Part shown: positions 1 to 64,000 of the stretch, in pieces
Numbering within the stretch: the first letter of the stretch is position 1
Layout of the letters: each line of letters starts with the position of its first letter
Origin: Nanobdellota archaeon
GTDB lineage: Archaea; Nanobdellota; Nanobdellia; Pacearchaeales; GW2011-AR1
Length of the DNA: 64,000 nucleotides
Assembly (NCBI GenBank): GCA_038046005.1
Contig: JBBSXB010000001.1
Location: 1 to 64,000, forward strand
Direction: 5' to 3'
The notes under the pieces: model-generated
The model's database searches: none
What the model was told of the DNA's origin: nothing
What the model saw: only the letters and a program-made list of their open reading frames with translations
Made by a program: the position numbers and the translations under genes

Positions 1-103
1 GACCATCTTGACTGGTGCAAGGCTTTAAGCCGCTTAGTCGAATGTTAACACGTTCGGTCTGATTAATTTCAGCGAACGACAGAAGGTGGCCTATTCCCAA
101 CTT
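1..103 (+). ncRNA. rnpB: RNase P RNA, 3' part (truncated by window start)
   Basis: Conserved blocks in the expected order: GGTGCAAG, CGCTTAGTCGAATG, P19-like hairpin CGTTCG..CGAACG, and ACAGAAGGTGGCCTAT (CR-V/P4). Confidence 0.85.
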
Positions 104-145
104 ACGCTTTGTTTTTTTAGTAAAGATTATAAAGAATAATATTCT

Positions 146-457
146 ATGAAAAATATGGGTTGGAAAGATTTGTCTTATTGGTTAAGGGGAGGTATATTAT
201 CCGGAGCAATAATCCCTCCAATTCTCACATTAATCTACACGGCTCTTGCTCTTGATGGAGGAGATTATTTTATTGGAGTCATTGTTTATTATGTTGCATT
301 TTTTCCAATTATTGATTATTTATTTTCCCCCAATCCTCTGATAGTATTTCTTTCTTTAGTCGTAATCTATTTTATAATTGGTTCCTTAGTCGGAAAATTA
401 ATTTATTTGTTTTTTAAAAGAAATACAAACCATAATAATTCTGGGCTTGTTCCATAA
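146..457 (+). CDS. Small multi-pass membrane protein, hypothetical
   Basis: 103 aa, about three hydrophobic segments, TATA-like element upstream. Confidence 0.65.
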   Translation: MKNMGWKDLSYWLRGGILSGAIIPPILTLIYTALALDGGDYFIGVIVYYVAFFPIIDYLFSPNPLIVFLSLVVIYFIIGSLVGKLIYLFFKRNTNHNNSGLVP

Positions 458-488
458 TATTAATAAACTAGCATTTTGTTTAATCCAT

Positions 489-682
489 ATGAATAAAACC
501 ATTTGGATGATATTCTGGTTTCTTGTTGGGGGGGTTTGTTTTATATTCTTGGAAGAGTCTTTTTTGGTTGTATTGGCGACTTCTGGCTTTGTGATAAAAG
601 TAATCTATCCATACTAAGTTTCAGTATTGGGGCAATTTTATTTGGGCTTATTAGTTATTTAATTCAAAGAAAGAGTAAATAA
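489..682 (+). pseudogene. Small membrane protein interrupted by a frameshift at a G7 run
   Basis: MNKTIWMIFWFLVGG continues as LFYILGRVFFGCIGDFWLCDKSNLSILSFSIGAILFGLISYLIQRKSK if one G is added at 528-534. Confidence 0.5.
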
Positions 683-740
683 TTTTTCTTTCGGCTGAGC
701 TACATCAACAAGTTTAAAAGTATTATAAAACATATTTTTT

Positions 741-812
741 GGGGATGTAGCTCAGCGGGAGAGCACACGACTGAAGCTCGTGGTGTCGGGGGTTCGACTC
801 CCCCCATTCCCA
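741..812 (+). tRNA. tRNA-Phe(GAA)
   Basis: Cloverleaf GGGGATG/CATTCCC-A; anticodon arm CACGA-CTGAAGC-TCGTG; TTCGA T-loop; CCA not encoded. Confidence 0.95.
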
Positions 813-910
813 TGGAAATTAATTAACAAATAAAGATTTAATAAAAGATAATCTTTTCTGGAACCAATAGTAACAGATAATTATATAAAGTGTTTTTTGA
901 AAGCTAACTT

Positions 911-1303
911 ATGACGTGGACATATGAAGAATACGCAGGGTATCCATATTTAGCAGATTTTTTTGAGAAAAAATTCAAATTTGGGATTGAATTTATGGAA
1001 GATATTGTTAGTATGGATATAAAAGAGGGAAATGAGGGAACTTTATTAGACATAAAGACAAATGGAGTATTAAGACCTGTCTTTTATATGAGACTAAGTG
1101 GTGAAAATTCTCCTTTAGTTTACAATTTGAGATTTGAACTTAAACAGGGTTTGGTAAAGGAAATTTGGAAAGAAGTAGAAGTTACAGATCTTCCAAATTA
1201 TCGAGGTTTTAAGAGGTCAGTGCCGGAACTAGCAACATATAACGATTACATGTCTATTGCTAAATATGCTGTTAACAGATTTCCCATATTGCTTTGGATT
1301 TAG
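911..1303 (+). CDS. Hypothetical protein (possibly the N-terminal part of a frameshifted gene)
   Basis: 130-aa ORF with upstream TATA; overlaps the next ORF. Confidence 0.55.
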   Translation: MTWTYEEYAGYPYLADFFEKKFKFGIEFMEDIVSMDIKEGNEGTLLDIKTNGVLRPVFYMRLSGENSPLVYNLRFELKQGLVKEIWKEVEVTDLPNYRGFKRSVPELATYNDYMSIAKYAVNRFPILLWI

Positions 1304-1527
1304 GATCTTCTTTAGATCATAGAGAAGACATACCGGATGATGTAACACTCAATAGTGTAAATTCAAGAAATTTTGATTGGAAAGAGAAACAGAAAGAAGT
1401 TTCTAATCAGTTTAAGCAGACATTTGGTTATTATATTCTAAGCGGAAAAAATACTTATGGAGATAAAATTACAAATTTTTCACCCCAAGAAATAAAAGAC
1501 CTTTGGACTATATTCAAACCAACATAA
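1294..1527 (+). CDS. Hypothetical protein (possibly the C-terminal part of the same gene)
   Basis: TTG start; frame open from 1276. Confidence 0.4.
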   Translation: MDLGSSLDHREDIPDDVTLNSVNSRNFDWKEKQKEVSNQFKQTFGYYILSGKNTYGDKITNFSPQEIKDLWTIFKPT

Positions 1528-1569
1528 CTCTTTCAAAACCTTTATAAATAAAAAAGACATCCATATTTC

Positions 1570-1842
1570 ATGCCAGAAAAAAAAGAGGATTTTTCCAATG
1601 TCAGCTATGTGCTTGGGATTGTCAGTATAGTTTTTGCTTTCCTTTCTCCGATTGCTGGTTTGATCTTAGGAATAATTGGGACCGTGCTTTCTAAGAAACA
1701 GAAAACAGAATTGTCAAGAAAAGGAAGCAAACTGAGCAAGATAGCAATTGTGATAAGCATAATAGTTATAATCATAGCTATTGTTGCTTCTTTGTTGCTT
1801 AGCAAGAATAGCGGTGTTTTAGGAAACTTCCCTCTACAATAA
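1570..1842 (+). CDS. Small membrane protein, DUF4190-like
   Basis: YVLGIVSIV..GLILGIIG..basic loop..TM pattern. Confidence 0.65.
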   Translation: MPEKKEDFSNVSYVLGIVSIVFAFLSPIAGLILGIIGTVLSKKQKTELSRKGSKLSKIAIVISIIVIIIAIVASLLLSKNSGVLGNFPLQ

Positions 1843-1843
1843 G

Positions 1844-2392
1844 ATGAAATCAAAAAGCGGTGCAATGGAAATGAGTGTTGGAACGCTTGTCACAATAGTT
1901 TTACTGATGGCCGTTTTAATTCTTGGAATTTTTTTAGTGAGGAAAATATTTGTTGGTAGTAGCGACGCAATTGACAGCGTGAATAATCAGCTAAATGACC
2001 AAATTAACAAGCTATTCACAGAAGACAACGCTAAAAAACTGGTGGTGCTCCCAGACTCAAGGAGCATATCGCTTAAAAAAGGAGATGACCCGAAAGGATT
2101 TGCGTTTTCTGTGAGAAACAGTGATGTTGAACAGGCAGAATTTACTTATGACGTTACAGCTGACGATGTTTCAAAGTGTGGGAGTAGTTTTACACAAGTT
2201 AAAGCAGACAACTATCTTTTAGGCGGAACTGGAAAGTTTAACCTTGGACCAGGAAACTCGCTAGATCAAGCAAGACTTGTAAAGTTCCAAATTCCAGACA
2301 CAGCACCGCCTTGCACAATTATATACGATTTAGAAGTCAAGAAAGATGGTGTTTCTTATTCTGGAGCAAACGTTTTTGTTACGATAAAATAA
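1844..2392 (+). CDS. Class III signal peptide (pilin-like) protein
   Basis: MKSKSG/AMEMS followed by a hydrophobic helix and a beta-rich domain. Confidence 0.7.
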   Translation: MKSKSGAMEMSVGTLVTIVLLMAVLILGIFLVRKIFVGSSDAIDSVNNQLNDQINKLFTEDNAKKLVVLPDSRSISLKKGDDPKGFAFSVRNSDVEQAEFTYDVTADDVSKCGSSFTQVKADNYLLGGTGKFNLGPGNSLDQARLVKFQIPDTAPPCTIIYDLEVKKDGVSYSGANVFVTIK

Positions 2393-2442
2393 ATCCAATT
2401 CTTTAACAAACAGTTTTTAAATTACGCATTCTTTGGAATCTC

Positions 2443-3807
2443 ATGCTTAAACTCTATAATACATTAACAAGAAAAAAAGAAACTTTCAAGCCTTTGAAAG
2501 ACCATGAAGTTGGAATTTATTCTTGCGGGCCGACTGTTTATTGGTATCAGCATATTGGAAATATAAGAGCATATTTATGTTGGGATATATTGAAGAGAGT
2601 TTTGAAATTTAATGGATTTAAAGTAAAACATGTTATTAATGTCACAGATGTTGGGCATCTTACTTCTGATGCTAATGAGGGAGAGGATAAAATGGAGAAT
2701 GCGGCGAAAAGAGAAGGGAAAACAGCAAAAGAAATTTCAGCATATTATTTCAAGATTTTTTTAGATGACTTAAATAAAATTAATTTTTTAATGCCGGATG
2801 TTTGGCCAAAAGCGACAGAGCATATTAGAGAGCAAATTAATTTAATAAAAATTTTAGAAAAAAAAGGTTATGCTTACAAAACTTCCGATGGAATTTATTA
2901 TGACACTTCTAAATTTAAGGATTACAAAAAGCTGGCAAGATTAAGAGTTGAAAAATTAAAAGCGGGAAAAAGAATTTCAATTGGAGAAAAGAAAAACAAA
3001 ACAGATTTTGCATTGTGGAAGTTTTCAGAAACGCCTGGACTAAGACAGCAAGAGTGGGAGAGCCCTTGGGGCCTTGGATATCCTGGATGGCACATTGAAT
3101 GTTCAGCCATGTCTTCAAAATATCTAGGAGAACAGTTTGATATTCATACAGGCGGGCAGGATCACATTCCAGTACACCACACAAATGAAATTGCGCAAAG
3201 TGAGGCAGTGTTTGGAAAAAAACCCTGGGTTAGATATTGGCTCCACAATGCCTGGCTTTTATTTGGTGGAGAAAAAATGGCAAAAAGTCAAGGAGATATG
3301 TACACAATTTCTGTTTTGGAAGGGATAGGTTACTCTCCAATGGACTTTAGATATTTATGTTTGAACACACATTACAGAAAACCTTTAAGTTTCACCCTGA
3401 AAAATCTTGACAAAGCTAAAGAAACTTACAGGAGAATTAAAAATATTATTTTTGATATCAAAGACGATGAAAAAATAAATCAAGAATATTTGAAAAGTTT
3501 CGAAAAGGCAGTTAATAATGATTTGAACATTCCTAATGCTGTGAAAATTTTGTGGAAAATATTAAGAGACCAGAAAGCAGAAGGAAAATTAAGGACGATT
3601 CAAAAAATGGATGAAGTCCTTGGTCTAAGGTTATTTGAGAGAGATAATATTTCTATTCCCGGAGATGTAAAAAAATTAATTGAAGAAAGAGAGAAAGCGA
3701 GGAAAGAAAAAAATTGGAAGATTGCTGATGCATTAAGGGACAGAGTTAAAGATATTGGATTTTTTATTGATGATACTGATGCTGGACCGAGAGTGAGGAA
3801 AGTTTAA
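2443..3807 (+). CDS. cysS: Cysteinyl-tRNA synthetase
   Basis: CGPTVY, HIGN, GYPGWHIECSAM, HTGG, KMAKS motifs. Confidence 0.98.
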   Translation: MLKLYNTLTRKKETFKPLKDHEVGIYSCGPTVYWYQHIGNIRAYLCWDILKRVLKFNGFKVKHVINVTDVGHLTSDANEGEDKMENAAKREGKTAKEISAYYFKIFLDDLNKINFLMPDVWPKATEHIREQINLIKILEKKGYAYKTSDGIYYDTSKFKDYKKLARLRVEKLKAGKRISIGEKKNKTDFALWKFSETPGLRQQEWESPWGLGYPGWHIECSAMSSKYLGEQFDIHTGGQDHIPVHHTNEIAQSEAVFGKKPWVRYWLHNAWLLFGGEKMAKSQGDMYTISVLEGIGYSPMDFRYLCLNTHYRKPLSFTLKNLDKAKETYRRIKNIIFDIKDDEKINQEYLKSFEKAVNNDLNIPNAVKILWKILRDQKAEGKLRTIQKMDEVLGLRLFERDNISIPGDVKKLIEEREKARKEKNWKIADALRDRVKDIGFFIDDTDAGPRVRKV

Positions 3808-3808
3808 G

Positions 3809-4261
3809 ATGATCATAAGAAAAATAAAAAGGACAGAAATTGACGAGGTTTCTAAGATAGTTGGAAAAAATTATAAAAAGATTTATGAAAAACTTTGTAA
3901 AAAAGAATTAGGTTCCATGTTTATAGACAAGGTTTTGCCACCAGAGTATTTAATTGCTGAGGAAAAAGGAAAAATAGTGGGTTTTGCTGGTTACTCACAG
4001 TCATGGATAGATTATAAAATTTATGAAATTTTTTGGGTGAATGTTAATCCTGCTTTTCAAAATAATGGTATTGGCACAATAATAGTAAAAAAAGTAATAG
4101 ATAAAATAAAAAGTAAAAAAGGGAAAACTAAATCTTGTTCAATGATTTTATTAACTACAAAAAATCCTAATTTTTATAAAAAAAGATTTAAATTTAAAAC
4201 CATTGCAAAAGTTAGTAAAAAAAGATATGATCTCATGGCTTTAAATTTGGAGAAAAGATAA
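3809..4261 (+). CDS. GNAT-family acetyltransferase
   Basis: VNPAFQNNGIGT motif A; FYKK-F-F C-terminal motif. Confidence 0.85.
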   Translation: MIIRKIKRTEIDEVSKIVGKNYKKIYEKLCKKELGSMFIDKVLPPEYLIAEEKGKIVGFAGYSQSWIDYKIYEIFWVNVNPAFQNNGIGTIIVKKVIDKIKSKKGKTKSCSMILLTTKNPNFYKKRFKFKTIAKVSKKRYDLMALNLEKR

Positions 4262-4264
4262 AAA

Positions 4265-5665
4265 ATGGCAGTACAATTTGATTATCTAGCAAAAAAAGGA
4301 TGGAAACCAAAAAATCCTGATGAAAATTATGTAATAACTTTAATTAAGATTGAAATAGACGAAAGAGCAATAAAAGAAGCAAAAGGCAAAACCAAAAAAG
4401 ATATTTTTGAAGAGGCTGCTGCAACTGTAGCTGCTGAGAGTTCTACTGGAACATGGACAAAAGTTTATGATGGTGTTGATTCTGGGATTAAACTCGCTGG
4501 AGAAAAAAGAGCATTGGCTTATGATTTAGATTATGAAAGATTCATGTTCAAGATTGCTTATCCAATTGATTTATTCGAATTAAACAACATTTCTGGGCTA
4601 TTTGCAGGAATTATTGGAAATATTGCTGGAATGAAAATGGTTTCAGCAATGAGAGTTTATGATGTTAGACTTCCAAGAAAAATGATAGAGGCTTTTCCTG
4701 GCCCAAAGTTTGGGATTAATGGAATTAGAAAAATACTCAATAACAAAAATAGATTTTTAGCTATAACTGTACCAAAACCTAAAATTGGAAGAACTGATGA
4801 AGAACAGGCCAGACTCGCAAAAATACTTTTCACTTCTGGAGATGGAAGCTATGAGGGAATAAAAGATGATGAAAACTTGACTAATCTAGAGTTTAATAAG
4901 TTTGACAAAAGATGCAAGCTTATTTTAGAAGAAGCGAGAAAAGCTGAGAAAATCACTGGAAAGAAAAAATTTTATCTTTGTAATATAACCCACTCTAATA
5001 TAAATGAAATGACTAGGAGGGCTAAACTAATAAAAGATAATGGTGGAATATTCATGATGATGGATGTTGTTACAACTGGATTTGCTGCTGTTGATACAAT
5101 GAGAAGAGCAGACACTGGATTAGCCATTCACGCTCACAGAGCAATGCATGGATTTATCACAAGAGATAATTCCCCAGGAATTCACGGCAAGGGGAAGCTT
5201 TACGGATTTTCTGTTTCTATGATTTTTTTGGCGAAGATTTTCAGACTTTTAGGAGTTGATACTCTCCATGGAGGTTCGCCTTTGGCAAAGATGGAAGATT
5301 ACGGCGAAGCAAAATATATCAGGGATATTTTACAGGAAAAAAATTTGGAGGTTCATCCTCAAATCCCATCTTTAGGGCAGAACTGGTACAATATAAAACC
5401 TGTTTGGATGGTTGCCTCTGGAGGTTTACATCCTGGAGATGTTGAAAGCGTGCTGAATGAATTAGGAAATGACATAATAATACAATTTGGTGGGGGATTG
5501 CTTGGGCATCCGCAAGGAATTGAAGCTGGGGTGAAAGCTGTGCAGCAAGCCCGTGAAGCTTATTACAAAAAAATTCCTCTTAAAAAATTTGTCGAAAAAA
5601 ATCCTGATTCTGAATTAGCTGCCGCAATAAAATTATGGGGCTATGGCCCTAAAATTGTTTATTAG
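4265..5665 (+). CDS. rbcL: RuBisCO large subunit, form III-type
   Basis: AESSTGTW, GN, PKPK, KDDE, HAHRAMHG, loop-6 AKME, SGGLHP, FGGG-GHP. Confidence 0.93.
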   Translation: MAVQFDYLAKKGWKPKNPDENYVITLIKIEIDERAIKEAKGKTKKDIFEEAAATVAAESSTGTWTKVYDGVDSGIKLAGEKRALAYDLDYERFMFKIAYPIDLFELNNISGLFAGIIGNIAGMKMVSAMRVYDVRLPRKMIEAFPGPKFGINGIRKILNNKNRFLAITVPKPKIGRTDEEQARLAKILFTSGDGSYEGIKDDENLTNLEFNKFDKRCKLILEEARKAEKITGKKKFYLCNITHSNINEMTRRAKLIKDNGGIFMMMDVVTTGFAAVDTMRRADTGLAIHAHRAMHGFITRDNSPGIHGKGKLYGFSVSMIFLAKIFRLLGVDTLHGGSPLAKMEDYGEAKYIRDILQEKNLEVHPQIPSLGQNWYNIKPVWMVASGGLHPGDVESVLNELGNDIIIQFGGGLLGHPQGIEAGVKAVQQAREAYYKKIPLKKFVEKNPDSELAAAIKLWGYGPKIVY

Positions 5666-6077
5666 AATTTTTTCTCTTCTTAGAAACAGGAGTGATAATA
5701 ATTTTTCTCATCTCAGACATCAAAGGTATTTTGTTACAATTAAGGAAAGTAATCTCTTTAGGGGCTAATTTCTCTTTTAAAAGTTGAAACGTCCTTTCTG
5801 CGTCATTAGGCCCCCTACAGCTGTAAACTGAAAAGTAAAGGGCATTATACTCAGGATATGTATGAATTGCAACATGAGACTCTGAAAGCAAAATTAAAGT
5901 TGTGAAACCTTGTGGCTCAAATTGGTATGCCAGAGTTTTTAACACATTGAATTTTTCTTGTTTAAGAATGTCTGCAACAAATTGATTGAGAACATTTTTT
6001 CTTTTCAGGTAAATGCTGTCAACTTCTTTCATAACACAAGATATTTCCTGTCCTATCGGAGGGGATATATGGGTCAT
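5649..6077 (-). CDS. speD: S-adenosylmethionine decarboxylase proenzyme family (class 1B)
   Basis: F-PQG-T..LLSESHVAIHTYPE..YSC. Confidence 0.88.
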   Translation of the reverse strand: MTHISPPIGQEISCVMKEVDSIYLKRKNVLNQFVADILKQEKFNVLKTLAYQFEPQGFTTLILLSESHVAIHTYPEYNALYFSVYSCRGPNDAERTFQLLKEKLAPKEITFLNCNKIPLMSEMRKIIITPVSKKRKNSNKQF

Positions 6078-6484
6078 TTTTTCTTTCTGATATGTCTTAA
6101 ACTGTAATTTAAATCTAAATCTTTTACTTGGAAGAATTTTTTTGCAAAATCCGCAACAACATTAGGGTCGTAAAATTTGCAAGAAAAAACATCTAAGTAA
6201 ACATTGTTGGATTGGTTAGCGAAATGCCCTGAGATCAAAGAAGTTTCAATAAGTTGCGTCATAGAGAATCCAGAAACTCTTGGGTCTTCTCCAAAATCTA
6301 CAACGACACACTCACCAAATCTTTTCATCTCTATAAGCTCGCAAAGTTTCTGGACAAATTCTTTAATTTTTTGAGCATCCCTAATAGTTTTAGGATTACA
6401 TGAGTAAAGATCAATAGAGGTAGACAGTCCCCAAGCCTCGCTCTCTTTATATCGCTTCCCTAGATCATGAACACTTTCTTTCAT
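6074..6484 (-). CDS. speD: Second AdoMetDC-family pyruvoyl proenzyme (divergent)
   Basis: IDLYSC..GFSMTQLIETSLISGHF..LDVFSCK. Confidence 0.8.
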   Translation of the reverse strand: MKESVHDLGKRYKESEAWGLSTSIDLYSCNPKTIRDAQKIKEFVQKLCELIEMKRFGECVVVDFGEDPRVSGFSMTQLIETSLISGHFANQSNNVYLDVFSCKFYDPNVVADFAKKFFQVKDLDLNYSLRHIRKKK

Positions 6485-6564
6485 TTTTTACTTATCTAAA
6501 AAGTATTTTTATTTAAAAAGGTTTCTATAGAAAACAATAAAAAGAAAAGAGAGCTTTAGAAAGT

Positions 6565-6942
6565 ATGAAAGAAGGTAAAAACAAATTCAGGAAATTCACG
6601 ACGAGAAAGAATATTTTGGCTTTGGCTGGAAGAGACGCTGCCAGTAATGAAGAATTAATTTCTCAAGTTGGGAAAGAAGAATTGGTTTTCCATACTGAAG
6701 CACCCGGGAGTCCTTTTGTAAATTTGAAAGGCGAGCCAAAAAAAGGTGACGTCGAAGAAGCCGCAATTTTTTGTGCGAAATATTCTCGAGACTGGAAAAA
6801 AAACAAAAAAGATGTTGTTGTTCACATTTTTAAAGGAAAAGATATTTACAAAGATAAAGGAATGAGTTTAGGAACTTTTGGAGTAAAAAAATTGAAAGTT
6901 ATTAAAGTAAAAAAAGAAGAAATTGAAAAATGGGAACAATAG
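6565..6942 (+). CDS. NFACT-R (DUF814) RNA-binding domain protein
   Basis: AGRDAASNEEL, FHTEAPGSP, AAIFCAKYS. Confidence 0.8.
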   Translation: MKEGKNKFRKFTTRKNILALAGRDAASNEELISQVGKEELVFHTEAPGSPFVNLKGEPKKGDVEEAAIFCAKYSRDWKKNKKDVVVHIFKGKDIYKDKGMSLGTFGVKKLKVIKVKKEEIEKWEQ

Positions 6943-7175
6943 GGCATATTCAACTTGGAAAAAACGGAATAAGTGAAAACTTTATAGGAACTTTAAAGAG
7001 CCATTTTAAGAAACACGAAAATATGAAAATTTCTGTGCTAAAGGGTGCTGGACATGAAAAAAACAAGGTTAAAGGTTTTCGCGAGGAAATTTTAGACAAA
7101 TTGGGAAGAAACTACACTGCCAGAGTTGTTGGGTTCACTATTTTTGTAAAGAAGTGGAGAAAGCCAGTGAGATGA
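6930..7175 (+). CDS. YhbY/CRM-domain RNA-binding protein
   Basis: QLGKNGISE..KHENMKISVL..VVGFT. Confidence 0.8.
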   Translation: MGTIGHIQLGKNGISENFIGTLKSHFKKHENMKISVLKGAGHEKNKVKGFREEILDKLGRNYTARVVGFTIFVKKWRKPVR

Positions 7176-7227
7176 ATGTATTTTGAAGAACAATAATTAT
7201 TAAAAATGGATTCTTTATGGGTTAGCT

Positions 7228-7593
7228 ATGAAAACAAACACCCTGTATGAAGATTCTCAAATAAGAGTAACATATTTGCTTAGCCCCGAAACAGGAAAAG
7301 AAGAAGACATTATTAGTGCAGAAGATCATGAGTTGTGGGTTAAAGAAAGGCGTGGAGAGTGGAATAGGTATATGATTGGTAGAGGAATTTTAAAAGAGTT
7401 GGCGAGAACTTCGAGAGAGGACCGGGGGAGAAAATTAGAAACAATACATCCTGGAATAAGGATAGAATTAGAATTGCTTGGAACTGGGTTAAATATTGAT
7501 TCTCTTGGAGTTGCCATTAGTCAGGCTTATATTGAAGATGAAGAAAGATCTGAGGGGTCTAGGAGAACTGGAGCACCTTTCCAAAGCGATTGA
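7228..7593 (+). CDS. Orphan hypothetical protein
   Basis: 121-aa ORF with its own TATA-like element. Confidence 0.6.
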   Translation: MKTNTLYEDSQIRVTYLLSPETGKEEDIISAEDHELWVKERRGEWNRYMIGRGILKELARTSREDRGRKLETIHPGIRIELELLGTGLNIDSLGVAISQAYIEDEERSEGSRRTGAPFQSD

Positions 7594-7632
7594 TTAATAG
7601 TCGGAATCTTTATAAACCTACAAAACGCTCTT

Positions 7633-7685
7633 TTTTTGACTAAACAGTTTAAAACTGTTCTAACGCTGTAAAGCGATGTCAAAAA
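7633..7685 (+). promoter_or_regulatory. Candidate structured 5' leader (three-way junction) of the rps19e operon
   Basis: TTTTTGAC/GTCAAAAA encloses AACAGTT/AACTGTT and CGCT-GTAA-AGCG hairpins; TTTATAAA at 7609-7616. Confidence 0.5.
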
Positions 7686-7691
7686 CTGAAA

Positions 7692-8126
7692 ATGGAAAAA
7701 TTCAATCCGGTTTATGAAATGAATATTCAAGAATATAATATAAAATTAGCTGAAGCTTTGAAAAAGATTCAGGAATTTAAAGAACCGGAATGGGCTGCAT
7801 TTGTAAAATCTGGGCCTGGAAAGTCTAGACCAATCGAAGATCCTGATTTCTGGCACAAAAGGTCTGCCTCAATATTAAGACAAATTTACAGAAAGGGCAC
7901 TGTTGGTGTAAGCAGATTAAGAACAAGATATGGTAACAAAAAAATAAGAGGTTCAAAGCCAGAAGAGTTTAGAAAGTCTGGAGGAAAAATAATCCGAGTT
8001 ATATTACAACAGGCAGATAAAGCTGGGTTTACAGAAGTCATTAAACCAATTAAAGGAGCAAGAAGTGTCAGGCCTGGGAGAAAATTAACTGATAAAGGAA
8101 AGTCTTTCATGGAGAGTATAAAGTAA
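7692..8126 (+). CDS. rps19e: 30S ribosomal protein eS19
   Basis: PEWAAFVKSG, FWHKRSASILR, GKIIRVILQQ, GRKLT. Confidence 0.96.
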   Translation: MEKFNPVYEMNIQEYNIKLAEALKKIQEFKEPEWAAFVKSGPGKSRPIEDPDFWHKRSASILRQIYRKGTVGVSRLRTRYGNKKIRGSKPEEFRKSGGKIIRVILQQADKAGFTEVIKPIKGARSVRPGRKLTDKGKSFMESIK

Positions 8127-8127
8127 A

Positions 8128-8331
8128 ATGGGAATAAAAAATCCTGAAAAAAAAGCGAAGCTTGCGAAAGAGGGAAGGAGAACTAAGTGGGCTCCTGTTT
8201 GGGCTGTTTTGAAAAAATACGGAATGGGAAAAAGAATACACCCTTCCCAGATGACGCATGTAAAAAGATCATGGAGAAGAACAAAATTGCATATTAAACC
8301 AAGAAAACAGAGGAAGTCACACTTCGGATAA
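8128..8331 (+). CDS. rpl39e: 50S ribosomal protein eL39
   Basis: KLAK..APVW..KRSWRRTKL. Confidence 0.9.
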   Translation: MGIKNPEKKAKLAKEGRRTKWAPVWAVLKKYGMGKRIHPSQMTHVKRSWRRTKLHIKPRKQRKSHFG

Positions 8332-8337
8332 TTAAAA

Positions 8338-8670
8338 ATGGCAATAAGAAGATATGAATTTTATAAAGGAAAAGAGTCTAAAGAAAGACTAGATTCAAAT
8401 GACGTTCTAAAAGTAATCAGAAGTATTCCAGTAGAAGAATTAGAAACATATGGTTTTTCAGTAGAAGAACGAGGTGATAGTTTAAGATTAATTGGAAGGC
8501 ATACTCCGAGAGCGGGAGGTTTTAGCAGTTGTGTTATAGGAGGATTTTCAGATAACGAATTACGTATGTCTACAAATGAAGATTGTGTTACTGTCAGTAG
8601 GTATATCTCTAACTTATCCCAATTATTAAACCATAAAGGATTAAATACGAGCTTAATAGAGAGGATATAA
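8338..8670 (+). CDS. Orphan hypothetical protein inserted between rpl39e and rpl31e
   Basis: 110-aa ORF tightly packed between two r-protein genes. Confidence 0.65.
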   Translation: MAIRRYEFYKGKESKERLDSNDVLKVIRSIPVEELETYGFSVEERGDSLRLIGRHTPRAGGFSSCVIGGFSDNELRMSTNEDCVTVSRYISNLSQLLNHKGLNTSLIERI

Positions 8671-8672
8671 AC

Positions 8673-9245
8673 ATGGCAAAAAAAATAGAAACAACTGAAA
8701 AAATTGAAAGAGAATATATAATTCCGCTTAGAAAGGAAATAGACAAAGTTGCAATATACAGAAGGACAGAAAAGGCAATAAAAGCAATCAAAGAATTCGT
8801 CGTCAGACACATGAAAATAAGAGATAGAGATTTGAAAAAAGTGAAAATTGACAAATATCTGAATGAAGCAATGTGGACAAGAGGGATTAAAAATCCTGTT
8901 CATAAAATAAAAGTCAAAGTAATAAAAGAAGGGGAAATTGTCAGAGTTGAGGCTGTAGATTTGCCTAAAAACCTTAAATTCAAAAAATTAAGAGAAGAAA
9001 AGATTAAGAAAGGCGCTGAAGAAATTTCTAAAAAGAAAAAAGCTGAAAAGAAAGCCAGTGAAGAACCAGAAAAAAAGCCTGAAGAAAAACCTGAAGAGGA
9101 AAAGAAAGTTGAGGACGAGAAAAAGGCCTCTGTTGTAGAAGCTGGAAATGAAATGGAAAAAGCTGCCGCAAAACAAATGAAGCATCAAGTTGGCGGAAAG
9201 ACAAAAGAGCCAAAGCATGAGCACAGAATGAGTCTGCAGAAGTAA
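8673..9245 (+). CDS. rpl31e: 50S ribosomal protein eL31 with Lys/Glu-rich C-terminal extension
   Basis: EREYIIPLR, KAIKAIKEFVVRHMK, LNEAMWTRG. Confidence 0.95.
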   Translation: MAKKIETTEKIEREYIIPLRKEIDKVAIYRRTEKAIKAIKEFVVRHMKIRDRDLKKVKIDKYLNEAMWTRGIKNPVHKIKVKVIKEGEIVRVEAVDLPKNLKFKKLREEKIKKGAEEISKKKKAEKKASEEPEKKPEEKPEEEKKVEDEKKASVVEAGNEMEKAAAKQMKHQVGGKTKEPKHEHRMSLQK

Positions 9246-9276
9246 GGTTTATTAATTCTAAATTAATCCAATCTTC

Positions 9277-9678
9277 ATGAAAAAAGTCCTTTGTTTTGGG
9301 ACGTTTGATATCTTACATGAAGGTCATAAAAAGTTTTTAATAGATGCTAAAAAACAAGGAGATTTTCTTATTGCGAATGTTATCAGTGACAAAGCTGTTT
9401 TAGAAAATAAAAAAATAAAACCAATAAACAATCAAAGAAAAAGAGCATTAAATTTGAAAAAATTAAATATCGCAAACAAAATAATAGCAGTTTCAGATGA
9501 TAATACCAAAAATTTCCTATTAATAAAGAACATTAATTCAAAAGTAATCGCTATTGGTTATGATCAAAAATCAAATTTTATAGATGAGCTAAAGAATTTC
9601 TTAAAGAAAGAGGGGCTAAAACCAAGGTATTATGTCTCAAAGGAATTGGGGGGAATTCATTCCAGTCATCTAAGATGA
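9277..9678 (+). CDS. ribL: FAD synthase/cytidylyltransferase family protein
   Basis: GTFDILHEGH, GYDQ, IHSS. Confidence 0.75.
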   Translation: MKKVLCFGTFDILHEGHKKFLIDAKKQGDFLIANVISDKAVLENKKIKPINNQRKRALNLKKLNIANKIIAVSDDNTKNFLLIKNINSKVIAIGYDQKSNFIDELKNFLKKEGLKPRYYVSKELGGIHSSHLR

Positions 9679-9996
9679 TGGGTCTTTCTTAAATCTATTT
9701 GCGTCTCGGCCGTAATGTTTTTCTTGCATAACTTTGTCCTAAGCTTCTTGCAAATTAATTTTCTGGGAATTCGCCATGCAAACTACAGTAAACATAACAT
9801 CTATTAACTCGTCCTGTAATTCTTTTTTAGCCTCGCTGTCTTTCTTTTTCTTTGTACCAAAAAGATGATTAATTTCTCTAGCAACTTCACCAGTTTCTTC
9901 AGCTAATCTTGCAACAATTTCATGTGGCGGCCAATATTTAGGAGTAAATTGAGAAGCCCATTTGTCAACATCATCTTGAATATCTTTTAAGGACAT
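9670..9996 (-). pseudogene. MazG/YpjD-like nucleotide pyrophosphohydrolase with an in-frame TAG
   Basis: RLAEETGEVARE, ELIDV; reading frame continues QEA*DKVMQEKHYGRDANRF past the TAG at 9739-9741. Confidence 0.75.
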
Positions 9997-10033
9997 TTGT
10001 TTATACAGATATTAGGATATTAAAGTTTTTCGC

Positions 10034-10636
10034 TTATTTCAAAACCTTTCCGGTCTCGTTATACCACAAATACAAATCAAGTTCTCCAAGGGAAGTGTTT
10101 GTCTTTTTAGCTAACTCTTTAAGGACGTTTTCTGTTTCAATATATTTTTTGGCAGTCATTGTTTTAGGTTTTTCAATCAATCCATGATTTTCTAAAATGT
10201 CTAAAATATGAAAATCAATTATTGCATAATCCTTAAATCCAACATTTCTTAAAAAATGTGAAGCTTCTTTCATACCAATACCATTTATGTTTTCAACTAA
10301 CTGATTCCTAACATCTGGAGATTTTAAATTAATTTTCTTGAAATTTTCCCTGGCTGAAGAAAGATAGTTTGCCCTGACTGTGTGAAATCTGTAGATTTCT
10401 TTTAGTTTTTTTTGGATTTCTTCTTGACTGCCTTTGAATAAAATATCTCCGAGATGATTTATTGTTTTAATTCCAAGTTCTGCGCTAGTTCCTGCTGTAA
10501 GGATGCAGAAAGCCAATTCTCTAAATAAATCATTGAAGTTTCTAGGAATTTTTTCAAATTCATTCATTCTTTTGTCTATAACCTGGCTGACTTCTTGGCT
10601 TTTCAAATTTTCAACGAGGTTTATTAGAGTGTCCAT
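10034..10636 (-). CDS. ogg: 8-oxoguanine DNA glycosylase/lyase (OGG2)
   Basis: GIGMKEASHFLRNVG, AIIDFHI, LDLYLWY..GKVLK. Confidence 0.95.
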   Translation of the reverse strand: MDTLINLVENLKSQEVSQVIDKRMNEFEKIPRNFNDLFRELAFCILTAGTSAELGIKTINHLGDILFKGSQEEIQKKLKEIYRFHTVRANYLSSARENFKKINLKSPDVRNQLVENINGIGMKEASHFLRNVGFKDYAIIDFHILDILENHGLIEKPKTMTAKKYIETENVLKELAKKTNTSLGELDLYLWYNETGKVLK

Positions 10637-10686
10637 GTTTGTGTGAAAAAGATAAAGTATAAAAATATATTCCTATTTTTTATATA

Positions 10687-10896
10687 ATGGCATTAAACGA
10701 AAAATGTACCATGGACAACCCAGAAAAATTAAGATGGTATAATCTCACTATACCCTTACTTGGCCCAATTTTGTACATGGACAGAAATAGCCCCCCAAAC
10801 GATTTTAAGATTGTTAAAAGGGGTTTGACCTCTGTTATTACAAGTACAGGACTTTTTGGTTTAGTTAGTGCAGGAATTTATTACTGGAATAAATAA
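10687..10896 (+). CDS. Small orphan membrane protein
   Basis: 69 aa with two hydrophobic segments. Confidence 0.5.
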   Translation: MALNEKCTMDNPEKLRWYNLTIPLLGPILYMDRNSPPNDFKIVKRGLTSVITSTGLFGLVSAGIYYWNK

Positions 10897-10897
10897 T

Positions 10898-11509
10898 TCA
10901 TTTTACCTTCTTTATTCCATTTAATAATTTATCTTTCTGCTTTCTTGAAGTGTGAGTTTTTCCGAATCTAACTAAAGTTGCGTTAACTCGACTCCAATAT
11001 TTTTTTGGAAAGAGATTCTTTAAGTCTTCCTCAACTTTATGAGGACTTTTGTTTTTAGTCCAACCTAAATAATTTGAGATGTAATGAACGTGAGTGTCCA
11101 CGCCGAGCCCTGCTTCTCCATGTTCAACTATAAATACGTTTGCCGTTTTTCTTCCAACTCCCGGAAGAGTTATGAGTTCTTCAATTGTTTTAGGAACAAC
11201 TCCATTATATTTCTCTATCAGCATCTTCGCGCAATTTATTATGTTTCTTGATTTGTTTCTGTAGAAATTTACAGGCCTTATTATATTTTGGACAGATTTT
11301 ATATTTGCATTTGCGAGTTTTTTTGCTGTTGGAAATTTTTTAAACAAAATATGTGCAATTTTTATAGTAGTTTCATCCCTTGTTCTTGCCGAAAGAATTA
11401 TTGATATTAATGTTTCATAAGAATTTTTCCATTGTTCTGCTGCTAGCCTCATGTCTCTGCCTTTTTTTGCCAGGATTGTTAATTGTTTCAAGGCTGTTTT
11501 TTGTTCCAT
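10898..11509 (-). CDS. nth: Endonuclease III (lacks the Fe-S motif)
   Basis: ILSART.D, HhH LPGVGRKTANV, VDTHV; no C-terminal Cys cluster. Confidence 0.92.
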   Translation of the reverse strand: MEQKTALKQLTILAKKGRDMRLAAEQWKNSYETLISIILSARTRDETTIKIAHILFKKFPTAKKLANANIKSVQNIIRPVNFYRNKSRNIINCAKMLIEKYNGVVPKTIEELITLPGVGRKTANVFIVEHGEAGLGVDTHVHYISNYLGWTKNKSPHKVEEDLKNLFPKKYWSRVNATLVRFGKTHTSRKQKDKLLNGIKKVK

Positions 11510-11541
11510 GAATTTAAAAACTATACATAATTTTTATATTT

Positions 11542-12243
11542 ATGCTAGATGAATTACTGAAAGAAATAAATTCAAAAGCTGACAAAAAACGGGCGGAAAA
11601 TTTACAGAGATTTTTTAAAACTGGGCTGGGAGAATATGGAGAAGGAGATGTTTTTCTTGGAATTAAAGTTCCCTTACAAAGAGAGATAGCTAAAAAATAT
11701 ATTGGGTTGAGTTTAACAAAGATACAAGAACTTCTAAAAAGCAAGATTCATGAGCATAGATTAATTGCATTGTTGATTCTTGTTGAGAAATTCAAAAAAG
11801 GAAGCGAAACTGAAAAAGGAGACATTTTTAATTTATATTTGAAAAATACAAAATACATCAATAATTGGGATTTGGTTGATTTATCTTCTCATAAGATTGT
11901 TGGAGAGTTTTTGGTAGATAAGAAAAGAGATATTTTATACAAACTAGCTAGCTCAAATGATTTGTGGGAAAAAAGAATATCGATGATTTCAACTTTTGCC
12001 TATATAAAGAATGAAGATTTTAATGATGCATTAAGAATTTCTGAGATTTTATTAGAAGATAAGCGCGATTTGATAAATAAAGCGGTTGGTTGGGTGCTAA
12101 GAGAAATTGGTAAGAAAAACCAAAAAATCCTTGAGGATTTTTTAAAGAAACATTACAAAGATATTTCTCGAACAACTTTGAGATATGCTATTGAAAGATT
12201 CCCTGAAAAATTAAAGAAGAAATATTTTGGTGGAGAGATTTAA
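11542..12243 (+). CDS. DNA alkylation repair protein (AlkD-like)
   Basis: FFKTG..EGDVFLGI, INNWDLVD, KAVGWVLREIGK, RTTLRYAIE. Confidence 0.9.
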   Translation: MLDELLKEINSKADKKRAENLQRFFKTGLGEYGEGDVFLGIKVPLQREIAKKYIGLSLTKIQELLKSKIHEHRLIALLILVEKFKKGSETEKGDIFNLYLKNTKYINNWDLVDLSSHKIVGEFLVDKKRDILYKLASSNDLWEKRISMISTFAYIKNEDFNDALRISEILLEDKRDLINKAVGWVLREIGKKNQKILEDFLKKHYKDISRTTLRYAIERFPEKLKKKYFGGEI

Positions 12244-13112
12244 TGCAACGGCCTTTTCTTTAAGACCCCCCCATGGGCTGCTTTTATTCCATGCTCTATG
12301 ACTACTGCATTAGGATCAATTGCTATGATATTGTTTTTGACTTTTAAGGTTTCAAGCCTTGTTACAACTGTAAAAACTATGTCTTGGTTGCTGTCACCAT
12401 TATACCCTCTTTTACCTTGATAAATTGTCACACCTTTCCCAAGATCTTTAACAAGAGCTTTTCTGATTTCTTCGCTTTTCTCAGAGATGATTGTTATTCC
12501 GATGTATTCCTCGATTCCCTGTATGAAAAAATCAACCGTTTTGTAGGCAACTAAATATGTCAAAAGGGAATAAAGCGCTTTCTCTATGCCTAAAGAAATA
12601 GCGGCAAAAGAAAATATTATGACATTGATTATGAATATTATTTCTCCGACAGTTAAGTTTATTTTTTTACTTAAATAAACAGACAAAACCTCTGTTCCGT
12701 CAAGAACACTTCCGCCCCTTACAGACAGTCCAACACCTGCACCAAGCAAAAAACCGCCGAATACTGCAACAAGAATTTTATCTGAAGTAATGACTGGATA
12801 GTTCACGAAGACCAGACAAAGAGAAAGTCCCATAATAGCAACAAATGTTTTTATCGCAAAGTTTTTGCTAATTTGTTTAATTGCTAAATAGATAAAAGGA
12901 AGATTAAAAAGAAATATTAGAATGGAGACTGAAATAGGAGTTAAAAAAGAAACAAGAAGGGAAACTCCTGTGATTCCCCCATCAATGAACCCATTTGGAA
13001 TAAGAAATCCCTTTAATCCAAATCCTGCAGCCGCAATTCCAAGAATAATCAAGAAATATTCCTTGATTGTGTTGAACACCCATCTAAAAACACCTACTTT
13101 TCTAAAATCCAT
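12240..13112 (-). CDS. YitT-family membrane protein
   Basis: DGGITGVS, GGSVLDGTE, GVT..IDPNA. Confidence 0.9.
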   Translation of the reverse strand: MDFRKVGVFRWVFNTIKEYFLIILGIAAAGFGLKGFLIPNGFIDGGITGVSLLVSFLTPISVSILIFLFNLPFIYLAIKQISKNFAIKTFVAIMGLSLCLVFVNYPVITSDKILVAVFGGFLLGAGVGLSVRGGSVLDGTEVLSVYLSKKINLTVGEIIFIINVIIFSFAAISLGIEKALYSLLTYLVAYKTVDFFIQGIEEYIGITIISEKSEEIRKALVKDLGKGVTIYQGKRGYNGDSNQDIVFTVVTRLETLKVKNNIIAIDPNAVVIEHGIKAAHGGVLKKRPLH

Positions 13113-13155
13113 GTATTATAACAAGATTTATAATTTTTAAATTTTGTTTATTAAT

Positions 13156-14040
13156 ATGAAAACCATAGAAAACATAAAATCAAAGAAAACAATTAAAGAA
13201 TTGCTAGAGTTTGGCATTATAAACATTGACAAGCCTTCTGGGCCAACAAGTTTTGATGTTTCCGAGTTTGTCATGAAAACACTAGGATTGCGAAAAACTT
13301 CACATTTTGGAACTTTAGATCCTCAAGTGACGGGAGTTTTGCCTATTGCATTAAATAGAGCGTGCAAACTTACTGGATTTTTTCTTGGAGAAGACAAAGA
13401 GTATGTTGGAATTATGAGGGTTCATGAAGATACTGAAATGGAAAAAATTCAGAGCATAATAAACAAAAAATTCTTGGGAAAAATAACACAAAAGCCTCCC
13501 GTAAAATCCAGAGTGAAAAGAGTTGAAAGAGAAAGAGAGATAAAAAAATTTAGGCTGTTAGAGCAAGATGGAAAAGACATTTTGTTTGAGGTTGAATGTC
13601 AAGGAGGAACGTACATAAGAAAACTTATAGATGATTTGGGAAAAGATATTGGCGGGGCACATATGTTAGAATTAAGGAGAGCTCGTGCTGGAATTTTCAG
13701 AGAAGAAGATAGAAATTATCCAGTTGTAAATTTGTATGATTTCGAAAAAGCTGCTAAAGAATATAAAAAAGGTGATGAAAAACTATTAAGAAAAATAATA
13801 ATTCCAGGGGAAGTTGTCAGCTTAGTTTATCTTGTGGTTGAGATAGAAGAAGAAAGCGTTGGGAGAATTTTAAAGGGCCAGCCAATCTACAAAAAAAATC
13901 TGGTGAAAAAGGCTGATTTTGAAAAGGACAAAATCATTTGTGTCTTCAGCAAAGATAGGTTTATAGGTATGTTTAAAGTTATCAATCAAGGAGAATTTTT
14001 TGCAAGAAGTGAGTTTACTTTGCAGGAGATAAAAGCGTAG
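13156..14040 (+). CDS. cbf5: tRNA/RNA-guided pseudouridine synthase Cbf5
   Basis: IDKPSGPTS, HFGTLDP, GTYIRKL, ELRR, PUA-like tail. Confidence 0.95.
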   Translation: MKTIENIKSKKTIKELLEFGIINIDKPSGPTSFDVSEFVMKTLGLRKTSHFGTLDPQVTGVLPIALNRACKLTGFFLGEDKEYVGIMRVHEDTEMEKIQSIINKKFLGKITQKPPVKSRVKRVEREREIKKFRLLEQDGKDILFEVECQGGTYIRKLIDDLGKDIGGAHMLELRRARAGIFREEDRNYPVVNLYDFEKAAKEYKKGDEKLLRKIIIPGEVVSLVYLVVEIEEESVGRILKGQPIYKKNLVKKADFEKDKIICVFSKDRFIGMFKVINQGEFFARSEFTLQEIKA

Positions 14041-14274
14041 AGTGTTAGTTTCTTCTGAATACCTGGAGGAATTGAGTCTTAGTGCAACGATGTCGAAGGC
14101 AAAAATTCAAAGTCTGCTAGAGTAAATTAAAGTTAGTAAAATTAGGGGCTGGTTCGATAGTATATTTGGGGTTTTAGATATCAACGAGAATTTTTTGCTT
14201 CTTTTTTTCCTAAAAAAAGAAAATGGGGGAGTTCTATCACAAACATTTTTATATCTTAAATTTGTTAATTGTTT

Positions 14275-14497
14275 ATGGTAAATTGTCCAGTTTGTAAAAA
14301 TCCACCACCTTTTTTTAGGTGGGCAACAAGTTTTAAGCAAGTTATGTGGGGCGGTTGGACTTGTGGGTATTGTAAAAGGGAATTTGATAAAGAGAAATGA
14401 AAAGGGGTTAAAAGAATACGAAGATAGTCTATACAAAGAAGAATATCTTAAAGAAAAAGCAAGATTACAAGCGCGAAAGGAATATAAGAAAAAATAA
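14275..14497 (+). pseudogene. Small zinc-ribbon protein, probably frameshifted near 14395
   Basis: MVNCPVC...MWGGWTCGYCKREFDK, stop at 14400; a charged helical tail continues in the +1 frame to 14497. Confidence 0.45.
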
Positions 14498-14527
14498 ATT
14501 ATTTAATACTCCTCTTTCTTAGTAAAA

Positions 14528-15064
14528 ATGATTATGGAAAAAACTAGATATTCTGAATGGATTGATAATTCTATTGGCTTAATGCACATTGAAATGCTTT
14601 TGGTCGGAAATGCTCAAGGATTGGGTATATTGGATGTGGATTTAATTGAAGAATTTACAAAATTAAAAATAAATTCTCAATTGGATGAAGACCGTCTAAA
14701 AAAACTTAGACATATTACTCTCTCAGAATTATGGGTAATGGGGGCTTATGAATTAATTAGATTAATAAATGAAATAAATAAACAAAGAAATTTTCTCAAA
14801 GAAAACACAAAAGAGAAACTTAAGAAAACTCTAACCATTTTTACAGAGGTTAGGATTCCCTTAACCAAATTTCAAAAACAAGGTAAAGAAAAAAGATTAT
14901 ATTCTAAAATAGCGACAAAAAATATTTTTGACCCGTATAAAGGTGTTGGATGGAATTTTTATGATGGAAAAAATAAAGAAATATTTTATCGTAAAGATTT
15001 AGGAGATTTATTTTTAGAATTGTTAAAAGAAATAAAGAATGATGTTTTGGGAAGTGCCCAATGA
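14528..15064 (+). CDS. Hypothetical helical protein
   Basis: 178-aa ORF with upstream TATA-like element. Confidence 0.7.
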   Translation: MIMEKTRYSEWIDNSIGLMHIEMLLVGNAQGLGILDVDLIEEFTKLKINSQLDEDRLKKLRHITLSELWVMGAYELIRLINEINKQRNFLKENTKEKLKKTLTIFTEVRIPLTKFQKQGKEKRLYSKIATKNIFDPYKGVGWNFYDGKNKEIFYRKDLGDLFLELLKEIKNDVLGSAQ

Positions 15065-15224
15065 ATAAATTTCAGCTAAGCCGACTATCTATCCAAAGGA
15101 TTAGGAACTCCTCCTGAATAAATAGAAAAATTTGAGTGAAGCGAAGCGTAATCGTTTAAGAAAATATGCCGAGAAGCATCTCAACCAAAAGTAATATATA
15201 AATAATGTCTTTTCTTGGATTTTT

Positions 15225-15806
15225 ATGAAACACTTCATATATTTTTCAAAAAGTGCTAGAACATCTGGGAACTTTGATACTAGCAGATTAATGGATGCTG
15301 GAAGAATGGATATTGCAATACACAGTTTTATACAAGGAGTTTTTCTAAGTCATGACTTCAGGAAAGACGTTAAATTTCATTTTGTTTTTTATGGAAGCCC
15401 TGATCCGCCAAAACACATTGAAATACAAGTAAAAGATGATCTTGAAATATCTAAAAAAGATGTTGCAAATTTAATAAAGAAACTTTTGTATAAATACAAG
15501 CCCGGACAGAAAAACGAGGCTCTTCCTGGCTGTTTTATTGAAAAAAAAGGTTTTTTGCCTTTAGTTGAGCAGCTTAAAGATGAAGGGTGTGAAATTTTTA
15601 TTCTCGATAAAAAAGGAGAAGATATAAGAAAAGCTGAAATTTCGAAAGAGCCTGTTTTTATTTTAGGAGACCAAGATGGGTTGCCAAAGAAAGAGTTGAA
15701 GAGGTTAAAGCAAATTGCAACTCCTGTGACGGTGGGCCCTAAAATTTATTTTGCTTCTCAAGTCGTTGCAATAGTCAATAATGAAATGGACAGAAGAGAA
15801 CAATAA
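15225..15806 (+). CDS. trmY: tRNA (pseudouridine54-N1)-methyltransferase (SPOUT)
   Basis: AGRMD, FLSHDFR, FILGDQDG, VGPKIYFASQ..NEMD. Confidence 0.9.
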   Translation: MKHFIYFSKSARTSGNFDTSRLMDAGRMDIAIHSFIQGVFLSHDFRKDVKFHFVFYGSPDPPKHIEIQVKDDLEISKKDVANLIKKLLYKYKPGQKNEALPGCFIEKKGFLPLVEQLKDEGCEIFILDKKGEDIRKAEISKEPVFILGDQDGLPKKELKRLKQIATPVTVGPKIYFASQVVAIVNNEMDRREQ

Positions 15807-15838
15807 TTTTTATAGATTAGCAAATTAAATATATTAAA

Positions 15839-16030
15839 ATGATAAATCTAGGCGAAAAATGTTCGGCGCCAGACTGTGATTACAAAATCACTAAAAAAGG
15901 TGCAATAGACCATAAAGGAAGAATGTATTGTTGCGGAGAGTGTGCATATATAATTCTTTCAGGAGAGGGGGAAGAATCTCCTATAGATTGTTTTAACCAG
16001 ATAAGCCTTGTAAAAGACAAATATGTCTAA
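15839..16030 (+). CDS. Small Cys-rich putative metal-binding orphan
   Basis: C-x4-C ... YCCGEC. Confidence 0.55.
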   Translation: MINLGEKCSAPDCDYKITKKGAIDHKGRMYCCGECAYIILSGEGEESPIDCFNQISLVKDKYV

Positions 16031-16473
16031 TGTCTTTTATATTTCCATCTTGCGACGGCCCAGGTTACAAAAACAACAAAGATAGAAAAAACAATTGCAT
16101 AAATCATTGTGTTAACCCAATTATCAAACGCTATAACTCCAATCAAGCCAAAAACAATCACTGCGGTGAGCATTATTGTTGAGGTAACCTTTAAGGGGAT
16201 TATTGATTGATGACCCCTATTTTCATCTATAATTTTTTGTATTCTCCTTACATTTATTATTCCTGCAAAAAAACCTATCCAGCTGAAAAGCAAGGCAAAA
16301 CCAACGTGAAATATGTTTGTTATAAAACTAAAAAAGCTGCAGTATGAAATTTTATCTATGCTGACAACACATTTCAAACCCCCAGAATCGTGTCCCACAA
16401 CAGATAATATAATCCACAACCCTATAAATGTTATAATAAAACCTATAAGACCGCCCTTTATTCTTTGATTCAT
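16027..16473 (-). CDS. Membrane protein, hypothetical
   Basis: About four TM segments. Confidence 0.7.
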   Translation of the reverse strand: MNQRIKGGLIGFIITFIGLWIILSVVGHDSGGLKCVVSIDKISYCSFFSFITNIFHVGFALLFSWIGFFAGIINVRRIQKIIDENRGHQSIIPLKVTSTIMLTAVIVFGLIGVIAFDNWVNTMIYAIVFSIFVVFVTWAVARWKYKRH

Positions 16474-16554
16474 GTTTTAAGAAGATAAATATTATATTTA
16501 AGGGTTTTGGAGAAGTATCAAAACTTTTAATAATCACAAAACCTTTCCTTTTTT

Positions 16555-16830
16555 ATGAAGAAATCAGTTAGATTATATGTTGACGGAATAGTCCAAGGTA
16601 TATTTTATAGGGCTTTTGTAAAAGAGAATGCTGAAAGATATAATGTTAAAGGTTTTGTTAGAAACCTTGAGGATGGACGAGTTGAGGTTTTCTTGGAAGG
16701 AGCTACGGATGATGTCAAAAAGATGATTGAGTTGTGTGAAAAAGGGCCAAAAAATACCCAGGTCAAAGGTGTAGAAGTAAAAGAAGAAAAATTCCAGAGT
16801 TTTAAAGAGTTTAAGGTTTTGCATATTTGA
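16555..16830 (+). CDS. acyP: Acylphosphatase
   Basis: GIVQGIFYR, GFVRNLEDGRVE, GP. Confidence 0.95.
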   Translation: MKKSVRLYVDGIVQGIFYRAFVKENAERYNVKGFVRNLEDGRVEVFLEGATDDVKKMIELCEKGPKNTQVKGVEVKEEKFQSFKEFKVLHI

Positions 16831-16892
16831 TGTTATACTTCTTAAGGAGTGACAATCGAAAGGTTTTTAAATAGTTGAAATTTATAGAAAAA

Positions 16893-17561
16893 ATGGCAAA
16901 CACATCAGATTCTGAAAATAGAAGGATGATTTTACAAGAGACAAATCCAGCAAGAGCTGGAGGAATAAAAGAAACTCCTAGAGAAGCTACTAATACAATA
17001 AATCCAATAACGGGAAAGCCTTATCATGATGGTCCTGGTTTTGATAACTGGATGACTCCTTACTTAGAAGCAGAAATGAGATTAGATAGTAGTAGAAACC
17101 AAAGTGAAGACAAGAAAATATACTTCACACCAATTAACAAGTATAATAAAATAGGAAAAGAAATAGAAAGTTACAAACCAACAACCAACGATTTCATAGA
17201 TTATCAATTGGCTTTAGTTAAAATGGACGTAAGAGATGGAAAAATGCTGGCACATCAATATTTCTACCAAAAAGGATTGATTGAGGAATTAGTTGGAAGA
17301 ATGAATGAAGGAGATGTTCCTTTGGGTTTAATTTCAAATCCAGAAGGATTAGATAATGGATTAGGAGAAATTGAATGGGAAAGAAGAAGAGAACTTTATA
17401 AAAATAATTTAGAATTACGGTCAAATAAACTCATTAAGAAAGAGTATCTCTTTCCAGAAAATCTTAAGGAAATAGAAATTGGACCAATAAATAGATTATA
17501 TAAGTATAACAGTCTTGAAGAGATAGTCACTATGCCAAAAAGCAAGGAAAGATGGAAGTAA
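16893..17561 (+). CDS. Orphan hypothetical protein
   Basis: Long ORF; ATG at 16893 follows a TTTTTAAA box. Confidence 0.65.
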   Translation: MANTSDSENRRMILQETNPARAGGIKETPREATNTINPITGKPYHDGPGFDNWMTPYLEAEMRLDSSRNQSEDKKIYFTPINKYNKIGKEIESYKPTTNDFIDYQLALVKMDVRDGKMLAHQYFYQKGLIEELVGRMNEGDVPLGLISNPEGLDNGLGEIEWERRRELYKNNLELRSNKLIKKEYLFPENLKEIEIGPINRLYKYNSLEEIVTMPKSKERWK

Positions 17562-17610
17562 ATTAATTTTCCTCCACTAATTATAAAAATGCTTTTTCTT
17601 TGTGTGTTTC

Positions 17611-18156
17611 ATGATAAATCTAAGCCAAATAGCAAGAGAATCGAACAGGCCCCTATTTGAAAAAATAAAAGACTCTATTGCTCCAGAAGTATATATTGCA
17701 AGCAACGTTGCAGATTATAAATTTAATATGATTAGTATACCTAAGCCTTTGTTTAATAATATTGGGATCTTAGACCGGAATGTTTATTCATTAATTCTTT
17801 TTTATAATGTTGGAATAGATTGTGTTGAAAATAAAGAAGGAGAAGAATTTGCCAAAGTTAAAATACATGACAAAACTGGAACTAAAATTGCTTCGTGGTC
17901 CAATAGCAATGGAACTTTTCCGGCTGAGAGGCATTATACAGATATGTTAAATTCAGATGAGATTAAGGAAAAAGATTGGGTTTATAGGCTGCTAGCAAGG
18001 CATGTTTTTGATGAAGATGGATCTGTTCTTTTTGTGGCAGATGTTAAAAAAACCAAATTTACAAATAAAAAAACCGAAAAAAGTCCGCTAATAGAGAGAA
18101 TTAATGCTCTGATCCCACAAGTAAATCCTGGACTTTTACCTCAAGGAGCACATTAA
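17611..18156 (+). CDS. Orphan hypothetical protein
   Basis: ATG at 17611 follows a TTATAAAA box. Confidence 0.65.
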   Translation: MINLSQIARESNRPLFEKIKDSIAPEVYIASNVADYKFNMISIPKPLFNNIGILDRNVYSLILFYNVGIDCVENKEGEEFAKVKIHDKTGTKIASWSNSNGTFPAERHYTDMLNSDEIKEKDWVYRLLARHVFDEDGSVLFVADVKKTKFTNKKTEKSPLIERINALIPQVNPGLLPQGAH

Positions 18157-18158
18157 AA

Positions 18159-18557
18159 ATGATATTTACAAATTCTGACGGCGGCGCTCGTGGAAATCCT
18201 GGACCAGGAGCGATTGGGGTAATTGTCAGAGATGATGACAAAATCCTCATAAAATATGCCGGAAGGATTGGAGACAATGTAACAAACAACATTGCAGAAT
18301 ATGAAGCATTGATTAAAGCTTTGGAATTAGCCTCAAAATTAGGAAAAGAAGTAACATGCTTTTTAGATTCAGAACTTGTTGTCAATCAATTGCTTGGAAA
18401 ATACAAGGTAAAAAATCCTGCCCTGTTGCAACTTTTTCTAAAAGTCCAAAAAATGCAAGATAAGTTTGATAAAATAAATTATGCCTATGTATCAAGATGG
18501 AATAAATATCAGTTGGTAGTTGATGAGATATTAAATGAGGAATTTGACAAAGGTTAA
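18159..18557 (+). CDS. rnhA: Ribonuclease HI
   Basis: DGGARGNPG, TNNIAEYEAL, DSELVV, N...D. Confidence 0.93.
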   Translation: MIFTNSDGGARGNPGPGAIGVIVRDDDKILIKYAGRIGDNVTNNIAEYEALIKALELASKLGKEVTCFLDSELVVNQLLGKYKVKNPALLQLFLKVQKMQDKFDKINYAYVSRWNKYQLVVDEILNEEFDKG

Positions 18558-18591
18558 AAAATATTAAATACTTTTGTTATTTTGTTGTCTA

Positions 18592-19275
18592 ATGAAAAAG
18601 AGAAAATTAAAAGAGAAATTAAAGTGGCTTCCGCTTTTTCCATTAAGTGTTGTTTTGTTTTATGTTCTGATAATAATTTTAGGAAGAATTAACATAATGC
18701 CTTCCGAGCCAGAATTGATAATTGGAATTGAAAAGTTTTATGACAAATTTGGACTTGTAGGATTAGCGATAGTCACATTCGTAGAGGGCTTGGCTTATAT
18801 AGGGCACCAGTTTCCGGGAATGAGCATAATACTTGTTTCAATGACTGTGGGGGGAAAGAATTTTTTCGCAATAATCTCAATAGTATTGGTAATTTCTCTT
18901 GCATTAATGATAAGCAGCATGATTAATTATCTTGGTGGAAGATATTTCAGCAAGTATGGCTCAAGAAAGTTTAGTAAAAAAAGAAAAAGGGTTGAGAAAA
19001 CTATTTTTTTAGCTTCACTACACCCGGCTTTTCTCTCACTGTATTTTTTCAAAAGTGGTCTAGAAAGAAAACACTTCAAAAATGTCTTTCTTGTTCCTTT
19101 GATAGTATTTCCGTACGGACTGATAATAACATACACCTTATCTTTATTTTCTGAATTTTTATTAAAAAATGTTTTTTCTAAAGAGTGGTTTTTCTTGGCA
19201 ATTTTCTTAGGTTGGTTTTTGGTTGAGTTAATGGCAAGAAATAAAAAGTATATAAAAAAGAAGATAAGATTTTAA
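18592..19275 (+). CDS. DedA-like membrane protein
   Basis: FVEGL..FPG..INYLGGRY, multiple TMs. Confidence 0.65.
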   Translation: MKKRKLKEKLKWLPLFPLSVVLFYVLIIILGRINIMPSEPELIIGIEKFYDKFGLVGLAIVTFVEGLAYIGHQFPGMSIILVSMTVGGKNFFAIISIVLVISLALMISSMINYLGGRYFSKYGSRKFSKKRKRVEKTIFLASLHPAFLSLYFFKSGLERKHFKNVFLVPLIVFPYGLIITYTLSLFSEFLLKNVFSKEWFFLAIFLGWFLVELMARNKKYIKKKIRF

Positions 19276-19312
19276 AGGGTTTTAACATAATATTCAGTGT
19301 TAAGGTGTAAAA

Positions 19313-20761
19313 ATGTCGCGTGAAGATCAGATAATACAGGAGAGAATAAAAAAACTCGAAGAGCTTAGAAAAAAAGGAATTAATTCTTATCCTAGCAAAT
19401 TTGAGAAAAAAGAAACAGCAGATGTTTGTTTAAAAGCAAAGCTAGGAACAAAAGTCAAGACAGCCGGAAGAATGATGACAAAAAGAGATATTGGAAAAAT
19501 CATATTTGCTAATCTTAGAGATGGGACAGGAGACATCCAAATAGTTTTGCAGGATGAAGAAACGCCAAAAGAAGTAATTGAGTTTTTCAAGAATTATGTT
19601 GATTCTGGAGATTTTATAGGTATTGAAGGAAAAATATTCAAGACAAAGACAAATCAGCTTTCAATTCTTGTTGATAAAATTGTTATGTTAAGCAAGAGCA
19701 TTCTTCCTCTGCCAGAAAAATACCATGGAGTCAAAGATGATGAAGAAAGATTTAGAAAAAGATATCTTGATATTTTAATGAATCCTGAGACAAAAGAAAT
19801 TTTTATTAAAAAAGCAAAATTTTGGAATACAATAAGAAGTTTTTTGATTAAAAGAGGATTCCTGGAAGTTGAGACTCCGGTGCTTGAAGTTTCTGCTGGC
19901 GGAGCAGCAGCGACGCCGTTCAAAACCCACCACAATGCATTAGACTTAGATGTTTATCTTAGAATTTCTATGGGAGAATTGTGGCAGAAAAAACTGATGG
20001 TTGCAGGATATGAAAAAACATTCGAGATAGGAAGACAATTTAGGAATGAAGGGATGGATATGGAACATTTGCAAGACTACACACAGATGGAATTTTATTG
20101 GGGCTATGCACATTATTTGGACGGAATGAAGCTTGTTGAAGAAATGTATAAAGAAGTTACAAAAGAAACACTTGGAAGTTTAAAATTTGAAACTCATGGC
20201 TACAAAATTGATTTAGAAAAAAAATGGGAACTTTATGATTATGAAGAAACAATAAAGAAACACACTGGAATTGATATTTACAAAGCTGATGAAAAAGCAT
20301 TGAAGAAAAAACTTGATGAGTTAAAAGTTGAATACAAAAAAGTTCATGATAAATGGAAACTCGTTGATGCTTTATGGAAATATTGCAGAAAGAAAATTTC
20401 TGGCCCTGGTTTTTTAGTCGGACAGCCTGTTGAAACAACGCCCTTAGCAAAGAGATCTTCAAATCCTAAAAAAGTTGAGCAATTTCAGGTCATAATCGCC
20501 GGAACAGAGATGGGAAATGGTTTTTCCGAGTTAAATGACCCTTTAGACCAAGAGTCTAGATTTAAAGAGCAAAGAAAGCTCAAGGAGGCTGGAGATACAG
20601 AAGCTTATGATCATGACGAGAGCTTTGTCGAAGCTTTGAAACATGGAATGCCTCCAACATGCGGCTTTGGGGTCTCTGAAAGACTTTTTTCTTATCTCAT
20701 TGACAAGCCAATAAGAGAGTGTGTCATATTTCCGTTGATGAGGCCTTCTTCGGAGAAATAG
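19313..20761 (+). CDS. lysS: Lysyl-tRNA synthetase, class II
   Basis: OB fold, FLEVETP, FRNEG, EMGNGFSELNDP, GFGVSERL, IFP-MRP. Confidence 0.97.
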   Translation: MSREDQIIQERIKKLEELRKKGINSYPSKFEKKETADVCLKAKLGTKVKTAGRMMTKRDIGKIIFANLRDGTGDIQIVLQDEETPKEVIEFFKNYVDSGDFIGIEGKIFKTKTNQLSILVDKIVMLSKSILPLPEKYHGVKDDEERFRKRYLDILMNPETKEIFIKKAKFWNTIRSFLIKRGFLEVETPVLEVSAGGAAATPFKTHHNALDLDVYLRISMGELWQKKLMVAGYEKTFEIGRQFRNEGMDMEHLQDYTQMEFYWGYAHYLDGMKLVEEMYKEVTKETLGSLKFETHGYKIDLEKKWELYDYEETIKKHTGIDIYKADEKALKKKLDELKVEYKKVHDKWKLVDALWKYCRKKISGPGFLVGQPVETTPLAKRSSNPKKVEQFQVIIAGTEMGNGFSELNDPLDQESRFKEQRKLKEAGDTEAYDHDESFVEALKHGMPPTCGFGVSERLFSYLIDKPIRECVIFPLMRPSSEK

Positions 20762-20762
20762 A

Positions 20763-20942
20763 ATGGTTAAAGCAGAATTTATGGATATTTTTGGAGTAAT
20801 TGGATTTTTAATTTTATTAATTACTGGAATTTCTATAATAAAAGAAGTTAAATTAGCTTCATTGATAATTATAATTATTAGCTCTTTAGGATTAATTGTT
20901 GATAGTTACATTGTGATTAAAACTTTTATCTTAAAAAAATAA
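20763..20942 (+). CDS. Small two-TM membrane protein (below the ORF-track length cutoff)
   Basis: MVKAEFMDIFGVIGF...LGLIVDSYIV, 59 aa. Confidence 0.55.
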   Translation: MVKAEFMDIFGVIGFLILLITGISIIKEVKLASLIIIIISSLGLIVDSYIVIKTFILKK

Positions 20943-20982
20943 AAATCGCAAAAACCAATTGGAGTTGAATAAGTTAAAAAAT

Positions 20983-21198
20983 TTAATGAAAATTGTCTAA
21001 TAAGTAATCATTAATCTTACGAGGTATAGAGGTAATGTAATCCCATACGGAAAAATCACCATTGACAACGTCTTTAATATCAGGTTTACACTTAAAATAA
21101 ACAGAAGAGCCTAGGCTGACTAATCCTCGCGGGAGGGGTTCAATACGAAGTTGACCATCTTCACAAGTCACATCTATAGTATTCTTAGATTCCCTCAT
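20983..21198 (-). CDS. Hypothetical protein
   Basis: 71-aa ORF divergent from the histone gene. Confidence 0.45.
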   Translation of the reverse strand: MRESKNTIDVTCEDGQLRIEPLPRGLVSLGSSVYFKCKPDIKDVVNGDFSVWDYITSIPRKINDYLLDNFH

Positions 21199-21248
21199 TT
21201 TAATTAAGGTTAGATAAAGTATAAAAATATATCTTTGTTCTATAACTC

Positions 21249-21434
21249 ATGACGCTAATAGTTAAATCAAACATAAAAAAAGTTGTTTCTGATTTGGATA
21301 AGGAAAAAGCTGTAACTAGTGTTGCAGATGAGGTTGGAATGGCTCTTGAAAGAAAAGTTGAAGAAGTTTTGAGAGATGGAATAAAAAGAGCCAAGGAGAA
21401 CGGAAGAAGAACATTACAGGCTAGGGATTTATAA
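21249..21434 (+). CDS. Histone-fold protein (short alpha-3 type)
   Basis: LIVKSNIKK..RAKENGRRTLQARDL. Confidence 0.85.
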   Translation: MTLIVKSNIKKVVSDLDKEKAVTSVADEVGMALERKVEEVLRDGIKRAKENGRRTLQARDL

Positions 21435-21435
21435 T

Positions 21436-22044
21436 ATGGAATGGTATAATTTAATTTTGGCTATTTTTGGAATTATTGCATTAATCTTTTTTGCTTATAA
21501 GACATTAGTACTTCCTCCAGTTAACTCCCATTTACAAGAAGCAATTCAAAACAATGAAACAAAAAATATTGAGTATATTATAATTTCTGATTATAAATCC
21601 AAAGGAGGATTTATAGCAAATAATAAAATTGAATCTAAAATAAAAATAATCTCCAGAGAAAAAGATTTTAGAGAGATTAAGGATATAATGATTTGGTTTG
21701 GGGGAATAAATACGAACGCCTATGTCTTGCCTATAGAAGAAGAGGGGGGTTATGGGATGAGAAAAAGCCCTATTGCTAGTTTATCTGATGTAAAAATAGA
21801 TAACAGCTACAAAACGTTAGAGACCAATTCAAATTTTAGATTTGATATACCTGGAGAATATCCTCCTTACTATATTAGGTTAGAGTACAAAGATGGAACT
21901 TTCTATAATTGGCATTCTAGTAAGAAAATTGTTATAGAACCACATAGTAGAATGACTGAATTACAAAATTATAGATTAACTGCTATTGCTTTGTTAATTG
22001 CCATAATTGGTATATTTGTTGGACTAAAATTCAGCAAAAATTAA
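21436..22044 (+). CDS. Membrane-anchored hypothetical protein
   Basis: N- and C-terminal TM helices. Confidence 0.65.
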   Translation: MEWYNLILAIFGIIALIFFAYKTLVLPPVNSHLQEAIQNNETKNIEYIIISDYKSKGGFIANNKIESKIKIISREKDFREIKDIMIWFGGINTNAYVLPIEEEGGYGMRKSPIASLSDVKIDNSYKTLETNSNFRFDIPGEYPPYYIRLEYKDGTFYNWHSSKKIVIEPHSRMTELQNYRLTAIALLIAIIGIFVGLKFSKN

Positions 22045-22068
22045 AAACTCGCCCTATCTAATCTTGTT

Positions 22069-22623
22069 ATGGAAAGGATAAGTAAGGAAATTAAGAAAAG
22101 AGTTATGGATGCTGTTGCGAAAGTTGATAATCTGGAATATGAAACTTCATGGAATGACAGAGGAGCCCCAGCATATAAAAAAAAATCTGAAGTTAAAAAA
22201 GGCAGAAAATCGCGGGCGACTGGTGCAAAGTTTGAGTTAAAGGTTAGAGAAGATTTTGAAAAAAGAGAATGGATTGTCGCCAAATGGACCAATACTGTGG
22301 AGTTTGAAGACAAGGAAATGATCAATGGAAAACTAGTAAAATGTAAACCAAATTTTAATCCATTTACAAAAATTATTAGGATGAATAGTGCGGGCTTTCC
22401 AGACTTTATAGCTTTCAAGACAAGTGGAAGTTACTATGAAGTAATGGGGGTTGAAGTTAAACTCAATGGAATAATTTCAAAAGAAGAAAAAGCAAAATGT
22501 AGATTTTTATTAAATAAAAGAATCTTTAAAAATATTTTAATAGCAAAAAAAGGTGAAAAACGTGGTGAGATAGAGTACATTGATTTCACTGAGAAATATG
22601 GTTTAGAAAGTAATAAAGCTTAA
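22069..22623 (+). CDS. PD-(D/E)XK nuclease, Holliday-junction-resolvase-like
   Basis: GAKFE, GFPDFIAF, GVEVK. Confidence 0.75.
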   Translation: MERISKEIKKRVMDAVAKVDNLEYETSWNDRGAPAYKKKSEVKKGRKSRATGAKFELKVREDFEKREWIVAKWTNTVEFEDKEMINGKLVKCKPNFNPFTKIIRMNSAGFPDFIAFKTSGSYYEVMGVEVKLNGIISKEEKAKCRFLLNKRIFKNILIAKKGEKRGEIEYIDFTEKYGLESNKA

Positions 22624-22647
22624 ATTGACCAGAAATCAAAAGATTTT

Positions 22648-23370
22648 ATGATAAAGAAGATAATATTGCTATTCATTTTAATCCTGTTTATTAAAAATTT
22701 GTCTGCAGTGATAATAAGCGAAGTTGAGCTAAATCCTCTTGGAGACGATACTGGAAATGAATGGATAGAACTTTACAGTCAGGACAACATAAATCTTGAA
22801 GAGTACACATTAGTCAATAATGACGGAGATAGAATAAATTTAACTGGAAATTTTGAAGGATATTTTGTATATACTTTTTCAAAACAATGGCTCGACAATT
22901 CAAATGAAAAAGTCTCTTTGTACAAAGGCAGCGGGTTGATTGATCAGACATTGGTGCTCCTAGATTCTGCAAACAATAATAAGACCTGGCAAATTTGTGA
23001 AGGATGGGGTTTTGCAGACTCAACAAAAGGAGCAAAAAACTGCGATAAACAAAACATTGTTGAAACAAACAATGAGACAATAAGCAAAAACACAAGTTTA
23101 CAGAATGGAAGTGTGAACATCAGCGCTATGAAAAATGACTCTTTGATCAACGAGTATAAAAATGAGACCACCTCCGAAAATTTAGTAAACACAAACCCCA
23201 GAACACAAGAAAATCAAGTCATAAAACTAAATGCGCAACCCTTAAAAACTGAGGATAACACTAGTTTTTTAAAGGATTATACCAAATATTCTAGTATAAT
23301 AGTCTTTGGATTTTTAATTTTGCTTTTGATATTTTTAAGAAACAGGAGAGAAAGAAATGAGTTTGAGTGA
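22648..23370 (+). CDS. Secreted lamin-tail-domain protein with C-terminal anchor
   Basis: Signal peptide, IISEVELNP..NEWIELY, C-terminal TM plus basic tail. Confidence 0.8.
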   Translation: MIKKIILLFILILFIKNLSAVIISEVELNPLGDDTGNEWIELYSQDNINLEEYTLVNNDGDRINLTGNFEGYFVYTFSKQWLDNSNEKVSLYKGSGLIDQTLVLLDSANNNKTWQICEGWGFADSTKGAKNCDKQNIVETNNETISKNTSLQNGSVNISAMKNDSLINEYKNETTSENLVNTNPRTQENQVIKLNAQPLKTEDNTSFLKDYTKYSSIIVFGFLILLLIFLRNRRERNEFE

Positions 23371-23809
23371 TGGGAAAAAAATTGAAGTAGTGATTATGTT
23401 GGAGGTCTTAGGAAGACCTCCGGAACATGTGACTAACTCCTTGAATGAAATAATAAAAAGTATTGATGAAGAACCGGGAGTGATAATAAAAGAAAAGATG
23501 ATGAATGAGCCAGCTCCGCTAAAAGAAGAAAAGGAATTATTTACTGCTTTTGCTGAAATTGAAATTGAAGTAGAAACTTTGATGCAGCTATTTTCTCTTT
23601 TATTCAAGTATATGCCATCTCATGTTGAAATTATTGAGCCAGAAGATCTAAGGATGAAAAACAATGACTGGAATGAACTGCTAAACGAACTCACAAGAAG
23701 GCTTCATGGATATGATGAAGTTGCAAGGATAATGCAGAATGAAAATATGATTCTGGAGAAAAAATTGAGAGAAATTTTGGGTAAAACTGAAAAAGACGAA
23801 AAGGAATAA
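23357..23809 (+). CDS. Hypothetical protein
   Basis: 150-aa ORF, coiled-coil-like C-terminus. Confidence 0.75.
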   Translation: MSLSDGKKIEVVIMLEVLGRPPEHVTNSLNEIIKSIDEEPGVIIKEKMMNEPAPLKEEKELFTAFAEIEIEVETLMQLFSLLFKYMPSHVEIIEPEDLRMKNNDWNELLNELTRRLHGYDEVARIMQNENMILEKKLREILGKTEKDEKE

Positions 23810-23812
23810 TCT

Positions 23813-24988
23813 TTAAAATTTTTTCCCTTTAGCAATTCCGCCAATGTCAATACTTTTTCTTTTGGCACCTTTATACTTTATATAAAACCAACCAAGAAGC
23901 AACACTGCAACTATAAGCAATCCCCAACCCCAGTATTTTCCAGAAGAGCTTGTTTTTTTGTCTTCGCAACTTCCCAAACAACATTCATAACCTCTTATGA
24001 TGCTAGAGTTACCAACACACTCTTTGGTCAAAGAACAGGTTGTCCCGTTGAGTTCCTGGCAGGTTTTCTGTGCTATTGCGTCTATACAACGTTCGTTAGC
24101 GCAGACAAACCCAGTCCTGTTAAGGTTGCAGTCATTGTCAATTGTGCATTCGGGTTTTATTTCGCATTTAGCATTTTTGCAAATTTCTCCACTAGGGCAG
24201 TTATTATCCGGGTCACACTCTGGCTTTGTAGTACATTTATTATTAGTGCATATTTCATTACCACCGCAATCACCATCTTTGGTACATTCTGTTTTTTTGA
24301 CACATATATTATCTGTGCATAATTGGTCGTCTGAGTTGCAGTCAGAGTCACTTTGACAGGAGGTTAGATTAGAAGTAATACCGTAAACAGATATTGGAAT
24401 AATGTATTTAGTGTTATTAGAACTTATTTCCATCTCACCAATAAAATCTTTTTTTACTCTGCTGATGTCAAAATTTATGGTTTTTAGCTGAAAAAATGAA
24501 GCCTGAAGATCTGTTGCCGTCGTTATTCCGTCAGGGGTTTTTATATCAAAATCTATTGGATTGTCCCTAAGACTTTTTAAATTAATTATAAAATTGGAGC
24601 TAGTAGATATAAACCCCTGTTCAACATAAAAGTCTGCAACCCCACTGTTTATTGTGAAGTTTGCATAAAAAGGTGTGTCAATAAATTCTGTTAAATTATA
24701 GTACCTTACATTTTGTATAACAATAGAATAATTTCCCGGAGTTCTCCCATTAAGTTCAGCCTTAACATAAAAGTTGTCACCAATTTTACCAAGATCCGTG
24801 TCCATAGGTATTTTTACAGCATCCCTATAAAACACCATATCACTTTTTTCTATTGGCTGTAAGAATAATCCAGATACTTTTGCAATCAAAGTTTCTCCCG
24901 ATTTGTATTCTTGCTTTATTTCTATGCTAACCGAAGCGATTAGTGGAAATAAAAAAATGAGTAAAAAAAGCATACCAATTTTTCCCAT
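23813..24988 (-). CDS. Secreted surface protein with Cys-rich repeats and C-terminal TM
   Basis: Signal peptide; four C-x4-5-C-x5-8-C-x4-C units; TM plus basic tail. Confidence 0.8.
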   Translation of the reverse strand: MGKIGMLFLLIFLFPLIASVSIEIKQEYKSGETLIAKVSGLFLQPIEKSDMVFYRDAVKIPMDTDLGKIGDNFYVKAELNGRTPGNYSIVIQNVRYYNLTEFIDTPFYANFTINSGVADFYVEQGFISTSSNFIINLKSLRDNPIDFDIKTPDGITTATDLQASFFQLKTINFDISRVKKDFIGEMEISSNNTKYIIPISVYGITSNLTSCQSDSDCNSDDQLCTDNICVKKTECTKDGDCGGNEICTNNKCTTKPECDPDNNCPSGEICKNAKCEIKPECTIDNDCNLNRTGFVCANERCIDAIAQKTCQELNGTTCSLTKECVGNSSIIRGYECCLGSCEDKKTSSSGKYWGWGLLIVAVLLLGWFYIKYKGAKRKSIDIGGIAKGKKF

Positions 24989-25019
24989 GTAATTATAGAA
25001 ATTTGTGGTTAATAAAGAT

Positions 25020-26825
25020 TTATTTTCCCATCTCTTTAAGCTTTTTAAGAACATCATCTAGTTCTTTGTTTTCTTCTTTTGGTTTCGCAGGAAGAGGTTT
25101 TCTAAGAACAGGTTGTTGTGGAGAAAGTATCCTTCTTTGCATAGGTCTTCTCATCATCATTGGCATTGTTGGAGGTGGGAAGCTTCTCGGAGGCATCATA
25201 GGCCCTCCTCTCGACTTATTTCCCTTAAATCTTAAAAAGAAAAGTCTTAATTTGTTTCTGAATAATATTCCTATCAAAATTAAAACAATCAGAATTACAA
25301 GTATCCAAACCCATAAAAGACTTTTATTTTGGGGCGCAGAAGAAACAACACAACAAGTTTGGCTAGTATCTGTACATAAATCATTAGACAAGCTCTCACC
25401 ACTAAAGCAAGAGTCTCTACATGCTCCACCTGAAAACTCACAGTCTGAAAGAGAAGTGGTTGATGAAGCCTCGCACGTTCCTCCAACACAACACGATTCT
25501 CCAGAATTAATGTCAGAAGCAGTAAAGCCTTTTACACCATTTTCACACGTCTGGCTCGAAGAACAAATTATTCCCTTTAATTCTGAGCATGTTTTTTGTT
25601 TTTCTTGGACTGTGCAACATATCTGGGCGCTAGGACAGTAATAATCTGAAAGATTTGTTCCCCCATCGTTCTCACATGAAAGCCCCGATCTGCAGAAATA
25701 TCCTGAAGATTGACAGTCAGCTGTTCCCCCGCCATCTTCACTAGCAATGTTTTTTGGCCAAACAGAAGATAAGATAAATGCAGTGTTTCTTATATTGTTT
25801 TCCCAGCATCCGTCAGAGTTTTGTGTTGAAAATAACCATTGTTTAGCATTAGTTTTTTCTGTGAAATCCTGCTCTGCTGAAAATGGATAAAGTGCCAAAG
25901 CTGTGTCATAAAATTTATTGTTGGAGCTGGATGCTAACCAATATCTTTGAGGATTTTGTTGAGTCAAAAGCTGTGCTCTGTAATCAGCATCGCTCGTTAA
26001 TAAGTATAAGAAAGAATCTGGAAGATATTTTTTATTGTCATCTGCATTTGTAACTAAGTAAGGGATTACATTCTTCACCTGGTCTATATGGCCTGAAGAG
26101 GAAAGAGCCAAAGCAGCCCAGAGACTTCCTTCATAATCGCAATTTTTTGTTCCGAAGCATGTTGCATTAATTTTTTCAGTTGTTTCGCCATTTGCCGAAG
26201 CAGAAGATGTTTCTGGAGAGACATACAAAACATTTGAACTTTGTCCTTGGTAAATTAAATTAGTTAAAAAATCATTATCACAGGTTATTGTAAATTTCTC
26301 ATCTATGCACGAATTGGATATCCTAAGCCAGTAACCATCTTGAGCCTGTGAGAAACATTTTCCTGAAGAGCTAACTATTTTTTTGTCCTCTGAAAATTCA
26401 ACATTGTAAGCACCGCCAGAAAAAGTTATTTCGCAAGAAGTTTCTTTACCACTTTCTATTTGTAAATACCAGTTTAAATTTGGAGGAGTAATGCTTTGAT
26501 CAATAAGCCATGTCTCTGCTTTATTTTGGTCATGTAAAGCCAATAACGCTAAGGCTGTTGTTTTTATACTACAAGAAGAGAAAGGCCAACAACCAATGTT
26601 TTGCTCGTCTGAAATGACTTGGCTTCTGCATTTTCCTACAGAAAGCAAAGAGAAAATCTTTTCTTCAGAACTAAGCTTGTCGCATCCTCTTTGGGTTATC
26701 TGATCCGTTAAACATTTATATGCTTTGCCCACATTAACAGAATCATTAGAAATCGCTGCTGCAGCAAGAGAACTAGCAAAAATTATAGAAAATATCAGTG
26801 ATGCTAAAAATACCTCTTTCTTCAT
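25020..26825 (-). CDS. Secreted surface protein with helical repeats, Cys-rich CC modules, TM and Pro-rich tail
   Basis: TALAL/WL..QN.DG.W repeats; modules ending in CC; TM; PPM-rich tail. Confidence 0.8.
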   Translation of the reverse strand: MKKEVFLASLIFSIIFASSLAAAAISNDSVNVGKAYKCLTDQITQRGCDKLSSEEKIFSLLSVGKCRSQVISDEQNIGCWPFSSCSIKTTALALLALHDQNKAETWLIDQSITPPNLNWYLQIESGKETSCEITFSGGAYNVEFSEDKKIVSSSGKCFSQAQDGYWLRISNSCIDEKFTITCDNDFLTNLIYQGQSSNVLYVSPETSSASANGETTEKINATCFGTKNCDYEGSLWAALALSSSGHIDQVKNVIPYLVTNADDNKKYLPDSFLYLLTSDADYRAQLLTQQNPQRYWLASSSNNKFYDTALALYPFSAEQDFTEKTNAKQWLFSTQNSDGCWENNIRNTAFILSSVWPKNIASEDGGGTADCQSSGYFCRSGLSCENDGGTNLSDYYCPSAQICCTVQEKQKTCSELKGIICSSSQTCENGVKGFTASDINSGESCCVGGTCEASSTTSLSDCEFSGGACRDSCFSGESLSNDLCTDTSQTCCVVSSAPQNKSLLWVWILVILIVLILIGILFRNKLRLFFLRFKGNKSRGGPMMPPRSFPPPTMPMMMRRPMQRRILSPQQPVLRKPLPAKPKEENKELDDVLKKLKEMGK

Positions 26826-26836
26826 TTGGATAAAAG

Positions 26837-28252
26837 TCATCTCTTGTTTTTAAAATTATCTTTAATTTTTGGATTTTTTGAAACTTTCTTTAAAACATAA
26901 TTCACAGGATTTTTAAGCCTAAGCTCTTCTGGAGTTGGATCTATCCCTATTGCCTTGTAATAATCCTTATCAAAATTCGGAGGAAGCACAATTTTATTCC
27001 TGTAGCTCCAGATTAGTTGAGATTGGATATATCCCTCTCTTAACGGAGGTTTGTTTTTTTTATTCCAATTAGAAATTCTCTCTTCAAGCTCATTTTTTTC
27101 CATTCCAATAGACCTAAACAGATTAATAAGGATAAACAAAGACCTTTTTTTCCCGTCACTGACGCCTTTTAATATTTTTTGTATGGATGGAGAAAGATAA
27201 TCTTCAGAGAATTTTTCTATTTTTATAGGTTTAAAATCAGACCTTTTTGTCTCTTCTTTTTCCGAATTGGCTTGTTTGTACCAATCCAAAGATTGCAGCA
27301 ACAATTCTTTTGCTTCACCCTCTCTTGCATGAGGATAAAAAGATTTTATTTCTGCTTTCATAGGATCTGCATCTTTTAAATCAAAACTATCTATTTTTTC
27401 TAAATCAAGAACAACGCTTGCAAGAGCTGTTTTTTCATGAAGAGAATATGGTGCTCTAAATAAATGCCTTGGAGAAACCAGGATTAAATCCGGGATTACT
27501 TCTTTATTATACGAATCTTCATTTGCTCTGATTTCTTCAAAACTCCCATCAGATTTAATGTATTTATCTTTCATTCCCTTAACAAAAACTTCTTTTTTCA
27601 TTGAAGAATTAGATTTCATAATTTCTATTGACCCAGCCTCTCTCCGAATATATTTTTTTACAGCATTATACTTATCTTCAAGCGATAACTCATTAATTCT
27701 TTCTGTAACTTCTTCCCTAACTTTAGCTAGTATATACCTAGTCATTATCCTAGGCCATTCTGGGAACATCGCTGAAGTCGGAACTCCATTGATATCTTTC
27801 GGAAAAGCTTTCCAGGGAATTATCATATGAAATCCTTTTGAACCTGAAAATTTTATGGCAAAGTTTGTTACTCCATGAAATTTTAGGAATTTTGCGATAA
27901 GCTTAGCCATAATTTTGCTGTAATCTATATATTTTGAATCAATATCAACAAGAAAATCCCAGCCTTCTCTTAATTCGTTAAGTTGTTGTTCATTCATGTT
28001 GGTTGAAATCTTTAAAGGGTCTTTCCAAATCTCTTCTGAACAATGGAAGGAAGTTGCCCCTTTTTTGACAAGCTCAAAAATATCTCCAGGATATTGCAAG
28101 GAATCTGGCCTTTTTCCGAAACCTTCAAAGTATCTTGGGATTGTTTCTCTGTTTTGACAGAAATCAAAAATAGCTTTTTGAACTTTAGGGTTTGAATAAT
28201 AAAGATTCGTCAAAGCCCTTATTCTGTTCTCTTTAAAAGAATTCTCCTCCAT
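26837..28252 (-). CDS. priS: Single-chain (PriS-PriL-type fused) DNA primase
   Basis: WDFLVDIDS, FSGSKGFH, HLFRAPYSLH; C-terminal DGKKRSLFIL domain. Confidence 0.88.
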   Translation of the reverse strand: MEENSFKENRIRALTNLYYSNPKVQKAIFDFCQNRETIPRYFEGFGKRPDSLQYPGDIFELVKKGATSFHCSEEIWKDPLKISTNMNEQQLNELREGWDFLVDIDSKYIDYSKIMAKLIAKFLKFHGVTNFAIKFSGSKGFHMIIPWKAFPKDINGVPTSAMFPEWPRIMTRYILAKVREEVTERINELSLEDKYNAVKKYIRREAGSIEIMKSNSSMKKEVFVKGMKDKYIKSDGSFEEIRANEDSYNKEVIPDLILVSPRHLFRAPYSLHEKTALASVVLDLEKIDSFDLKDADPMKAEIKSFYPHAREGEAKELLLQSLDWYKQANSEKEETKRSDFKPIKIEKFSEDYLSPSIQKILKGVSDGKKRSLFILINLFRSIGMEKNELEERISNWNKKNKPPLREGYIQSQLIWSYRNKIVLPPNFDKDYYKAIGIDPTPEELRLKNPVNYVLKKVSKNPKIKDNFKNKR

Positions 28253-28336
28253 TTTTTAGGAATATAATAGAAGTTTATATAATTACCTTAAGTACATGAC
28301 AATAATGCTTAAAAAACCCCCAATGTTATAAGGAGG

Positions 28337-29074
28337 ATGCTAGTAAAATTAGATAATCCTGTTGTCCTTGCAAAAGCTATTGAACTTATTTCAGAGTTAG
28401 TCACAGAAGTAAGAATAAATGTCAACGAATTCGGACTTTCAATTACTGCAATGGATCCCGCAAATGTTGCAATGGTTGGGTTTAAAGTTCCAAAATCGGC
28501 ATTCAGCCAGTTTGAAGTCGGCAGAGAAATTTTAGGGGTTAATCTTGATTCATTAAAAAAAGTTTTGAGAAGAACAGGTGTTGGAAGTTCTTTGATTATT
28601 GAAAGAAAAGAAAATCTTTTGGAGTTAAAAATACAGGATAGGATAAAAAGAAAATTTTCCCTCAGCCTTATAGACATTGAAGGAGAAGACATTGACTTTG
28701 AGGCAAAAATAAGTAGAATGGAATTTGCGGTAAAAGTAGAATTGTCATCTGAAGATTTGATAGACTCAGTTGAAGACTGTTCCGTTGTCTCTGATTCTTG
28801 TTCCCTGATTGTTCATGAAGGAAATTTTGTAATAGAGTCGAAAGGATTGAACTCTGCACGAGCCGAGTTTTCCGGAGACGAAGCCACGATTCATGGGGAA
28901 AGCTGCAAATCAAAATATAGTTTGGAATATCTTTCTAAATTTATTAAGGGGGCAAAATTGTGCGAGAGAACTTTGATAAGTTTTGCGGACGACCATCCAT
29001 TAAAAATGGATTTCAAGCCCGCGGGAATGGAATTAAGTTTTGTTCTTGCTCCAAGAGTTGAGACTGAGGATTAG
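28337..29074 (+). CDS. pcn: PCNA sliding clamp
   Basis: AMDPANVAM, YSLEYL, DHPL, FVLAPR. Confidence 0.97.
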   Translation: MLVKLDNPVVLAKAIELISELVTEVRINVNEFGLSITAMDPANVAMVGFKVPKSAFSQFEVGREILGVNLDSLKKVLRRTGVGSSLIIERKENLLELKIQDRIKRKFSLSLIDIEGEDIDFEAKISRMEFAVKVELSSEDLIDSVEDCSVVSDSCSLIVHEGNFVIESKGLNSARAEFSGDEATIHGESCKSKYSLEYLSKFIKGAKLCERTLISFADDHPLKMDFKPAGMELSFVLAPRVETED

Positions 29075-29119
29075 ACATATAAAGAAAGAATTTTTAAACA
29101 AAAATATCTTAGTAGGAAC

Positions 29120-29953
29120 ATGAAAAAAGAGGGTAAAAGAGTAAACTCGCGCCTTGACTTTGAAATGGATGGAAAAATTTTGGCAAAGTCAAAACGCTCG
29201 CAGGTCACTATATTTATTATAATTGCAGTGGTTATTGTTGCATTAGTAGTTTTAATTTTTATGATTTATCCAAAAATAAAAAACACAACAATTAGCGAAG
29301 AAAATCCTTATTCGTTTATGCAAAGCTGTATGCAGGATAAGCTAAAAGAAAGCGTTGAATCAGTTTCTTCACAGGGCGGTTCTGTATCTCCGGAAAAATA
29401 TTTTCTTTATAACAATAGCAAGATAGACTATCTTTGTTACACTAATGAATATTACAAACCCTGTGTTGTCCAGCAACCATTCGTAAGCAGCCACATAGAA
29501 GACGAAATTAACAATAACATAAAAGACTATATGAATACTTGTTTGAATAATTTACAAACCAATTTCCAGAAAAAAGGATATACCGTCAGTTTGAAAAAAG
29601 GTAGTTCCAGCGTTGAGCTGTTGCCTAAAAGAGTTGTAGCAAGAACAAATTCAACTTTGACTTTGACAAAGGGAAATTCTCAGAATTATAATGAGTTTAA
29701 TATTATTTTGAATAATAATCTTTATGAACTTGCATCAATTGCAAGCAGCATAGTAAAGTGGGAAACAAATTATGGAGATGCTGAAACGACGCTGTATATG
29801 ACTTATTACAAGGATTTGAAAGTCGAAAAATACAAGCAGAGTGAAGGGACAAAAGTTTACATCTTGACTGACAGGAACACTGGAAATAAATTTCAATTCG
29901 CAACAAGAAGCGTTGCATGGCCATCTGGATATGGCACAGGAGAAACAGTTTAA
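29120..29953 (+). CDS. Class III signal peptide (pilin-like) protein
   Basis: KRS/QVTIFIIIAVVIV. Confidence 0.75.
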   Translation: MKKEGKRVNSRLDFEMDGKILAKSKRSQVTIFIIIAVVIVALVVLIFMIYPKIKNTTISEENPYSFMQSCMQDKLKESVESVSSQGGSVSPEKYFLYNNSKIDYLCYTNEYYKPCVVQQPFVSSHIEDEINNNIKDYMNTCLNNLQTNFQKKGYTVSLKKGSSSVELLPKRVVARTNSTLTLTKGNSQNYNEFNIILNNNLYELASIASSIVKWETNYGDAETTLYMTYYKDLKVEKYKQSEGTKVYILTDRNTGNKFQFATRSVAWPSGYGTGETV

Positions 29954-31764
29954 TGAAGAATGAAATTAGATTAATGATTTTCTTTGCAATAATAATAGTT
30001 AGCCTGGGCTATGTTTCAAGTATAGGAGTTTCTTATTGTTGTGAAAAAACAACAGATGGAGCTTGGTGTCAAAGTGTAGACAGCAGAGATAAATGCGCGA
30101 CAGGAAATGGCTTAAGTGCTCCTGCACCAACATCCTGCGAGTCAACAGCATATTGTAAATTGGGAACTTGTATTGACAGCCAAAAAGGAGAATGTATGGA
30201 AAATACTCCCCAGCAAAAATGTCAGCAAAGCGGAGGTTTATGGGATGCAAGAGCCCCTGATGAAATTCCACAATGCAGACTTGGATGTTGCCTTATTGGG
30301 GATCAGGCCGCTTTCACGACACAAACATCTTGTAAACAACTTTCTTCTTTGTATGGATTAGAAACAAATTACAGAACAGACATAACTAATGAAGTAACGT
30401 GCATTGCAAGTGCAACATCCGAAGACAAAGGAGCTTGTGTTTTTGAACAAGATTCTGCGAAAACCTGCAAGTTCTTAACACAAAAAGAATGCAGCGACAT
30501 TTCAAAACAAAATTCAAATGTAAGTTTCCACAAAGATTTTTTATGCTCCGCTGAGGAACTTGGAACTAACTGCGGGCCTACATCAAACAATCCAAAAACA
30601 ACATGTGTTGAAGGAGAAGATCAAGTTTATTTTTTAGACACTTGCGGGAATTTAGCCAACATTTATGATGCTTCAAAAATAAAAGACAAATTGTACTGGA
30701 CAAAAATTGTTCCAAAAGAAAATAGTTGTGGAAATGGTTCAAGAACTGGAAATGCGGAATCAGCTACTTGTGGAAATTGTGATTATTATTCTGGAAGCAC
30801 GTGCAAGAGTTTTGACAGACAACAAGATGTAAGAAGCCCGCAATATGGAAATAATATATGCAGAGATTTATCATGCACATATCAAAATAAAAAATATCAG
30901 CATGGTGAAACGTGGTGTGCCGATTCTGGAGGAGTGAGCAAGATAACAGCAGATGAGAAAGGGAATTTATTGAGTATCACGGGACAAGATTTGCCTGGAG
31001 GAAGTTATACAAGACTTACTTGCTATAATAGCGAAGTGACTGCAGAACCATGCGCTGAATTCAGGCAGGAGGTTTGTGTCCAGTCTGATTTGCAAACTTC
31101 TAATGAAGTTTTTAGAAATGCAGCATGCAAGAAAAATTATTGGGAACAATGTTTGAATAAAACAAACGAAGATGATTGCGACAATCCTGAATTAGGAGAC
31201 TGTAAATGGATAAATTCTGGAGAGTTAAAATCTGATTTGAGTGATGGTGATAAGGAAGACTTGAATAAAATAGTAAAAGCAAAACCAGGCCAGATAACAA
31301 AAACATATTTAGATAATGGGAAAATCGAGGAGGGAATAAATGCGTTTATCTCAGCAAAAGGAGCTTTAAGTTTTGGAGGAGATTTAAATACGATTGGAAA
31401 TTTCGATGAAGAAAAATATTTCCAGTTTGTTTGTGTTCCAAAATATGCTCCAGGTTATGATTTAAATCCTAAATCTGATTTAGAAGTTGGAAAAACGCAG
31501 GCAAGCTGTGCCTTAGCAACTTCAAGTTGCACAATAATTTATTCAGATAGCGTTACAGGAAGGACTAGCAGAACAAAAGATGATTGCGATCCTAAAAATG
31601 GAACTTGTCAGTGTCTTCCTGAAGACGGGCCATGGCTTCTTTATAGGGCAAACATGTGCCAGAGTTTGGGAGATTGTGGATATAAAGTAAGCTATCAAGG
31701 AACAGATAGTAATCAAAAAAACTGGTGGGATTTCATATGGAGGAGTGCATTCCAAGATGCTTAA
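29953..31764 (+). CDS. Large Cys-rich secreted protein
   Basis: Signal peptide; very Cys-rich throughout; TAATG coupling to the upstream gene. Confidence 0.8.
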   Translation: MKNEIRLMIFFAIIIVSLGYVSSIGVSYCCEKTTDGAWCQSVDSRDKCATGNGLSAPAPTSCESTAYCKLGTCIDSQKGECMENTPQQKCQQSGGLWDARAPDEIPQCRLGCCLIGDQAAFTTQTSCKQLSSLYGLETNYRTDITNEVTCIASATSEDKGACVFEQDSAKTCKFLTQKECSDISKQNSNVSFHKDFLCSAEELGTNCGPTSNNPKTTCVEGEDQVYFLDTCGNLANIYDASKIKDKLYWTKIVPKENSCGNGSRTGNAESATCGNCDYYSGSTCKSFDRQQDVRSPQYGNNICRDLSCTYQNKKYQHGETWCADSGGVSKITADEKGNLLSITGQDLPGGSYTRLTCYNSEVTAEPCAEFRQEVCVQSDLQTSNEVFRNAACKKNYWEQCLNKTNEDDCDNPELGDCKWINSGELKSDLSDGDKEDLNKIVKAKPGQITKTYLDNGKIEEGINAFISAKGALSFGGDLNTIGNFDEEKYFQFVCVPKYAPGYDLNPKSDLEVGKTQASCALATSSCTIIYSDSVTGRTSRTKDDCDPKNGTCQCLPEDGPWLLYRANMCQSLGDCGYKVSYQGTDSNQKNWWDFIWRSAFQDA

Positions 31765-33787
31765 AAAAAATAAAAGATTGGGTTTGGTGTTAACGCAGAT
31801 AATAATTCTTGTATTGGGAACAATCGCAATAAGTTATGCTCTTGGGAGTGAAGTGAGAGTTGTGAGTGCTGGAACCACTGATCCTAATGACCTTCCCCCA
31901 AAAGCTCCAGTTGCAGTAAATCCAACAAATGTAGCAAAAGATGTGGCTACAGGAGTCCCTGCAGCAGGTTTTAAAAAATTTATAGGAAATGCTTTTGGGC
32001 CAATAAAAGGAGGATTTAATGGATTTGTAACGGCAGTAGGTTACGCTGCTGCTTTAGGAGCTATAGCAGGATTAACAGCAAAACTATTTGGAGCAAGCAG
32101 TGCAGAAGCAAGTGCAATAGGCAAAGGAGTTGGATTTGGATATCTTGGATTTAAACTTACTTTAACTTTCGTGAAATTTATAGGAGTTGCCGGACCAGCT
32201 GCACCAATCGTTGCAGCAGCAGTTGCTGTTGCCATATTCTTGGGTTTTTTATTTGGAACAAAAGACTACAAACAAGAGACAGTTGTTTTCCAGTGTCTTC
32301 CTTGGCAGCCACAAGCTGGAGGAGACGATTGCAATAAATGCAACACTCAAATTTTGCCTTGCAGCGAATATCAATGTAAGTCTCTTGGAGTTAGCTGTGA
32401 ATTAATAAACAAGGGCACGAATAAACAAAAGTGCTTTGCGACAAAGGCAAATGATGTGAAAGCTCCTGAAATAACTCCTGCAATAGAATTTTTGACTAAT
32501 GGATTTATTTATAATCCAATTGAATCTAATAACTTTGGAGATAGAGGAGTAACAATTCAGAACACCGCACCCCCAACTAAATGTGTAAAAGCTTTCCAAT
32601 CATTCACATTCGGATTTAAGACAGACGAACCTGCACAGTGCAAAGTTAGTACAACAAGACAAAAAAGCTTCAATGAAATGCCAAATATATATGTTGGAAG
32701 CAATTATTGGACACTAAATCACACTATGTCAATGTCTTTCCCAAGCAAAGAATCTTTAGATGCTGAAAACATAACACTACAAAATGGGGGGCAGTTTAGC
32801 CTTTATGTCAGGTGTCTCGATCAAAGTCCAAATAAAAATGCCAACACGGCTGACTTTGTCTTCAAATATTGTGTTGAAAATGGACCAGACACAACGCCCC
32901 CATATATCGTGACAACAAATATTTTAGATAAAACTCCTGTCGCTTTCGGTCAGAGTTCTGTGGATGTCAACTTCTACATTAACGAGCCTGCTGAATGCAG
33001 ATGGACACATGATATTGACAAATCATTTGACAATATGGAAGGAACAATGAGCTGTGCGCAAAGAGTCACAGAATTTAATGTCCAGAATGTTTATCCATGC
33101 AAGGCTACATTAACAGGAATAAAAGATTCACAAGAAAATAAATTTTACATTAAATGTAAAGACAAACCTTTTTCAACAGGCAACAGAAACACAATGGCCC
33201 AAGGATATTCTTTCACTTTGATAGGAACAAAGCCTTTAGTCATAAGCGATATTGGCCCTAATGGAACAGTAAAAGATTCAACAGAAGCTGTGAAGGTTAC
33301 ATTAAGAGTTGAGACCACTGCAGGATACAAAGACGGACAAGCAACATGCTTCTACAGCGATACAGAAAATGAAAAGGACTACAATCAGTTTTACCCTACC
33401 ACTGGCGGAAACACTCATGCTCAAGATTTATGGTTACCTACAGGAAGTTACAAGTATTTTATAAAATGTGTTGACTTGGGAGGAAACATAGACACTAACT
33501 TCACAGAGTTTAATGTTGAAAGCGATAATCAAGCCCCATTAGTTGTAAGAGCTTATCACGAAGATGATTTATTAAAACTGATAACAAATGAAGAAGGGAA
33601 ATGTGTTTATTCAACCAGCGATTGCACTTATATCTTTGACGACGGACAGATTCTTAACAGCTTTGAAAAGAAAGAATTTTCAATAGGCTGGGATTCAAAA
33701 AGAACCTATTACATAAAATGCGAAGACCAATATGGAAATCAGCCATCACCAAATATGTGCAGTATAGTTGTAAGACCTTTGAATTGA
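31757..33787 (+). CDS. Secreted protein with Gly/Ala-rich hydrophobic region, Cys module and repeated Ig-like domains
   Basis: N-terminal TM; AVGYAAALGAIAG..AAAVAVAIF; repeated T.E.A.C / YY.KC.D..GN units. Confidence 0.8.
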   Translation: MLKKNKRLGLVLTQIIILVLGTIAISYALGSEVRVVSAGTTDPNDLPPKAPVAVNPTNVAKDVATGVPAAGFKKFIGNAFGPIKGGFNGFVTAVGYAAALGAIAGLTAKLFGASSAEASAIGKGVGFGYLGFKLTLTFVKFIGVAGPAAPIVAAAVAVAIFLGFLFGTKDYKQETVVFQCLPWQPQAGGDDCNKCNTQILPCSEYQCKSLGVSCELINKGTNKQKCFATKANDVKAPEITPAIEFLTNGFIYNPIESNNFGDRGVTIQNTAPPTKCVKAFQSFTFGFKTDEPAQCKVSTTRQKSFNEMPNIYVGSNYWTLNHTMSMSFPSKESLDAENITLQNGGQFSLYVRCLDQSPNKNANTADFVFKYCVENGPDTTPPYIVTTNILDKTPVAFGQSSVDVNFYINEPAECRWTHDIDKSFDNMEGTMSCAQRVTEFNVQNVYPCKATLTGIKDSQENKFYIKCKDKPFSTGNRNTMAQGYSFTLIGTKPLVISDIGPNGTVKDSTEAVKVTLRVETTAGYKDGQATCFYSDTENEKDYNQFYPTTGGNTHAQDLWLPTGSYKYFIKCVDLGGNIDTNFTEFNVESDNQAPLVVRAYHEDDLLKLITNEEGKCVYSTSDCTYIFDDGQILNSFEKKEFSIGWDSKRTYYIKCEDQYGNQPSPNMCSIVVRPLN

Positions 33788-33840
33788 TAAAATTGCGCAT
33801 ATTTCAATAATTTTATAAGTAATGAATAATTATTCTAATT

Positions 33841-34269
33841 ATGAGAAATAAAAAAGCAGCTATGGAGCTTTCTTTCGGGATGATTTTTTCTATAATATTA
33901 ATTATAGCATTTGTGGTTTTCGCTTTCTGGGGAATAAAAAAATTTATTGATTTGCAAAAAACAGCGCAAGTAGGGATATTCATAGACGACGTTAAAAATG
34001 ATGTTGATAGAATTTGGAAATCTTCGCAAAGCTCTGAGAAAAAAACATATTCACTTCCTTCAAAGATAGAAAAAGTCTGCTTTTCACAAAATTCTGAGAT
34101 TTATTTTGAACCACCTGGAAGCGGAGGAAATTTTGATTATACTCCAGTAGACCATATTAATATCCAACAACCAGACTCGGGAGATTTTTGTGTCAACAAT
34201 ATTCAAGGCAAGGTTTACTTAACATTAAAAAAAAGCTTTGACGAAAATTTGGTGAATGTAAACAGGTAA
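33841..34269 (+). CDS. Pilin-like class III signal peptide protein
   Basis: KKA/AMELSFGMIFSIIL. Confidence 0.75.
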   Translation: MRNKKAAMELSFGMIFSIILIIAFVVFAFWGIKKFIDLQKTAQVGIFIDDVKNDVDRIWKSSQSSEKKTYSLPSKIEKVCFSQNSEIYFEPPGSGGNFDYTPVDHINIQQPDSGDFCVNNIQGKVYLTLKKSFDENLVNVNR

Positions 34270-34273
34270 AAAT

Positions 34274-35215
34274 ATGACAAAAATCGGCAAACAAGGTTTT
34301 TTAGAAATGTCTTTTAGCTGGATGTTTGCCCTTATCGTAGGAGCTTTCATACTTTTTTTAGCGATATTTTTTATTGTTAAATTCGTGAACACAGAGCAAA
34401 CTTCAAGCGACGTTCAGGCAAGCAAAAGTTTGGGAATCATCACAAACCCTCTGGAAACTCTTTCTGGTGAATCAAAAGTCACGTTATTGGCTTTAAACTC
34501 TCAAACAAAGATTTATGACAGCTGTCAAGGTTCTGGAGAATTTGGAGAACAATTAGTAAGAGTTAATCAACAAGCTTTAGGAAAATATTCTGATTCTGCT
34601 TTAGAATCAAGTTTCGAAAACAAATATTTCTTTTCTGAAAGCATAATTGAAGATAAAAATTTTTATCTTTTTTCAAAACCATTTGAATTTCCATTCAAAG
34701 TTGCAGATCTTATTTACATAATCCCCCAAACAAAAATCTATTGTTTTGTGAAGCCGCCAAAAGACATTAGCGACGAGATAAATAACCTGGGAATAAAAAG
34801 CATAATTAATGTGTCAAAACAAGCAGATTGCGGCCAGAATAGCATTGATGTTTGTTTTGAAGAAAATTGTGGCATAAATGTAAATTACAATTTAGGATAT
34901 GTCCAAAAAGGAAGCGATAGGCTTTATTTTGAAGGATTAGACAAAGGAAATGCGTTAATGTATGGGGCAATTTTTTCTGAAAAAAGTTTTTACGAATGCC
35001 AAGTTAAAAGGCTTATGAAAAAAACTGAAAAGCTTGCTGAGGTGTATGAGTCAAAAAAAGGAATTGTTCAACCGAATGGGTGCGATTCAAATGTTAATTT
35101 TGACTCTTTAAAAAGTTCCATTTCAAGCTATAAAGATTCTTCAGATTTAACTCCAATGATTTTTAGCGTGAATGAAATCAAGAAAAATAATGTAGGGGTG
35201 TGCAGATTATGGTAA
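34274..35215 (+). CDS. Pilin-like class III signal peptide protein
   Basis: KQG/FLEMSFSWMFALIVG. Confidence 0.75.
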   Translation: MTKIGKQGFLEMSFSWMFALIVGAFILFLAIFFIVKFVNTEQTSSDVQASKSLGIITNPLETLSGESKVTLLALNSQTKIYDSCQGSGEFGEQLVRVNQQALGKYSDSALESSFENKYFFSESIIEDKNFYLFSKPFEFPFKVADLIYIIPQTKIYCFVKPPKDISDEINNLGIKSIINVSKQADCGQNSIDVCFEENCGINVNYNLGYVQKGSDRLYFEGLDKGNALMYGAIFSEKSFYECQVKRLMKKTEKLAEVYESKKGIVQPNGCDSNVNFDSLKSSISSYKDSSDLTPMIFSVNEIKKNNVGVCRLW

Positions 35216-35727
35216 AAAAATCAAAACGTTCACAAATGAAAATACAGCAAACTGCATTTATGCTGATAGCTGTGACTTTGCTTTTTGTTTTGGCTGGAGT
35301 TTTTTTTCTTGGATTCAAACTTTCAGGCCTTAAAAAACAGGCACTTTCTTTGGAAGAGAACAATGCGTTGCTTTTAGTATCAAAGTTAGCCAACTCGCCT
35401 GAATTCTCTTGTGAAAATGCTTTCGGAACAAAAAGAACAAATTGTGTTGACGAAGATAAAGTTATGGCTTTAAAAAATAATGAAGGCTACGCAGGATTTT
35501 GGGGCAAATCAAATATTGAGATAAGGAAAATCGGGAGTAGCGAAAAAGAATGCACAATTGCAAATTACCCCGATTGTGATGTGATAAAGATAGCAGATGG
35601 GAAACAAGGTGGGGCATATGTTGGAAATTTTGTGGCGTTATGCAGAAAAGCTAATGTTAATGGATATATTGAAGATAAATGTGAAGTTGCGAAACTTTTA
35701 GTTAGTTATGGAGTTCAAAATGGGTAG
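35209..35727 (+). CDS. Pilin-like class III signal peptide protein
   Basis: KRS/QMKIQQTAFMLIAV. Confidence 0.7.
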   Translation: MVKKSKRSQMKIQQTAFMLIAVTLLFVLAGVFFLGFKLSGLKKQALSLEENNALLLVSKLANSPEFSCENAFGTKRTNCVDEDKVMALKNNEGYAGFWGKSNIEIRKIGSSEKECTIANYPDCDVIKIADGKQGGAYVGNFVALCRKANVNGYIEDKCEVAKLLVSYGVQNG

Positions 35728-36202
35728 AAAAAACAAAGCGCAGGAAGAGATGGTAGGGTTTGGATTGATAATAGCCCTAGTGGCAATAATATTACTTGTT
35801 TTTTTATGGTTCTCTTTTTCTAATTCAAAAAAAGAGACAGTTCAAAGCTATGAAGCGGAAAGTTTTGTCCAAGCTGCCCTGCAATATAGTTCTGAATGTC
35901 AGGATTCAAGAGGAAACTTCATGGATGTGGAAGATTTGATATCTGCCTGTTACAAAAAGATTAAATGTTCGGATGAAAAAGATACCTGTCAGGTTCTTAA
36001 CTCTAGTCTGGCTACTATCTTGAAAGATTCTTGGAAAGTAGAGAAAAACAGCCCAATAAAAGGTTATGAGATGAATATCAGTGTGAATGGGGAGGGAGTC
36101 TTTTATGCAAAAGAAGGGAACTCTACTGCAGAAAGTAAGGGAGCGATTCAAGCACTTCCAACCGGGAAAAGTGCAGAGATAGTGTTTAATGCATATTACT
36201 AA
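35720..36202 (+). CDS. Pilin-like class III signal peptide protein
   Basis: KNKA/QEEMVGFGLIIALV. Confidence 0.75.
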   Translation: MGRKNKAQEEMVGFGLIIALVAIILLVFLWFSFSNSKKETVQSYEAESFVQAALQYSSECQDSRGNFMDVEDLISACYKKIKCSDEKDTCQVLNSSLATILKDSWKVEKNSPIKGYEMNISVNGEGVFYAKEGNSTAESKGAIQALPTGKSAEIVFNAYY

Positions 36203-36552
36203 ACTTTGAAGTGAAGCGTGATTGTATCAACAATTATTTCTGGTTTATGCCTTGTTCTGCTCGTGCCTTTTTCCTCAATAAAGTCTATGAAACCAAATCT
36301 TTCAAGCAATTTAAGGTCTTCATAAACTGACTTAAAATTTCTCTTTAAAATTTTGGCGAGCTCATATATAGAGTTAGGCTTTTGATATTTTATAACATGA
36401 AGAATCCTTGCTTTTTCATTGCTTAGCAACCTTCGTAAGGTTGAGATACCTTCAAAGTCATAATCTTGCTTTGTAGTCTCTGACTTTTTAAAAAAAGAAA
36501 ACACTCCTTCCTCTTCAACAATTGTAATTTCTCTAGTCTTTATTTTTGACAT
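36199..36552 (-). CDS. Winged-HTH transcriptional regulator
   Basis: PNSIYELAKILKRNFKSVYEDLKLLERFGFI. Confidence 0.85.
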   Translation of the reverse strand: MSKIKTREITIVEEEGVFSFFKKSETTKQDYDFEGISTLRRLLSNEKARILHVIKYQKPNSIYELAKILKRNFKSVYEDLKLLERFGFIDFIEEKGTSRTRHKPEIIVDTITLHFKV

Positions 36553-36556
36553 TTGA

Positions 36557-36626
36557 ATATATGTTTTATTTTATCATATATCCCAAAATGGGTTTTTGAA
36601 AATATATGTTCTTTCAAAACATATGT
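36557..36626. promoter_or_regulatory. Two tandem palindromes ATATATG-N11-CATATRT (candidate operator)
   Basis: 36557-36581 and 36602-36626, identical spacing, directly upstream of the HTH start codon. Confidence 0.55.
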
Positions 36627-36810
36627 ATTGTATTAAACCATACATATTAATAAATCTTTCTGTTTAAAACAATAAGATACCACTAAAAGCCGTAGTAATG
36701 AGGTAGTGACAGCATAACCTTTATAAATAAACCTAAAGAAATAAAGCATTCTAACAAAAAGGGGTGAAAAATGTACAATAAGCTTTTTAAAGGAAAGCTG
36801 CTTAAGTCAT

Positions 36811-36933
36811 TCACACCTCTTAGTTGAGGTTATAGAATTAGTAGCTATAGAGAGGGCGAACACCTCTATAACAAACAGAGGGGTTGTCTTAGACAACATG
36901 GTCATATAGGTGAAAGGAGGTTATTAAAAAATA
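36811..36933 (+). promoter_or_regulatory. Long structured 5' UTR and strong SD of the S-layer gene
   Basis: TTTTTAAA at ~36784; stems GTTATAGA/TCTATAAC and GTTGTC/GACAAC; GAAAGGAGG. Confidence 0.55.
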
Positions 36934-39606
36934 ATGAAAATTAATTTCAAAAAAATATCGGCAATTGCAACGAGTGCTATAATGGTCGGTATGACTATGG
37001 GAGTTGCTGCAGCAGCAAATTACCCTGCTCCATTCGTACAAGGAGGAGCAGCAAATGCGGCTGTAGTATATGGTACCGGAAGCGGAGTTTCAATTCTAGA
37101 TGCTATTGAAGCAGGAAACATTCAAACAGACCTGCAAAGATATCTAGCATCCTCTACAGGAGCTACTGGTGCAACAACCAGTGGTGAAACAATATCATTA
37201 GATACAAGCGCAACAAGAATATGGTTGAACACATCGTTAAACACTGCTAAAACACAGTTAACGAAAGTAGATCTTCCAAAGGTTCTTGCAGACTACACTT
37301 TCTCTGGAAATGTTGACTCAAAATTGACATCCACTGTAAAGTTGGTTGCTGGCGCTAACGCTGGAACGGAAAATTCTGGAAAAGTAATTTTCGGAAAAAT
37401 ACCAACTTCAAGCTCAGACCCTCAAGTAGGAGTCAGCTTAGGAAGCAGTCAAACCTCTAACCCATTATATAATGCCTCAGCAACAATGGCTGCAGTTAAT
37501 TTCACTCATGCAGATTCAGAAGGACAACCAATAGTATTGTTTGGACAAAAGTTTACTATCGCTGCTTCAACAGACACTACCAAAATAGTGTTATTGAAAG
37601 AGGCACAAAAACTTAGTCTTGATGACAAGAATCCTTCAGCAACAGTTACCATCGGAGGACAGACATACACAGTTGAAATGATGTCTGCATCTACTACATC
37701 TGCTACAATAAAAGTAACAGATAGCAGTGGAAATAGTGACTCTAGAGAAATTAGTGAAGCAGCAGATAAGAAAGTCCAAGGGCTTAATATCGCCGTAATA
37801 AACGCAGACTCAAATAACTTAAAGTTATCTGCAACAATAATTGCAGGAGCTCAGAAAGTGACTTTAACTAATGGGGCTACAGTTACTACAGGAGATAATG
37901 ATGATCCTATAAACGGGGCTTATGCTTACATTGTTGGTGGAACAGGTGCAACTACTGAAATCGCTATTGCTGTATTCAGACCAGACTCAAGTAATGATGC
38001 AATCCTAGAAGGGCAAAGCTTTACAGACCCTGTATTTGGATCATTCAAACTTGATTTTGCTGGATTGAGTACACCTTTGAATAGCTCGGCAAGAGACCAA
38101 ATTATTGTTGCTCCTTCGGGAGACACAAACATGGCCTTAACAATGACTGATGATGGTGGAAACACAAAAACAGTGGAATTCGCACACAACCAGTCTAGCC
38201 AGTGGTTCTTAGGAGACAGTAATAACAATAGTATCGGAACAATAGAAATGGCAAACCTTTCCCTAGGTACAAATGGGAGAAAGTTTGTTGTTCTTGGAAA
38301 CCAGGAATATGGACATTTACTTGAATTGTATGACATGTACAATCAAACAACAGGATCTAACTCTATTACAAACGATAGGGCAAGATTCAGAGATGCCTTT
38401 TCCGGAGATACATATGATACAGTATTTGTAACCACAGAAGGTCAAGGTACTCTTGATGTTGAAGGTAAGAGATATACAGTTAACTTTACAGGTGATGGGG
38501 ATACTGCTTGGGCAATGGTAAAATACCCAACAACAGATTCTGCAGCCGGAGAGTATGTAGCTTTCCCTACAATAAAAGCTAAAGGCAATGAGTTAGTAAT
38601 GTTGTATCAACCTACGCTAATCAATTTGACAGGGCATGAAGGAGGTCACGTAGATGTGACTAAATTATGGTTCCCTGACGGAGATGGCTATACGGGGGTT
38701 GCTATAACGATTAGTAACGGATCAGCAAATAATGAAGTGTGGGGATTTGGTGGATCTCTTTTAAACACCTCGCAAGCTAGTGGTGCAAACAGTACAACTG
38801 CTACAATTGGTAAGTATATTGTGAACTTCTCATCTACAGGAACTGCAAATCAGACCAAAATCCAGATTGCAAATCCTGAAAGTACCGGAGTATCGCTTAA
38901 AGAGCCGGGAGTAATCATCTTTGAAGGTAAAGGTGATACAAGTACAAACGACTATCATGTTATAGCCGTTGACTTGGAAAATGCTCCTGCTGGAACAAGC
39001 AACGACGGTGTAGGAGTTAGCGACATATTGTTCTCATCTCCAACGCATTGGGAAGCAACAAGAGCAAGTGATAGTGATATCACCGATCATGTTGACTACT
39101 TTGGAACACTCGCTTCGCAAGATTCAAACACAGCAAGTAAGGTAAAAGCTACGTTAAGTTTCCCACCAAGTCAAACATATGCACAGTTGTATATGGGTGA
39201 AAAAGCCTCCAGCGTAACAGCTGGAACAACAGGCAGTAGTGGATCCTCAACCCCATTAGGAGAAATCCTAGTTAAGGATAGTGAGGTATCTTCAGTAGCT
39301 ACAAAGAACTTAATAGTTGTTGGTGGAAGCTGTATAAATTCAGCTGCTGCTACACTAGTAGGTGGAGCTTTCTGCGGTGCTGATTGGACTGGTAAGACAG
39401 GAGTTGGAGCAGGACAGTTCTGGATTAAGGGATATGCTACAAGCACCCTTACATCAAGCGGTAAAGTCGCATTACTTGTTGCAGGTTACAACGCAGCAGA
39501 TACAGTAAATGCAGCTAAGTATCTAAGAACGCAAGTTGTAGATACAAGCAAGGCTTACTTAGGAACTTCCGCTACAAGTGCCACTTTGGTTACTTCGACA
39601 GCTTAA
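36934..39606 (+). CDS. S-layer protein
   Basis: FKKISAIATSA..AANYPAPFV N-terminus; NLIVVGGSCINS..LLVAGY C-terminal domain; Thr/Ser/Gly-rich with many N-x-S/T sites. Confidence 0.88.
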   Translation: MKINFKKISAIATSAIMVGMTMGVAAAANYPAPFVQGGAANAAVVYGTGSGVSILDAIEAGNIQTDLQRYLASSTGATGATTSGETISLDTSATRIWLNTSLNTAKTQLTKVDLPKVLADYTFSGNVDSKLTSTVKLVAGANAGTENSGKVIFGKIPTSSSDPQVGVSLGSSQTSNPLYNASATMAAVNFTHADSEGQPIVLFGQKFTIAASTDTTKIVLLKEAQKLSLDDKNPSATVTIGGQTYTVEMMSASTTSATIKVTDSSGNSDSREISEAADKKVQGLNIAVINADSNNLKLSATIIAGAQKVTLTNGATVTTGDNDDPINGAYAYIVGGTGATTEIAIAVFRPDSSNDAILEGQSFTDPVFGSFKLDFAGLSTPLNSSARDQIIVAPSGDTNMALTMTDDGGNTKTVEFAHNQSSQWFLGDSNNNSIGTIEMANLSLGTNGRKFVVLGNQEYGHLLELYDMYNQTTGSNSITNDRARFRDAFSGDTYDTVFVTTEGQGTLDVEGKRYTVNFTGDGDTAWAMVKYPTTDSAAGEYVAFPTIKAKGNELVMLYQPTLINLTGHEGGHVDVTKLWFPDGDGYTGVAITISNGSANNEVWGFGGSLLNTSQASGANSTTATIGKYIVNFSSTGTANQTKIQIANPESTGVSLKEPGVIIFEGKGDTSTNDYHVIAVDLENAPAGTSNDGVGVSDILFSSPTHWEATRASDSDITDHVDYFGTLASQDSNTASKVKATLSFPPSQTYAQLYMGEKASSVTAGTTGSSGSSTPLGEILVKDSEVSSVATKNLIVVGGSCINSAAATLVGGAFCGADWTGKTGVGAGQFWIKGYATSTLTSSGKVALLVAGYNAADTVNAAKYLRTQVVDTSKAYLGTSATSATLVTSTA

Positions 39607-39643
39607 TTTTTTATTTTTATTTTTATTTTTCTTTTATTTTTTG
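39607..39643 (+). terminator. Oligo-T archaeal terminator after the S-layer gene
   Basis: Repeated T5-6 tracts immediately after the stop. Confidence 0.55.
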
Positions 39644-39735
39644 TATCCTGTGAGAACTATAGAAATTTTAAAGCATCAGAAATCTTTTTATAGTATAAAC
39701 ATGAATTTATTAAAGGTAAGAAAGCTCAGAATAAA

Positions 39736-40314
39736 ATGAGAAAAATAACATCTAAAGAGGACGAAGAGAAAAAAAGAAAGAGAAACCAGCTTATTGTCGG
39801 TTTTATTTTAGCTTTTGTTATGATAGTGAGTACTTTGGGTTTTGCATTTCAAAGCCAGGACACTAGCAACACAAATTCAGGAAAAATCAAGTACAACGAT
39901 TACGAATTTTTAAATCAAAACGGACTTTGGCATACTACTTTAGGAAATTATCAATTTGCATTTGCATACAACCCTAATCAGGTAGAAAAAATAAATTCGC
40001 AAGTTAATCTGCTGAATAACTATGTGGCCGAGCCGATTTACATTTCTTCGCAAAGCTATGACAGTGAGAGTGAGATTTACAGAAACCTTGACCAAATTGT
40101 TTTGAGAAGACAATACGCTTGCTTGGAAAACGAGACTTGTCTTGACAAAAATTTCCCAATAAAAACATGTGAGGATAATTTTATAATAATTGAAGAGTCA
40201 AATGTCAGTGAAATAACACAGCGACAAAATTGTGTTTTCATAAAGGGCAAACTTGAGAATTTGCCAAAGATTACTGATGAATTTCTGTTCAAAATTTTGG
40301 GCATAGAAAAGTAA
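39736..40314 (+). CDS. Membrane-anchored hypothetical protein
   Basis: Basic N-terminus, single TM, extracellular Cys pairs. Confidence 0.75.
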   Translation: MRKITSKEDEEKKRKRNQLIVGFILAFVMIVSTLGFAFQSQDTSNTNSGKIKYNDYEFLNQNGLWHTTLGNYQFAFAYNPNQVEKINSQVNLLNNYVAEPIYISSQSYDSESEIYRNLDQIVLRRQYACLENETCLDKNFPIKTCEDNFIIIEESNVSEITQRQNCVFIKGKLENLPKITDEFLFKILGIEK

Positions 40315-40369
40315 TTCGAAAGGCTTATAAAATAAAGATTATAGAGAAAATAATCTCTTGCAAATTAAA

Positions 40370-41086
40370 ATGGAAAAAAAAGAAACTGATAAACTAAGTG
40401 TTCCAAAAGAAGATTTAAACAAAGCAGCGGCACCAACCAAGGTAGACAATGAAAACAAAACATTAAGAAATCTTTTCATAATCGTCGGTGTTTTAGTTGT
40501 TTTCTTTATTGTTTGGATAGTCGTGAGCAAGGAAAGCAATAAATTCGAGTATAATGGAGTCAAATTCGAGAGAGTCAAAGAGATAGCCCCATACCGGACA
40601 AGCCTTCCCATTCTTATGAAAGACCCGATTACTGGAGCAACAAGTCAAGTTCCATATTATTTTTACCTGAGGAAAGATCCAAAAATTTCTGGAGAAGTTG
40701 TTTTCAATGGAACTTTAAACATAAAGAAAAACATGGTCATAGCTAGCGATGCAGAATTAAACTGCGGCGGTGACGGAATCATATCTGTGGCAAATCTTGC
40801 AAAACTTTATGGTGTTTTGGGAACAAAGGTCATAAAAGATGAAAATGCGGGCTGCGACCCACCTGGAAACTTTATGTATGTCAATATGTCCATATCGAAT
40901 GAGACAAGAATAGACCAGTATGGGCCGGCATGTTATTCAATAAAAATAAAGAATTGTGAGGTATTGGATGCAACAGAAAGATTCATGGTAGAGACATTTG
41001 TTAAAGTTAATGACCTTGTTGCTGATGCGATCAGAGCGAAAAGTTCTTTAGGCAACACGAATAATTCTAGTAATGTTACTGTTTAA
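40370..41086 (+). CDS. Membrane-anchored hypothetical protein
   Basis: Single TM followed by FEYNG..; similar architecture to the upstream gene. Confidence 0.75.
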   Translation: MEKKETDKLSVPKEDLNKAAAPTKVDNENKTLRNLFIIVGVLVVFFIVWIVVSKESNKFEYNGVKFERVKEIAPYRTSLPILMKDPITGATSQVPYYFYLRKDPKISGEVVFNGTLNIKKNMVIASDAELNCGGDGIISVANLAKLYGVLGTKVIKDENAGCDPPGNFMYVNMSISNETRIDQYGPACYSIKIKNCEVLDATERFMVETFVKVNDLVADAIRAKSSLGNTNNSSNVTV

Positions 41087-41630
41087 CAAATAATTTTTTC
41101 AAAGAAGATGATTTGTATATAAGTTTTATGTCTGAAATAAATGGAACTGACTTGATTTTAAAAATCATTGCTCCTAAAAACCAAATTCCTACTACGAATA
41201 TGAAACTAAACAAATACAAAAAAGCTTTGTGAGTGAAATCAAAAAACTGCGAGTTTGTATTGATTAAAAATATTAAAATCAATATTCTGGCTATGTTCAG
41301 GATTAAGAAAGAAAGAAACAAGAATAAAAGCAGATAAAATCTTTTTATAATTTTTATTTTTGCTGTTGATAGATTAAGCATCAACAAAAGATAGTACGCT
41401 GACCCAGCTATGCAAGCGTTGATAAGTTCAATTGATGTGTTTGGAAGAATTATTTTGACCCCATTAATTGAAACATTAAAAAATAAACTTAGAATAAAAT
41501 AAACTGGATAAAGTGTTATTGGAGTAAAAATTGTATATAAATATTTTATGAAAAATAATCCTACAACCAACAGAATTATGTATCTGAATGAAATGTCTAA
41601 TATCTCTAAACTCGTCTTTTTCATTTTCAT
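41076..41630 (-). CDS. Archaeosortase/exosortase-family protein (pacearchaeosortase-like)
   Basis: Multi-TM with putative catalytic C (INACIAG), R (NIARI) and H (FTHK). Confidence 0.75.
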   Translation of the reverse strand: MKMKKTSLEILDISFRYIILLVVGLFFIKYLYTIFTPITLYPVYFILSLFFNVSINGVKIILPNTSIELINACIAGSAYYLLLMLNLSTAKIKIIKRFYLLLFLFLSFLILNIARILILIFLINTNSQFFDFTHKAFLYLFSFIFVVGIWFLGAMIFKIKSVPFISDIKLIYKSSSLKKLFVKQ

Positions 41631-41672
41631 TAAATGGGAAATCTATTTAAATAATTTGATACTGGTAATGAA

Positions 41673-42293
41673 ATGAACAAAAAAAGAGTCGCATTAGGTT
41701 TTATCATGTTGGCAGTCATTATGATAATATTCTTTAAGTTTGATAATGAAATTGCAATATTTTTTGAGAGTATTAGAATAAGTTTTCTGAGTGAAATTTT
41801 TTTGGGAATAACATTTGTCAGCTCAGAAATAATAATTTTCTTTTTCCTTACAAGCCTCTTTCTTTGGCAAGAACACAAAAGAAAATGGATTCTTCCATTA
41901 TGGATTACACTTTTATTCTCAGCAATAGTTGGTTTTTTGTTGAAAATCTCTGTGCAAAGACTTAGACCTTATCAGATTGGAATTGTAAGCATTTTCCCAG
42001 CACTAAAAGAAACGGCTCATTATGTCTGGGACTTTTCTTTCCCTTCTTTTAATACGATGCTAGTTTTTTGTGCACTCCCAATCTTGTCAAAAGAATTTCC
42101 AAAGATGAAGTATTTTTGGATAACATTTGCAACAATTGTTGGATTGTCTAGGATTTATTTTGGACTGCATTTCGCAAGTGATGTCTTAGCTGGCGCAGTT
42201 TTGGGATATTTAATTGGAATTGGAGTATTAAAATTAGAAAAAGAAACAAAGTTTTCTGAGAAAATTTATAATAGGATTAGAAAGAGGAAATGA
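41673..42293 (+). CDS. PAP2-family phosphatase
   Basis: K-x6-RP, SFPS, SRIYFGLHFASDV. Confidence 0.9.
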   Translation: MNKKRVALGFIMLAVIMIIFFKFDNEIAIFFESIRISFLSEIFLGITFVSSEIIIFFFLTSLFLWQEHKRKWILPLWITLLFSAIVGFLLKISVQRLRPYQIGIVSIFPALKETAHYVWDFSFPSFNTMLVFCALPILSKEFPKMKYFWITFATIVGLSRIYFGLHFASDVLAGAVLGYLIGIGVLKLEKETKFSEKIYNRIRKRK

Positions 42294-42295
42294 AA

Positions 42296-42754
42296 TTATT
42301 TTGAAGTCCTTAATCGTTCAAATTCTTGCTTAAGCCAAGGAATGTAAAAATCCAACCCTATCTTTTGTCTTTCAGCTAAGGCTTTGATTATTTCTTCTTC
42401 ACCTACGAATGCAGATTCTGCTACATAAGTCGTGATTGGTTCTAAAGAAATATTTGGCATTCTGACTATTTCAAGATCGGGAGAATATAATCCTATTGTT
42501 CCTCTATTAGTTAAAAGATATTTTTTGACTTCACTATTATTAGAAAAGATTAAGTATAAATCTTCAGCGACCCCACAGGGATTTGGCAGCTTTCCAGCCA
42601 TAAGTTTTTCTTTAGCTTGAGTGATTAAAAAAGGTGGTGTAAGCACTTCATTCGAGGAGTTATCAAAAGCAACAAAATCTCCAGGATTGATGTCTAAATC
42701 TTCAAGGCTTCTTCCATCACCATAAACAATCCTTTTAACTAGCTCGTTAGACAT
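42296..42754 (-). CDS. Orphan hypothetical protein
   Basis: 152-aa ORF, TAATG-coupled to the upstream gene. Confidence 0.6.
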   Translation of the reverse strand: MSNELVKRIVYGDGRSLEDLDINPGDFVAFDNSSNEVLTPPFLITQAKEKLMAGKLPNPCGVAEDLYLIFSNNSEVKKYLLTNRGTIGLYSPDLEIVRMPNISLEPITTYVAESAFVGEEEIIKALAERQKIGLDFYIPWLKQEFERLRTSK

Positions 42755-44490
42755 TATTTTTTAAGAATAATTTTATTTTTTCTTGTAACTCTTATTGCAA
42801 CAACTATGATTAATATGACTAACACAAGATTAACAAGCCCCAAAACCCACAAATACCAATTGTCTCCGAACAATCCTGAAAGACTTGTTTTTGATCCTGT
42901 AATGAATATTGAAACTGGCTGATTTGCTACAAGCTGGTTTCCTGATGTTGCTTCTATATTGAATAATTGATCACCCGAAGCATCTTCCTTCACGTCGAAA
43001 ACAAATTTAACGTTTCCAGATTGGCCTGGAGATAGGGTCAATGAATCTTTGTCCAGGTTTACAGAGTTAGCCCATTGCGCAAAGCCCACAGCATTTAATG
43101 ATAATAATAGTTGTTTATTTCCAGTATTAGTTATAACTGCATTTATTGACAAAGGCTGTCCGGCTTTTCCGCCCGATGCAAGGTCTGCTGAAACTACAAC
43201 GGTGTCTCCTGTCTCTGATGGAGTACTACAGGATCCGACCTTGAATAAAATTGAGTAAATTGCCTCATCATTATTTTTGTTTTCAAAAACATTTGAATCT
43301 TCGTCATATACATAAAAGCTTGCTATGTAACTTTTAGGAGTTGTGTTTTGGGGGATAGGAATCTGAAAATCAACTTTTTTGCTGTCAAATGAATTTATGC
43401 TTCCAACATCAAAAATCTTTTTGAAATCGCCCAAGTCTTTAACAGCAACACCAACAGTTATCTTGTCTTGGTCTCTTGTCCCTATATTCCATGTATTAGC
43501 AGATATTGTCAAAGTATCCCCGCAGGACACGGTGTCTGGAACTTTAAAGTCTGTTAAGGTTACAAAATCTCTATCAATGATCATTTCAATATCTCTTGAA
43601 GTATAATCACAAGTCCTGTTCCCTTTAAAATCTCCTTGGTCTATGTCGCCGATTATTCTAGCATAAATAATATAGTTGTGGTTTCTGTCTAAGTCAGTTA
43701 GATCAACGTCTAAATCACTTTCATCAACAGTAAGAGAAATTGTGTAAGTATCCTCATCTCCATCACTAAGGTCAAAATTATCTTCTTCGCTAACTTCTTT
43801 TATCCAGTCTCCAGCATCCTGGTCATATATACCCCATTCAAGAGAAATGTCAGTTACATCATCATTTGCATCATTATTTTCTACTTTTATTTCAAATTCA
43901 ACTTCATCAAAAGGATACCATTTTCCACCACTTCCAGATCCACTTTTTACATCAAGATTATGAATGCTAACACCCAAATTTCCTTGATTTTCGCTAACTC
44001 CATGGCTGTAAACACAAAAATTTCCGGAAGTTTTGAAATCATCGTTGTTGGTTGAAGATTGAGTTACTGTAAGAATGATTGGCAAACTAAAAAAACTATA
44101 ATTAGTGTCATTTGTGTATTTTCCCGAAAGAATTAAATTCCCAGTATATGTCCCTATTGGTTGATTAGGGGGGACATTGAATGCTAAAGACATAGACCCA
44201 CTAGTTGTATTTTGATTTAAAGAAGGTATTACCCCACTTATGATTGACACTGAGTTAAGAGGGTTAGATGAGTCTTTAGCTAATGTTATGGGAGTGTTAA
44301 AAGTTATATTAGCCAAATTACCCTGCCCACTTTCTTTTGCTTGAAAAGAAACTATAACAGAATTACCCTGCATTACAGTAGTTGCAGTGTTTGCAGTGTT
44401 AACAAAAGCTACTGCCGCACTAGTTAATCCACTAAAAGCTGCAATTAACATTAATCCAGCAAAAATTAAAAGTAAATTCTTGTTTTTCAT
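42754..44490 (-). CDS. Putative second S-layer/surface protein with Ig-like (CARDB-like) domains and C-terminal TM
   Basis: Signal peptide, acidic beta-rich domains, WNIG/TNTG, WYLW..TM-basic tail. Confidence 0.8.
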   Translation of the reverse strand: MKNKNLLLIFAGLMLIAAFSGLTSAAVAFVNTANTATTVMQGNSVIVSFQAKESGQGNLANITFNTPITLAKDSSNPLNSVSIISGVIPSLNQNTTSGSMSLAFNVPPNQPIGTYTGNLILSGKYTNDTNYSFFSLPIILTVTQSSTNNDDFKTSGNFCVYSHGVSENQGNLGVSIHNLDVKSGSGSGGKWYPFDEVEFEIKVENNDANDDVTDISLEWGIYDQDAGDWIKEVSEEDNFDLSDGDEDTYTISLTVDESDLDVDLTDLDRNHNYIIYARIIGDIDQGDFKGNRTCDYTSRDIEMIIDRDFVTLTDFKVPDTVSCGDTLTISANTWNIGTRDQDKITVGVAVKDLGDFKKIFDVGSINSFDSKKVDFQIPIPQNTTPKSYIASFYVYDEDSNVFENKNNDEAIYSILFKVGSCSTPSETGDTVVVSADLASGGKAGQPLSINAVITNTGNKQLLLSLNAVGFAQWANSVNLDKDSLTLSPGQSGNVKFVFDVKEDASGDQLFNIEATSGNQLVANQPVSIFITGSKTSLSGLFGDNWYLWVLGLVNLVLVILIIVVAIRVTRKNKIILKK

Positions 44491-44621
44491 GTGTAATCAT
44501 TCCGCAGTTACTATGATTTATAAGCTTTTCTATTCAGTCAAATATAGGTTTGAAAAGAATTCTTGCAATGATAACAAAAATTTATATATTTCAATAGCAT
44601 GAGGATTTTGGTTGTATTAAA

Positions 44622-45014
44622 ATGCCAATTAGATCTCATGAAAATTCTGTCGGAGCATGGACTTTCCTAATAGGAGTTATTTTAGCTATAGTAATAGGCA
44701 TAACAACATCTTCTTTTCTCCCCATACCAACAATAAAAGCTTACAGTGCACAGATTTATGGAGTTTTAGTTTTGTTAGGATTAATTGTTGGATTCTCAAT
44801 AAAAGTCTCAAGCAAAGATTCGGAAACTTTTTTGATTGCTGGAGCAGTATTAGTCATTGTAAGTAAATTTGGAATGGAAAGTGTGACTGGATCATTGATA
44901 GGAATAGGGATTGGAGATACTGTCTCGTCAACTTTCGCAGCGTTGTTAGCATTATTTGTTCCTGCAACAATAGTTGTGGCAATAAAAAGAGTTTTCTTTG
45001 CAGCCAATATATAA
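44622..45014 (+). CDS. Membrane protein, hypothetical
   Basis: Four TM segments. Confidence 0.75.
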   Translation: MPIRSHENSVGAWTFLIGVILAIVIGITTSSFLPIPTIKAYSAQIYGVLVLLGLIVGFSIKVSSKDSETFLIAGAVLVIVSKFGMESVTGSLIGIGIGDTVSSTFAALLALFVPATIVVAIKRVFFAANI

Positions 45015-45076
45015 TGGGTAATCTTGCGGGATGAGGACTGGATAAGTTTTAAATAAGAAAGATTTTCTTGCAGAGT

Positions 45077-45490
45077 ATGAAACTTAAAAAAATCCCAAAA
45101 ATAATTCAGAACGTTGAAACTTTTTTTTGGGGGTCCATGTTAATTGGTGGAGAAGTTATGCAAGAGCTTGCTAGTCATGGAGGAACAGAGTATAATTGGA
45201 GTGTTGGCCATCTTTCAGATATTGGTGCATCTGGAATGTACACTGCATTGTATTTAATGGAAGCAGACAAAAGAAAAAATAAACTTACTATTGCCCTGGG
45301 AATTCCTACACTCTTTTCTGTAGTGGAAGTAATGAGCCCTTTAATGACTAAACATTTCCCCCATCCATTTAGATATGATTATCAAGACATAATTTGTTAT
45401 TGGGGAGCATCATTTGTAGCCCTAGGAATAAAAGAATTATCAGAAAAGTTGTTTGATAAAAAATCTAGTTTAGAAAGTATGGCCAAATAA
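45077..45490 (+). CDS. Orphan membrane protein
   Basis: Hydrophobic segments, YDYQDII motif. Confidence 0.6.
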   Translation: MKLKKIPKIIQNVETFFWGSMLIGGEVMQELASHGGTEYNWSVGHLSDIGASGMYTALYLMEADKRKNKLTIALGIPTLFSVVEVMSPLMTKHFPHPFRYDYQDIICYWGASFVALGIKELSEKLFDKKSSLESMAK

Positions 45491-45497
45491 AGTAAGA

Positions 45498-46325
45498 CTA
45501 CTCGCCTCTTCTTAATCTCATGAGATTTCTTTCGTCATCCACAAGTTTTTTCTTAGCCTGTTCTATTTTTCCTGCATTCTTTAGCTTGTTTATTTCAACT
45601 TGTGCTTCTTTTAGCTTTTTTTCTGCTTCTGCCAAAGACACACCATAACCTTCATTCATTCTGTGTTTTCTTTCTTCTAAGAAATCGCTCAACTTTCTAA
45701 CTTGGGGCCCTTTAACTTCTTTCCTTGGTTCATATTGTCCATTTCTCTTTTTTAAAACAAAGACACCTAAAAAGAAAATGCCTCCAATTGCTACTAAACC
45801 TATAAAGAAATAAAGAAATTGTTTTGAAAAAGATCCTTTACTTGTATCTTCAGAAGTGGAAAATCCTGTTAATCCTAGTTGTGGAGAAGCTGAAGAATTA
45901 TTTGAAGACGCAATTTGTTGAGAAACATTAACTTCTGGTTGGGTCGAATTTGCTGTATTGATTGTGTTTGAAGTATTAGCTGTAATTGGTTTGACATAAC
46001 TATCTGGGTAAACATCTAAGTTTATTGTTGAACCAATACCATAGTCATCAAATCTTTTGTAAACAATTACTTCATTATTTTTCTTAACCCAAACTTTAAG
46101 ATCTATTTTGTCCGTGTTATTTATTTCCAATGTCGCTGAAAATTTACCATCTGTGTCGGAAACGCCATAAATGCTTTGTATTAGGTCATAAAGGGAACCT
46201 GGTTGTATTGCACTCACCATAACATCGTGGTTTGAGAATGTTTGAACATTCACTGTAGTTGAGACAGCACCAACAGAATAAATCGACGTTAAGACTAAAA
46301 ATAAAAATATTACGCTCTTTTTCAT
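45498..46325 (-). CDS. Secreted membrane-anchored protein with Ser/Asn linker and cytoplasmic coiled coil
   Basis: Signal peptide, LTGFS before the TM, charged tail. Confidence 0.75.
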   Translation of the reverse strand: MKKSVIFLFLVLTSIYSVGAVSTTVNVQTFSNHDVMVSAIQPGSLYDLIQSIYGVSDTDGKFSATLEINNTDKIDLKVWVKKNNEVIVYKRFDDYGIGSTINLDVYPDSYVKPITANTSNTINTANSTQPEVNVSQQIASSNNSSASPQLGLTGFSTSEDTSKGSFSKQFLYFFIGLVAIGGIFFLGVFVLKKRNGQYEPRKEVKGPQVRKLSDFLEERKHRMNEGYGVSLAEAEKKLKEAQVEINKLKNAGKIEQAKKKLVDDERNLMRLRRGE

Positions 46326-46377
46326 TATTATAGTACTTTTAAAGTATTTATAAATTTTTTTACACCCAAAGATATAG

Positions 46378-46770
46378 TTAGTAGTCAAACTTTGATCTTT
46401 TTTGCTGATCATCTCTTGGTTTTGGAATATCTTTGTGGATTCTTGCGAAAGAAGGTGTTGCAATGATTACATTGTCTCCGAAACCAGCCACACTTCCATC
46501 AAGTGCATCAACTGTTTTCTTTATTTTAGAAATTGCCCTTTTCAACTCTAAAGGATCTTTCTGTCTTAACACCTTTATGTCTATTAAGGTTATTGTGTAA
46601 CCCTCTCTAAGAGCAGCCAGTATCTCATTAATGTCATCATAAACCCTTAGCATGTACAGTTTTATGAGAACTTTGTGGTCTTTTTGCTCTTGTTCCACAT
46701 CTATTTCCAGATATTCTTCATCAGAACTTGGCTTAGATGAAAATGCTTTTCTTAATTTATCGAACACCAT
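46378..46770 (-). CDS. sepF: Cell division protein SepF
   Basis: LREG..LIDI..LKRAISKIKK..GSVAGF..IIATP. Confidence 0.88.
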   Translation of the reverse strand: MVFDKLRKAFSSKPSSDEEYLEIDVEQEQKDHKVLIKLYMLRVYDDINEILAALREGYTITLIDIKVLRQKDPLELKRAISKIKKTVDALDGSVAGFGDNVIIATPSFARIHKDIPKPRDDQQKRSKFDY

Positions 46771-46821
46771 AGTAATTTGATAAAATCCATGTTTATAAAT
46801 ATTTCGTAAATAAATTGTATA

Positions 46822-47142
46822 TTATTTTGTATCACTAATTATCTCATCTCTGAGCTTTTCCAACCTGTCAGAAAGCGAAGATTCCTGTTTGTCGAGGGAT
46901 TTTAACCTTAAATCTAAGAGCTTTTCCTTGCTTTCAAGCTCTTCTTTAATTTTTTTCTTGTCAGTTTTTATCATCAATTGTCCAATTATCTTAAAAACCT
47001 CGTCTCCAGAATTTTGAAGCTCATTAGATGCTGCGCTTGTCTCTGAAAGTTCCATTTGAAATGCCTGTTTTTGAAGAAGAATGTTCTGCAAACTTTGCTC
47101 TATCAACTGCATCTCTTGCATCTTTTTCTCTGCTTCCACCAT
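46822..47142 (-). CDS. pfdB: Prefoldin beta subunit
   Basis: Coiled coils around VFKIIGQLMIK. Confidence 0.9.
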   Translation of the reverse strand: MVEAEKKMQEMQLIEQSLQNILLQKQAFQMELSETSAASNELQNSGDEVFKIIGQLMIKTDKKKIKEELESKEKLLDLRLKSLDKQESSLSDRLEKLRDEIISDTK

Positions 47143-47143
47143 T

Positions 47144-47281
47144 TTAGTCTGAGCTGACTCTTTTTACTTTGGTTCTTGGCTTAAAAAAAATCTTAGAACC
47201 ACAATGAGGACAGACGAATCTCTTTTGGAGATCTGAGTCGCTTATCTTCTTTCCACACTTGAAACATTTGTATTGAACCAT
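47144..47281 (-). CDS. rpoP: RNA polymerase subunit Rpo12 (P); not in the ORF track
   Basis: MVQYKCFKCG..CPHCGSKIFFKPR, downstream of rpl37ae. Confidence 0.92.
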   Translation of the reverse strand: MVQYKCFKCGKKISDSDLQKRFVCPHCGSKIFFKPRTKVKRVSSD

Positions 47282-47285
47282 TTTA

Positions 47286-47501
47286 TTATAGATAATAAGT
47301 ATTTGAGGCGAATTTTTTTCCGCATTTTTTACAATGCCATATTCCTTTTGAAGTTCTTTTCACACCAAGCTTTCCACAAAAAGGACATTTTTGTTTTTTT
47401 CTCTGTTTTTGTTCTACTTTAACTACTCTGTCCCTTACTCTCTTACCGTATCTTGCACCGAATCTTCCTGCTGATTTTGTTTTTTTTGATTTTGATGGCA
47501 T
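47286..47501 (-). CDS. rpl37ae: 50S ribosomal protein eL43 (L37ae)
   Basis: GRFGARYG, CPFC, GIWHCKKC. Confidence 0.96.
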   Translation of the reverse strand: MPSKSKKTKSAGRFGARYGKRVRDRVVKVEQKQRKKQKCPFCGKLGVKRTSKGIWHCKKCGKKFASNTYYL

Positions 47502-47547
47502 TTTTATTATTAGATATAAATCAAAAATTGCTTTTTAAAGGTTCTGT

Positions 47548-47901
47548 TTAGGAAGAAGTTAAGACTTCTAATTTTGATAAAACGAAATTGACTAGCTCTT
47601 TAGGAACAACTTCACACTCTTCCGTTTCAGAGAGAACTTTGGCTAAATTTCCAAACTCGGCTCCAGTAGCGATTAAAATGAAAGGATTATGAGTATCCAC
47701 ATCATTGGAAAATTTTTCTAAGTCTCTATTTGGAACTCTAACATAATCTCCGTCACGAGGGCAACTGACTAACCCATACATTTCCAAATTTGTAGTTAAA
47801 ACAATAGCGTGTTGCTTTATGTTAGGATTAGCCGTATCGAATCTAGCATATGCTAATTTTATACTTTCTATAGCGTTTGGTAATTGACTTGTATTTGCCA
47901 T
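47548..47901 (-). CDS. Orphan hypothetical protein downstream of tRNA-Pro
   Basis: ATG at 47901; the longer ORF-track start lies inside the tRNA. Confidence 0.6.
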   Translation of the reverse strand: MANTSQLPNAIESIKLAYARFDTANPNIKQHAIVLTTNLEMYGLVSCPRDGDYVRVPNRDLEKFSNDVDTHNPFILIATGAEFGNLAKVLSETEECEVVPKELVNFVLSKLEVLTSS

Positions 47902-47960
47902 AAAAAGAAAACTATTTATTGAGTTTTTAAAAGTTGTGGATTTTGGAATTTCTTTAATAA

Positions 47961-48033
47961 TGGGGATACCAAGATTTGAACTTGGGTCGCGAGGTCCCAA
48001 ACCTCGAAGGCTACCAGACTACCCCATATCCCC
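47961..48033 (-). tRNA. tRNA-Pro(TGG)
   Basis: GGGGATA/TATCCCC-A; CGAGG-TTTGGGA-CCTCG; TTCAAAT. Confidence 0.95.
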
Positions 48034-48098
48034 TGTAAAACTAAGCGTTAAATTTTATTTATAAAAGTATTGATGAGATAAAAAACACAAAAAGAAAA

Positions 48099-48866
48099 TT
48101 ATTTTTTCTTCACTGCTTTCTTCTCATCTTTTGCCGGTGCTTTTGCAGGAGCTTTAGCGTCTGCCTTCGCTGGTGTTGCAGCCGTTGCAGCCGCAGGAGT
48201 TGCGCCAGCAGCTGGAGTTGCTCCAGGAGCCGCAGGAGTTGCAGCAGCTTTTTCAGCTTCGGCAGCTTGTTTAGCAGCTTCTTCCTTCTTTATTGCTTCT
48301 TCTTGCTTAGATTTTATTTCAGCGAATTCTTTGTCCAGCTTGGATTTCTTTTCAGGAGAAAGATGTGTTTTTTCTTCTTTTATTTCTTTATCATATTTTC
48401 CTTGAGATATTTCCTGAGAAACTTCTGCAGGAGATTTACATTCAACCAAAACTCCAAGACTGACACAAGTTCCAACAACTGATTTTACGGCTGCCTTTAG
48501 GTCTCTTGAAAGCATGTTTGGCATTTTTGTTTTTGCAACAGAAATTACCTGTTCTATAGAAATGTTTCCAGCATATAATTTTTTTTGAGTTCCTGATCCT
48601 TTTTCTATCTTTATTTCTCTTTTGATAAGTTCAGAAACTGGAGGAGAAAAAACTTTGACTGTAAATTCTTTTGTAGAAGAATTGACATCTATTTCTATTG
48701 GAACTTTAAGTCCTTCAAAGTTTTTTGTCGCGTCGTTCACTCTTTGAATAACCTGGCCAATATTAATTCCTGCAGGCCCAAGCTTCTGGCTCAAAGCAGG
48801 ATTTGGCTTCATTGCCCCGCCTTCTGTTAATATTTTAACTTGCATCTTCCTCGTCTCTTCTGACAA
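48099..48866 (-). CDS. rpl11: 50S ribosomal protein uL11 with Ala/Pro/Lys-rich extension
   Basis: P.PALSQKLGPAG, SPPVSEL, VGTCVSLG. Confidence 0.95.
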   Translation of the reverse strand: MSEETRKMQVKILTEGGAMKPNPALSQKLGPAGINIGQVIQRVNDATKNFEGLKVPIEIDVNSSTKEFTVKVFSPPVSELIKREIKIEKGSGTQKKLYAGNISIEQVISVAKTKMPNMLSRDLKAAVKSVVGTCVSLGVLVECKSPAEVSQEISQGKYDKEIKEEKTHLSPEKKSKLDKEFAEIKSKQEEAIKKEEAAKQAAEAEKAAATPAAPGATPAAGATPAAATAATPAKADAKAPAKAPAKDEKKAVKKK

Positions 48867-49287
48867 CTTTCAAGTTGTCCAATTTAATTGTAACTGGCAA
48901 TGGAACAACAGCTCCAAGCAAGCTTACTACTGCTTCTTCTTTCTGTTTGTCTATTCTTATAACTTTCGCTTTTTCTTTTTTGAATGGCTCAGATATAATT
49001 TCTACAATGTCTCCTTCCTTGATTAAGATGTCAACAATGCTCGGCTCTATCATATTTTTTATTTCTTCGTAGCCTATTGTTTTACCAATGATTCCCTTGA
49101 CATAAGGCAGATTGAAAACTGCTTCTTCTGCTGATTCCCTGTCTTCAGCTTCGAGCAAAACATAGCCCCTAAGTCCATGAGGCCTTAAAACAGAATATAC
49201 ATTAAGGGATTTTTTTTCTGACCTTTCAGCTATCATTTCGACTGCCCGGTCTTCTTTGTTTGTCGTGACTTTTATAATAAATAACAT
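48835..49287 (-). CDS. spt5: Transcription elongation factor Spt5 (NusG)
   Basis: NGN domain (GYVLLE) and KOW (GDIVEIISEPF). Confidence 0.95.
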   Translation of the reverse strand: MLFIIKVTTNKEDRAVEMIAERSEKKSLNVYSVLRPHGLRGYVLLEAEDRESAEEAVFNLPYVKGIIGKTIGYEEIKNMIEPSIVDILIKEGDIVEIISEPFKKEKAKVIRIDKQKEEAVVSLLGAVVPLPVTIKLDNLKVVRRDEEDAS

Positions 49288-49410
49288 TTTTCAAAACCTA
49301 CGGTTTTGTATCCCTCAAGCGACTTCCTTTCTTTGCCTCCGATGGAAGTCTGTACAAAACCTTTGTGTGTTTAGCTCCGTCTAGGACTTAATTCCTTAAG
49401 AAGGAGTAAT
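49288..49410 (-). promoter_or_regulatory. Structured 5' leader of spt5-rpl11 with alternative pairings
   Basis: CTTAA-GGAA-TTAAG hairpin; GACTTCC/GGAAGTC; CAAAACC can pair with either of two GGTTTTG copies. Confidence 0.55.
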
Positions 49411-49437
49411 ATTAGGTAAAATTGTGTGTTTAAAAAT

Positions 49438-51267
49438 TTATTGGTCTGTGTCTATAAATAGATTTCTGCCAAATTGATTTGGTGTTTCTTTAAAAGACCA
49501 ACCATCAGATGTTTTTATGAAGTTTTTAGAGGGGTTGTAAAACCAATCCGGACCACTGTTCCAAGTGGGAGAATTAGAAGAATTTGATGGAGCATAAGAG
49601 ATGGTAAGCATAATATCCTTTCCAGAAACAACAGGAATACTATAGTTTAAAGATAATTTTATCGGTCCGCTTGAATAGGAATTTGGCTGATTAGCAACAG
49701 CAACACCTGAATCAAGAACAGACAGGTCATCAATGTTCAATGATTGTAAATCAAAATTTGAGGCGTCTTTTAGTCTCCATTTAAAGTTTGGAAAGGTGTT
49801 ATCAGAATAATAAATATAATTTGTTACATAAACTTCTAACCCTGATAATTTTCCCGTTTTAGAAATCTTAATTTGCTGCGCGAGCTCCCTAATAGGGCCG
49901 CTGACAATCGCTCCTCCGAAAAAGTAGCCAGAAAAACTTGCAGTCGTGTCTATGTCTGGCCAAATTAAATTTCTTATTTTGTAGAAGACATAAGGATTGG
50001 CATTATTAAGTTCTTGATGATCTGAATTTATTAGAAAAGACTCTGCTAACGATGGCTGTTCTTTTGGAGACAAAAACTGTGGTTTGGCGCTGGAAACTTG
50101 AATAAAACCATCATCTTCGCCAGAAATTATTTGGCTAAAAAAACCTTCTTTATTTCCAGCAACATTTAGATATCTTGATTGGACAATTTTGCCCGAGCTA
50201 TTAAGATATTTCAAGAAATCACTTCCCTTGTAGAGATCCTTTGCACCATCGCTAAAAAGACCTCTTGATTCAAAATAAGAATCAAGAATTGATCCATTCA
50301 TCACAGCCTTAATTGAGGCAGCCCACTCTTTATCAAAAACACCGTCATGCGGGCTTCCCAGAGTTATTAAATTCCTAAATTTTTCTGGATGGTTTAGCAA
50401 AGTTTTTCTGCCAACTATTCCACCCATGCTATGTCCAATCAAATCAATTTCTATGTTTGGATTGGTTATAAGTATTTTATCCTCTAGTTTTTCGTAGAGC
50501 GTACTAGCATTTTCAGACACTTTTTTCCCCGATGGATACTGGTAAAAAAGAACACGATTGCCATATAGATTACCCATCATGCTAGAAAATGATCTAAAAA
50601 AAGCTGAATAATCCTTAAAACAGTCTGGAGAGGAGTTTAATCCGTGAACTAAAACAGCTATTGGTTCATTTGAAGAAACTATTGAACTAAAGTCCCCTTG
50701 AAGGTCAGCAGGTTGGTACAATAATGGAGAATCAAAATTGAAGTTTATTGTTACACCGGGAATTGTGGAATTTATTTTTCCAGTTAAAGAACTACTCTGA
50801 AAGTATGGAACTCTAACACTGTCTCCTTCGATTTTTCCTTCTGTAATCTGATAGGATGAATCAAGATTATTTCTGATCACAGCAAAACCAGAAGGAACAT
50901 CTGAGATTTTTGGAAATTTAAAAAATATTGTGTCTTCAAGTGATTTGTCTATAGAAAAGGTTAATGCGCCAGTTGAAGAACTTGCCAAACTATCTGGGAT
51001 TTCTAGATTATCTTTTTTTAAAGTGATGGTTGCCTCATTTGTTGAATCATTTTGCACAGAATTTGCCGGAATAAAAACAGAATAATCATCTAATTTTACT
51101 GAGTTATCTTTTGAAGCATCAATAGTTACCATTACAGAATCTTTTGGTATTAGTGGTTCTGGCTGATTTGGTTTTTTAGAACAATTAAACAAAAGTGTGC
51201 TAAGCAGCGTTGCAGTCATCAAACCTTTTCCAAACTTTCCCCTAACAAGAGATTCAAGCATTAACAA
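49438..51267 (-). CDS. Lipoprotein-like alpha/beta hydrolase (GxSxG lipase/esterase)
   Basis: LFNC lipobox-like, VLVHGL, GHSMGG, TLGSPH.G, DDG, H. Confidence 0.8.
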   Translation of the reverse strand: MLMLESLVRGKFGKGLMTATLLSTLLFNCSKKPNQPEPLIPKDSVMVTIDASKDNSVKLDDYSVFIPANSVQNDSTNEATITLKKDNLEIPDSLASSSTGALTFSIDKSLEDTIFFKFPKISDVPSGFAVIRNNLDSSYQITEGKIEGDSVRVPYFQSSSLTGKINSTIPGVTINFNFDSPLLYQPADLQGDFSSIVSSNEPIAVLVHGLNSSPDCFKDYSAFFRSFSSMMGNLYGNRVLFYQYPSGKKVSENASTLYEKLEDKILITNPNIEIDLIGHSMGGIVGRKTLLNHPEKFRNLITLGSPHDGVFDKEWAASIKAVMNGSILDSYFESRGLFSDGAKDLYKGSDFLKYLNSSGKIVQSRYLNVAGNKEGFFSQIISGEDDGFIQVSSAKPQFLSPKEQPSLAESFLINSDHQELNNANPYVFYKIRNLIWPDIDTTASFSGYFFGGAIVSGPIRELAQQIKISKTGKLSGLEVYVTNYIYYSDNTFPNFKWRLKDASNFDLQSLNIDDLSVLDSGVAVANQPNSYSSGPIKLSLNYSIPVVSGKDIMLTISYAPSNSSNSPTWNSGPDWFYNPSKNFIKTSDGWSFKETPNQFGRNLFIDTDQ

Positions 51268-51292
51268 TGTTAGAATTCATAGTTTTTATTTA

Positions 51293-51481
51293 TTATTGTG
51301 CAAAAAAGAGTCGCATAATTAAAGATATAATAAACCCTAGAATGCCCAAGATGATAATTCCTATCGCTGAAATTTTTGCAGTCATCTGAAATTCTTTTTT
51401 TGTAGGTTTTCTGAGGGCATGCCATACTCTTTTGCATTTTATACTAAAAGACTTTGTTTTCTCCCACAATTGTGCCATCAT
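51293..51481 (-). CDS. secE: Protein translocase SecE (Sec61 gamma)
   Basis: RVW..LRKPT..EF..IG..ILG.LGFII. Confidence 0.93.
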   Translation of the reverse strand: MMAQLWEKTKSFSIKCKRVWHALRKPTKKEFQMTAKISAIGIIILGILGFIISLIMRLFFAQ

Positions 51482-51520
51482 AAAATAAGATGGAAAGGGT
51501 TTTTAAGTGTTATTGATAAA

Positions 51521-51913
51521 TTAAGATTTTATCTGCTTTGGAAAATTTGACAATATTTCTTCTATAGAATTTTTTATTCTAGAATCCTCAAAGTCTTTGT
51601 GAATTGTTACTCTAAGCCAATTTATTTGTGCTTTATTTAGATTAGGATAACTAGCACCATGAGAAAATCTATTAAAATTATCATAAGCTTCTAAAATTAC
51701 TTCATAATATTTTGACCTATAAAATTCCCAATAATAAGCACTATTTTTTTCTCCATACACCTGTTCCACAGAAATTAAATTTTTTGGAGAAATTTGTACA
51801 GGATCTTGAAGAAACACTTTATTTTTGAAAAGTAAATAGATATTTTTTAAAGCATCAGGGGGTCTATCATACCACAGAACATCATTCAAAGTAATCACAA
51901 TCGGTTTTTCCAT
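51521..51913 (-). CDS. Orphan hypothetical protein between ftsZ and secE
   Basis: 130-aa ORF with its own TATA-like element. Confidence 0.6.
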   Translation of the reverse strand: MEKPIVITLNDVLWYDRPPDALKNIYLLFKNKVFLQDPVQISPKNLISVEQVYGEKNSAYYWEFYRSKYYEVILEAYDNFNRFSHGASYPNLNKAQINWLRVTIHKDFEDSRIKNSIEEILSNFPKQIKS

Positions 51914-51956
51914 AATGCTAAATAATTATAACATTTAAAAGAATTATTGTGGTCGA

Positions 51957-53063
51957 CTATTCTTCTTCGCCTTCAAAGAATTCTATTCCCAATTCTTCCT
52001 CAATTTCTTTGTGCTTTCTTTTTTCAAGGCTGTCTGTTGTTCCGAAAATCTGAGAACTTTTAACTCCTGTGACAATCAACAAAACTCTTATTGATTTTTC
52101 CATATCTGGAGAAATTTGAGCACCCCATATTAATTTTGCATCTGGGCTCAACTTTTCACCTATCCCGCCAATTATCGTTTTGCATTCTTCAAGACTCATG
52201 TCCGGACCGCCTATAACATTAACCAAAGCGCCAGTTGCATTAGAGATGTCAACATCTAGCAAAGGGTTTTGAATCGCTTTTTCAACAGCTTCAATAGCCC
52301 TGTTCTGGCCATCTGATTCTCCCATGCCTATAAGTGAAACCCCCCCATCAACCATTACAGCTTTTATGTCTGCAAAATCTAAGTTAACTAATCCAGTTGT
52401 TGTGACTAATTCAGTAACTCCCTTAACAGCATTGGTCAAGATTTCATCAGCGATTTTGAAAGCAGTGTGTAATGGAAGTTCTGGTGCCAATTCAAGAAGC
52501 TTGTCGTTTGGAATGACTATCAAAGTATCAACAACACCTTCAAGTCTTTCCAGTCCGTTCATTGCATTTTCTATTCTTTTCTTTCCCTCTATTGTAAAAG
52601 GAATTGTCACAACTGCTATTGTTAAAGCGCCTTGTTTTTTTGCGATACTTGCTATAAATGGAGCTGCTCCTGTTCCTGTTCCTCCGCCAAGACCGCATGT
52701 TATGAAAATCATATCTGCTCCTGCAAGTTTTTTCTTGATTTCCGATTCTGATTCTTTTGCAGCTTCTTCTCCAATTTTTGGATTACTGCCCGCCCCAAGT
52801 CCTTGCGTTAACTCCCGGCCAATTAATATTTTTTGATCAGCGCTGGCATAAAGCAAATCTTGAGCATCTGTATTAATAGCTATTAATTCTCCTCCCTTAA
52901 TTCCAATTTCTTTCATTCTGCTTAGAGAATTATTTCCTCCACCTCCAACTCCCACAATTTTTGTTCTTGCTGTTTGCTTTTTTATAAGCTCTGCTAACTC
53001 TTTATCAATTTCCCTAAGTTCTGGAGAAAGATCCGAATCATCTCCTTTAACCATATAACCCAT
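51957..53063 (-). CDS. ftsZ: Cell division protein FtsZ
   Basis: GVGGGG, NTDAQ, GGGTGTG, NLDFAD. Confidence 0.98.
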   Translation of the reverse strand: MGYMVKGDDSDLSPELREIDKELAELIKKQTARTKIVGVGGGGNNSLSRMKEIGIKGGELIAINTDAQDLLYASADQKILIGRELTQGLGAGSNPKIGEEAAKESESEIKKKLAGADMIFITCGLGGGTGTGAAPFIASIAKKQGALTIAVVTIPFTIEGKKRIENAMNGLERLEGVVDTLIVIPNDKLLELAPELPLHTAFKIADEILTNAVKGVTELVTTTGLVNLDFADIKAVMVDGGVSLIGMGESDGQNRAIEAVEKAIQNPLLDVDISNATGALVNVIGGPDMSLEECKTIIGGIGEKLSPDAKLIWGAQISPDMEKSIRVLLIVTGVKSSQIFGTTDSLEKRKHKEIEEELGIEFFEGEEE

Positions 53064-53094
53064 TCACACAAAAAGAAATCTCAATTTATAAGTA

Positions 53095-53775
53095 TTATTG
53101 TGCTGTTTCTTCAACCTTAATCTCTTTCACTTCCTTAACTGCCAAAAGCTTTACTTCTAAATCAAGGTCAAGTATTTCCCTGTATTTGTCTTTGAAAAGA
53201 ACAATGAATTTTTCCAGTTCTGGCTCAACTTCTAAAGTTATCTTTTTTCCGTAGATGTCATATTTTATTTCTCTTCTAAACAAGAAGTCATTGAAAGCTT
53301 TTATTTTTTCGTTTAAATCTGTGACTTTCCTTAAAACCTTTACGTTGTAAACAACATGTTTTCCCGCTAAAGGATTGTTAAAATCTACAATTACCCTCCC
53401 TCCTGAAGAAGTTATTACTTTTCCAACCCGATTATCAAAGTTAAAAACAGCTCCAGGCACAGGATTAAGATTTTGTTGGATGAATATTTTTAAAGGAATA
53501 ACTTGGACAAGTTTCGTGTCTCTAGGCCCAAAAGCATTTTCAGGGTCTAATGAGATTTCATACTTTCCAATGTCTTTTCCAATTAAAAAATCCTCAACTC
53601 CCTTGAAAAACATTCCATGGCCTAACGCAAAAATGAACGGCTTTGCTTCAATTGGATTGTCATGGCCGTGATGAAGCTTCTCAAGATCTTCTTTTATGTT
53701 GGAATCAAACACTCCTCCATCTCTTAATTTTCCCGTAAATTGCACTTCAATAAAGTCATTTTTTTGGAATGGCAT
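53095..53775 (-). CDS. slyD: FKBP-type peptidyl-prolyl isomerase (long SlyD type)
   Basis: VFDSN, AFGPRD, VDFNNPLAGK. Confidence 0.9.
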   Translation of the reverse strand: MPFQKNDFIEVQFTGKLRDGGVFDSNIKEDLEKLHHGHDNPIEAKPFIFALGHGMFFKGVEDFLIGKDIGKYEISLDPENAFGPRDTKLVQVIPLKIFIQQNLNPVPGAVFNFDNRVGKVITSSGGRVIVDFNNPLAGKHVVYNVKVLRKVTDLNEKIKAFNDFLFRREIKYDIYGKKITLEVEPELEKFIVLFKDKYREILDLDLEVKLLAVKEVKEIKVEETAQ

Positions 53776-53825
53776 GAAAATACCTGATTAAAAATCTTTA
53801 TAAATGTATTTTTTTTAGGTAGATT

Positions 53826-54212
53826 ATGACTTTAAGAATAATCAATGCAATAGATGCCAAGACTGGAACTAATATCATCATAGAAGGGATGGCCTATACC
53901 GTGAGAAAAATTGACATAAGCAAGACGGGAAAGCACGGAAGCTCCAAGTGCAGAATAGAAGCTGTCAGCATGATTAATGATCAAAAAAAAATAATTGCTG
54001 TTCCCGGGCATGAAAGATTTGATGTGCCGATGGTCAATAAAAACAAAGCACAAGTTCTTTCAATCGGAGACAAAGTAAGTGTCATGGATTTGGAAAATTT
54101 CGAGACTATAGAATTAGAGTGCCCTGAAGAATTAAGATCACAGATTGCAGAAAATGACAATGTTGAATATTGGGATATAAATGGGGAAAGAATAATAAAG
54201 AGGAAATTTTAA
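53826..54212 (+). CDS. eif5a: Translation factor aIF5A
   Basis: SKTGKHGSSK hypusine motif. Confidence 0.96.
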   Translation: MTLRIINAIDAKTGTNIIIEGMAYTVRKIDISKTGKHGSSKCRIEAVSMINDQKKIIAVPGHERFDVPMVNKNKAQVLSIGDKVSVMDLENFETIELECPEELRSQIAENDNVEYWDINGERIIKRKF

Positions 54213-54213
54213 A

Positions 54214-54501
54214 ATGATAAATCTATTAGACTTATTGAGCAGAAGAGAGGGTGATGAAAGACGAATAGAAAGAGCTAAAAGTGAAGATGGAAGCTATAAT
54301 ATTGTTGAGAATTATTTGCAAGAGGGAAGGTTACTAGGAATTATTCCAGTAGTTGTTGAAATTGAAAGAACATATTTTCCAGCAGGAAGAGTTTTTGCAG
54401 CAATAAATCTTGGACATAAAGAAAAAGTTAAAATTAAAACTAATTTTTCAAAAGAGTATAGGAAACAATTAAATAAACTAAAAAGTGTAACTAATTATTA
54501 A
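54214..54501 (+). CDS. Orphan hypothetical protein between aIF5A and rpl40e
   Basis: 95-aa ORF, tightly packed. Confidence 0.6.
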   Translation: MINLLDLLSRREGDERRIERAKSEDGSYNIVENYLQEGRLLGIIPVVVEIERTYFPAGRVFAAINLGHKEKVKIKTNFSKEYRKQLNKLKSVTNY

Positions 54502-54504
54502 AAC

Positions 54505-54666
54505 ATGGCAAAAATACCTGAAGCTCAGAATAGAATGTTTAAGAATGTGTTTGTATGCAAAAGCTGCCATACAAAAATTAGAGCGAACCCTCAAAAAATA
54601 CTGAAAGGCAAAGTTAAATGCAGAAAATGTAAGAAGAGAGCATTTAGGCCTTTGAAAAGAAAGTAG
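54505..54666 (+). CDS. rpl40e: 50S ribosomal protein eL40; not in the ORF track
   Basis: MAKIPEAQNR..VCKSC..KCRKC..FRP, 53 aa. Confidence 0.9.
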   Translation: MAKIPEAQNRMFKNVFVCKSCHTKIRANPQKILKGKVKCRKCKKRAFRPLKRK

Positions 54667-54727
54667 CTAGATTAATAAACTTTCAATATTTGTTTTTATA
54701 AATTAGTTAAATAAAAAGAGGATAAAA

Positions 54728-56140
54728 ATGAGCTATATGATTTATGATCTTATTTTGTTGGGAATATTCATAATTGCAGTTGGAAGTTTTTTATACAGAA
54801 AAAGAGAAAATTTGAAGAAGGAAGGTTTGCTTTTTCTTTACAGAGCAGAGTGGGGAATAAAATTAATAAACAGCGTAGGGAACAAGTATAAAAAAACATT
54901 AAAATTTTTGAGTTACATTTCAGTGATATTAGGGTATCTGCTCACTGTAGGAATTCTTTATCTTACTTACTCTATTGTTAAAATTTATATATTGCATCCT
55001 GAAGTTGTTAGTGCTATAAAAGTCCCGCCGATAACACCATTGATTCCCTACATTGACAAGGTTGTTCCTTTCTTGCCTCCTTTTTATTTCACATACTGGA
55101 TAGTAATTTTAGCGATTGTCGCAATAAGCCACGAATTCGCACATGGAATTTTTGCAGTTTATAACAAAGTGAAGATAAAAAAAACAGGATTTGGATTTTT
55201 CCCATTTTTCTTGCCAGTATTTTTAGCCGCTTTTGTTGAGCTTGACGAAAAAGTTATGGTAAAAAAATCAAATTTTGCGCAAAGAGCGATTCTTGCTGCA
55301 GGAACATTCGCTAATGTAGTTACTGCAGTTATATTCTTTATAGTTTTAGGATTATTTTTCATGGCAGCTTTTCAGCCAGCAGGAATTACTTTTGATGATT
55401 ATTCTTATTCTGCTTTAAGTGTTTCATCAATACACTCAATTAATGGCGTCATAGTAGTCAACACTTCTGAAGAAGGTCTTCAAAAATTAATAAAAAATGC
55501 TTCTTTCAATGAGATTGAGGCAGGAGGGAAAAATTATGCCGGTATTAAAGGATTTTCAAGTGATGGGAAAACTATAGCTCTTTATGATGATTCTCCTGCA
55601 ATAAAAGCAGGATTAAATGGTGCCATAACTGAAATTAACGGACAAAAGATAATGAGTGTAGATGCTTTGTCTCAGGAATTATCCAAACATAATCCAGGAG
55701 AAAGTGTAATCATAAAAACAGAGACAAGCAATGGAACCAAGAATTATAATATTACTTTGGGACGAAATCCTGCTAATTCTGGGAAAGTTTGGTTGGGAGT
55801 TGGTTTTTTGACACAAGAAACGAAGGGATTTTTCAATAAGGTTTTTGCATCAATTTCTTCCTTTAAAAAACCTAATATATACTACAAGTCAGTAATCGGA
55901 GAATTTGGATGGTTCATATACCACTTGCTTTGGTGGCTCATACTAATAAGTTTCAGCGTCGCATTGGTTAACATGCTGCCAATAGGAATTTTCGATGGAG
56001 GAAGATTCTTTTATCTAACAATTTTAGCAGTTACTGGAAAAGAAGTTTGGGCCCGAAAAATCTTTAAGTGGGTAACTTGGCTTTTCATACTTCTGTTGAT
56101 AGTTTTAATGGTTTTTTGGGCCTTTGCAGTTATATTCTAG
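54728..56140 (+). CDS. Site-2 protease (M50) with PDZ domain
   Basis: HEFAH, AAG, PDZ-like segment, NMLPIGIFDGG. Confidence 0.93.
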   Translation: MSYMIYDLILLGIFIIAVGSFLYRKRENLKKEGLLFLYRAEWGIKLINSVGNKYKKTLKFLSYISVILGYLLTVGILYLTYSIVKIYILHPEVVSAIKVPPITPLIPYIDKVVPFLPPFYFTYWIVILAIVAISHEFAHGIFAVYNKVKIKKTGFGFFPFFLPVFLAAFVELDEKVMVKKSNFAQRAILAAGTFANVVTAVIFFIVLGLFFMAAFQPAGITFDDYSYSALSVSSIHSINGVIVVNTSEEGLQKLIKNASFNEIEAGGKNYAGIKGFSSDGKTIALYDDSPAIKAGLNGAITEINGQKIMSVDALSQELSKHNPGESVIIKTETSNGTKNYNITLGRNPANSGKVWLGVGFLTQETKGFFNKVFASISSFKKPNIYYKSVIGEFGWFIYHLLWWLILISFSVALVNMLPIGIFDGGRFFYLTILAVTGKEVWARKIFKWVTWLFILLLIVLMVFWAFAVIF

Positions 56141-56193
56141 AAGGTTTTTTAAACTGCAAAGAATTGTTACAACGATATAAAAAAGTGGTGAAA

Positions 56194-56505
56194 ATGGGAA
56201 AAATTTCAGAAAAACAATATACTTTTATGGTTGCAATTGTTGGGATTTTGATAGTTTTATCATTATTCTTAATCTTAAGTGACTTTATTGAATTTAGAAC
56301 AGGAAACGTTGCAAAAGACGTTCAAGGAAAAAGGGAATGTTTTGTTGGGACCTGTAATACTTATTACAGATGCGGCGAAGCCGGAAGTTTACAAAAGAAC
56401 ACATGCACAGTAAATAAAGAAAGCGGGACTTGTGATCCCATAGAACCACCAAACACATGCCAATTTGTTGAAGAAGTTTGTAACACGAAGAAAGTTATTT
56501 GTTGA
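56194..56505 (+). CDS. Small membrane-anchored Cys-rich protein
   Basis: N-terminal TM, RTGNV, eight Cys. Confidence 0.55.
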   Translation: MGKISEKQYTFMVAIVGILIVLSLFLILSDFIEFRTGNVAKDVQGKRECFVGTCNTYYRCGEAGSLQKNTCTVNKESGTCDPIEPPNTCQFVEEVCNTKKVIC

Positions 56506-56805
56506 TTATCTAGAAGGAACATATTCTGCTTCCCAAAAAGAACCTTTACAGCCTTTCAAAGATAATAATTTTAAGGCATTCATTAATTCAATTTGTTTTG
56601 TATTACCAAAAGTTAATTTTTCTAAACCTCTTTCTATATCTTTTATCCTGATAATTTTTCCAGAGTGAGTTTCGACATGAGGATCACGATTACTGTCTGG
56701 ACCTAATGGAAAAACAGCAAAATACCCCTTTATTTCCAAGCCTATTATCAAACTTTCTCTTTCAGAATCACTTAAATTTTGGTAAGTATCCCAATCAATT
56801 TTCAT
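56506..56805 (-). CDS. Orphan hypothetical protein
   Basis: ATG at 56805, immediately after the duplicated gene tail. Confidence 0.55.
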   Translation of the reverse strand: MKIDWDTYQNLSDSERESLIIGLEIKGYFAVFPLGPDSNRDPHVETHSGKIIRIKDIERGLEKLTFGNTKQIELMNALKLLSLKGCKGSFWEAEYVPSR

Positions 56806-56825
56806 TTCACAAATCAATAACTCCT

Positions 56826-56862
56826 TCTTCCGAAGTGTTTCACGGAGTAAACCTTCGCAGAA
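56826..56862. repeat. GC-rich palindromic hairpin (REP-like)
   Basis: CGAAG-T-GTTT-CACGGAGT-AAAC-CTTCG. Confidence 0.5.
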
Positions 56863-56863
56863 A

Positions 56864-57214
56864 TTATAAGTCTATGACACCCTCTTTTGTCAATGCAGCA
56901 AATCTAATTCCAACTGGAAAATTTATCAGCGCAGAAATCAAAGCCATGTGCTCTTTTCCTTCTCCAGAAGCTAAACTCAAAGCTACTTCCATGCCGCTAA
57001 TTTTTCCCTTGAGTTTTTCTGAAAATTCATCTCTAAGCTCTTTTATTTTTTTGCTAAAATCTACCTTAATAAATTCAAATGGTTTTTCATGCTTGAATTC
57101 TTTTGCAAAGTCATCTCCAAAAATAATTATCTTATCCCATTCTCCATACTTCATTAAACCAGAAACCTGCGCCCAGGTTCCCTTCCCAGTTGATAATAAA
57201 GCTACGAGTTCCAT
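56864..57214 (-). CDS. Hypothetical Rossmann-like (CARF-like) protein
   Basis: LVALLSTGKG..DKIII..VALSLASGEGKEH. Confidence 0.7.
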   Translation of the reverse strand: MELVALLSTGKGTWAQVSGLMKYGEWDKIIIFGDDFAKEFKHEKPFEFIKVDFSKKIKELRDEFSEKLKGKISGMEVALSLASGEGKEHMALISALINFPVGIRFAALTKEGVIDL

Positions 57215-57215
57215 T

Positions 57216-57413
57216 TTAGTCTATTTTGGCTGTTTCTGTAATAAGTTTAATTAATCTAGACTGATCTGCTTCAACTTCACCTACTGTTTTTCCATCAGCT
57301 ATTCTTTTTTGAGTTAGATGCGGTCTTGGATGGCCGTAATCTGGGTCGTTGCAGTATGCACAATTTGTTGGACAGGGAGTCCACTCTTGAGGATTATATT
57401 TTTGATTGTTCAT
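57216..57413 (-). CDS. Small Cys/His-containing orphan
   Basis: CPTNCAYC..HPRPH. Confidence 0.5.
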   Translation of the reverse strand: MNNQKYNPQEWTPCPTNCAYCNDPDYGHPRPHLTQKRIADGKTVGEVEADQSRLIKLITETAKID

Positions 57414-57565
57414 TTTAAAAAGACAATAGTAGGATTTTTAAGCATTATTGTGATTTTTAAATTAGTAATCTTTATAAACCGATTTTATCTCAAGATTTAG
57501 TCGTTTGAACCATATCGTCATGGGATATATTCTATGTTCATGGCGCATAATCTGGGAGACATACA

Positions 57566-58195
57566 ATGGAACTTGAAGAAGAACTAAAGAAAGCTCTGAT
57601 AGAGCTAAGGAAAGGAAAAGAAAGAAAGTTTGATCAAACAGTTGACTTAATTGTAAATTTGCAAAAATTCAACATAAAAAAAGATTCTGTAAATATTTTT
57701 GTTAACCTCCCCCACAAGATAAAAAATAAAAGAATAGCTGCTTTTTTAGAATCAAAGAATTCTGCCATAGACACAATAACACAAGATGAGTTCAAAGGTT
57801 ATAGTGATAAAAAATCTTTAAAAAAACTTGTGAAAAGATTTGATTTCTTTATTTCCCAAGCCAGTTTAATGCCAAAAGTAGCCACTGTTTTTGGAAAAGT
57901 TTTGGGACCTGCTGGAAAAATGCCTTCCCCCCAACTTGGAATAATTATGAATGTTGATCAAAAAGCCCTAGAGGAATTAAAGGAAAAAATAAACAAAAGC
58001 GTAAGAATAAAGACAAAAGAAGCAAGTATAAAAATTTCAATAGGAAAACAAAGCATGGAAGATGAAAAGATAATTGATAATATAGTTACAATTTATAATT
58101 CTCTGATAAAAGCTCTTCCTAAACAAAAAGAAAACATAAAAAATGTAGAAGTTAAATTCACGATGACTAAACCCCAGAAAATAAGAATAAAATGA
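57566..58195 (+). CDS. rpl1: 50S ribosomal protein uL1
   Basis: RKFDQTVDL, LGPAGKMP, VKFTM. Confidence 0.96.
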   Translation: MELEEELKKALIELRKGKERKFDQTVDLIVNLQKFNIKKDSVNIFVNLPHKIKNKRIAAFLESKNSAIDTITQDEFKGYSDKKSLKKLVKRFDFFISQASLMPKVATVFGKVLGPAGKMPSPQLGIIMNVDQKALEELKEKINKSVRIKTKEASIKISIGKQSMEDEKIIDNIVTIYNSLIKALPKQKENIKNVEVKFTMTKPQKIRIK

Positions 58196-59019
58196 AATCT
58201 AAAGAAACAAAAAGAAAAATTCCAAAGAAAAAAATTGCTGAAGTTGAAAGTTTGAAAAACCTTATAAAAAGCAAGAAAACAATATTGATTGCATCTATAA
58301 AAAATATTCCCGCCTCGCAATTTCAAGAGATATCCAAAAGCCTGAGAGGAAAAGCTGTGGTTAAAGTCCCAAAAAAAAATCTAATAATAAGAGCCATAGA
58401 TTCCTCTGACAAAAAAGAATTAGAAGAATTAAAAGAAAGCATAAAAGAAAATACTACAATACTATTTTCGGATCTTGATGCATTCGATCTCGCTGCTGAG
58501 CTGATAAAAAATAAGAGTTATGCTAAGGCTAAAGCCGGCCAAGAAGCGCCTGAAGACATAGAAGTCCAGGAAGGGCCGACAGAATTAATTCCCGGACCAG
58601 CTATAAGTGAACTTGGAGCTCTGGGAATACAAATCCAAATTGAAAAAGGAAAAATCCACATTAAACAATCAAAAATTATTGCAAAAAAGGGCGAGAAGAT
58701 TTCACAGCCAGCCGCTGAAGTAATGGCGAAGCTTGACATCAAACCATTTGTCATATCCTTAATCCCACTAGCTGCTTTTGATAATACCGAAAACAAAGTT
58801 TACAAAGAGATAAATATTGACCCAGAAGGAACTTTGAATGGATTGAGAAACGCTTTCACAAGATCTTTGGCATTTGCAGTAAGTATTGCATACACTTGCC
58901 AGGGCACAATAAAATTACTTATAGCAAAAGCAGGGAGAAATGAAAAGGCTATTGAAAATTTGATGGTAAAAACTGATGTTCCGCAAGTAAATTCCGAGGA
59001 GGAAATTAAAAATGAGTAA
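58192..59019 (+). CDS. rpl10: 50S ribosomal protein uL10 (P0)
   Basis: AKAGQEAPEDI, PGPAISELGALGI, KLDIKP. Confidence 0.95.
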   Translation: MKSKETKRKIPKKKIAEVESLKNLIKSKKTILIASIKNIPASQFQEISKSLRGKAVVKVPKKNLIIRAIDSSDKKELEELKESIKENTTILFSDLDAFDLAAELIKNKSYAKAKAGQEAPEDIEVQEGPTELIPGPAISELGALGIQIQIEKGKIHIKQSKIIAKKGEKISQPAAEVMAKLDIKPFVISLIPLAAFDNTENKVYKEINIDPEGTLNGLRNAFTRSLAFAVSIAYTCQGTIKLLIAKAGRNEKAIENLMVKTDVPQVNSEEEIKNE

Positions 59020-59363
59020 ACAAGCGCTAGGAACATTTCCAGGATTTGATGAAGAGTTAGAAAGACTTAGAACCTTAGGACACGAAGCAATAATCTTGGG
59101 AAACAGAGAAGAAGTTCGTAGGATACTTAACGAAGATGTATATAATTTTTTATTCCAACAAGATCAATATCAAAGACAGCTTTATAGAACATTTAAAAAC
59201 TTTGCCGAAGAGAATCCTGAACTAAAACCAATTGTAGGGGAATATTTATCAAAATTAGAACAAAGCATCAGAAATAGGGCAGAAGCATTAAATTCTTGGA
59301 GTAATGATGTTAGGGGAAATCTAAAACTCTTTGAAGATTCAATAAAAGTAAATTCCGAGGAGG
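58985..59363 (+). repeat. Exact 18-bp direct repeat AAGTAAATTCCGAGGAGG flanking an orphan ORF
   Basis: Copies at 58985-59002 and 59346-59363. Confidence 0.9.
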
Positions 59364-59371
59364 GAAAATAA
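59012..59371 (+). CDS. Orphan helical protein inserted between rpl10 and rpl12
   Basis: 119-aa ORF ending in the same VNSEE as uL10. Confidence 0.7.
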   Translation: MSKQALGTFPGFDEELERLRTLGHEAIILGNREEVRRILNEDVYNFLFQQDQYQRQLYRTFKNFAEENPELKPIVGEYLSKLEQSIRNRAEALNSWSNDVRGNLKLFEDSIKVNSEEGK

Positions 59372-59661
59372 TGGAATATATATACGGAGCTTTATTGTTA
59401 CACAAACTTGGAAAAGAAGTTAGTGAACACAATTTGAAAAGTGTTATTGCGGCTACAGGAGCGCATACAGATGAGGGAAAAATAAAATCCCTTATTGCAA
59501 GTTTGAAGGGTGTTGACATAGATTTAGAATTAGCAAATGCTAGTTTAGTTTCGGCCGCACCTGCTCAAGGAAGTGCACCTGCACACGAAAAGCACGAAGA
59601 GAAAAAGCACGAAGAAAAGAAAGAAGCTGCTGCAGAAGGATTATCTGCTCTATTTGGTTAA
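59371..59661 (+). CDS. rpl12: 50S ribosomal stalk protein P1 (L12)
   Basis: MEYIYGALLLH..AEGLSALFG. Confidence 0.96.
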   Translation: MEYIYGALLLHKLGKEVSEHNLKSVIAATGAHTDEGKIKSLIASLKGVDIDLELANASLVSAAPAQGSAPAHEKHEEKKHEEKKEAAAEGLSALFG

Positions 59662-59743
59662 TTTTTATTTTAAGAGCAGGTAATCACAGACTTAGTTATA
59701 ACACTATAGTAATTCTTAAAAAAGGTCGAAATTTATTTTGTGT

Positions 59744-60037
59744 ATGGTTTTGATTTACAATTTGAGATGTGGAGAGGATTTAGTCTTTAAACACGAAGGT
59801 AAAGTCACTCGATTATCTTTATTAGAGAAAAATGTTGATTGGGCCCTATTTTCACTTCAAAATGGAAGCAAGCCAGAACTTTTAGACATAGATTATAGAA
59901 CTCACTACCAAATTGATGGACTTCCGCAAACCGATTTTTATCCTAAAGTAAGCCTAAAAACAAAAAATAATAAAGTAGATATTTGGGTAAGTGTACCTCC
60001 ATTTGTTCGTGTTCATGTTGAAAGAGATAGAAAATGA
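59744..60037 (+). CDS. Orphan hypothetical protein
   Basis: About 97-aa ORF. Confidence 0.55.
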   Translation: MVLIYNLRCGEDLVFKHEGKVTRLSLLEKNVDWALFSLQNGSKPELLDIDYRTHYQIDGLPQTDFYPKVSLKTKNNKVDIWVSVPPFVRVHVERDRK

Positions 60038-60177
60038 AAAAGCTAGATGTTTTCAAAGTCATGGCATTGCTATTTTTCATGTCAATATTGTTCACGCCTC
60101 AGCATTCTTTTGCCTGGCTTTATTTTGCAATTCCAGGATTAATATTCGGATTCTTGTGGTTTAAAAAACTAGATTAA
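60034..60177 (+). CDS. Small two-TM membrane peptide; not in the ORF track
   Basis: MKKLDVF..FLWFKKLD, 47 aa, ATGA overlap with the upstream ORF. Confidence 0.45.
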   Translation: MKKLDVFKVMALLFFMSILFTPQHSFAWLYFAIPGLIFGFLWFKKLD

Positions 60178-60210
60178 GTTTATTAATAGTATTCTTTTTT
60201 GTTATTTTGT

Positions 60211-60283
60211 GCCTCTGTAGCTCAGTCAGAAGAGCAGTTGCTTCGTAAGCAAAAGGTCATGGGTGCAAATCCCATCAGAGGCT
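60211..60283 (+). tRNA. tRNA-Thr(CGT) with non-canonical D- and T-loops
   Basis: GCCTCTG/CAGAGGC-T; anticodon loop TTCGTAA; T-arm ATGGG-TGCAAAT-CCCAT. Confidence 0.88.
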
Positions 60284-60289
60284 TCTAAA

Positions 60290-62233
60290 ATGTGGAGCTT
60301 ATATAAAGGAGATAAATTTCTGGAACCTCTTCGTTTTTCTAATGGGAAATCTCAGGAAAATGTTGTTAGCGAAGTTCTGGAAGAGATAAAAAAAGGGACA
60401 AAGGTCATATTCATCAAAGGAGTCTGTGGAACTGGGAAAAGCGCCATAGCATTGAACATTGCTAGAAAAATTGGAAAAACTTCTATTGTTGTGCCTGGAA
60501 AAACTCTCCAAAGGCAATACAAAAAAGATTATGAAAATGAGAAATATGTTTTGAAAGATGATAAAACAAAATTAAAAATAAGTGTGATAACTGGGAGAAA
60601 GAACCATAAATGCAGATTTTTAATGGAAAACAAAGAGGCCATTCCTGTCGTAAAAAGAGAAATTAACTCTAAACTTCACGATATTTTTGCAGGGAAAAGA
60701 GAAGATATTGAAAATGAGATAAAAAAAGATGAGTCTGCAGATAATGATTCTTTGCCTTGTAAGATAGAGATAAAAGAAAGGAACTGGAACAAGTTGAAAT
60801 CATATCTAAATCAAAACAAAGATGTTGACTCGAGTTCTTTCACAGAGTTAAGGGACGTAAAAAGAATTCCTGTAGCAAGTGTTTGTCCTTATTGGTCTCC
60901 GGTTTTGCCTGCAAGATTAGAACTTAAGGGAAAAATATTTGCTAACGCTAAAAAAAAGAAGTATATGGGCCTAGAAAATACTGAATTTATTTTCTATCAG
61001 AGAAAAGAAGGCTGTCCTTTTTACAGCCAGTTCAATTCTTTTATAGAGTCTGATGTTATAGTCTTTAATTCAAGTAAATATAAAATAGAGTCTTCAATGA
61101 ATAGAAAACCTTTGACAGAGGTAGAAATAATAGATGAGTGTGATGAATTCTTAGACAGTTTTTCAAATCAAAAAAATCTTAATATAGAAAGGCTTCAAAA
61201 TTCTTTGATTAATTATGTTAATGAAAATGAAAAAGATAAGAAGGAGATATCTGAGTTATTGGAAATAATCCAGTATATTAAAAGAGATGCAAGAATAAAT
61301 AATGCTATTGTTACAAAAGAAATAATCCCTCTAAAAGAAACGGGAGTTTATGATTTATTAAAAATTATATTAAAAAGTTCTGGAATTTTTGAAGAAGCTG
61401 ATGATGAAAGCTATCTTTTTGATTGTGAGGAGATAGCAAAGACTTTCAAGGATTTTGTTAATGAAACTTACATCACTGCTGAAAAAAAAGACAAAAACAT
61501 TATAATTAGTTTAGTTACGACAAATCTCGCAAAAAAGTTTAAAGAAATGGTTGATAAAAATAAAGCTATAGTTTTAATGTCTGGAACTTTACATTCTAAT
61601 CAAGTGTTAAAAGATATTTTTGGATTGGATAATTTTAAAGTTATTGAGGCTGAGGTTGAGAGCCAAGGAAGCATAATCGTGAAAAAAACAGGTTTTGAAA
61701 AAGATTTTAAATATTCTAATTTGTCCAATGGAAAACATTCAAGGGAAGAATATCTTAAAGCTTTGAATAAATGTGTTGAGATTGCGAAAAGACCGACACT
61801 CATACATATCAATGCATTCATGGATTTGCCAAGCAATCAAGAAATTCAAGAATATGATCTGAAAAATTTGATAAGCAGAGATGAAATAAAAGATTCGCAG
61901 TCACAGAATAACGAAGTGGAGACTATAAACAAATTCAAAAATAAAGAAGTAGATGTTTTGTTCTCGACTAAGGTTTCAAGAGGCATGGATTTTCCCGGAG
62001 ATGAATGCAATAGTATTGTTTTTACAAAATACCCAAATCCAAACGTACAAGATCCTTTTTGGAAAATATTAAACAGAACAAGACCTGAGCATTATTGGGA
62101 GTTTTACAGGGATAAAGCTAAAAGAGAATTGTGGCAGAAGATATACAGAGGCTTGAGATTTAAAGAAGACAAAGTTGAAGTTTTAAGCCCTGATGTAAGA
62201 GTGTTGGATTTTTTTGAAAATAAAGGGAAATGA
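60290..62233 (+). CDS. XPD/Rad3/DinG-family SF2 helicase
   Basis: GTGKS, GRKN..C..C..C..C, DECD, MSGT, RGMDF, RGLR. Confidence 0.88.
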   Translation: MWSLYKGDKFLEPLRFSNGKSQENVVSEVLEEIKKGTKVIFIKGVCGTGKSAIALNIARKIGKTSIVVPGKTLQRQYKKDYENEKYVLKDDKTKLKISVITGRKNHKCRFLMENKEAIPVVKREINSKLHDIFAGKREDIENEIKKDESADNDSLPCKIEIKERNWNKLKSYLNQNKDVDSSSFTELRDVKRIPVASVCPYWSPVLPARLELKGKIFANAKKKKYMGLENTEFIFYQRKEGCPFYSQFNSFIESDVIVFNSSKYKIESSMNRKPLTEVEIIDECDEFLDSFSNQKNLNIERLQNSLINYVNENEKDKKEISELLEIIQYIKRDARINNAIVTKEIIPLKETGVYDLLKIILKSSGIFEEADDESYLFDCEEIAKTFKDFVNETYITAEKKDKNIIISLVTTNLAKKFKEMVDKNKAIVLMSGTLHSNQVLKDIFGLDNFKVIEAEVESQGSIIVKKTGFEKDFKYSNLSNGKHSREEYLKALNKCVEIAKRPTLIHINAFMDLPSNQEIQEYDLKNLISRDEIKDSQSQNNEVETINKFKNKEVDVLFSTKVSRGMDFPGDECNSIVFTKYPNPNVQDPFWKILNRTRPEHYWEFYRDKAKRELWQKIYRGLRFKEDKVEVLSPDVRVLDFFENKGK

Positions 62234-62527
62234 CCAGAGGAGTGTTTGTTTTTTCTTAAATTTGCAATAGAGGAATATTATTATACTGGAAATTAAATAT
62301 GAAATTAGCAAAGATAAAATTGATAAGATTAAAGGATTTACTTCTATTCTCCAAGGAGATTTACATCCATATTTATAATATTCTTCAGGAGGAACAGTTT
62401 CATCTGGATCAACACACATAGTAGCTGTAAGCATAAATGAATAAAGAAATATTGTTATGAATAGAAATAAAAATAAGACTACTTTTCCAACAGTTGGTTT
62501 GAAAAACTCTTTTAGTCTTTTACTCAT
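62183..62527 (-). CDS. Small membrane protein, hypothetical
   Basis: KEFFKP..K, two TMs with a Cys-bracketed loop. Confidence 0.6.
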   Translation of the reverse strand: MSKRLKEFFKPTVGKVVLFLFLFITIFLYSFMLTATMCVDPDETVPPEEYYKYGCKSPWRIEVNPLILSILSLLISYLISSIIIFLYCKFKKKQTLLWSFPFIFKKIQHSYIRA

Positions 62528-62666
62528 ACTTCTTATAATAAAAAGCAAATTTATAATCTTTACTAAAAACCAGGTGTTTGTTTACTTTGAAGATTTCAAA
62601 GGAAAATATGTTATTTTTAATGGAGAGTAGATTATTTACTCTGATTTCATCCAAGAAAGAAGTAAA

Positions 62667-62765
62667 CGCCCCCGCCAGGAATCGAACCTGGAAGCCCAGA
62701 GGGCCTGGTTCTCTTGTCTAAATCTCAAACTCAAGACCAGTGCTCTACCATTGAGCGACGGAGGC
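62667..62765 (-). tRNA. tRNA-Ser(TGA) with a 19-nt intron at 37/38 (62711-62729)
   Basis: GCCTCCG/CGGGGGC-G; CTGGT/ACCAG stem; CTTG/CAAG BHB-type central helix; variable arm GCCC-TCT-GGGC. Confidence 0.9.
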
Positions 62766-62918
62766 AATATAATTAAATTAACTGGTGAGTTTTAAAGGTT
62801 TTGTTATTTTGCACTTCGCTACACTCAGCGAATTGATAAAATATTAATAGAAAACAGCTAGGAATAATCAATTATCAAAGTCCAACAAAAAATACATTAA
62901 ATCTAAATTTTTAAAGAA

Positions 62919-63200
62919 TCAATCAAATCCGAGAAGTCTTCTCCACCAGGATGCTTTTACAGGCATAGAATGATCGTTTTCATCCATTATCTCATGGGTT
63001 ATAACCGGCTTTTCTTTAAGAATGGGAGCCTCAGATGCAAGTTGTTTAGTGGCGTCCCTCATTGCCTCTTCTATGAATGTCCTTGAATATCCTTGATTTA
63101 CCAAAGCCCACTTCAAAGATTCCATAGTGTAGCCTTTTTTCAGATTATTCTTAAAATATTCTGCAAGTCTTCTCTTTCTTTCGTTTTCTCTTTCACCCAT
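62919..63200 (-). CDS. Hypothetical protein
   Basis: LKKGY..LKWALVNQGY helical domain, WWRRLLG end. Confidence 0.7.
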   Translation of the reverse strand: MGERENERKRRLAEYFKNNLKKGYTMESLKWALVNQGYSRTFIEEAMRDATKQLASEAPILKEKPVITHEIMDENDHSMPVKASWWRRLLGFD

Positions 63201-63239
63201 AAAAAAATCATGAATTTAGAGTTTAAAAAGTTAGTTGTT

Positions 63240-64000
63240 CTAGACAATCTTTATTGGACTGTATTTTTTACAGAATCCTATTGCCTGCCTTAACCTTATT
63301 TTCGAATCAGAATAGATTGTTAGTATCTTATCTCCTTTTTTAACGCTCTCTTTAAGGTGATGGTAAAGGTATACTCCTGAAGATTTGTATGTCGGACAAC
63401 CGACCGTCCTGGCAAGAGAATTTATTTTCTTATTGTCTATCTCCTTGATTCTTCCAGATTTGTATGAAAGCACATCGTGTTTGAATTTTCCAAGCTTAGG
63501 GTTTCTGACTTTTCCTTTTTGCGCTTTGATAATCTCCTTAAATTTATCGAATGCCCTTCCACAAACGAGAATCTCTTTGGCCATTGAAAAACCCTTGTCG
63601 GGTTTTGCTTTCCTGACCATTTCCAACAATTCACCGGCAAGAAATAAAGATTTATTCTCCAAGTCCATTGGTCTGTCCTGATCCTGACGAAAAACTTTGA
63701 GTATGTCTGAGAGCTCCAACTCTGGACCTACACCATTGCCAATTGGCTGGCTACCATCAGTTAAAACAACTTTTATTTTTTTATGGAAGTATTTTCCTAT
63801 TTTTTCAAATTTTCTTTTGAGCCTTATTGCTGTTTTTTTGTCAACTTTAGCAGTTTTTCCATATGGAATGTCTATCAAAATGTAACTGCTTCCACTGGCC
63901 AATTTTTTTGATATTATCGAAGCCAAAAGATGGGCCTCTGGGTCCAAGTTTAAAATTTTTTCAATCTGGATTATTTTTGAATCTGCAGGCACTATTCCCA
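63240..64000 (-). CDS. deoA: AMP phosphorylase, C-terminal part (truncated by window end)
   Basis: PAD..I, ASIISKK, IDIPYG.TAKV, TDGSQPIG.GVGP.LE. Confidence 0.92.
   Translation of the reverse strand, partial: GIVPADSKIIQIEKILNLDPEAHLLASIISKKLASGSSYILIDIPYGKTAKVDKKTAIRLKRKFEKIGKYFHKKIKVVLTDGSQPIGNGVGPELELSDILKVFRQDQDRPMDLENKSLFLAGELLEMVRKAKPDKGFSMAKEILVCGRAFDKFKEIIKAQKGKVRNPKLGKFKHDVLSYKSGRIKEIDNKKINSLARTVGCPTYKSSGVYLYHHLKESVKKGDKILTIYSDSKIRLRQAIGFCKKYSPIKIV

Follow-up and report, generated by a model that had tools for sequence, protein, structure and literature searches.

Phage morons are single extra genes, typically with a promoter and terminator of their own, located between genes that are conserved among related phages. 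Integron cassettes are promoterless and are held in a tandem array, which comes with an IntI integrase, an attI site and an attC hairpin at the end of each cassette. In bacteria, transfer hotspots that lie between core genes and contain no mobile-element genes are few in number and harbour multi-gene islands. Short AT-rich ORFans of bacteria are regarded as derived from phages. Between two SAR11 genomes, 62 "gene indels in core regions" were reported, split 44 to 18 between the genomes, and the account given there reads them as inserted genes that form a transient pool and are removed by deletion, with some perhaps kept as polymorphisms (2007, PMC2217521).

So far as the published account of SAR11 goes, the case analysed here resembles it: close relatives share their gene order but differ in core regions by the presence or absence of single genes at dozens of sites, with an asymmetric split (104 to 25 here). 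It differs in that the host is a DPANN-type archaeon from groundwater, that inserts fall within ribosomal-protein operons at 1–8 nt from their neighbours, and that most of them are strict ORFans. Like morons, the inserts are present or absent between relatives, have conserved co-oriented flanks and functions unrelated to their neighbours, and carry no attached recombinase; three of them, however, leave no room for a promoter or terminator, and the host genome is cellular. Variable cargo and promoterless single ORFs, predicted here to be read from an upstream promoter, recall integron cassettes, but no IntI, attI, attC hairpin or array was seen, and the inserts are dispersed singly. As at bacterial hotspots, accessory genes recur at the same core junctions without an integrase, whereas the inserts here are single genes and occupy about 16% of junctions (91 of 577). 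They are short (median 119 aa) and AT-rich (30.6% GC against 33.4% for the genome), as bacterial ORFans are. We argue that the five small ORFs that separate housekeeping genes in this region are, on balance, probably recent lineage-specific accessory ORFans within a genome-wide flux of single genes, and not products of site-specific capture.

Small ORFs between housekeeping genes

The window, which is the whole 64,000-nucleotide stretch of DNA analysed, contains five ORFs of 95–130 aa placed between the housekeeping pairs yhbY/S19e, L39e/L31e, FtsZ/SecE, aIF5A/L40e and L10/L12 (Table 1). A preliminary description had proposed that orphans interrupt normally adjacent housekeeping pairs, and for these five ORFs the positions are as claimed and the neighbours were verified with Pfam and with L39e and L40e profiles. 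L39e and L40e gave no match as single-sequence queries, and profiles of their orthologues were needed. For SecE, an ORF at 51270–51437 was considered and rejected; the overlapping ORF listed in Table 1 carries the PF00584 match. A sixth supposed orphan, the 609-aa ORF between SecE and Spt5, is no orphan: it encodes an alpha/beta-hydrolase, and a diverged 749-aa orthologue occupies the same position in G001, the same-genus comparison genome (about 82% DNA identity, 88% complete).

Table 1. Features of the window referred to in the text
Feature	Position	Strand	Remarks
GNAT acetyltransferase, specific to this genome	3808–4263	+	between CysRS and RuBisCO; indel outside housekeeping pairs
yhbY/CRM-domain gene	6930–7175	+	PF01985, E 9.2e-8; left flank of o7228
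o7228, 121-aa ORFan	7228–7593	+	no family; segment specific to this genome about 7178–7608
Ribosomal protein S19e	7692–8126	+	PF01090, E 4.5e-35
Ribosomal protein L39e	8128–8331	+	profile of 24 orthologues against solved archaeal L39e, E 1.3e-4
o8338, 110-aa ORFan	8338–8670	+	6 nt and 2 nt from neighbours
Ribosomal protein L31e	8673–9245	+	PF01198 on residues 10–84 of 190; long Lys/Glu-rich tail
Cytidylyltransferase-like gene, specific to this genome	9246–9684	+	after L31e
Segment specific to this genome	47544–47958	-	ORF about 47548–47958; between L37ae and tRNA-Pro
Spt5 (NGN)	48835–49287	-	PF03439, E 4e-15
609-aa alpha/beta-hydrolase (Palm_thioest/PGAP1-like)	49438–51267	-	Palm_thioest, PGAP1 and DUF676 matches; hydrophobic Cys-containing N-terminus
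SecE	51293–51481	-	PF00584, E 2.7e-6
o51521, 130 aa, sparse uncharacterised family	51521–51913	-	21 homologues, 25–36% identity
FtsZ	51957–53063	-	PF00091 and PF12327
aIF5A	53826–54212	+	PF21485; 94% identity to G001
o54214, 95-aa ORFan	54214–54501	+	1 nt and 3 nt from neighbours
Ribosomal protein L40e, zinc ribbon	54505–54666	+	profile of 22 orthologues against solved archaeal L40e, E 1.5e-4
Ribosomal protein L10 (P0)	58192–59019	+	PF00466 and PF17777
18-bp direct repeat, left copy	58985–59002	+	L10 3' end and Shine-Dalgarno-like GAGGAGG
o59012, 119-aa ORFan	59012–59371	+	overlaps L10 by 8 nt and L12 by 1 nt
18-bp direct repeat, right copy	59346–59363	+	
Ribosomal protein L12 (P1)	59371–59661	+	PF00428

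Searches of Pfam, PHROG and NCBIfam returned no family for the five small ORFs, apart from a single weak NCBIfam match of o59012 that lies below the cut-off (E 8e-4, 19 bits against 90). Each of o8338, o54214 and o59012 matches only itself among 5.8 billion protein clusters, and the one match of o7228 among 41 genomes is likewise to itself. The homologues of o51521 are distant but full-length; within the phylum, its family is present in 4 of 401 genomes, where its context differs, and comparison of its predicted fold gave no clear match. The claim that several of the ORFs are packed within 1–7 nt of both neighbours stands for three of the five, o8338, o54214 and o59012, at 1–8 nt, and fails for o51521 (43 nt and 39 nt) and for o7228 (52 nt and 98 nt, the 52 nt being its own upstream sequence). 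Co-transcription is predicted for the three tightly packed ORFs, which would have to be read from the operon transcript.

About half of the ORFs in the window (51 of 98, greedy ORFs of at least 45 aa) have no Pfam family. In the window, inserts specific to this genome occupy 6 of 14 housekeeping junctions and 8 of the 53 others (one-sided Fisher p 0.033, with the junction classes assigned post hoc). Indels outside the housekeeping pairs include the GNAT gene, the cytidylyltransferase-like gene, and segments beside tRNA-Phe and tRNA-Pro.

Empty and filled junctions

Alignment with G001 spans 553,980 bases at 81.6% identity. It reveals 104 segments (median 438 bp) that only this genome has and 25 found in G001 alone; a further 130 are replaced, and 39 of these show no protein-level similarity. 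Exactly one ORF fills 72 of the 104 segments. The asymmetry of 104 to 25 between the two genomes is an observation that we count against the flux favoured above.

All five small ORFs are missing from G001 as clean gene-sized gaps, leaving residual spacers of 13 bp (o7228), 0 bp (o8338, with L39e and L31e 6 nt apart), 1 bp (o51521), 20 bp (o54214) and 0 bp (o59012). The third lineage in the comparison, L148, also lacks o54214. Among other genomes, the junction is empty in 19 of 21 for aIF5A>L40e, 18 of 21 for L10>L12, 19 of 26 for yhbY>S19e and 18 of 26 for L39e>L31e; FtsZ>SecE is filled in 10 of 21, and yhbY>S19e, S19e>L39e and L39e>L31e are filled in 7–9 of 26–29. The preponderance of empty junctions in the outgroup genera suggests that the five ORFs are probably recent gains on this branch. 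Genome-wide, sites of segments specific to this genome with both flanks syntenic in an outgroup are empty in 28 of 43 cases in G003 and 19 of 23 in G024. Inserted ORFs have a homologue somewhere in G003 at 5 of 94 sites, whereas small genes common to this genome and G001 have one at 140 of 256.

The junctions that are filled in other genera carry mutually unrelated genes, among them nucleotidyltransferase, radical SAM, CYTH, amidohydrolase and cyclase genes; no family could be assigned to 15 of the 30 fillers tested. The ORFs thus do not look vertically conserved at these positions: empty and filled alleles both occur and the cargo differs at the same site, positive outcomes for two of the checks named in the preliminary description. 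Within this genome, no paralog exists for 102 of the 121 inserted ORFs, and four ORFan queries found 0 relatives in IMG/VR that might indicate a donor. Single-gene inserts are in slight excess at conserved-gene junctions (48 of 246, against 43 of 331 others, p 0.038), and the genes beside them are 83.9% identical to G001, against 82.3% (p 2e-4). Like the excess at housekeeping junctions in the window, this could reflect a preference, although clean indels are also easier to call between conserved flanks.

Junction sequences and the duplication at o59012

A search for a shared junction sequence yielded no common sequence, end motif or hairpin, and genome-wide the inserts have no end motif, hairpin or terminal repeat in common. 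Insert ends show no enriched 6-mer after correction, positional information as in core genes, and no extra hairpin potential. Flanking direct repeats score no higher than in a null set of 625 gene pairs (Mann-Whitney p 0.16 and 0.52). Insert starts do not resemble the starts of downstream genes significantly more than controls do (63 pairs against 430, p 0.06). In the window, 16 of 17 indels have no repeat above the null, and no DNA repeats were found among the segments.

A minority of inserts display long direct repeats that include the ribosome-binding site or start of the downstream gene; scores of at least 12 are reached by 7.7% of inserts and by 3.0% of the null set. The repeat score of o59012, which is associated with two 18-bp copies, is reached by only 0.2% of 927 null gene pairs. 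Alignment to G001 identifies the last eight or so codons and the stop of o59012 as the duplicated old end of L10, and places the last codons and stop of L10 within inserted DNA. This case illustrates one route of gain: the insertion duplicated at least 18 bp of the target, comprising the L10 3' end and the L12 ribosome-binding site; the new ORF stops on the old L10 stop codon, L10 gained a stop within the insert, and L12 retained its ribosome-binding site. In G000 (C7:25762–25951), a 27-bp repeat accompanies a new 63-aa ORF that begins with a duplicate of the first 4 codons of the next gene, and L148 has a 60-bp insert with a 17-bp direct repeat.

The absence of a nearby integrase or transposase was confirmed, as no such family was matched in the window. 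Outside it, the genome has two tyrosine recombinases and a reverse transcriptase at two loci. The reverse transcriptase locus resembles what we take, from its motifs, to be a diversity-generating retroelement with variable target proteins, and has no link to the insert junctions. G001, at 88% completeness, has neither this type of reverse transcriptase nor the two tyrosine recombinases.

Origin of the inserts

These observations are best read as a flux of single-gene ORFans, dispersed over a compact genome in which selection acts as a filter. The source DNA would most likely be the mobile or viral gene pool or the pan-genome of the species, a horizontal origin, and entry may proceed by non-site-specific, illegitimate or short-homology recombination. 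In a tightly packed genome, the only survivors would be insertions that fall within the few intergenic bases and spare the stop and start signals of the neighbours. Selection would keep inserts that land at junctions, so that the survivors would look precisely dropped between stop codon, ribosome-binding site and start. Counting against this reading are the slight excess of inserts between conserved genes, the 104 to 25 asymmetry, the minority of inserts with long repeats, and the searches for a donor, which found none for any ORFan.

It is unlikely that the five ORFs are instead ancestral, fast-evolving small genes deleted exactly by G001 and most genera through streamlining. The deletion bias of compact genomes is the standard view, within the framework quoted in the SAR11 study (PMC2217521), and small fast-evolving proteins could escape phmmer at this divergence. 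The filled fractions at FtsZ>SecE and at the three junctions from yhbY to L31e are consistent with ancestral genes, as are the 15 of 43 informative sites in G003 that are not empty. PDCD5-like dsDNA_bind genes adjoin S19e in three order-level relatives and are real ancestral genes lost here. Between its repeats, L148 has 43 bp that can be aligned with the extreme 3' end of o54214 (27 of 37 positions, score 14), but the resemblance is not significant (shuffle p 0.17). The empty state of aIF5A>L40e and L10>L12 in most other genomes, however, would call for many parallel exact deletions, and the scarcity of outgroup homologues at inserted-ORF sites, compared with shared small genes, argues against ancestry. 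So do the fillers of one junction, which are mutually unrelated and in several cases members of different known families. The intact 18-bp target duplication around o59012 is a mark of insertion.

A dedicated, integrase-independent process appears quite unlikely. It would insert DNA at or just behind a ribosome-binding site or start and duplicate the site, giving the cargo immediate expression from the operon. Possible mechanisms are Campbell-type integration of small circles via short homology, a staggered break or a template switch. The occurrence of both empty and filled alleles and the differing cargo agree with such a process, and three clear repeats of 17–27 bp lie over a downstream Shine-Dalgarno sequence or start (o59012, G000 and L148). 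The reverse transcriptase and tyrosine recombinases found here and not in G001 would fit the direction of the 104 to 25 split, but the former lies in a retroelement-like locus unconnected to the junctions. Against it also stand the 16 window indels without a repeat above the null, genome-wide repeats and start-region similarity not significantly above controls, and insert ends with no common motif or hairpin. The orientation of inserts follows that of the genome as a whole (38 of 49 and 556 of 703), and inserts occur beside tRNAs and between divergent genes too. With no shared junction signature, no recombinase nearby, unrelated and mostly single-copy cargo, and indels throughout the genome, the dedicated cassette system put forward in the preliminary description is not supported. 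In a few cases, an insertion process that duplicates the start site may nevertheless have been at work.

Equally doubtful is a transfer in which conserved flanking genes act as homology arms and move existing inserts between related genomes. On this view, accessory genes would come to lie between core genes without an integrase. The scheme is in line with the somewhat higher frequency of inserts between conserved genes, with the reuse of junctions across genera, and with the co-occurrence of this species and G001 in run X5, at depths of about 19 and 15. The flanks of inserts are, however, not more diverged from G001 than control junctions (83–86% against 82%), and therefore give no sign of having been imported, although a near-identical conspecific donor would leave none. 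Such transfer also leaves the first origin of an insert unexplained.

That the ORFs are spurious, through chance reading frames, misassembly or chimeric contigs, is very improbable: the small ORFs lack homologues or families, and the greedy ORF caller did take antisense shadows (for example, a 182-aa ORF at 56706–57254 over a conserved 116-aa gene on the opposite strand), but one ORF spans the full length of each insert, in a genome whose GC content of 33% makes stop codons common, structure models are confident (ESM pLDDT 0.74 for o8338 and 0.71 for o59012, AF2 pLDDT 84 for o51521), o51521 has its 21 full-length homologues, and o51521 and o59012 recur with 0 differences in contigs of runs that belong to two studies.

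Small ORFs missing from a sister genome

The window covers the first 64 kb of contig C1 of an archaeal genome of 874,611 bp (33% GC, 98% complete). Among its contents are a form III-type RuBisCO, ribosomal proteins of the eukaryote/archaeon type and a large number of ORFs that resist annotation. The six ORFs that the preliminary description singled out as interrupting housekeeping operons lie where it placed them, between the neighbours it named; Pfam identified these neighbours, with refinement needed for SecE, L39e and L40e. As single sequences L39e and L40e gave no match, and both were confirmed by profiles alone, built from 24 and 22 orthologues, respectively, and compared with solved ribosome chains (E 1.3e-4 and 1.5e-4). 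The largest ORF, of 609 aa, is not an orphan: it encodes an alpha/beta-hydrolase with a diverged 749-aa counterpart in a relative of the same genus. The five small ORFs (95-130 aa; o7228, o8338, o51521, o54214 and o59012, named by start coordinate) belong to no family in Pfam, PHROG or NCBIfam. Since 51 of the 98 greedily called window ORFs, about half, have no Pfam family, being an orphan is in itself commonplace here. The tight packing attributed to several of these genes holds for three of them, which have at most 8 nt on either side: o8338 (6 and 2 nt to its neighbours), o54214 (1 and 3 nt) and o59012, which overlaps both neighbours. The other two, o7228 and o51521, are loosely spaced, with 39-98 nt on each side.

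The same-genus relative, hereafter the sister genome (705,108 b, 11 contigs, 88% complete), is collinear with positions 1-59,629 of the window at 80-88% DNA identity. All five small ORFs are absent from it, each as a clean gene-sized gap, and thus have the empty alleles by which a captured gene was to be recognized. A metagenome locus of a third lineage (L148, 86% identical) likewise lacks o54214; its 43-bp insert was considered as a remnant of that gene and rejected (score 14, shuffle p 0.17). The configuration seen here, a gene present in one genome and absent from a close relative, between conserved syntenic genes, is a defining one for moron-like and for SAR11-type insertions.

Positions of the gaps, occupancy of the junctions and other features (window coordinates unless a contig of the same genome, C2 to C8, is given)
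Feature	Position	Strand	Sister genome or remark	Junction in other genomes
o7228 gap, yhbY>S19e	7178-7608		13 bp	empty in 19/26
o8338 gap, L39e>L31e	8332-8666		0 bp; L39e and L31e spaced 6 nt	empty in 18/26
o51521 gap, FtsZ>SecE	51520-51957		1 bp	empty in 11/21
o54214 gap, aIF5A>L40e	54213-54501		20-nt spacer	empty in 19/21
o59012 gap, L10>L12	59006-59345		0 bp	empty in 18/21
609-aa hydrolase gene, SecE>Spt5	49438-51267	-		empty in 11/18
L1>L10				filled in 0/21
L40e>M50				filled in 0/21
SecE	51293-51481
RuBisCO large-subunit gene	4265-5665
Two adjacent S-adenosylmethionine-decarboxylase-like genes	5649-6484
99-nt tRNA	62667-62765	-	Rfam; not reported by ARAGORN
Pyrimidine-nucleoside-phosphorylase-like gene	63240-63992		cut by window end
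Two-gene module	C2:15801-16906
Two-gene module	C7:61522-62527
Two-gene module	C8:63965-65033
Two-gene module	C8:142789-143825

Eight public runs include this stretch, in every case as Logan contigs, and no run is recorded as RNA. In contigs of runs from two studies, o51521 and o59012 appear without any difference, so that the structure of the inserts is no accident of assembly. In run X5, at a depth of ~15, there are joints that leave out o51521, o54214, o59012 and the segment 47544-47958. They were rejected as empty alleles of the present strain: they carry the spacer letters of the sister genome together with many substitutions, and therefore stem from the sister species. The same run also contains an organism of the sister type at similar depth.

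Dispersed turnover of single genes

Alignment of the entire sister genome with the present one covered 553,980 bases at 81.6% identity and revealed 104 clean segments specific to the present genome (58 kb in total, from 154 to 1663 bp with a median of 438), against 25 specific to the sister (20 kb in total). A further 130 segments are replaced, of which 91 keep protein similarity and 39 do not. Of the 104 segments, 72 contain exactly one ORF. The sites are scattered across all contigs and do not form an array of stacked cassettes. The window alone holds 17 such segments, among them a GNAT gene between CysRS and RuBisCO and a cytidylyltransferase-like gene after L31e; others flank tRNA-Phe on both sides and adjoin tRNA-Pro. 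Inserts are somewhat more frequent between conserved genes, both genome-wide (48/246 vs 43/331 junctions, p 0.038) and in the window (6/14 housekeeping vs 8/53 other junctions, p 0.033, a post hoc comparison), an excess that deserves little weight because clean indels are easier to call between conserved flanks. Single-gene indels are a genome-wide habit and not a peculiarity of operons.

The polarity of these differences was assessed in outgroup genomes and in a survey of junctions across 18-29 other genera. Informative sites are empty in 28 of 43 cases in one outgroup (G003) and in 19 of 23 in another (G024), and a homologue of the inserted ORF exists anywhere in the former at only 5 of 94 sites; for small genes that the present genome has in common with its sister, the figure is 140 of 256. 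The six filled junctions are mostly empty elsewhere (18-26 other genera; Table). Where they are filled, different cargo occupies the same junction, as the preliminary description had predicted: all-against-all phmmer comparison found the fillers mutually unrelated, same-genus pairs excepted. Half of the 30 fillers tested have a Pfam family and half do not (15 each), and the families include nucleotidyltransferase, lysine-aminomutase-type radical SAM, amidohydrolase, CYTH, CHASE2-cyclase and a DsbD/redoxin trio; a PDCD5-like dsDNA_bind filler occurs in three order-level relatives. With the junctions mostly empty and their fillers unrelated, the five small ORFs are best read as gains on the branch of this species, the polarity at FtsZ>SecE being ambiguous. 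In one relative (G007, locus L008:2167-3089) the yhbY/S19e junction, that of o7228, holds a nucleotidyltransferase gene and a 133-aa partner on the opposite strand, which look like a toxin-antitoxin-type pair.

These observations are most simply explained if single accessory genes turn over at a high rate and at dispersed sites in a compact genome, where selection would let only those insertions persist that have an exact fit between genes. In spirit the inserts also resemble phage morons and ORFans of the short AT-rich type. The interruptions noted in the preliminary description are real, and to them can be added the empty alleles, the reused junctions and at least one target duplication; no new recombination machine is revealed. 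A full-text literature search found no description of ORFan insertions in DPANN ribosomal operons. On this evidence, freshly acquired genes are tolerated even in L10-L12, L39e-L31e and aIF5A-L40e, among the most conserved operons of archaea, and the accessory genome of this episymbiont-type lineage consists of single genes at about one in six junctions, not collected in islands. The approximately 100 very young ORFans form a concrete, datable set, with an empty-site sister genome in the same run, and are suited to the study of the origin of new prokaryotic genes and the speed of their loss. For SAR11, 62 "gene indels in core regions" have been reported, split 44 to 18 (PMC2217521), and the 104 and 25 clean indels in 554 kb aligned here are of the same kind.

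Traces of an insertion process

A few inserts are flanked by repeats. An exact 18-bp direct repeat, whose score is reached by 0.2% of 927 null gene pairs, occurs at 58985 and 59346, on both sides of the o59012 insert, and consists of the end of L10 followed by GAGGAGG ahead of L12; the sister genome has a single copy. The ORF enters the right-hand copy in the old frame of L10 and ends on the old L10 stop codon, and L10 now terminates at a stop within the insert. The o59012 arrangement is a genuine insertion scar. Two other inserts share its design. Elsewhere in the genome (C7:25762-25951), a 190-bp insert is flanked by a 27-bp repeat of a ribosome-binding site, ATG and four codons, and makes a 63-aa membrane mini-ORF that starts with the first residues of the next gene; in L148, a 17-bp repeat of the L40e start borders a 60-bp insert on both sides. 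These cases keep alive a sharpened version of the capture idea, yet they are a small minority. It is improbable, in our estimate, that a subset of inserts arose by a process in which foreign or new DNA is inserted and the ribosome-binding site of the downstream gene is duplicated together with its start or its first codons. If such a process did exist, any entering sequence would be translated at once from a highly expressed operon, giving DPANN archaea a built-in route for the birth of new genes; the three repeat-flanked inserts would be its fresh footprints and those without repeats decayed ones, and the process may be more active in this species, which, unlike its sister, carries a reverse transcriptase and recombinases. 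Duplication of the start region was rejected as a general rule, the similarity between insert and next gene not being significantly raised (63 vs 430 pairs, p 0.06). Direct repeats single out o59012 alone among the 17 indels of the window. Genome-wide, repeat scores are distributed as in 625 pairs of conserved genes (p 0.16 and 0.52), scores of at least 12 being reached by 7.7% of inserts and by 3.0% of null pairs, and the rare repeats measure 17, 18 and 27 bp, so that no target-site duplication of fixed length accompanies every insert.

For the dedicated cassette-like system proposed in the preliminary description, every defining test that was run came out negative. The absence of transposases and integrases that had been pointed out is upheld, with no such family and no recombinase in the window: none of its 98 ORFs matches Phage_integrase, the two matches to that family (tyrosine recombinases) lie outside it on contigs C4 and C11, and the genome has no TnpB-type match. 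The junction sequence such a system would share is missing from the insert ends. In a comparison of 72 single-ORF inserts with 350 core genes, no 6-mer survived correction and positional information was the same as at core genes; attC-like hairpins are absent from the 3' ends, the downstream flanks being less structured (-3.3 vs -4.3 kcal/mol). Insert orientation matches the genome background (38/49 vs 556/703).

A multi-copy element is not apparent either. No DNA similarity was found between segments specific to the present genome in the window, and the inserts are not united by any family of DNA repeats or of ORFs. A paralog is lacking for 102 of the 121 inserted ORFs, and phmmer found no real paralogs of window ORFs. 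Comparison of 22 window segments with the genome by blastn showed in common only an exact 21-nt AT-rich, promoter-like motif (10650-10670 and 21212-21232). Its two genome copies lie in intergenic stretches specific to this genome, ~15-20 nt upstream of ATG, and it may be a strong promoter element. Insert flanks are no more diverged than control junctions, so that neither co-conversion nor imported homology arms are visible. Homing is disfavoured by the lack of LAGLIDADG, GIY-YIG, HNH or other homing-endonuclease domains in the five ORFs (Pfam, PHROG and NCBIfam) and by a fold search of o51521, the only one of the five so searched, in which no nuclease match rose above background.

Cargo proteins and other features of the genome

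Among 5.8 billion protein clusters, in a search bounded by its word index, o8338, o54214 and o59012 match only themselves. Four of the ORFans have no relatives in IMG/VR, and the PHROG search for a viral origin gave two matches only (E 1.2e-3). ESM models o8338 and o59012 with fair confidence (pLDDT 0.74 and 0.71), and for both proteins the ESM Atlas offers only low-score leads. The ORF o51521 differs in having 21 full-length homologues at 25-36% identity and a confident alpha/beta AF2 model (pLDDT 84), for which fold matches stay within background (best Foldseek E 0.023, best VIA Z 6.4). Its family is patchy, being found in 4 of 401 genomes of the phylum, the present one included, and in none of 27 others from the taxonomic family of the present genome; the other three matching genomes carry it in different neighbourhoods, for example beside RtcB, and the family profile matches no FtsZ>SecE filler of 21 relatives. 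Such a patchy distribution is typical of an accessory gene that moves horizontally.

Outside the window, a reverse transcriptase adjoins two paralogous proteins with Gly-rich variable C-termini (C4:41866-48143), a locus we take to be of the diversity-generating type from its DGR-like motifs. A tyrosine recombinase lies 2 kb away, and a second, broken reverse transcriptase copy is found at the start of C9. The reverse transcriptase copies, Gly-rich proteins and tyrosine recombinases have no match in the sister genome (tblastn for the C4 and C9 loci). A module of two genes (~190 and 160 aa), possibly a mobile or toxin-antitoxin-like pair, is present in at least four copies, one of which falls within a segment specific to the present genome.

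In the window, two ribosomal proteins bear long low-complexity C-terminal extensions, Lys/Glu-rich in L31e (8673-9245, 190 aa; in every relative examined the ORF has a comparable length, 174-246 aa) and Ala/Pro/Lys-rich in L11 (48099-48866, 255 aa). The 99-nt tRNA, possibly intron-containing, adjoins the segment 62225-62662, which is replaced in the sister genome. The 182-aa ORF at 56706-57254 (+) is probably an antisense shadow of the 116-aa ORF at 56864-57214 (-), whose family occupies the same position in most of 21 relatives compared and has, in many of them, a second paralogous copy beside the prefoldin gene. Positions 29120-39606 contain a series of large ORFs (277-890 aa), almost none with a Pfam family, and this stretch is kept in the sister genome at ~81% DNA identity.

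Follow-up and report, generated by a model that had tools for sequence, protein, structure and literature searches.

The end of a conserved gene at positions 56807-57214 of the window (the whole stretch of DNA analysed, 64,000 nucleotides long) raises the question of why a gene should be followed by a second, synonymous copy of its own ending, which of the two copies is the original and how the other came to be there. The genome containing the window (G000; 874,611 bp or 0.87 Mb, 33% GC, 15 contigs) carries archaeal genes, its S11, TFS and OapB being of archaeal type. Here t1 denotes the upstream tail copy and t2 the downstream one, and the locus is made up of the following parts.

56864..57214, minus strand: conserved 116-aa gene, without a Pfam or NCBIfam match, present in 55 of 61 related genomes
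56864..56884, minus strand: t1, the expressed tail EGVIDL plus TAA (GAG GGT GTC ATA GAC TTA TAA), the added or derived copy
56828..56863, minus strand: 36-nt insert spacer, TTTCTGCGAAGGTTTACTCCGTGAAACACTTCGGAA, with 3 CpG and 44% GC
56831..56857, minus strand: hairpin CGAAG-GTTT-ACTCCGTG-AAAC-A-CTTCG, homologous to hairpins in genomes G106, G117 and G152 and to the G000 S11 hairpin
56807..56827, minus strand: t2, EGVIDL plus TGA (GAA GGA GTT ATT GAT TTG TGA), identical to the tail in genome G022, the displaced ancestral tail
56506..56805, minus strand: 99-aa downstream gene, with its ATG at 56805-56803 and syntenic homologues in G029, G016 and, weakly, G006

The layout given in the earlier note was confirmed on the minus strand: t1 and t2 lie exactly 57 nt apart and in phase, and all seven codons differ, the stop included, each silently. 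The insert comprises 57 nt (56884 to 56828), in which the last six codons are repeated and followed by a stop codon and the 36-nt hairpin spacer, and a single A (56806) separates the t2 stop from the ATG of the 99-aa gene. No identical run between t1 and t2 at this locus exceeds 3 nt, and t2 uses the preferred codon at five of the seven positions, where t1 has a minor codon. The GC-rich hairpin that had been placed between the tails is present at 56831-56857, and it is modest rather than exceptionally stable: the spacer folds into a stem of 9 bp with a single bulged A, closed by an 8-nt loop (−8.2 kcal/mol, z = −1.3 against shuffles), and the 101-nt region around it gives a folding z of −0.97. 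Spacer GC is 44%, as compared with the 27% typical of sequence 3' of stop codons. The 16-mer core of the hairpin occurs once in G000, where a relative of the hairpin lies 3' of ribosomal S11. Searches of Rfam (E up to 10) and a tRNA scan returned no match at the hairpin, and a terminator scan did not call it as an intrinsic terminator (a GC-rich stem followed by a T run). A convergent 145-aa ORF occupies 56068-56505 on the plus strand; it has an N-terminal hydrophobic stretch, a cysteine-rich C-terminal half and no Pfam match.

The tail duplication at the 116-aa gene is real and not a product of chance. In G000, 4 of 3297 ORF ends are followed within 200 nt by a second copy of their six-residue tail and stop, as against 0-1 in each of ten permutations, and duplicated gene heads (N-termini) show no excess (1 case, compared with 0-3 in permutations). 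Two Logan contigs assembled independently of each other (runs X5 and X6, possibly the source sample) are identical to the window over 55000-57529, a comparison in which assembled contigs are blind to rare variants. A second, G001-like organism, about 83% identical, is present in the same samples (window 55000-57215 against runs X1, X5 and X6). That a related species shares the samples is what could be said for a mixed-strain assembly artefact; set against the permutations, the agreement of independent assemblies and the occurrence of the same structure in other genomes from other assemblies, such an artefact, or a chance resemblance, has a negligible probability.

To decide which copy is the original, orthologues of the 116-aa gene in 19 relatives were read for 110 nt 3' of the stop. 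None carries a second tail. Their common tail is GAA GGN GTT ATT GAT TTG TAA, followed in 8 of the 19, by our reading, by an ATG one nucleotide past the stop; by our count, exact matches to the native tail GTTATTGATTTG number 6 among 19 relatives and 7 among 28. The tail and junction of G022 (GAAGGAGTTATTGATTTGTGA AATG) are letter-identical to t2 and its junction in the window, and homologues of the 99-aa gene lie directly 3' of the 116-aa gene in G029 (E = 1e-7), G016 (3e-6) and, weakly, G006 (0.04); no homologue was found in the contigs examined of G001, an 88% complete genome. Since t2 matches the G022 tail with its junction and is joined to a syntenic neighbour, sequence comparison indicates that t2 is the ancestral tail, that t1 with the hairpin is a 57-nt addition, and that the 99-aa gene is a conserved neighbour, neither an orphan nor captured. 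At OapB and GyrB, t1 looks no more foreign than t2 relative to G001, with silent sites saturated.

This reverses the polarity that had been proposed. The earlier note took t2 for the relic of a foreign allele, brought in with a downstream "orphan" through recombination at the hairpin, and read the whole as a fossil of gene capture. A gain or loss as a block is indeed what a comparison with G001 might suggest, as G001 and its co-resident relative lack the hairpin, the second tail and the 99-aa gene jointly (379 nt being replaced by 27 nt), and the neighbour 3' of GyrB likewise differs between G000 and G001. When the ortholog tails were compared, however, the t2 codons turned up in G022, the adjacency of gene and neighbour in G029 and G016, and hence t2 and its neighbour represent the ancestral arrangement, which other genera show; the hairpin and t2 occur without that neighbour in G106, G117 and G152; and the G001 tail is nearer t2 (4 of 7 codons differ) than t1 (7 of 7). 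Capture is largely refuted by this synteny and is left as a very improbable account. The hairpin is no one-off scar either: a search of genomes found it, with both tails, at the same site in G106, G117 and G152. What survives of the original proposal is an insertion or recombination event at hairpin-bearing DNA, with separate histories of the two copies and saturated synonymous sites. The sequence GAAGGAG remains plausible as an upstream signal for the neighbour, although it is not new there, as the same letters stand in the intact tails of relatives before the neighbour's start.

The duplication is not confined to the 116-aa gene. A whole-genome scan for recurring tail plus stop, carried out in G000 and G001, found six such loci in G000 once shorter words were allowed: the 116-aa gene and five others, named from Pfam and NCBIfam matches.

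SMC, G000: 13 residues repeated, offset 73
OapB, G000: 13 residues repeated, offset 72
GyrB, G000: 7 residues repeated, offset 63
TFS, G000: 4 residues repeated, offset 55
Ribosomal S11, G000: 5 residues repeated, offset 52, copies identical in DNA

Together with searches for the hairpin and the SMC spacer in 301 genomes of the order, the total came to 17 cases in 9 genomes, the peptide-based scans being biased toward intact second copies and the hairpin-based finds free of that bias. All cases share one architecture, in which the first copy ends at the stop, the spacer (25-90 nt) starts there, and the last 4-16 codons and stop then follow again. The length of the duplication varies (15, 18, 21, 24, 39, 42 and 51 nt) and its end is always the stop codon. 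The six G000 loci lie at 56807-56884 of the window and at C3 17327-17441, C6 27921-28034, C8 163815-163901, C8 24596-24665 and C1 119518-119587. Their spacers (210 nt in total) contain 12 CpG, with 2.9 expected, and three copies of ACTTCG, with 0.02 expected; among them only those of the 116-aa gene and OapB fold well, and folding is weak in those of SMC, GyrB and TFS. ACTTCG recurs in spacers of differing sequence (twice in SMC, at the 116-aa locus, in G021 OapB, in G006 and in a nested piece in G152), and palindromes such as CCAAGCTTGG, GACGTC and TTCGAA are common in spacers.

An order-wide scan of the 301 genomes with the hairpin 16-mer gave 18 matches, as against 28 for a reversed control, and the contexts of the matches were therefore read. 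Four are true modules: the 116-aa gene and S11 in G000, and the same site of the 116-aa gene, with hairpin and both tails, in G106 and G152. Among the 301 genomes no hairpin was found 3' of the 116-aa gene without a second tail, and none of this type was seen in plain intergenic DNA, the expected landing place of a free transposon, the motif being confined to tail modules. Of 30 loci read among the 41 genomes searched in the genus g24 (4 with little readable flank), 2 carry the module, those of G106 and G117. The 116-type hairpin is found in three genomes (G106, G117 and G152) of two other genera, and congeners of G000 are without it. In an alignment of five hairpins, 97.7% of cells are paired and 3 of 9 pairs show compensatory changes on both sides, as many as were obtained in 7 of 500 shuffles. 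Spacers of the 116/S11 type form an inverted repeat whose arms co-vary. In G152 (L155), two tandem hairpin units lie 3' of the 116-aa gene, the second tail is short by one codon, and the loop of the first hairpin holds a 45-nt piece with two small hairpins and no long duplication. The hairpin loop itself may have served as an insertion site in G152.

Other spacers recur in the same manner. With up to 3 mismatches allowed, the SMC spacer was found in 3 of the 301 genomes (G000, G001 and G152), always at the SMC tail, and control matches numbered 0; it is identical at 30 of 30 letters between G000 and G001 and differs by one letter in G152 over the 25 nt searched. The S11 tail of G152 contains an insert with the same 18-nt duplication as in G000 and a homologous spacer with compensatory changes in its outer stem. 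Different spacers occupy the same genes in other genera, at SMC in G017, OapB in G021 and G022, and GyrB in G008. A spacer-like stretch related to the G021 OapB spacer (sharing GCTCGTC...ACTTCGCATAA) lies 3' of SMC in G006 (L024), where a possible truncated second tail would make it a decayed module. Viral contigs gave no match to either spacer, and metagenome contigs gave only one G001-like contig and one chance match; a 16-mer scan of genome contigs gave at least 119 matches over all phyla, which were assumed to be chance without reading of their contexts.

Several further observations were made in the course of these searches. Letters directly 3' of the OapB, GyrB and 116-aa gene stops are masked as N at L058, L091 (G013) and L314 (G302). 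The gyrB open frames of G015, G013, G019, G039, G042 and G012 extend to 1061-1578 aa, suggesting in-frame insertions such as inteins. In G000, contig C6 carries an 87-nt periodic in-frame repeat at 18600-18810 (…PQECIDAG…), and contig C7 carries at 9440-9700 a 130-nt repeat in which the start of a gene is duplicated (MITYNDIY, 92% identical).

The youngest-looking copies bear on how a module is formed. At S11, an empty and a filled site can be compared directly: G001 lacks exactly 52 nt (the 34-nt spacer and the 18-nt tail copy to the stop), the flank being otherwise conserved. At OapB in G021 (L053), three 51-nt tail copies differing only in the stop codon alternate with two identical 45-nt spacers, forming a small array of repeats and spacers where the gene ends. 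At SMC in G152, 4 silent sites distinguish t1 from t2, and both carry lineage-specific residues. These three cases indicate that new modules arise with duplication of the resident tail in situ.

Older copies have diverged almost entirely at silent sites. By our count, the 17 t1-t2 pairs in 9 genomes differ by 84 synonymous and 4 non-synonymous codons, the G000 and G001 pairs among them not being independent. In the five diverged G000 pairs, 15 of 47 codons are identical, with 21.8 expected for independent draws (P = 0.025), and at the 116-aa locus, a case picked for that very property, identity is 0 of 7, with 3.0 expected (P = 0.017, uncorrected for that choice). As the pooled P is marginal, no directed recoding is claimed, and t1 and t2 are simply saturated at silent sites. 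The tails are small samples (15-51 nt). The preferred codons stand in t2 and the rarer ones in t1 in 4 of the 5 diverged cases. At SMC, t1 differs between G000 and G001 at 7 codons and t2 at 8, all silently, a rate of change that matches the gene body (about 45% of codons differing), and the 30-nt spacer has not changed. Since t1 and t2 differ by 13 letters, more than the 7 between the two t1 copies, the SMC insertion common to G000 and G001 predates their split. An insertion that is both shared and old, with a t2 that has changed only silently, requires either repeated re-invasion or selection on t2. At TFS, about a third of the spacer letters differ between G000 and G001, and t2 shows two changes, both silent. 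The hairpin-based finds include two replacements in the G106 t2 (D/E and G/R) and the loss of one codon in G152.

Two further rival readings were considered. According to one, an old in-situ insertion was inherited vertically and the copies then divided the labour: t1, being coding only, would drift silently, and t2 would keep a nucleotide-level upstream role and so remain frozen and coding-like. The t2 of the 116-aa locus, which equals the common tail of the family and still abuts the neighbour's ATG, is in agreement with this, as are the strong letter conservation of native tails and the concentration of preferred codons in t2. This reading fails, however, at SMC, where t2 faces a convergent gene in G000 and has accumulated its 8 changes relative to G001 at third positions only, and at OapB, where t2 has changed at 5 or more codons relative to G001, all silently by our parsimony reading; and the G106 t2 has been kept although a convergent gene follows. 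Vertical descent would moreover demand many precise losses, as the module is absent in 19 of 19 relatives and at 28 of 30 g24 loci, and we regard a division of labour as unlikely.

According to another reading, likewise unlikely, both tails are in use, the spacer and one tail being removed at some frequency by DNA excision, RNA splicing or translational bypassing, such that either copy may end the protein and both are under protein-level selection. The silent-only changes of t2 between G000 and G001 (8 of 8 at SMC and 2 of 2 at TFS), which proceed at the rate of the gene body, would be expected in that case, and the unchanged SMC spacer beside saturated silent sites, the lineage-specific residues shared by t1 and t2 in G152 SMC, and the clean empty sites of congeners are in agreement with it. 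A 1-nt indel behind the stop (offset 72 as against 73) excludes plain read-through and does not exclude removal. No vehicle for removal was found, as a bulge-helix-bulge motif whose intron would match the offset in length occurs in 0 of 8 cases, Rfam and tRNA searches are empty, and no identical t1-t2 core of 6-8 bp is available to a recombinase. The two replacements in the G106 t2 and the codon lost from the G152 t2 do not fit selection for two intact endings, and as both products would be the same protein, use at the RNA level would bring no benefit. The more specific proposal that the spacer is a functional, reversible mini-element, removed precisely with one tail from DNA or transcript and leaving two selected endings, would account for the silent-only change of t2, the conserved SMC spacer and the empty sites of sister species; we consider it quite unlikely. 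In a sharper form, the module may behave as a natural drive that brings along a silently recoded copy of an essential gene's end as its own rescue.

The data have led us to favour a different model, in which the module is a tiny insertion module without an ORF that arises by tail duplication and spreads between relatives together with its own tail copy; belief and doubt in it are evenly balanced. Beneath it lie direct observations: the architecture, its recurrence, the ancestral copy, clean empty and filled sites, and the patchy distribution. In a first step, a short foreign piece would enter the 3' end of a gene together with in-situ duplication of the tail, whereby the upstream gene would retain its ending and the downstream neighbour its native upstream sequence. 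In a second step, recombination within the conserved gene would carry the unit of tail copy plus spacer to the corresponding site of related lineages, and the recipient's own tail would stay behind as the second copy. Spread with an own tail would explain both why copies resemble diverged orthologues, with silent and saturated differences, and why the displaced copy still looks like coding sequence.

Descent of the first copy and spacer apart from the host is suggested by several lines of evidence. The distribution is patchy, the module being absent in the congener G001. The gene bodies of G106 and G117 are 77% identical (52% at third positions) and the two are not closest kin, as G333 is nearer to G106 than G117 is and lacks the module, yet 19 of 21 letters agree between their t1 copies and 29 of 36 between their spacers. 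ATA for Ile, by our count, is found in 3 of 4 t1 copies and in 1 of 47 native tails. The G106 t1 encodes D where the displaced copy encodes E. Lastly, the G000 t1 is nearer the G106 t1 (16 of 21 letters) than the G001 tail (13 of 21), and the gene bodies show the reverse. Against lateral spread counts the fact that no elevated identity, as would mark a co-conversion tract, is seen upstream of t1 between G106 and G117. The want of polarity at OapB and GyrB and the need for re-invasion or selection on t2 at SMC count against it as well.

The proposed insertion module carries no machinery of its own. An ORF lies between the copies in 0 of 17 cases; no second tail copy was found 200-1500 nt downstream at 90 SMC, OapB and GyrB loci, those of G000 included, or within 15 kb in G000 and G001 apart from paralogues; and no mobilising gene was found in or adjoining any module. 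Family searches of G000 gave no match to Cas1, GIY-YIG, IS200 TnpA or TnpB. The matches they did give, to one HNH protein and two tyrosine recombinases, all lie away from the modules, and the recombinases are on other contigs.

Known systems were compared with this architecture. Integrative elements that target gene 3' ends, among them the E. coli icd prophages e14 and 21 and the tRNA-targeting archaeal elements, carry a replacement gene end, extend over kilobases and have their integrase gene beside the att site. They share with the modules a gene 3' end that is doubled (attL and attR), an element copy that may differ silently, and a repeat that ends with the gene. This identity was rejected, as only a 36-nt spacer, and no integrase or element body, lies between the copies, and as a shared identical core is absent at the 116-aa locus (runs of at most 3 nt), young cases being identical throughout. 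MITEs, REP-like elements and CRISPR units resemble the modules as short palindromic DNA between direct target repeats, with spacers of 25-45 nt, an insert nested within the loop of a hairpin (G152) and a tandem array (G021); they differ in that the duplication here (15-51 nt) ends at the stop, occurs in 1-3 copies per genome and flanks a spacer common to genera. A MITE or transposon was rejected for want of a fixed-length target duplication, of IS200 TnpA or TnpB and of dispersed copies outside tail modules, and CRISPR-type integration was rejected given that Cas1 and a CRISPR array are absent (the scan gave only a protein repeat) and repeat lengths vary.

A short structured gap in or at the end of a frame is also found in translational bypassing (phage T4 gene 60 and the yeast mitochondrial byps) and in archaeal bulge-helix-bulge introns. 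The likeness lies in the non-coding structured gap, with a stop codon and hairpin at its start; unlike in those systems, the frame in the modules is complete before the gap, and the protein needs no bypass. The first codons of the two copies match in SMC, OapB and GyrB and do not in TFS (CGT as against AGA). A bulge-helix-bulge intron fits 0 of 8 cases in our strict scan (two 3-nt bulges 4 bp apart). The consensus of integron attC sites is RYYYAAC for R'' and GTTRRRY for R', and GTTTAC and GTGAAAC at the 116-aa locus fit neither.

The closest parallel is provided by the mobile ORFs of fungal mitochondria, which bring in a foreign C-terminus and displace the native one (Allomyces atp6; Glomus atp6, atp9, cox2 and nad3) (PMC3630166). 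The order described there, of gene core, inserted C-terminus, mobile piece and displaced native C-terminus, is the order found here (PMC3630166). In the fungal cases it is the native copy that close relatives match, the inserted one having diverged in DNA and remained alike in protein, and spread is between related lineages (PMC3630166). In the archaeal modules, the native copy is nearer relatives than the inserted copy at the 116-aa gene and not at OapB or GyrB, where silent sites are saturated. In the fungal systems, mobility has been shown to be driven by an endonuclease ORF of several hundred bases (PMC3630166), in contrast to the archaeal spacers of 25-90 nt, which have no ORF and no linked nuclease; the archaeal hosts, further, have small genomes, and the targets are core genes of nuclear type. 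The portions of the literature covered by our search held no description of a tail-copy plus spacer architecture in archaea.

The look-alike inserts at core genes, in G000 and in related genomes, point to a kind of mobile DNA that is very small and has so far gone undescribed. If this reading holds, compact archaeal genomes would carry mobile or exchangeable DNA far below the size of a self-sufficient element, which would survive in a genome with hardly any spare sequence by duplicating the few codons used by the upstream gene and by its neighbour alike. The modules would then provide a natural marker of recombination between lineages at the core genes SMC, GyrB, S11, TFS and OapB, and foreign gene ends would call for caution on the part of annotators and phylogeneticists. 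That the displaced copies evolve like coding sequence poses the question of their use.

What the first reader, a model, noticed from the sequence alone, without database searches (positions are those of the whole stretch)
58985..59373. 361-bp gene cassette integrated at the rpl12 ribosome-binding site, with an exact 18-bp direct repeat
Seen: AAGTAAATTCCGAGGAGG at 58985-59002 and 59346-59363, in the same codon phase, so uL10 ends ..VNSEEEIKNE and the orphan ends ..VNSEEGK. Removing one repeat plus the intervening DNA gives uL10 ..PQVNSEEGK-TAATG-rpl12, a normal coupled junction. The repeat contains the SD GAGGAGG, so both the orphan and rpl12 keep an RBS. The cassette encodes only a 119-aa helical protein with no recombinase motif. 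Inference: a minimal non-autonomous element or circular cassette that integrates at an RBS in a highly expressed operon without disrupting it.
Basis: partly seen in the sequence, partly recalled or inferred. Interest (0 to 1): 0.8.

Follow-up and report, generated by a model that had tools for sequence, protein, structure and literature searches.

The report
Small gene inserted between ribosomal stalk genes
A tiny groundwater archaeon carries one extra small gene of unknown function slotted exactly between two essential ribosomal stalk genes, bracketed by a duplicated 18-letter ribosome-binding stretch, while its closest relatives still show the uninterrupted site.

Summary
AAGTAAATTCCGAGGAGG occurs exactly twice in the window, 361 bp apart, bracketing a 119-codon ORF between archaeal P0 (uL10) and P1. 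Two distinct congeners (P0 90% identical) have the empty site, one with the exact 18-mer in single copy; a congener contig skips exactly these 361 bases.

The ORF is a real gene, not an orphan. It has five homologues among 1.84 billion representatives. Two further relatives sit in the same P0|P1 slot of distant lineages. The single-sequence model is a three-helix bundle with no informative fold or family match.

The slot is a hotspot: 19 of 106 related loci hold diverse small ORFs there, and one holds a LAGLIDADG endonuclease gene.

I found no hairpin, terminal inverted repeats or linked recombinase, so a self-mobile or circular cassette is not shown. My best reading is a recent recombinational insertion that duplicated the start signal of P1. 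The main rival is an older resident gene deleted in the sister clade.

Earlier notes of this scan report variable small genes at other ribosomal-operon junctions, in this genome and in others.

The parts
57566..58195 (+). Ribosomal protein L1 (uL1) gene, first gene of the L1-P0-P1 stalk operon
   Evidence: Pfam Ribosomal_L1, E 8.7e-34. It overlaps the P0 start.
58192..59019 (+). P0 (uL10) gene, 275 aa. Its last 8 codons (..NSEEEIKNE*) run through repeat copy 1 and the start region of the inserted gene.
   Evidence: Pfam Ribosomal_L10, E 1.8e-17, and RL10P_insert, E 2e-17. 90% identical to the P0 of congener G001.
58985..59002 (+). Direct repeat copy 1 (AAGTAAATTCCGAGGAGG). It is the end of P0 and holds the SD for the inserted gene.
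   Evidence: The same 18-mer is present once in the empty-site relative L039, and with one mismatch in L010/L040.
58998..59018 (+). Left junction 21-mer GGAGGAAATTAAAAATGAGTA: SD, 9-nt spacer, ATG of the inserted gene and the P0 stop codon.
   Evidence: It occurs once in the 875-kb genome. It is identical at the left junction of L073 and L076/L079, which carry unrelated ORFs. Its first 17 nt are the start module of P1 itself in the empty-site locus L043, and with one mismatch in five other empty-site loci.
59012..59371 (+). Inserted gene 'X', 119 aa, predicted three-helix bundle, member of a rare unnamed family.
   Evidence: AlphaFold2 single-sequence model, mean pLDDT 78.3, helices 12-28, 32-67 and 69-117. 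Five homologues at 31-45% identity. No Pfam family. GC 32.8% against 33.4% for the genome.
59003..59363 (+). The 361 bp absent from congeners. The boundaries can slide anywhere within the repeat.
   Evidence: blastn against L040 and L039. Contigs in runs X6 and X7 join 59003 to 59365. Listed as an indel in the G000/G001 comparison.
59346..59363 (+). Direct repeat copy 2. It is the end of the inserted gene (..KVNSEEGK*) and holds the SD for P1.
59371..59661 (+). P1 (archaeal L12/P1 stalk protein) gene, 96 aa, ending in ..AAAEGLSALFG.
   Evidence: Pfam Ribosomal_60s, E 1.5e-08. 93.9% DNA identity to L040 over 59346-59739.

Best explanation
This is a single-gene insertion into the stop/start junction of the ribosomal stalk genes P0 and P1 of a small-genome DPANN-type archaeon. 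The inserted gene belongs to a rare family of about 115-145-aa helical proteins, here called X. The event most likely happened in this lineage after it split from its sampled congeners. The route I think most likely is ordinary recombination rather than an element-encoded enzyme. Under this reading, DNA from a relative that already carried X in the same slot was joined on one side through the conserved P1 start region. On the other side it was joined at the short SD homology (GGAGG/GGAGGAAA). That would be homology-facilitated illegitimate recombination, or an equivalent two-step template switch. The joints were staggered, so 18 bp of the P0 end, including the SD, was duplicated. As a result P0 gets a new 5-codon end and stop. 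X is read from a P1-type start module that overlaps the P0 stop. X ends on the old P0 stop, which overlaps the P1 ATG. No promoter or terminator is needed and the stalk operon stays intact. X is probably a dispensable cytoplasmic accessory protein that gains strong co-expression from the operon; its biochemical function is unknown. Shown: the repeat, the indel against congeners, the coupled junctions, the existence of the X family and its recurrence in this slot, and the slot's variability. Inferred: the direction (gain), the recombination route, expression, and dispensability.
For: 1. Empty site in the sister lineage. L010 (G001), L040 and L039 have P0 90% identical, P0 ends ..QVNSEEEK, and TAATG leads into P1. 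L039 has the exact 18-mer once. In the quick P0 tree these three form a starred clade (100) with the window, and the neighbouring rows L041, L048, L098 and L103 are empty.

2. Zero differences over 2 x 18 nt. Both window copies also equal the copy in L039, while the surrounding L1-P0 DNA is 84-85% identical to L039 and L040. The two bases just after the repeat differ in all three lineages. My own estimate is that this favours a young duplication over one older than the genus split by about 2- to 18-fold, depending on constraint.

3. The duplicated sequence is host sequence, namely the P0 tail of the genus.

4. X is very sparse. There are 6 proteins at E <= 0.001, itself included, among 1.84 billion representatives. 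Only G055 besides G000 is convincing in samples of 401 family genomes and 401 order genomes. Where context is known for clear members, X sits in the P0|P1 slot: the window, L115 (E 2.7e-16) and G055/L119. Three of the five database homologues end in P0-tail-like ..Q..EE.K.

5. The start module of X is a P1-type module that is not the type used in the window's own genus. This fits import from another slot.

6. No element features were found. There are no inverted repeats at the ends, no hairpins, no Rfam match at or beside the junctions, no recombinase domain in X, and no Cas1 or Y1 transposase in the genome.

7. Gene-sized indels at exact gene boundaries are the usual difference between the two congeners. 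I counted 80 extra segments in G000 and 21 in G001, and 59 of the 80 are filled at least 70% by one ORF. Boundary repeats of 11 nt or more occur in 6 of 101 indels against 6 of 2000 random placements. This is the pattern expected of short-homology recombination.

8. [quoted passage not shown]
Against: The direction is not proven. No donor was found, and the nearest X homologue is only 45% identical.

If the 18-mer is strongly constrained, being the SD plus a coding tail, its identity says little about age.

The left spacer could be an old copy of an ancestral P1 module. That would make the duplication older than the genus.

P1 and its surroundings show no foreign patch; P1 is 93.9% identical to the congener. 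Any homologous crossover must therefore have been very close to the repeat.

[quoted passage not shown] I know of no demonstration in DPANN archaea (recalled; not searched).

No RNA run holds the stretch, so expression is untested.

Other occupied loci show no general left/right duplication.
Confidence: 0.55

Rival explanations
1. X is an old resident of the P0|P1 slot, a fast-evolving gene that was inserted, with duplication of the P1 start module, before the genus arose. The sister clade (L010/L039/L040) lost it by recombination or replication slippage between the two 18-bp repeats. That deletion regenerates a perfect P0-TAATG-P1 junction.
For: Deletion between the repeats predicts the observed empty junction to within 1-2 bases. 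The start module of X matches a complete P0|P1 junction of another clade (L043) at about 31 of 33 positions by my own reading. The duplication could therefore once have covered the whole module, with the spacers diverging since. X relatives sit in the same slot in lineages whose P0 is only 63-68% identical, with X identities of 23-27%, as expected of vertical descent of a fast-evolving gene. There are weak hints that other helical slot genes are distant kin: L113 against P0004 at E 3e-4 in a 25-sequence set, and hhalign E 0.0018 but probability only 15%. G000 has 80 extra segments against 21 in G001, which could reflect reduction in G001.
Against: It needs two events plus perfect preservation of 36 nt, while the flanks diverged by about 15%. 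In older occupied loci the two junction modules are not kept alike, so nothing visibly maintains such identity. The neighbouring lineages in the P0 tree lack X. X would have had to be lost in nearly all of the genomes searched in the family and order samples.
Confidence: 0.25
2. One reading: X plus one repeat is a minimal non-autonomous cassette. It would excise as a 361-bp circle and integrate at the P1 ribosome-binding module through a site-specific recombinase supplied in trans, as an archaeal counterpart of an integron cassette.
For: The duplication is exact and relatively long, 18 bp, which is the size of an attachment-site core. The same family recurs in the same slot in distant lineages. 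An identical 21-mer lies at the left junction of three unrelated slot genes. The slot also hosts a homing-endonuclease gene in L101. The genome encodes two tyrosine recombinases and one serine recombinase.
Against: There is no hairpin or inverted repeat at the ends. There is only one copy in the genome and none in viral contigs. The recombinases are on other contigs or 63 kb away, and one tyrosine recombinase is expected anyway as the chromosome-resolving Xer enzyme (recalled). The duplicated sequence is lineage-specific host sequence, not a conserved site. Other occupied loci lack matching left and right modules. The 17-mer of the shared left junction is explained by its being a natural P1 start module. 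The other single-gene indels of this genome are unrelated genes, including ordinary enzymes.
Confidence: 0.13
3. Assembly artefact: a chimeric join across an 18-bp repeat put foreign DNA into the operon.
For: Metagenome assemblies can misjoin at repeats. No laid contig of the window's own strain was shown across 59006-59345 (the tool states that a filter leaves some records out).
Against: Six runs from two studies hold 91-98% of the sampled 31-letter words of the 1001-bp stretch, and 31-mers are longer than the repeat. The exact protein is on record from 3 contigs. Both junctions are in-frame coupled gene boundaries. Homologues sit in the same slot in two independent assemblies.
Confidence: 0.02

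Closest known systems
Homology-facilitated illegitimate recombination and insertion-duplication scars (PMC3240628, abstract seen in the listing; PMC5361080, title and abstract start seen only)
   Same: Foreign DNA enters beside a conserved gene without any element-encoded enzyme. One joint is homologous and the other sits at a few bases of microhomology. A short piece of the target ends up on both sides of the insert.
   Different: It has been demonstrated in transformable or conjugating bacteria, not in DPANN archaea. Here the route is inferred from junction sequences only. No donor is known, and no foreign patch is visible in P1.
Integron gene cassettes (attC x attI, IntI) - recalled knowledge
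   Same: Promoterless single-ORF units are placed downstream of a strong promoter and expressed by the host operon. The content of a fixed slot varies between relatives.
   Different: There is no attC-like hairpin and no inverted repeats. No integrase lies next to the slot. There is one gene rather than an array. The host is archaeal. An 18-bp host duplication is not what integron recombination leaves.
Phage 'morons' and free-standing homing-endonuclease genes between conserved genes - recalled knowledge
   Same: An extra gene is wedged between two conserved syntenic genes and is present or absent among close relatives. The same slot holds a LAGLIDADG_3 endonuclease gene in L101, whose sister L045 is empty.
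   Different: X has no nuclease or DNA-binding domain. Morons as described carry their own promoter and terminator, whereas X is coupled stop-to-start on both sides.
Transposable elements and MITEs with target-site duplications - recalled knowledge
   Same: A direct duplication of target sequence flanks the inserted DNA.
   Different: There are no terminal inverted repeats, no transposase, a single copy, and an 18-bp duplication, which is longer than usual. The insert is a complete gene fused in frame to the duplicated target.
Variable small genes at other ribosomal-operon junctions of DPANN archaea (earlier notes of this scan), and DPANN-specific helical proteins 'typically in house-keeping context' (PMC6393860, Table 1 passage read)
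   Same: Small, mostly helical proteins of unknown function sit inside translation-gene operons of small-genome archaea. The L2|S19 insert of this genome is also missing from G001.
   Different: Those cases lack a long boundary repeat: local scores are 14, 11 and 11, within a background that reaches 20. X is not related to them by the searches I ran.

Membership tests
Archaeal ribosomal stalk operon L1-P0-P1 | Adjacent co-oriented genes with Ribosomal_L1, Ribosomal_L10 + RL10P_insert, and Ribosomal_60s domains | tested here: met
   The same order is found in all 30 genome loci.
Integron gene cassette | attC recombination site: an imperfect palindrome that folds as a hairpin at the 3' end of the cassette | tested here: not met
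   No inverted repeat at the ends. RNA folds of both junctions are no better than shuffles (z 0.88 and 0.53). DNA energy parameters were not tried.
Integron gene cassette | IntI-type tyrosine integrase and attI next to the insertion point | tested here: not met
   The only Phage_integrase matches are on contigs C4 and C11, not on C1.
Insertion sequence / MITE | Terminal inverted repeats | tested here: not met
   One search lists no inverted pair at 59003-59030 against 59320-59345.
Insertion sequence / MITE | Target-site duplication | tested here: met
   An exact 18-bp duplication of host sequence.
Insertion sequence / MITE | Multiple copies in the genome, or a transposase in the genome or in the element | tested here: not met
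   A single copy of X and of the 18-mer pair. No Y1 transposase or Cas1. DDE transposase families were not searched.
Homing endonuclease gene | LAGLIDADG, GIY-YIG, HNH or similar nuclease domain in the inserted ORF | tested here: not met
   No Pfam family for X. In contrast, the L101 slot gene matches LAGLIDADG_3 at E 4.1e-09.
Site-specific integrative element (Campbell type) | Circular intermediate carrying one copy of the repeat | not testable with these tools
   Only assembled contigs could be laid. Raw reads are needed.
Homology-facilitated illegitimate recombination product | Microhomology at the illegitimate joint | tested here: inconclusive
   GGAGG(AAA) is shared by the host P1 module and the start module of X. 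On the other side, TTCAA.AA is shared between the end of X and the congeners' P0. Both are short and A/T-rich, and the donor sequence is unknown.
Homology-facilitated illegitimate recombination product | Donor-derived sequence continuing into the homologous anchor | tested here: not met
   The P1 region is 93.9% and 92.9% identical to the congeners, higher than the flanks, with no foreign patch. A crossover inside or just right of the repeat would leave none.
Protein family X (this report) | Full-length similarity with the conserved motifs GN(R)..E...L..ED.Y..LF.Q.QY and L..W | tested here: met
   phmmer E from 1.3e-18 down to 2.7e-06 for five proteins. Alignment A1 has 10 invariant columns. 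The profile hits L115 at E 2.7e-16 and G055 at E 1.7e-7.

The most novel reading that the evidence does not exclude
The stop/start junctions of ribosomal-protein operons in these small-genome archaea act as natural expression slots. Under this reading, single promoterless genes move from slot to slot between lineages and copy the start module of the downstream gene as they enter. The system would be functionally analogous to an integron but would run on the conserved ribosomal genes, and possibly a dedicated recombinase, instead of attC and IntI. The window would hold its freshest known footprint, and family X would be a slot-specific passenger.
Probability: 0.15. Interest if true: 0.75.

Novelty: new variant of a known kind. 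Interest (0 to 1): 0.5.

Why it matters
The case shows, base by base, how an extra gene can enter an essential, tightly coupled operon without harm. Duplicating 18 bp of gene end plus Shine-Dalgarno gives both the newcomer and the downstream gene a start signal and a stop/start overlap.

Three further results put it in context. The P0|P1 junction is occupied in 19 of 106 related loci. About 100 single-gene indels separate two congeners. Earlier scan notes report similar slots at other ribosomal-operon junctions. Together these suggest that gene flux in these reduced genomes runs gene by gene at exact gene boundaries. Conserved ribosomal operons may serve as preferred landing places because they offer strong expression and, possibly, conserved homology arms.

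The result also defines a new small protein family. For annotators, it flags that P0 tails and small ORFs at this junction are interchangeable sequence.

Tried and rejected
Fold and feature searches for X gave nothing usable. Foldseek against PDB had no match at E <= 0.001; the best rows were 14-3-3 and hemerythrin-like helical bundles at E > 1. The ESM Atlas gave no hit by features and only generic helical matches by structure. Pfam gave nothing.

Searches for X elsewhere:
- The word-indexed search of 5.8 billion proteins found only X itself.
- Viral contigs held no relative.
Repeated with the smaller alignment A2, it found no relative.
- The weak hits G047 and G519 lie inside long frames (611 and 877 aa) and I did not follow them.

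Deep homology between X and the other helical slot genes is not established: hmmsearch E >= 0.002 in a 19-sequence set, and hhalign probability 15%.

A general left/right junction duplication in other occupied loci is rejected: mean score 9.47 against 9.35 for cross-locus pairs, permutation p 0.30. Three loci were left out of that test: L079 (a duplicate of L076), L101 and L015.

A conserved TAAAT promoter-like box upstream of P1 is not supported. Only the SD and A-richness are conserved by position in 93 distinct upstream regions.

The other three small inserts in this genome's large ribosomal operon have no boundary repeat above background.

Read laying showed no contig of the window's own strain over 58700-59345 in X1 or X2, although the index says they hold the stretch. 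The tool says a filter leaves records out, so nothing follows from this. No RNA run was available.

Rfam matched only a tRNA 850 bp downstream.

GC content gives no sign of foreign origin: 32.8% against 33.4%.

The careful tree search did not finish, so the quick IQ-TREE tree was used; its backbone is largely unresolved.

Full report
WHAT IS THERE

Window 57566-59661 holds the archaeal stalk operon. L1 lies at 57566-58195, P0/uL10 at 58192-59019 and P1 at 59371-59661, each confirmed by Pfam. A 119-codon ORF lies between P0 and P1 at 59012-59371.

The 18-mer AAGTAAATTCCGAGGAGG lies at 58985-59002 and 59346-59363. There is no third copy even with 3 mismatches allowed, and 0 of 100 shuffles gave two copies. 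Both copies are in the same codon phase. P0 therefore ends ..VNSEEEIKNE and the ORF ends ..VNSEEGK. The ORF's ATG overlaps the end of P0 (ATGAGTAA) and its stop overlaps the ATG of P1 (TAATG). The genome is 875 kb in 15 contigs and 98% complete. An earlier scan note calls the lineage Pacearchaeota; I did not test that label.

THE EMPTY SITE EXISTS

In 29 relatives' loci from species-representative genomes and 80 metagenome loci, I located the P0 stop and the P1 start.

The same-genus genome G001 (L010) and two metagenome contigs (L039, L040) have P0 90% identical. L040's P0 is identical to G001's. In all three, P0 runs ..QQVNSEEEK and TAATG leads straight into P1. L039 carries the exact 18-mer once, and L010/L040 carry it with one synonymous change.

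blastn of the window against L040 and L039 breaks exactly at the repeat: 57467-59005 and 59346-59739, overlapping by 21 nt on the relative. Assembled contigs of runs X6 and X7 join 59003 to 59365. They differ from the window at 54 of 304 positions, so they are the congener and not an empty allele of this strain.

Six runs from two studies hold 91-98% of the sampled words of the occupied form. The protein is on record from 3 contigs. Misassembly is therefore unlikely.

THE INSERTED GENE

It is not an orphan. The exhaustive HMMER search found five homologues (P0002-P0006, 31-45% identity, 115-143 aa) among 1.84 billion representatives. The word-indexed search had found only the query itself. The alignment has 10 invariant columns.

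A profile of the family hits the ORF in the P0|P1 slot of metagenome locus L115 at E 2.7e-16; that locus has P0 63% identical. It also hits the slot of genome G055 at E 1.7e-7; G055 has P0 68% identical. A weak member (E 1.5e-4) in G066 lies elsewhere, beside a 313-aa ORF that looks like a membrane protease by eye; I did not check this.

Three of the five database homologues end in P0-tail-like ..Q..EE.K. Their contigs could not be fetched.

The family was otherwise not found in two overlapping samples, 401 genomes of the family and 401 of the order. It was not found in viral contigs or in the genome-contig scan.

The single-sequence AlphaFold2 model is a three-helix bundle with mean pLDDT 78. 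It has no informative match in PDB or the ESM Atlas and no Pfam family. GC content is that of the host.

THE SLOT IS A HOTSPOT

Of 106 loci with both genes located, 19 (18%) have 100 nt or more between P0 and P1, and all 19 hold an ORF there. That is 7 of 30 genome loci, the window included, and 12 of 76 metagenome loci; L076 and L079 are identical. A further 10 loci have 20-99 nt, and 77 have 16 nt or fewer.

The occupants fall into several families:
- X: the window, L115, and G055/L119 found separately.
- L073, L113 and L016.
- L076 and L102, with L108 linked more weakly to L102.
- Several singletons.

None has a Pfam family except L101, a 369-aa LAGLIDADG_3 + HTH protein.

In the quick P0 tree, occupied and empty loci are interleaved, with close occupied/empty pairs: the window against L039/L010/L040, L051 against L078, and L101 against L045. 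The tree backbone is largely unresolved.

JUNCTION ANATOMY ACROSS LOCI

Positional conservation upstream of P1 is limited to the SD at -15 to -10 and to A-richness.

In 15 other occupied loci, the module before the insert and the module before P1 are no more alike than modules taken from different loci (mean 9.47 against 9.35, p 0.30). Only the window (20), L073 (18; a 14-nt GGAGGAAATTAAAA repeat) and L024 (16) stand out.

The highest cross-locus score was 28. By my reading of the printed sequences, it is L011's left module against L024's right module. If so, the ancestral P0 tail can end up on either side of an insert.

The window's left junction GGAGGAAATTAAAAATGAGTA occurs once in the genome. 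It is identical in L073 and L076/L079, which carry unrelated ORFs. Its first 17 nt are the P1 start module itself in empty loci of another clade: L043 exactly, and five loci with one mismatch. The window's own genus has a different spacer before P1. The inserted gene thus starts with a P1-type module of foreign type. I cannot fully explain this. Import from another slot is one reading. Convergence on a good RBS, plus the need for a P0 stop, is another.

NO ELEMENT MACHINERY

There are no inverted repeats at the ends and no stable fold at either junction. Rfam matched only a tRNA-Thr at 60211-60283. There is a single copy of X in the genome.

The genome has two tyrosine recombinases, on C4 and C11, and one serine recombinase at C1:122402. 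It has no Y1 transposase and no Cas1. None of these is linked to the slot.

GENOME-WIDE CONTEXT

I compared G000 with the whole of G001: 511 kb aligned at 81.6% identity. Inside collinear alignments there are 101 gene-sized indels, 80 extra in G000 (median 438 nt, 45.8 kb in all) and 21 extra in G001. Of the 80, 59 are filled at least 70% by one ORF.

Fourteen of the 80 lie in this window. Besides X, twelve of their ORFs were scanned against Pfam: nine have no family, one is a GNAT acetyltransferase, one is cytidylyltransferase-like, and one has a weak metallothionein-like match below the cut-off. The 59 ORFs are not paralogues of each other.

Boundary direct repeats of 11 nt or more occur in 6 of 101 indels against 6 of 2000 random placements. 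The window's 18 nt is the longest. The three small inserts in the large ribosomal operon otherwise show nothing above background.

READING

The 361 bp is a real single-gene presence/absence difference. I favour gain in this lineage (about 0.7 overall) for four reasons:
- The sister clade and the neighbouring lineages are empty.
- X is extremely sparse.
- The duplicated sequence is host sequence.
- Both copies are identical to each other and to L039, while the flanks are 84-85% identical.

The route I think most likely is recombination without a dedicated enzyme. One joint would sit in or next to the conserved P1 start region and the other at the SD microhomology, staggered so that 18 bp was duplicated. 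This corresponds to homology-facilitated illegitimate recombination as described for bacteria (PMC3240628, abstract in the listing), or to a two-step template switch.

This reading would also explain two patterns. Clear X members are found in the same slot, because conserved flanks favour slot-to-slot transfer. Ribosomal operons collect such genes, because they offer both strong expression and conserved anchors. Both points are inference.

The main rival is an older insertion lost in the sister clade by deletion between the repeats (0.25). The repeats are in any case a ready substrate for precise loss.

The function of X is unknown. Unrelated genes occupy the same slot, and congeners do without X. 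I therefore read it as a dispensable accessory protein that benefits from operon expression, not as a ribosomal component.

RELATION TO EARLIER NOTES OF THIS SCAN

Searches returned unchecked notes. Some describe variable small genes at other ribosomal-operon junctions of this genome. Others describe gene-end duplications flanking inserts in ribosomal operons of other small-genome archaea and CPR bacteria. I confirmed only that the L2|S19 insert is missing from G001. The wording 'homology-facilitated illegitimate recombination' came to me from one of those notes, and I then checked it against the literature listing.

Noticed in passing
window 3808-4263, 7178-7608, 8351-8668, 9246-9684, 10637-10875, 15798-16027, 20766-21255, 21434-22063, 42303-42761, 47544-47958, 51520-51957, 54213-54501, 56504-56870: Thirteen further segments of 230-630 nt are present in this genome but replaced by 30 nt or fewer in congener G001. 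Most are filled by a single ORF. One is a GNAT acetyltransferase, one is cytidylyltransferase-like, and nine of twelve scanned have no Pfam family. Genome-wide there are 80 such segments in G000 and 21 in G001.
   Followed up: partly
L101:1044-2314 (metagenome locus): The same P0|P1 slot holds a 369-aa LAGLIDADG_3 + HTH protein gene and a 54-aa ORF (a 1307-nt gap). Its closest relative in the P0 tree, L045, has an empty slot.
   Followed up: partly
window 58192-59019 and the P0 genes of L010-L118: P0 here and in most relatives ends without the ..GLSALFG tail that P1 keeps. Among the tails I printed, only L020 and L109/L105 end in ..GLASLFG or ..GLGALFG. From memory, archaeal P0 normally shares that factor-binding tail with P1, so its loss in this lineage may be worth a look.
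   Followed up: no
window 58998-59018; L073:1361-1381; L076:2680-2700; L043:1547-1563: An identical 21-mer lies at the left junction of three unrelated slot genes in distant lineages. Its first 17 nt equal the start module of P1 itself in empty-site loci of another clade. This is unexplained.
   Followed up: partly
window 60211-60283: A tRNA-Thr (anticodon CGT) overlaps the 5' end of the mechanically listed 656-aa helicase ORF (GTG at 60263). The true helicase start is therefore probably further downstream.
   Followed up: no
G000:C1:69864-70259 (L122:5864-6259): The 127-aa ORF between L2 and S19 is absent from G001. It is bounded by an 11-nt direct repeat, AAATTAAAATG, which is spacer plus start codon.
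   Followed up: partly
G000:C1:122402-124083: A serine recombinase gene (Resolvase, E 1.7e-43) lies next to 15-24-nt direct repeats spaced 466-1005 nt apart. This may be a small mobile element.
   Followed up: no
L051:3095-3160: The module before P1 in L051 contains a perfect 6-bp stem with a GAAA loop (AGCGAT-GAAA-ATCGCT), lying between the duplicated P0-tail motif and the SD.
   Followed up: no
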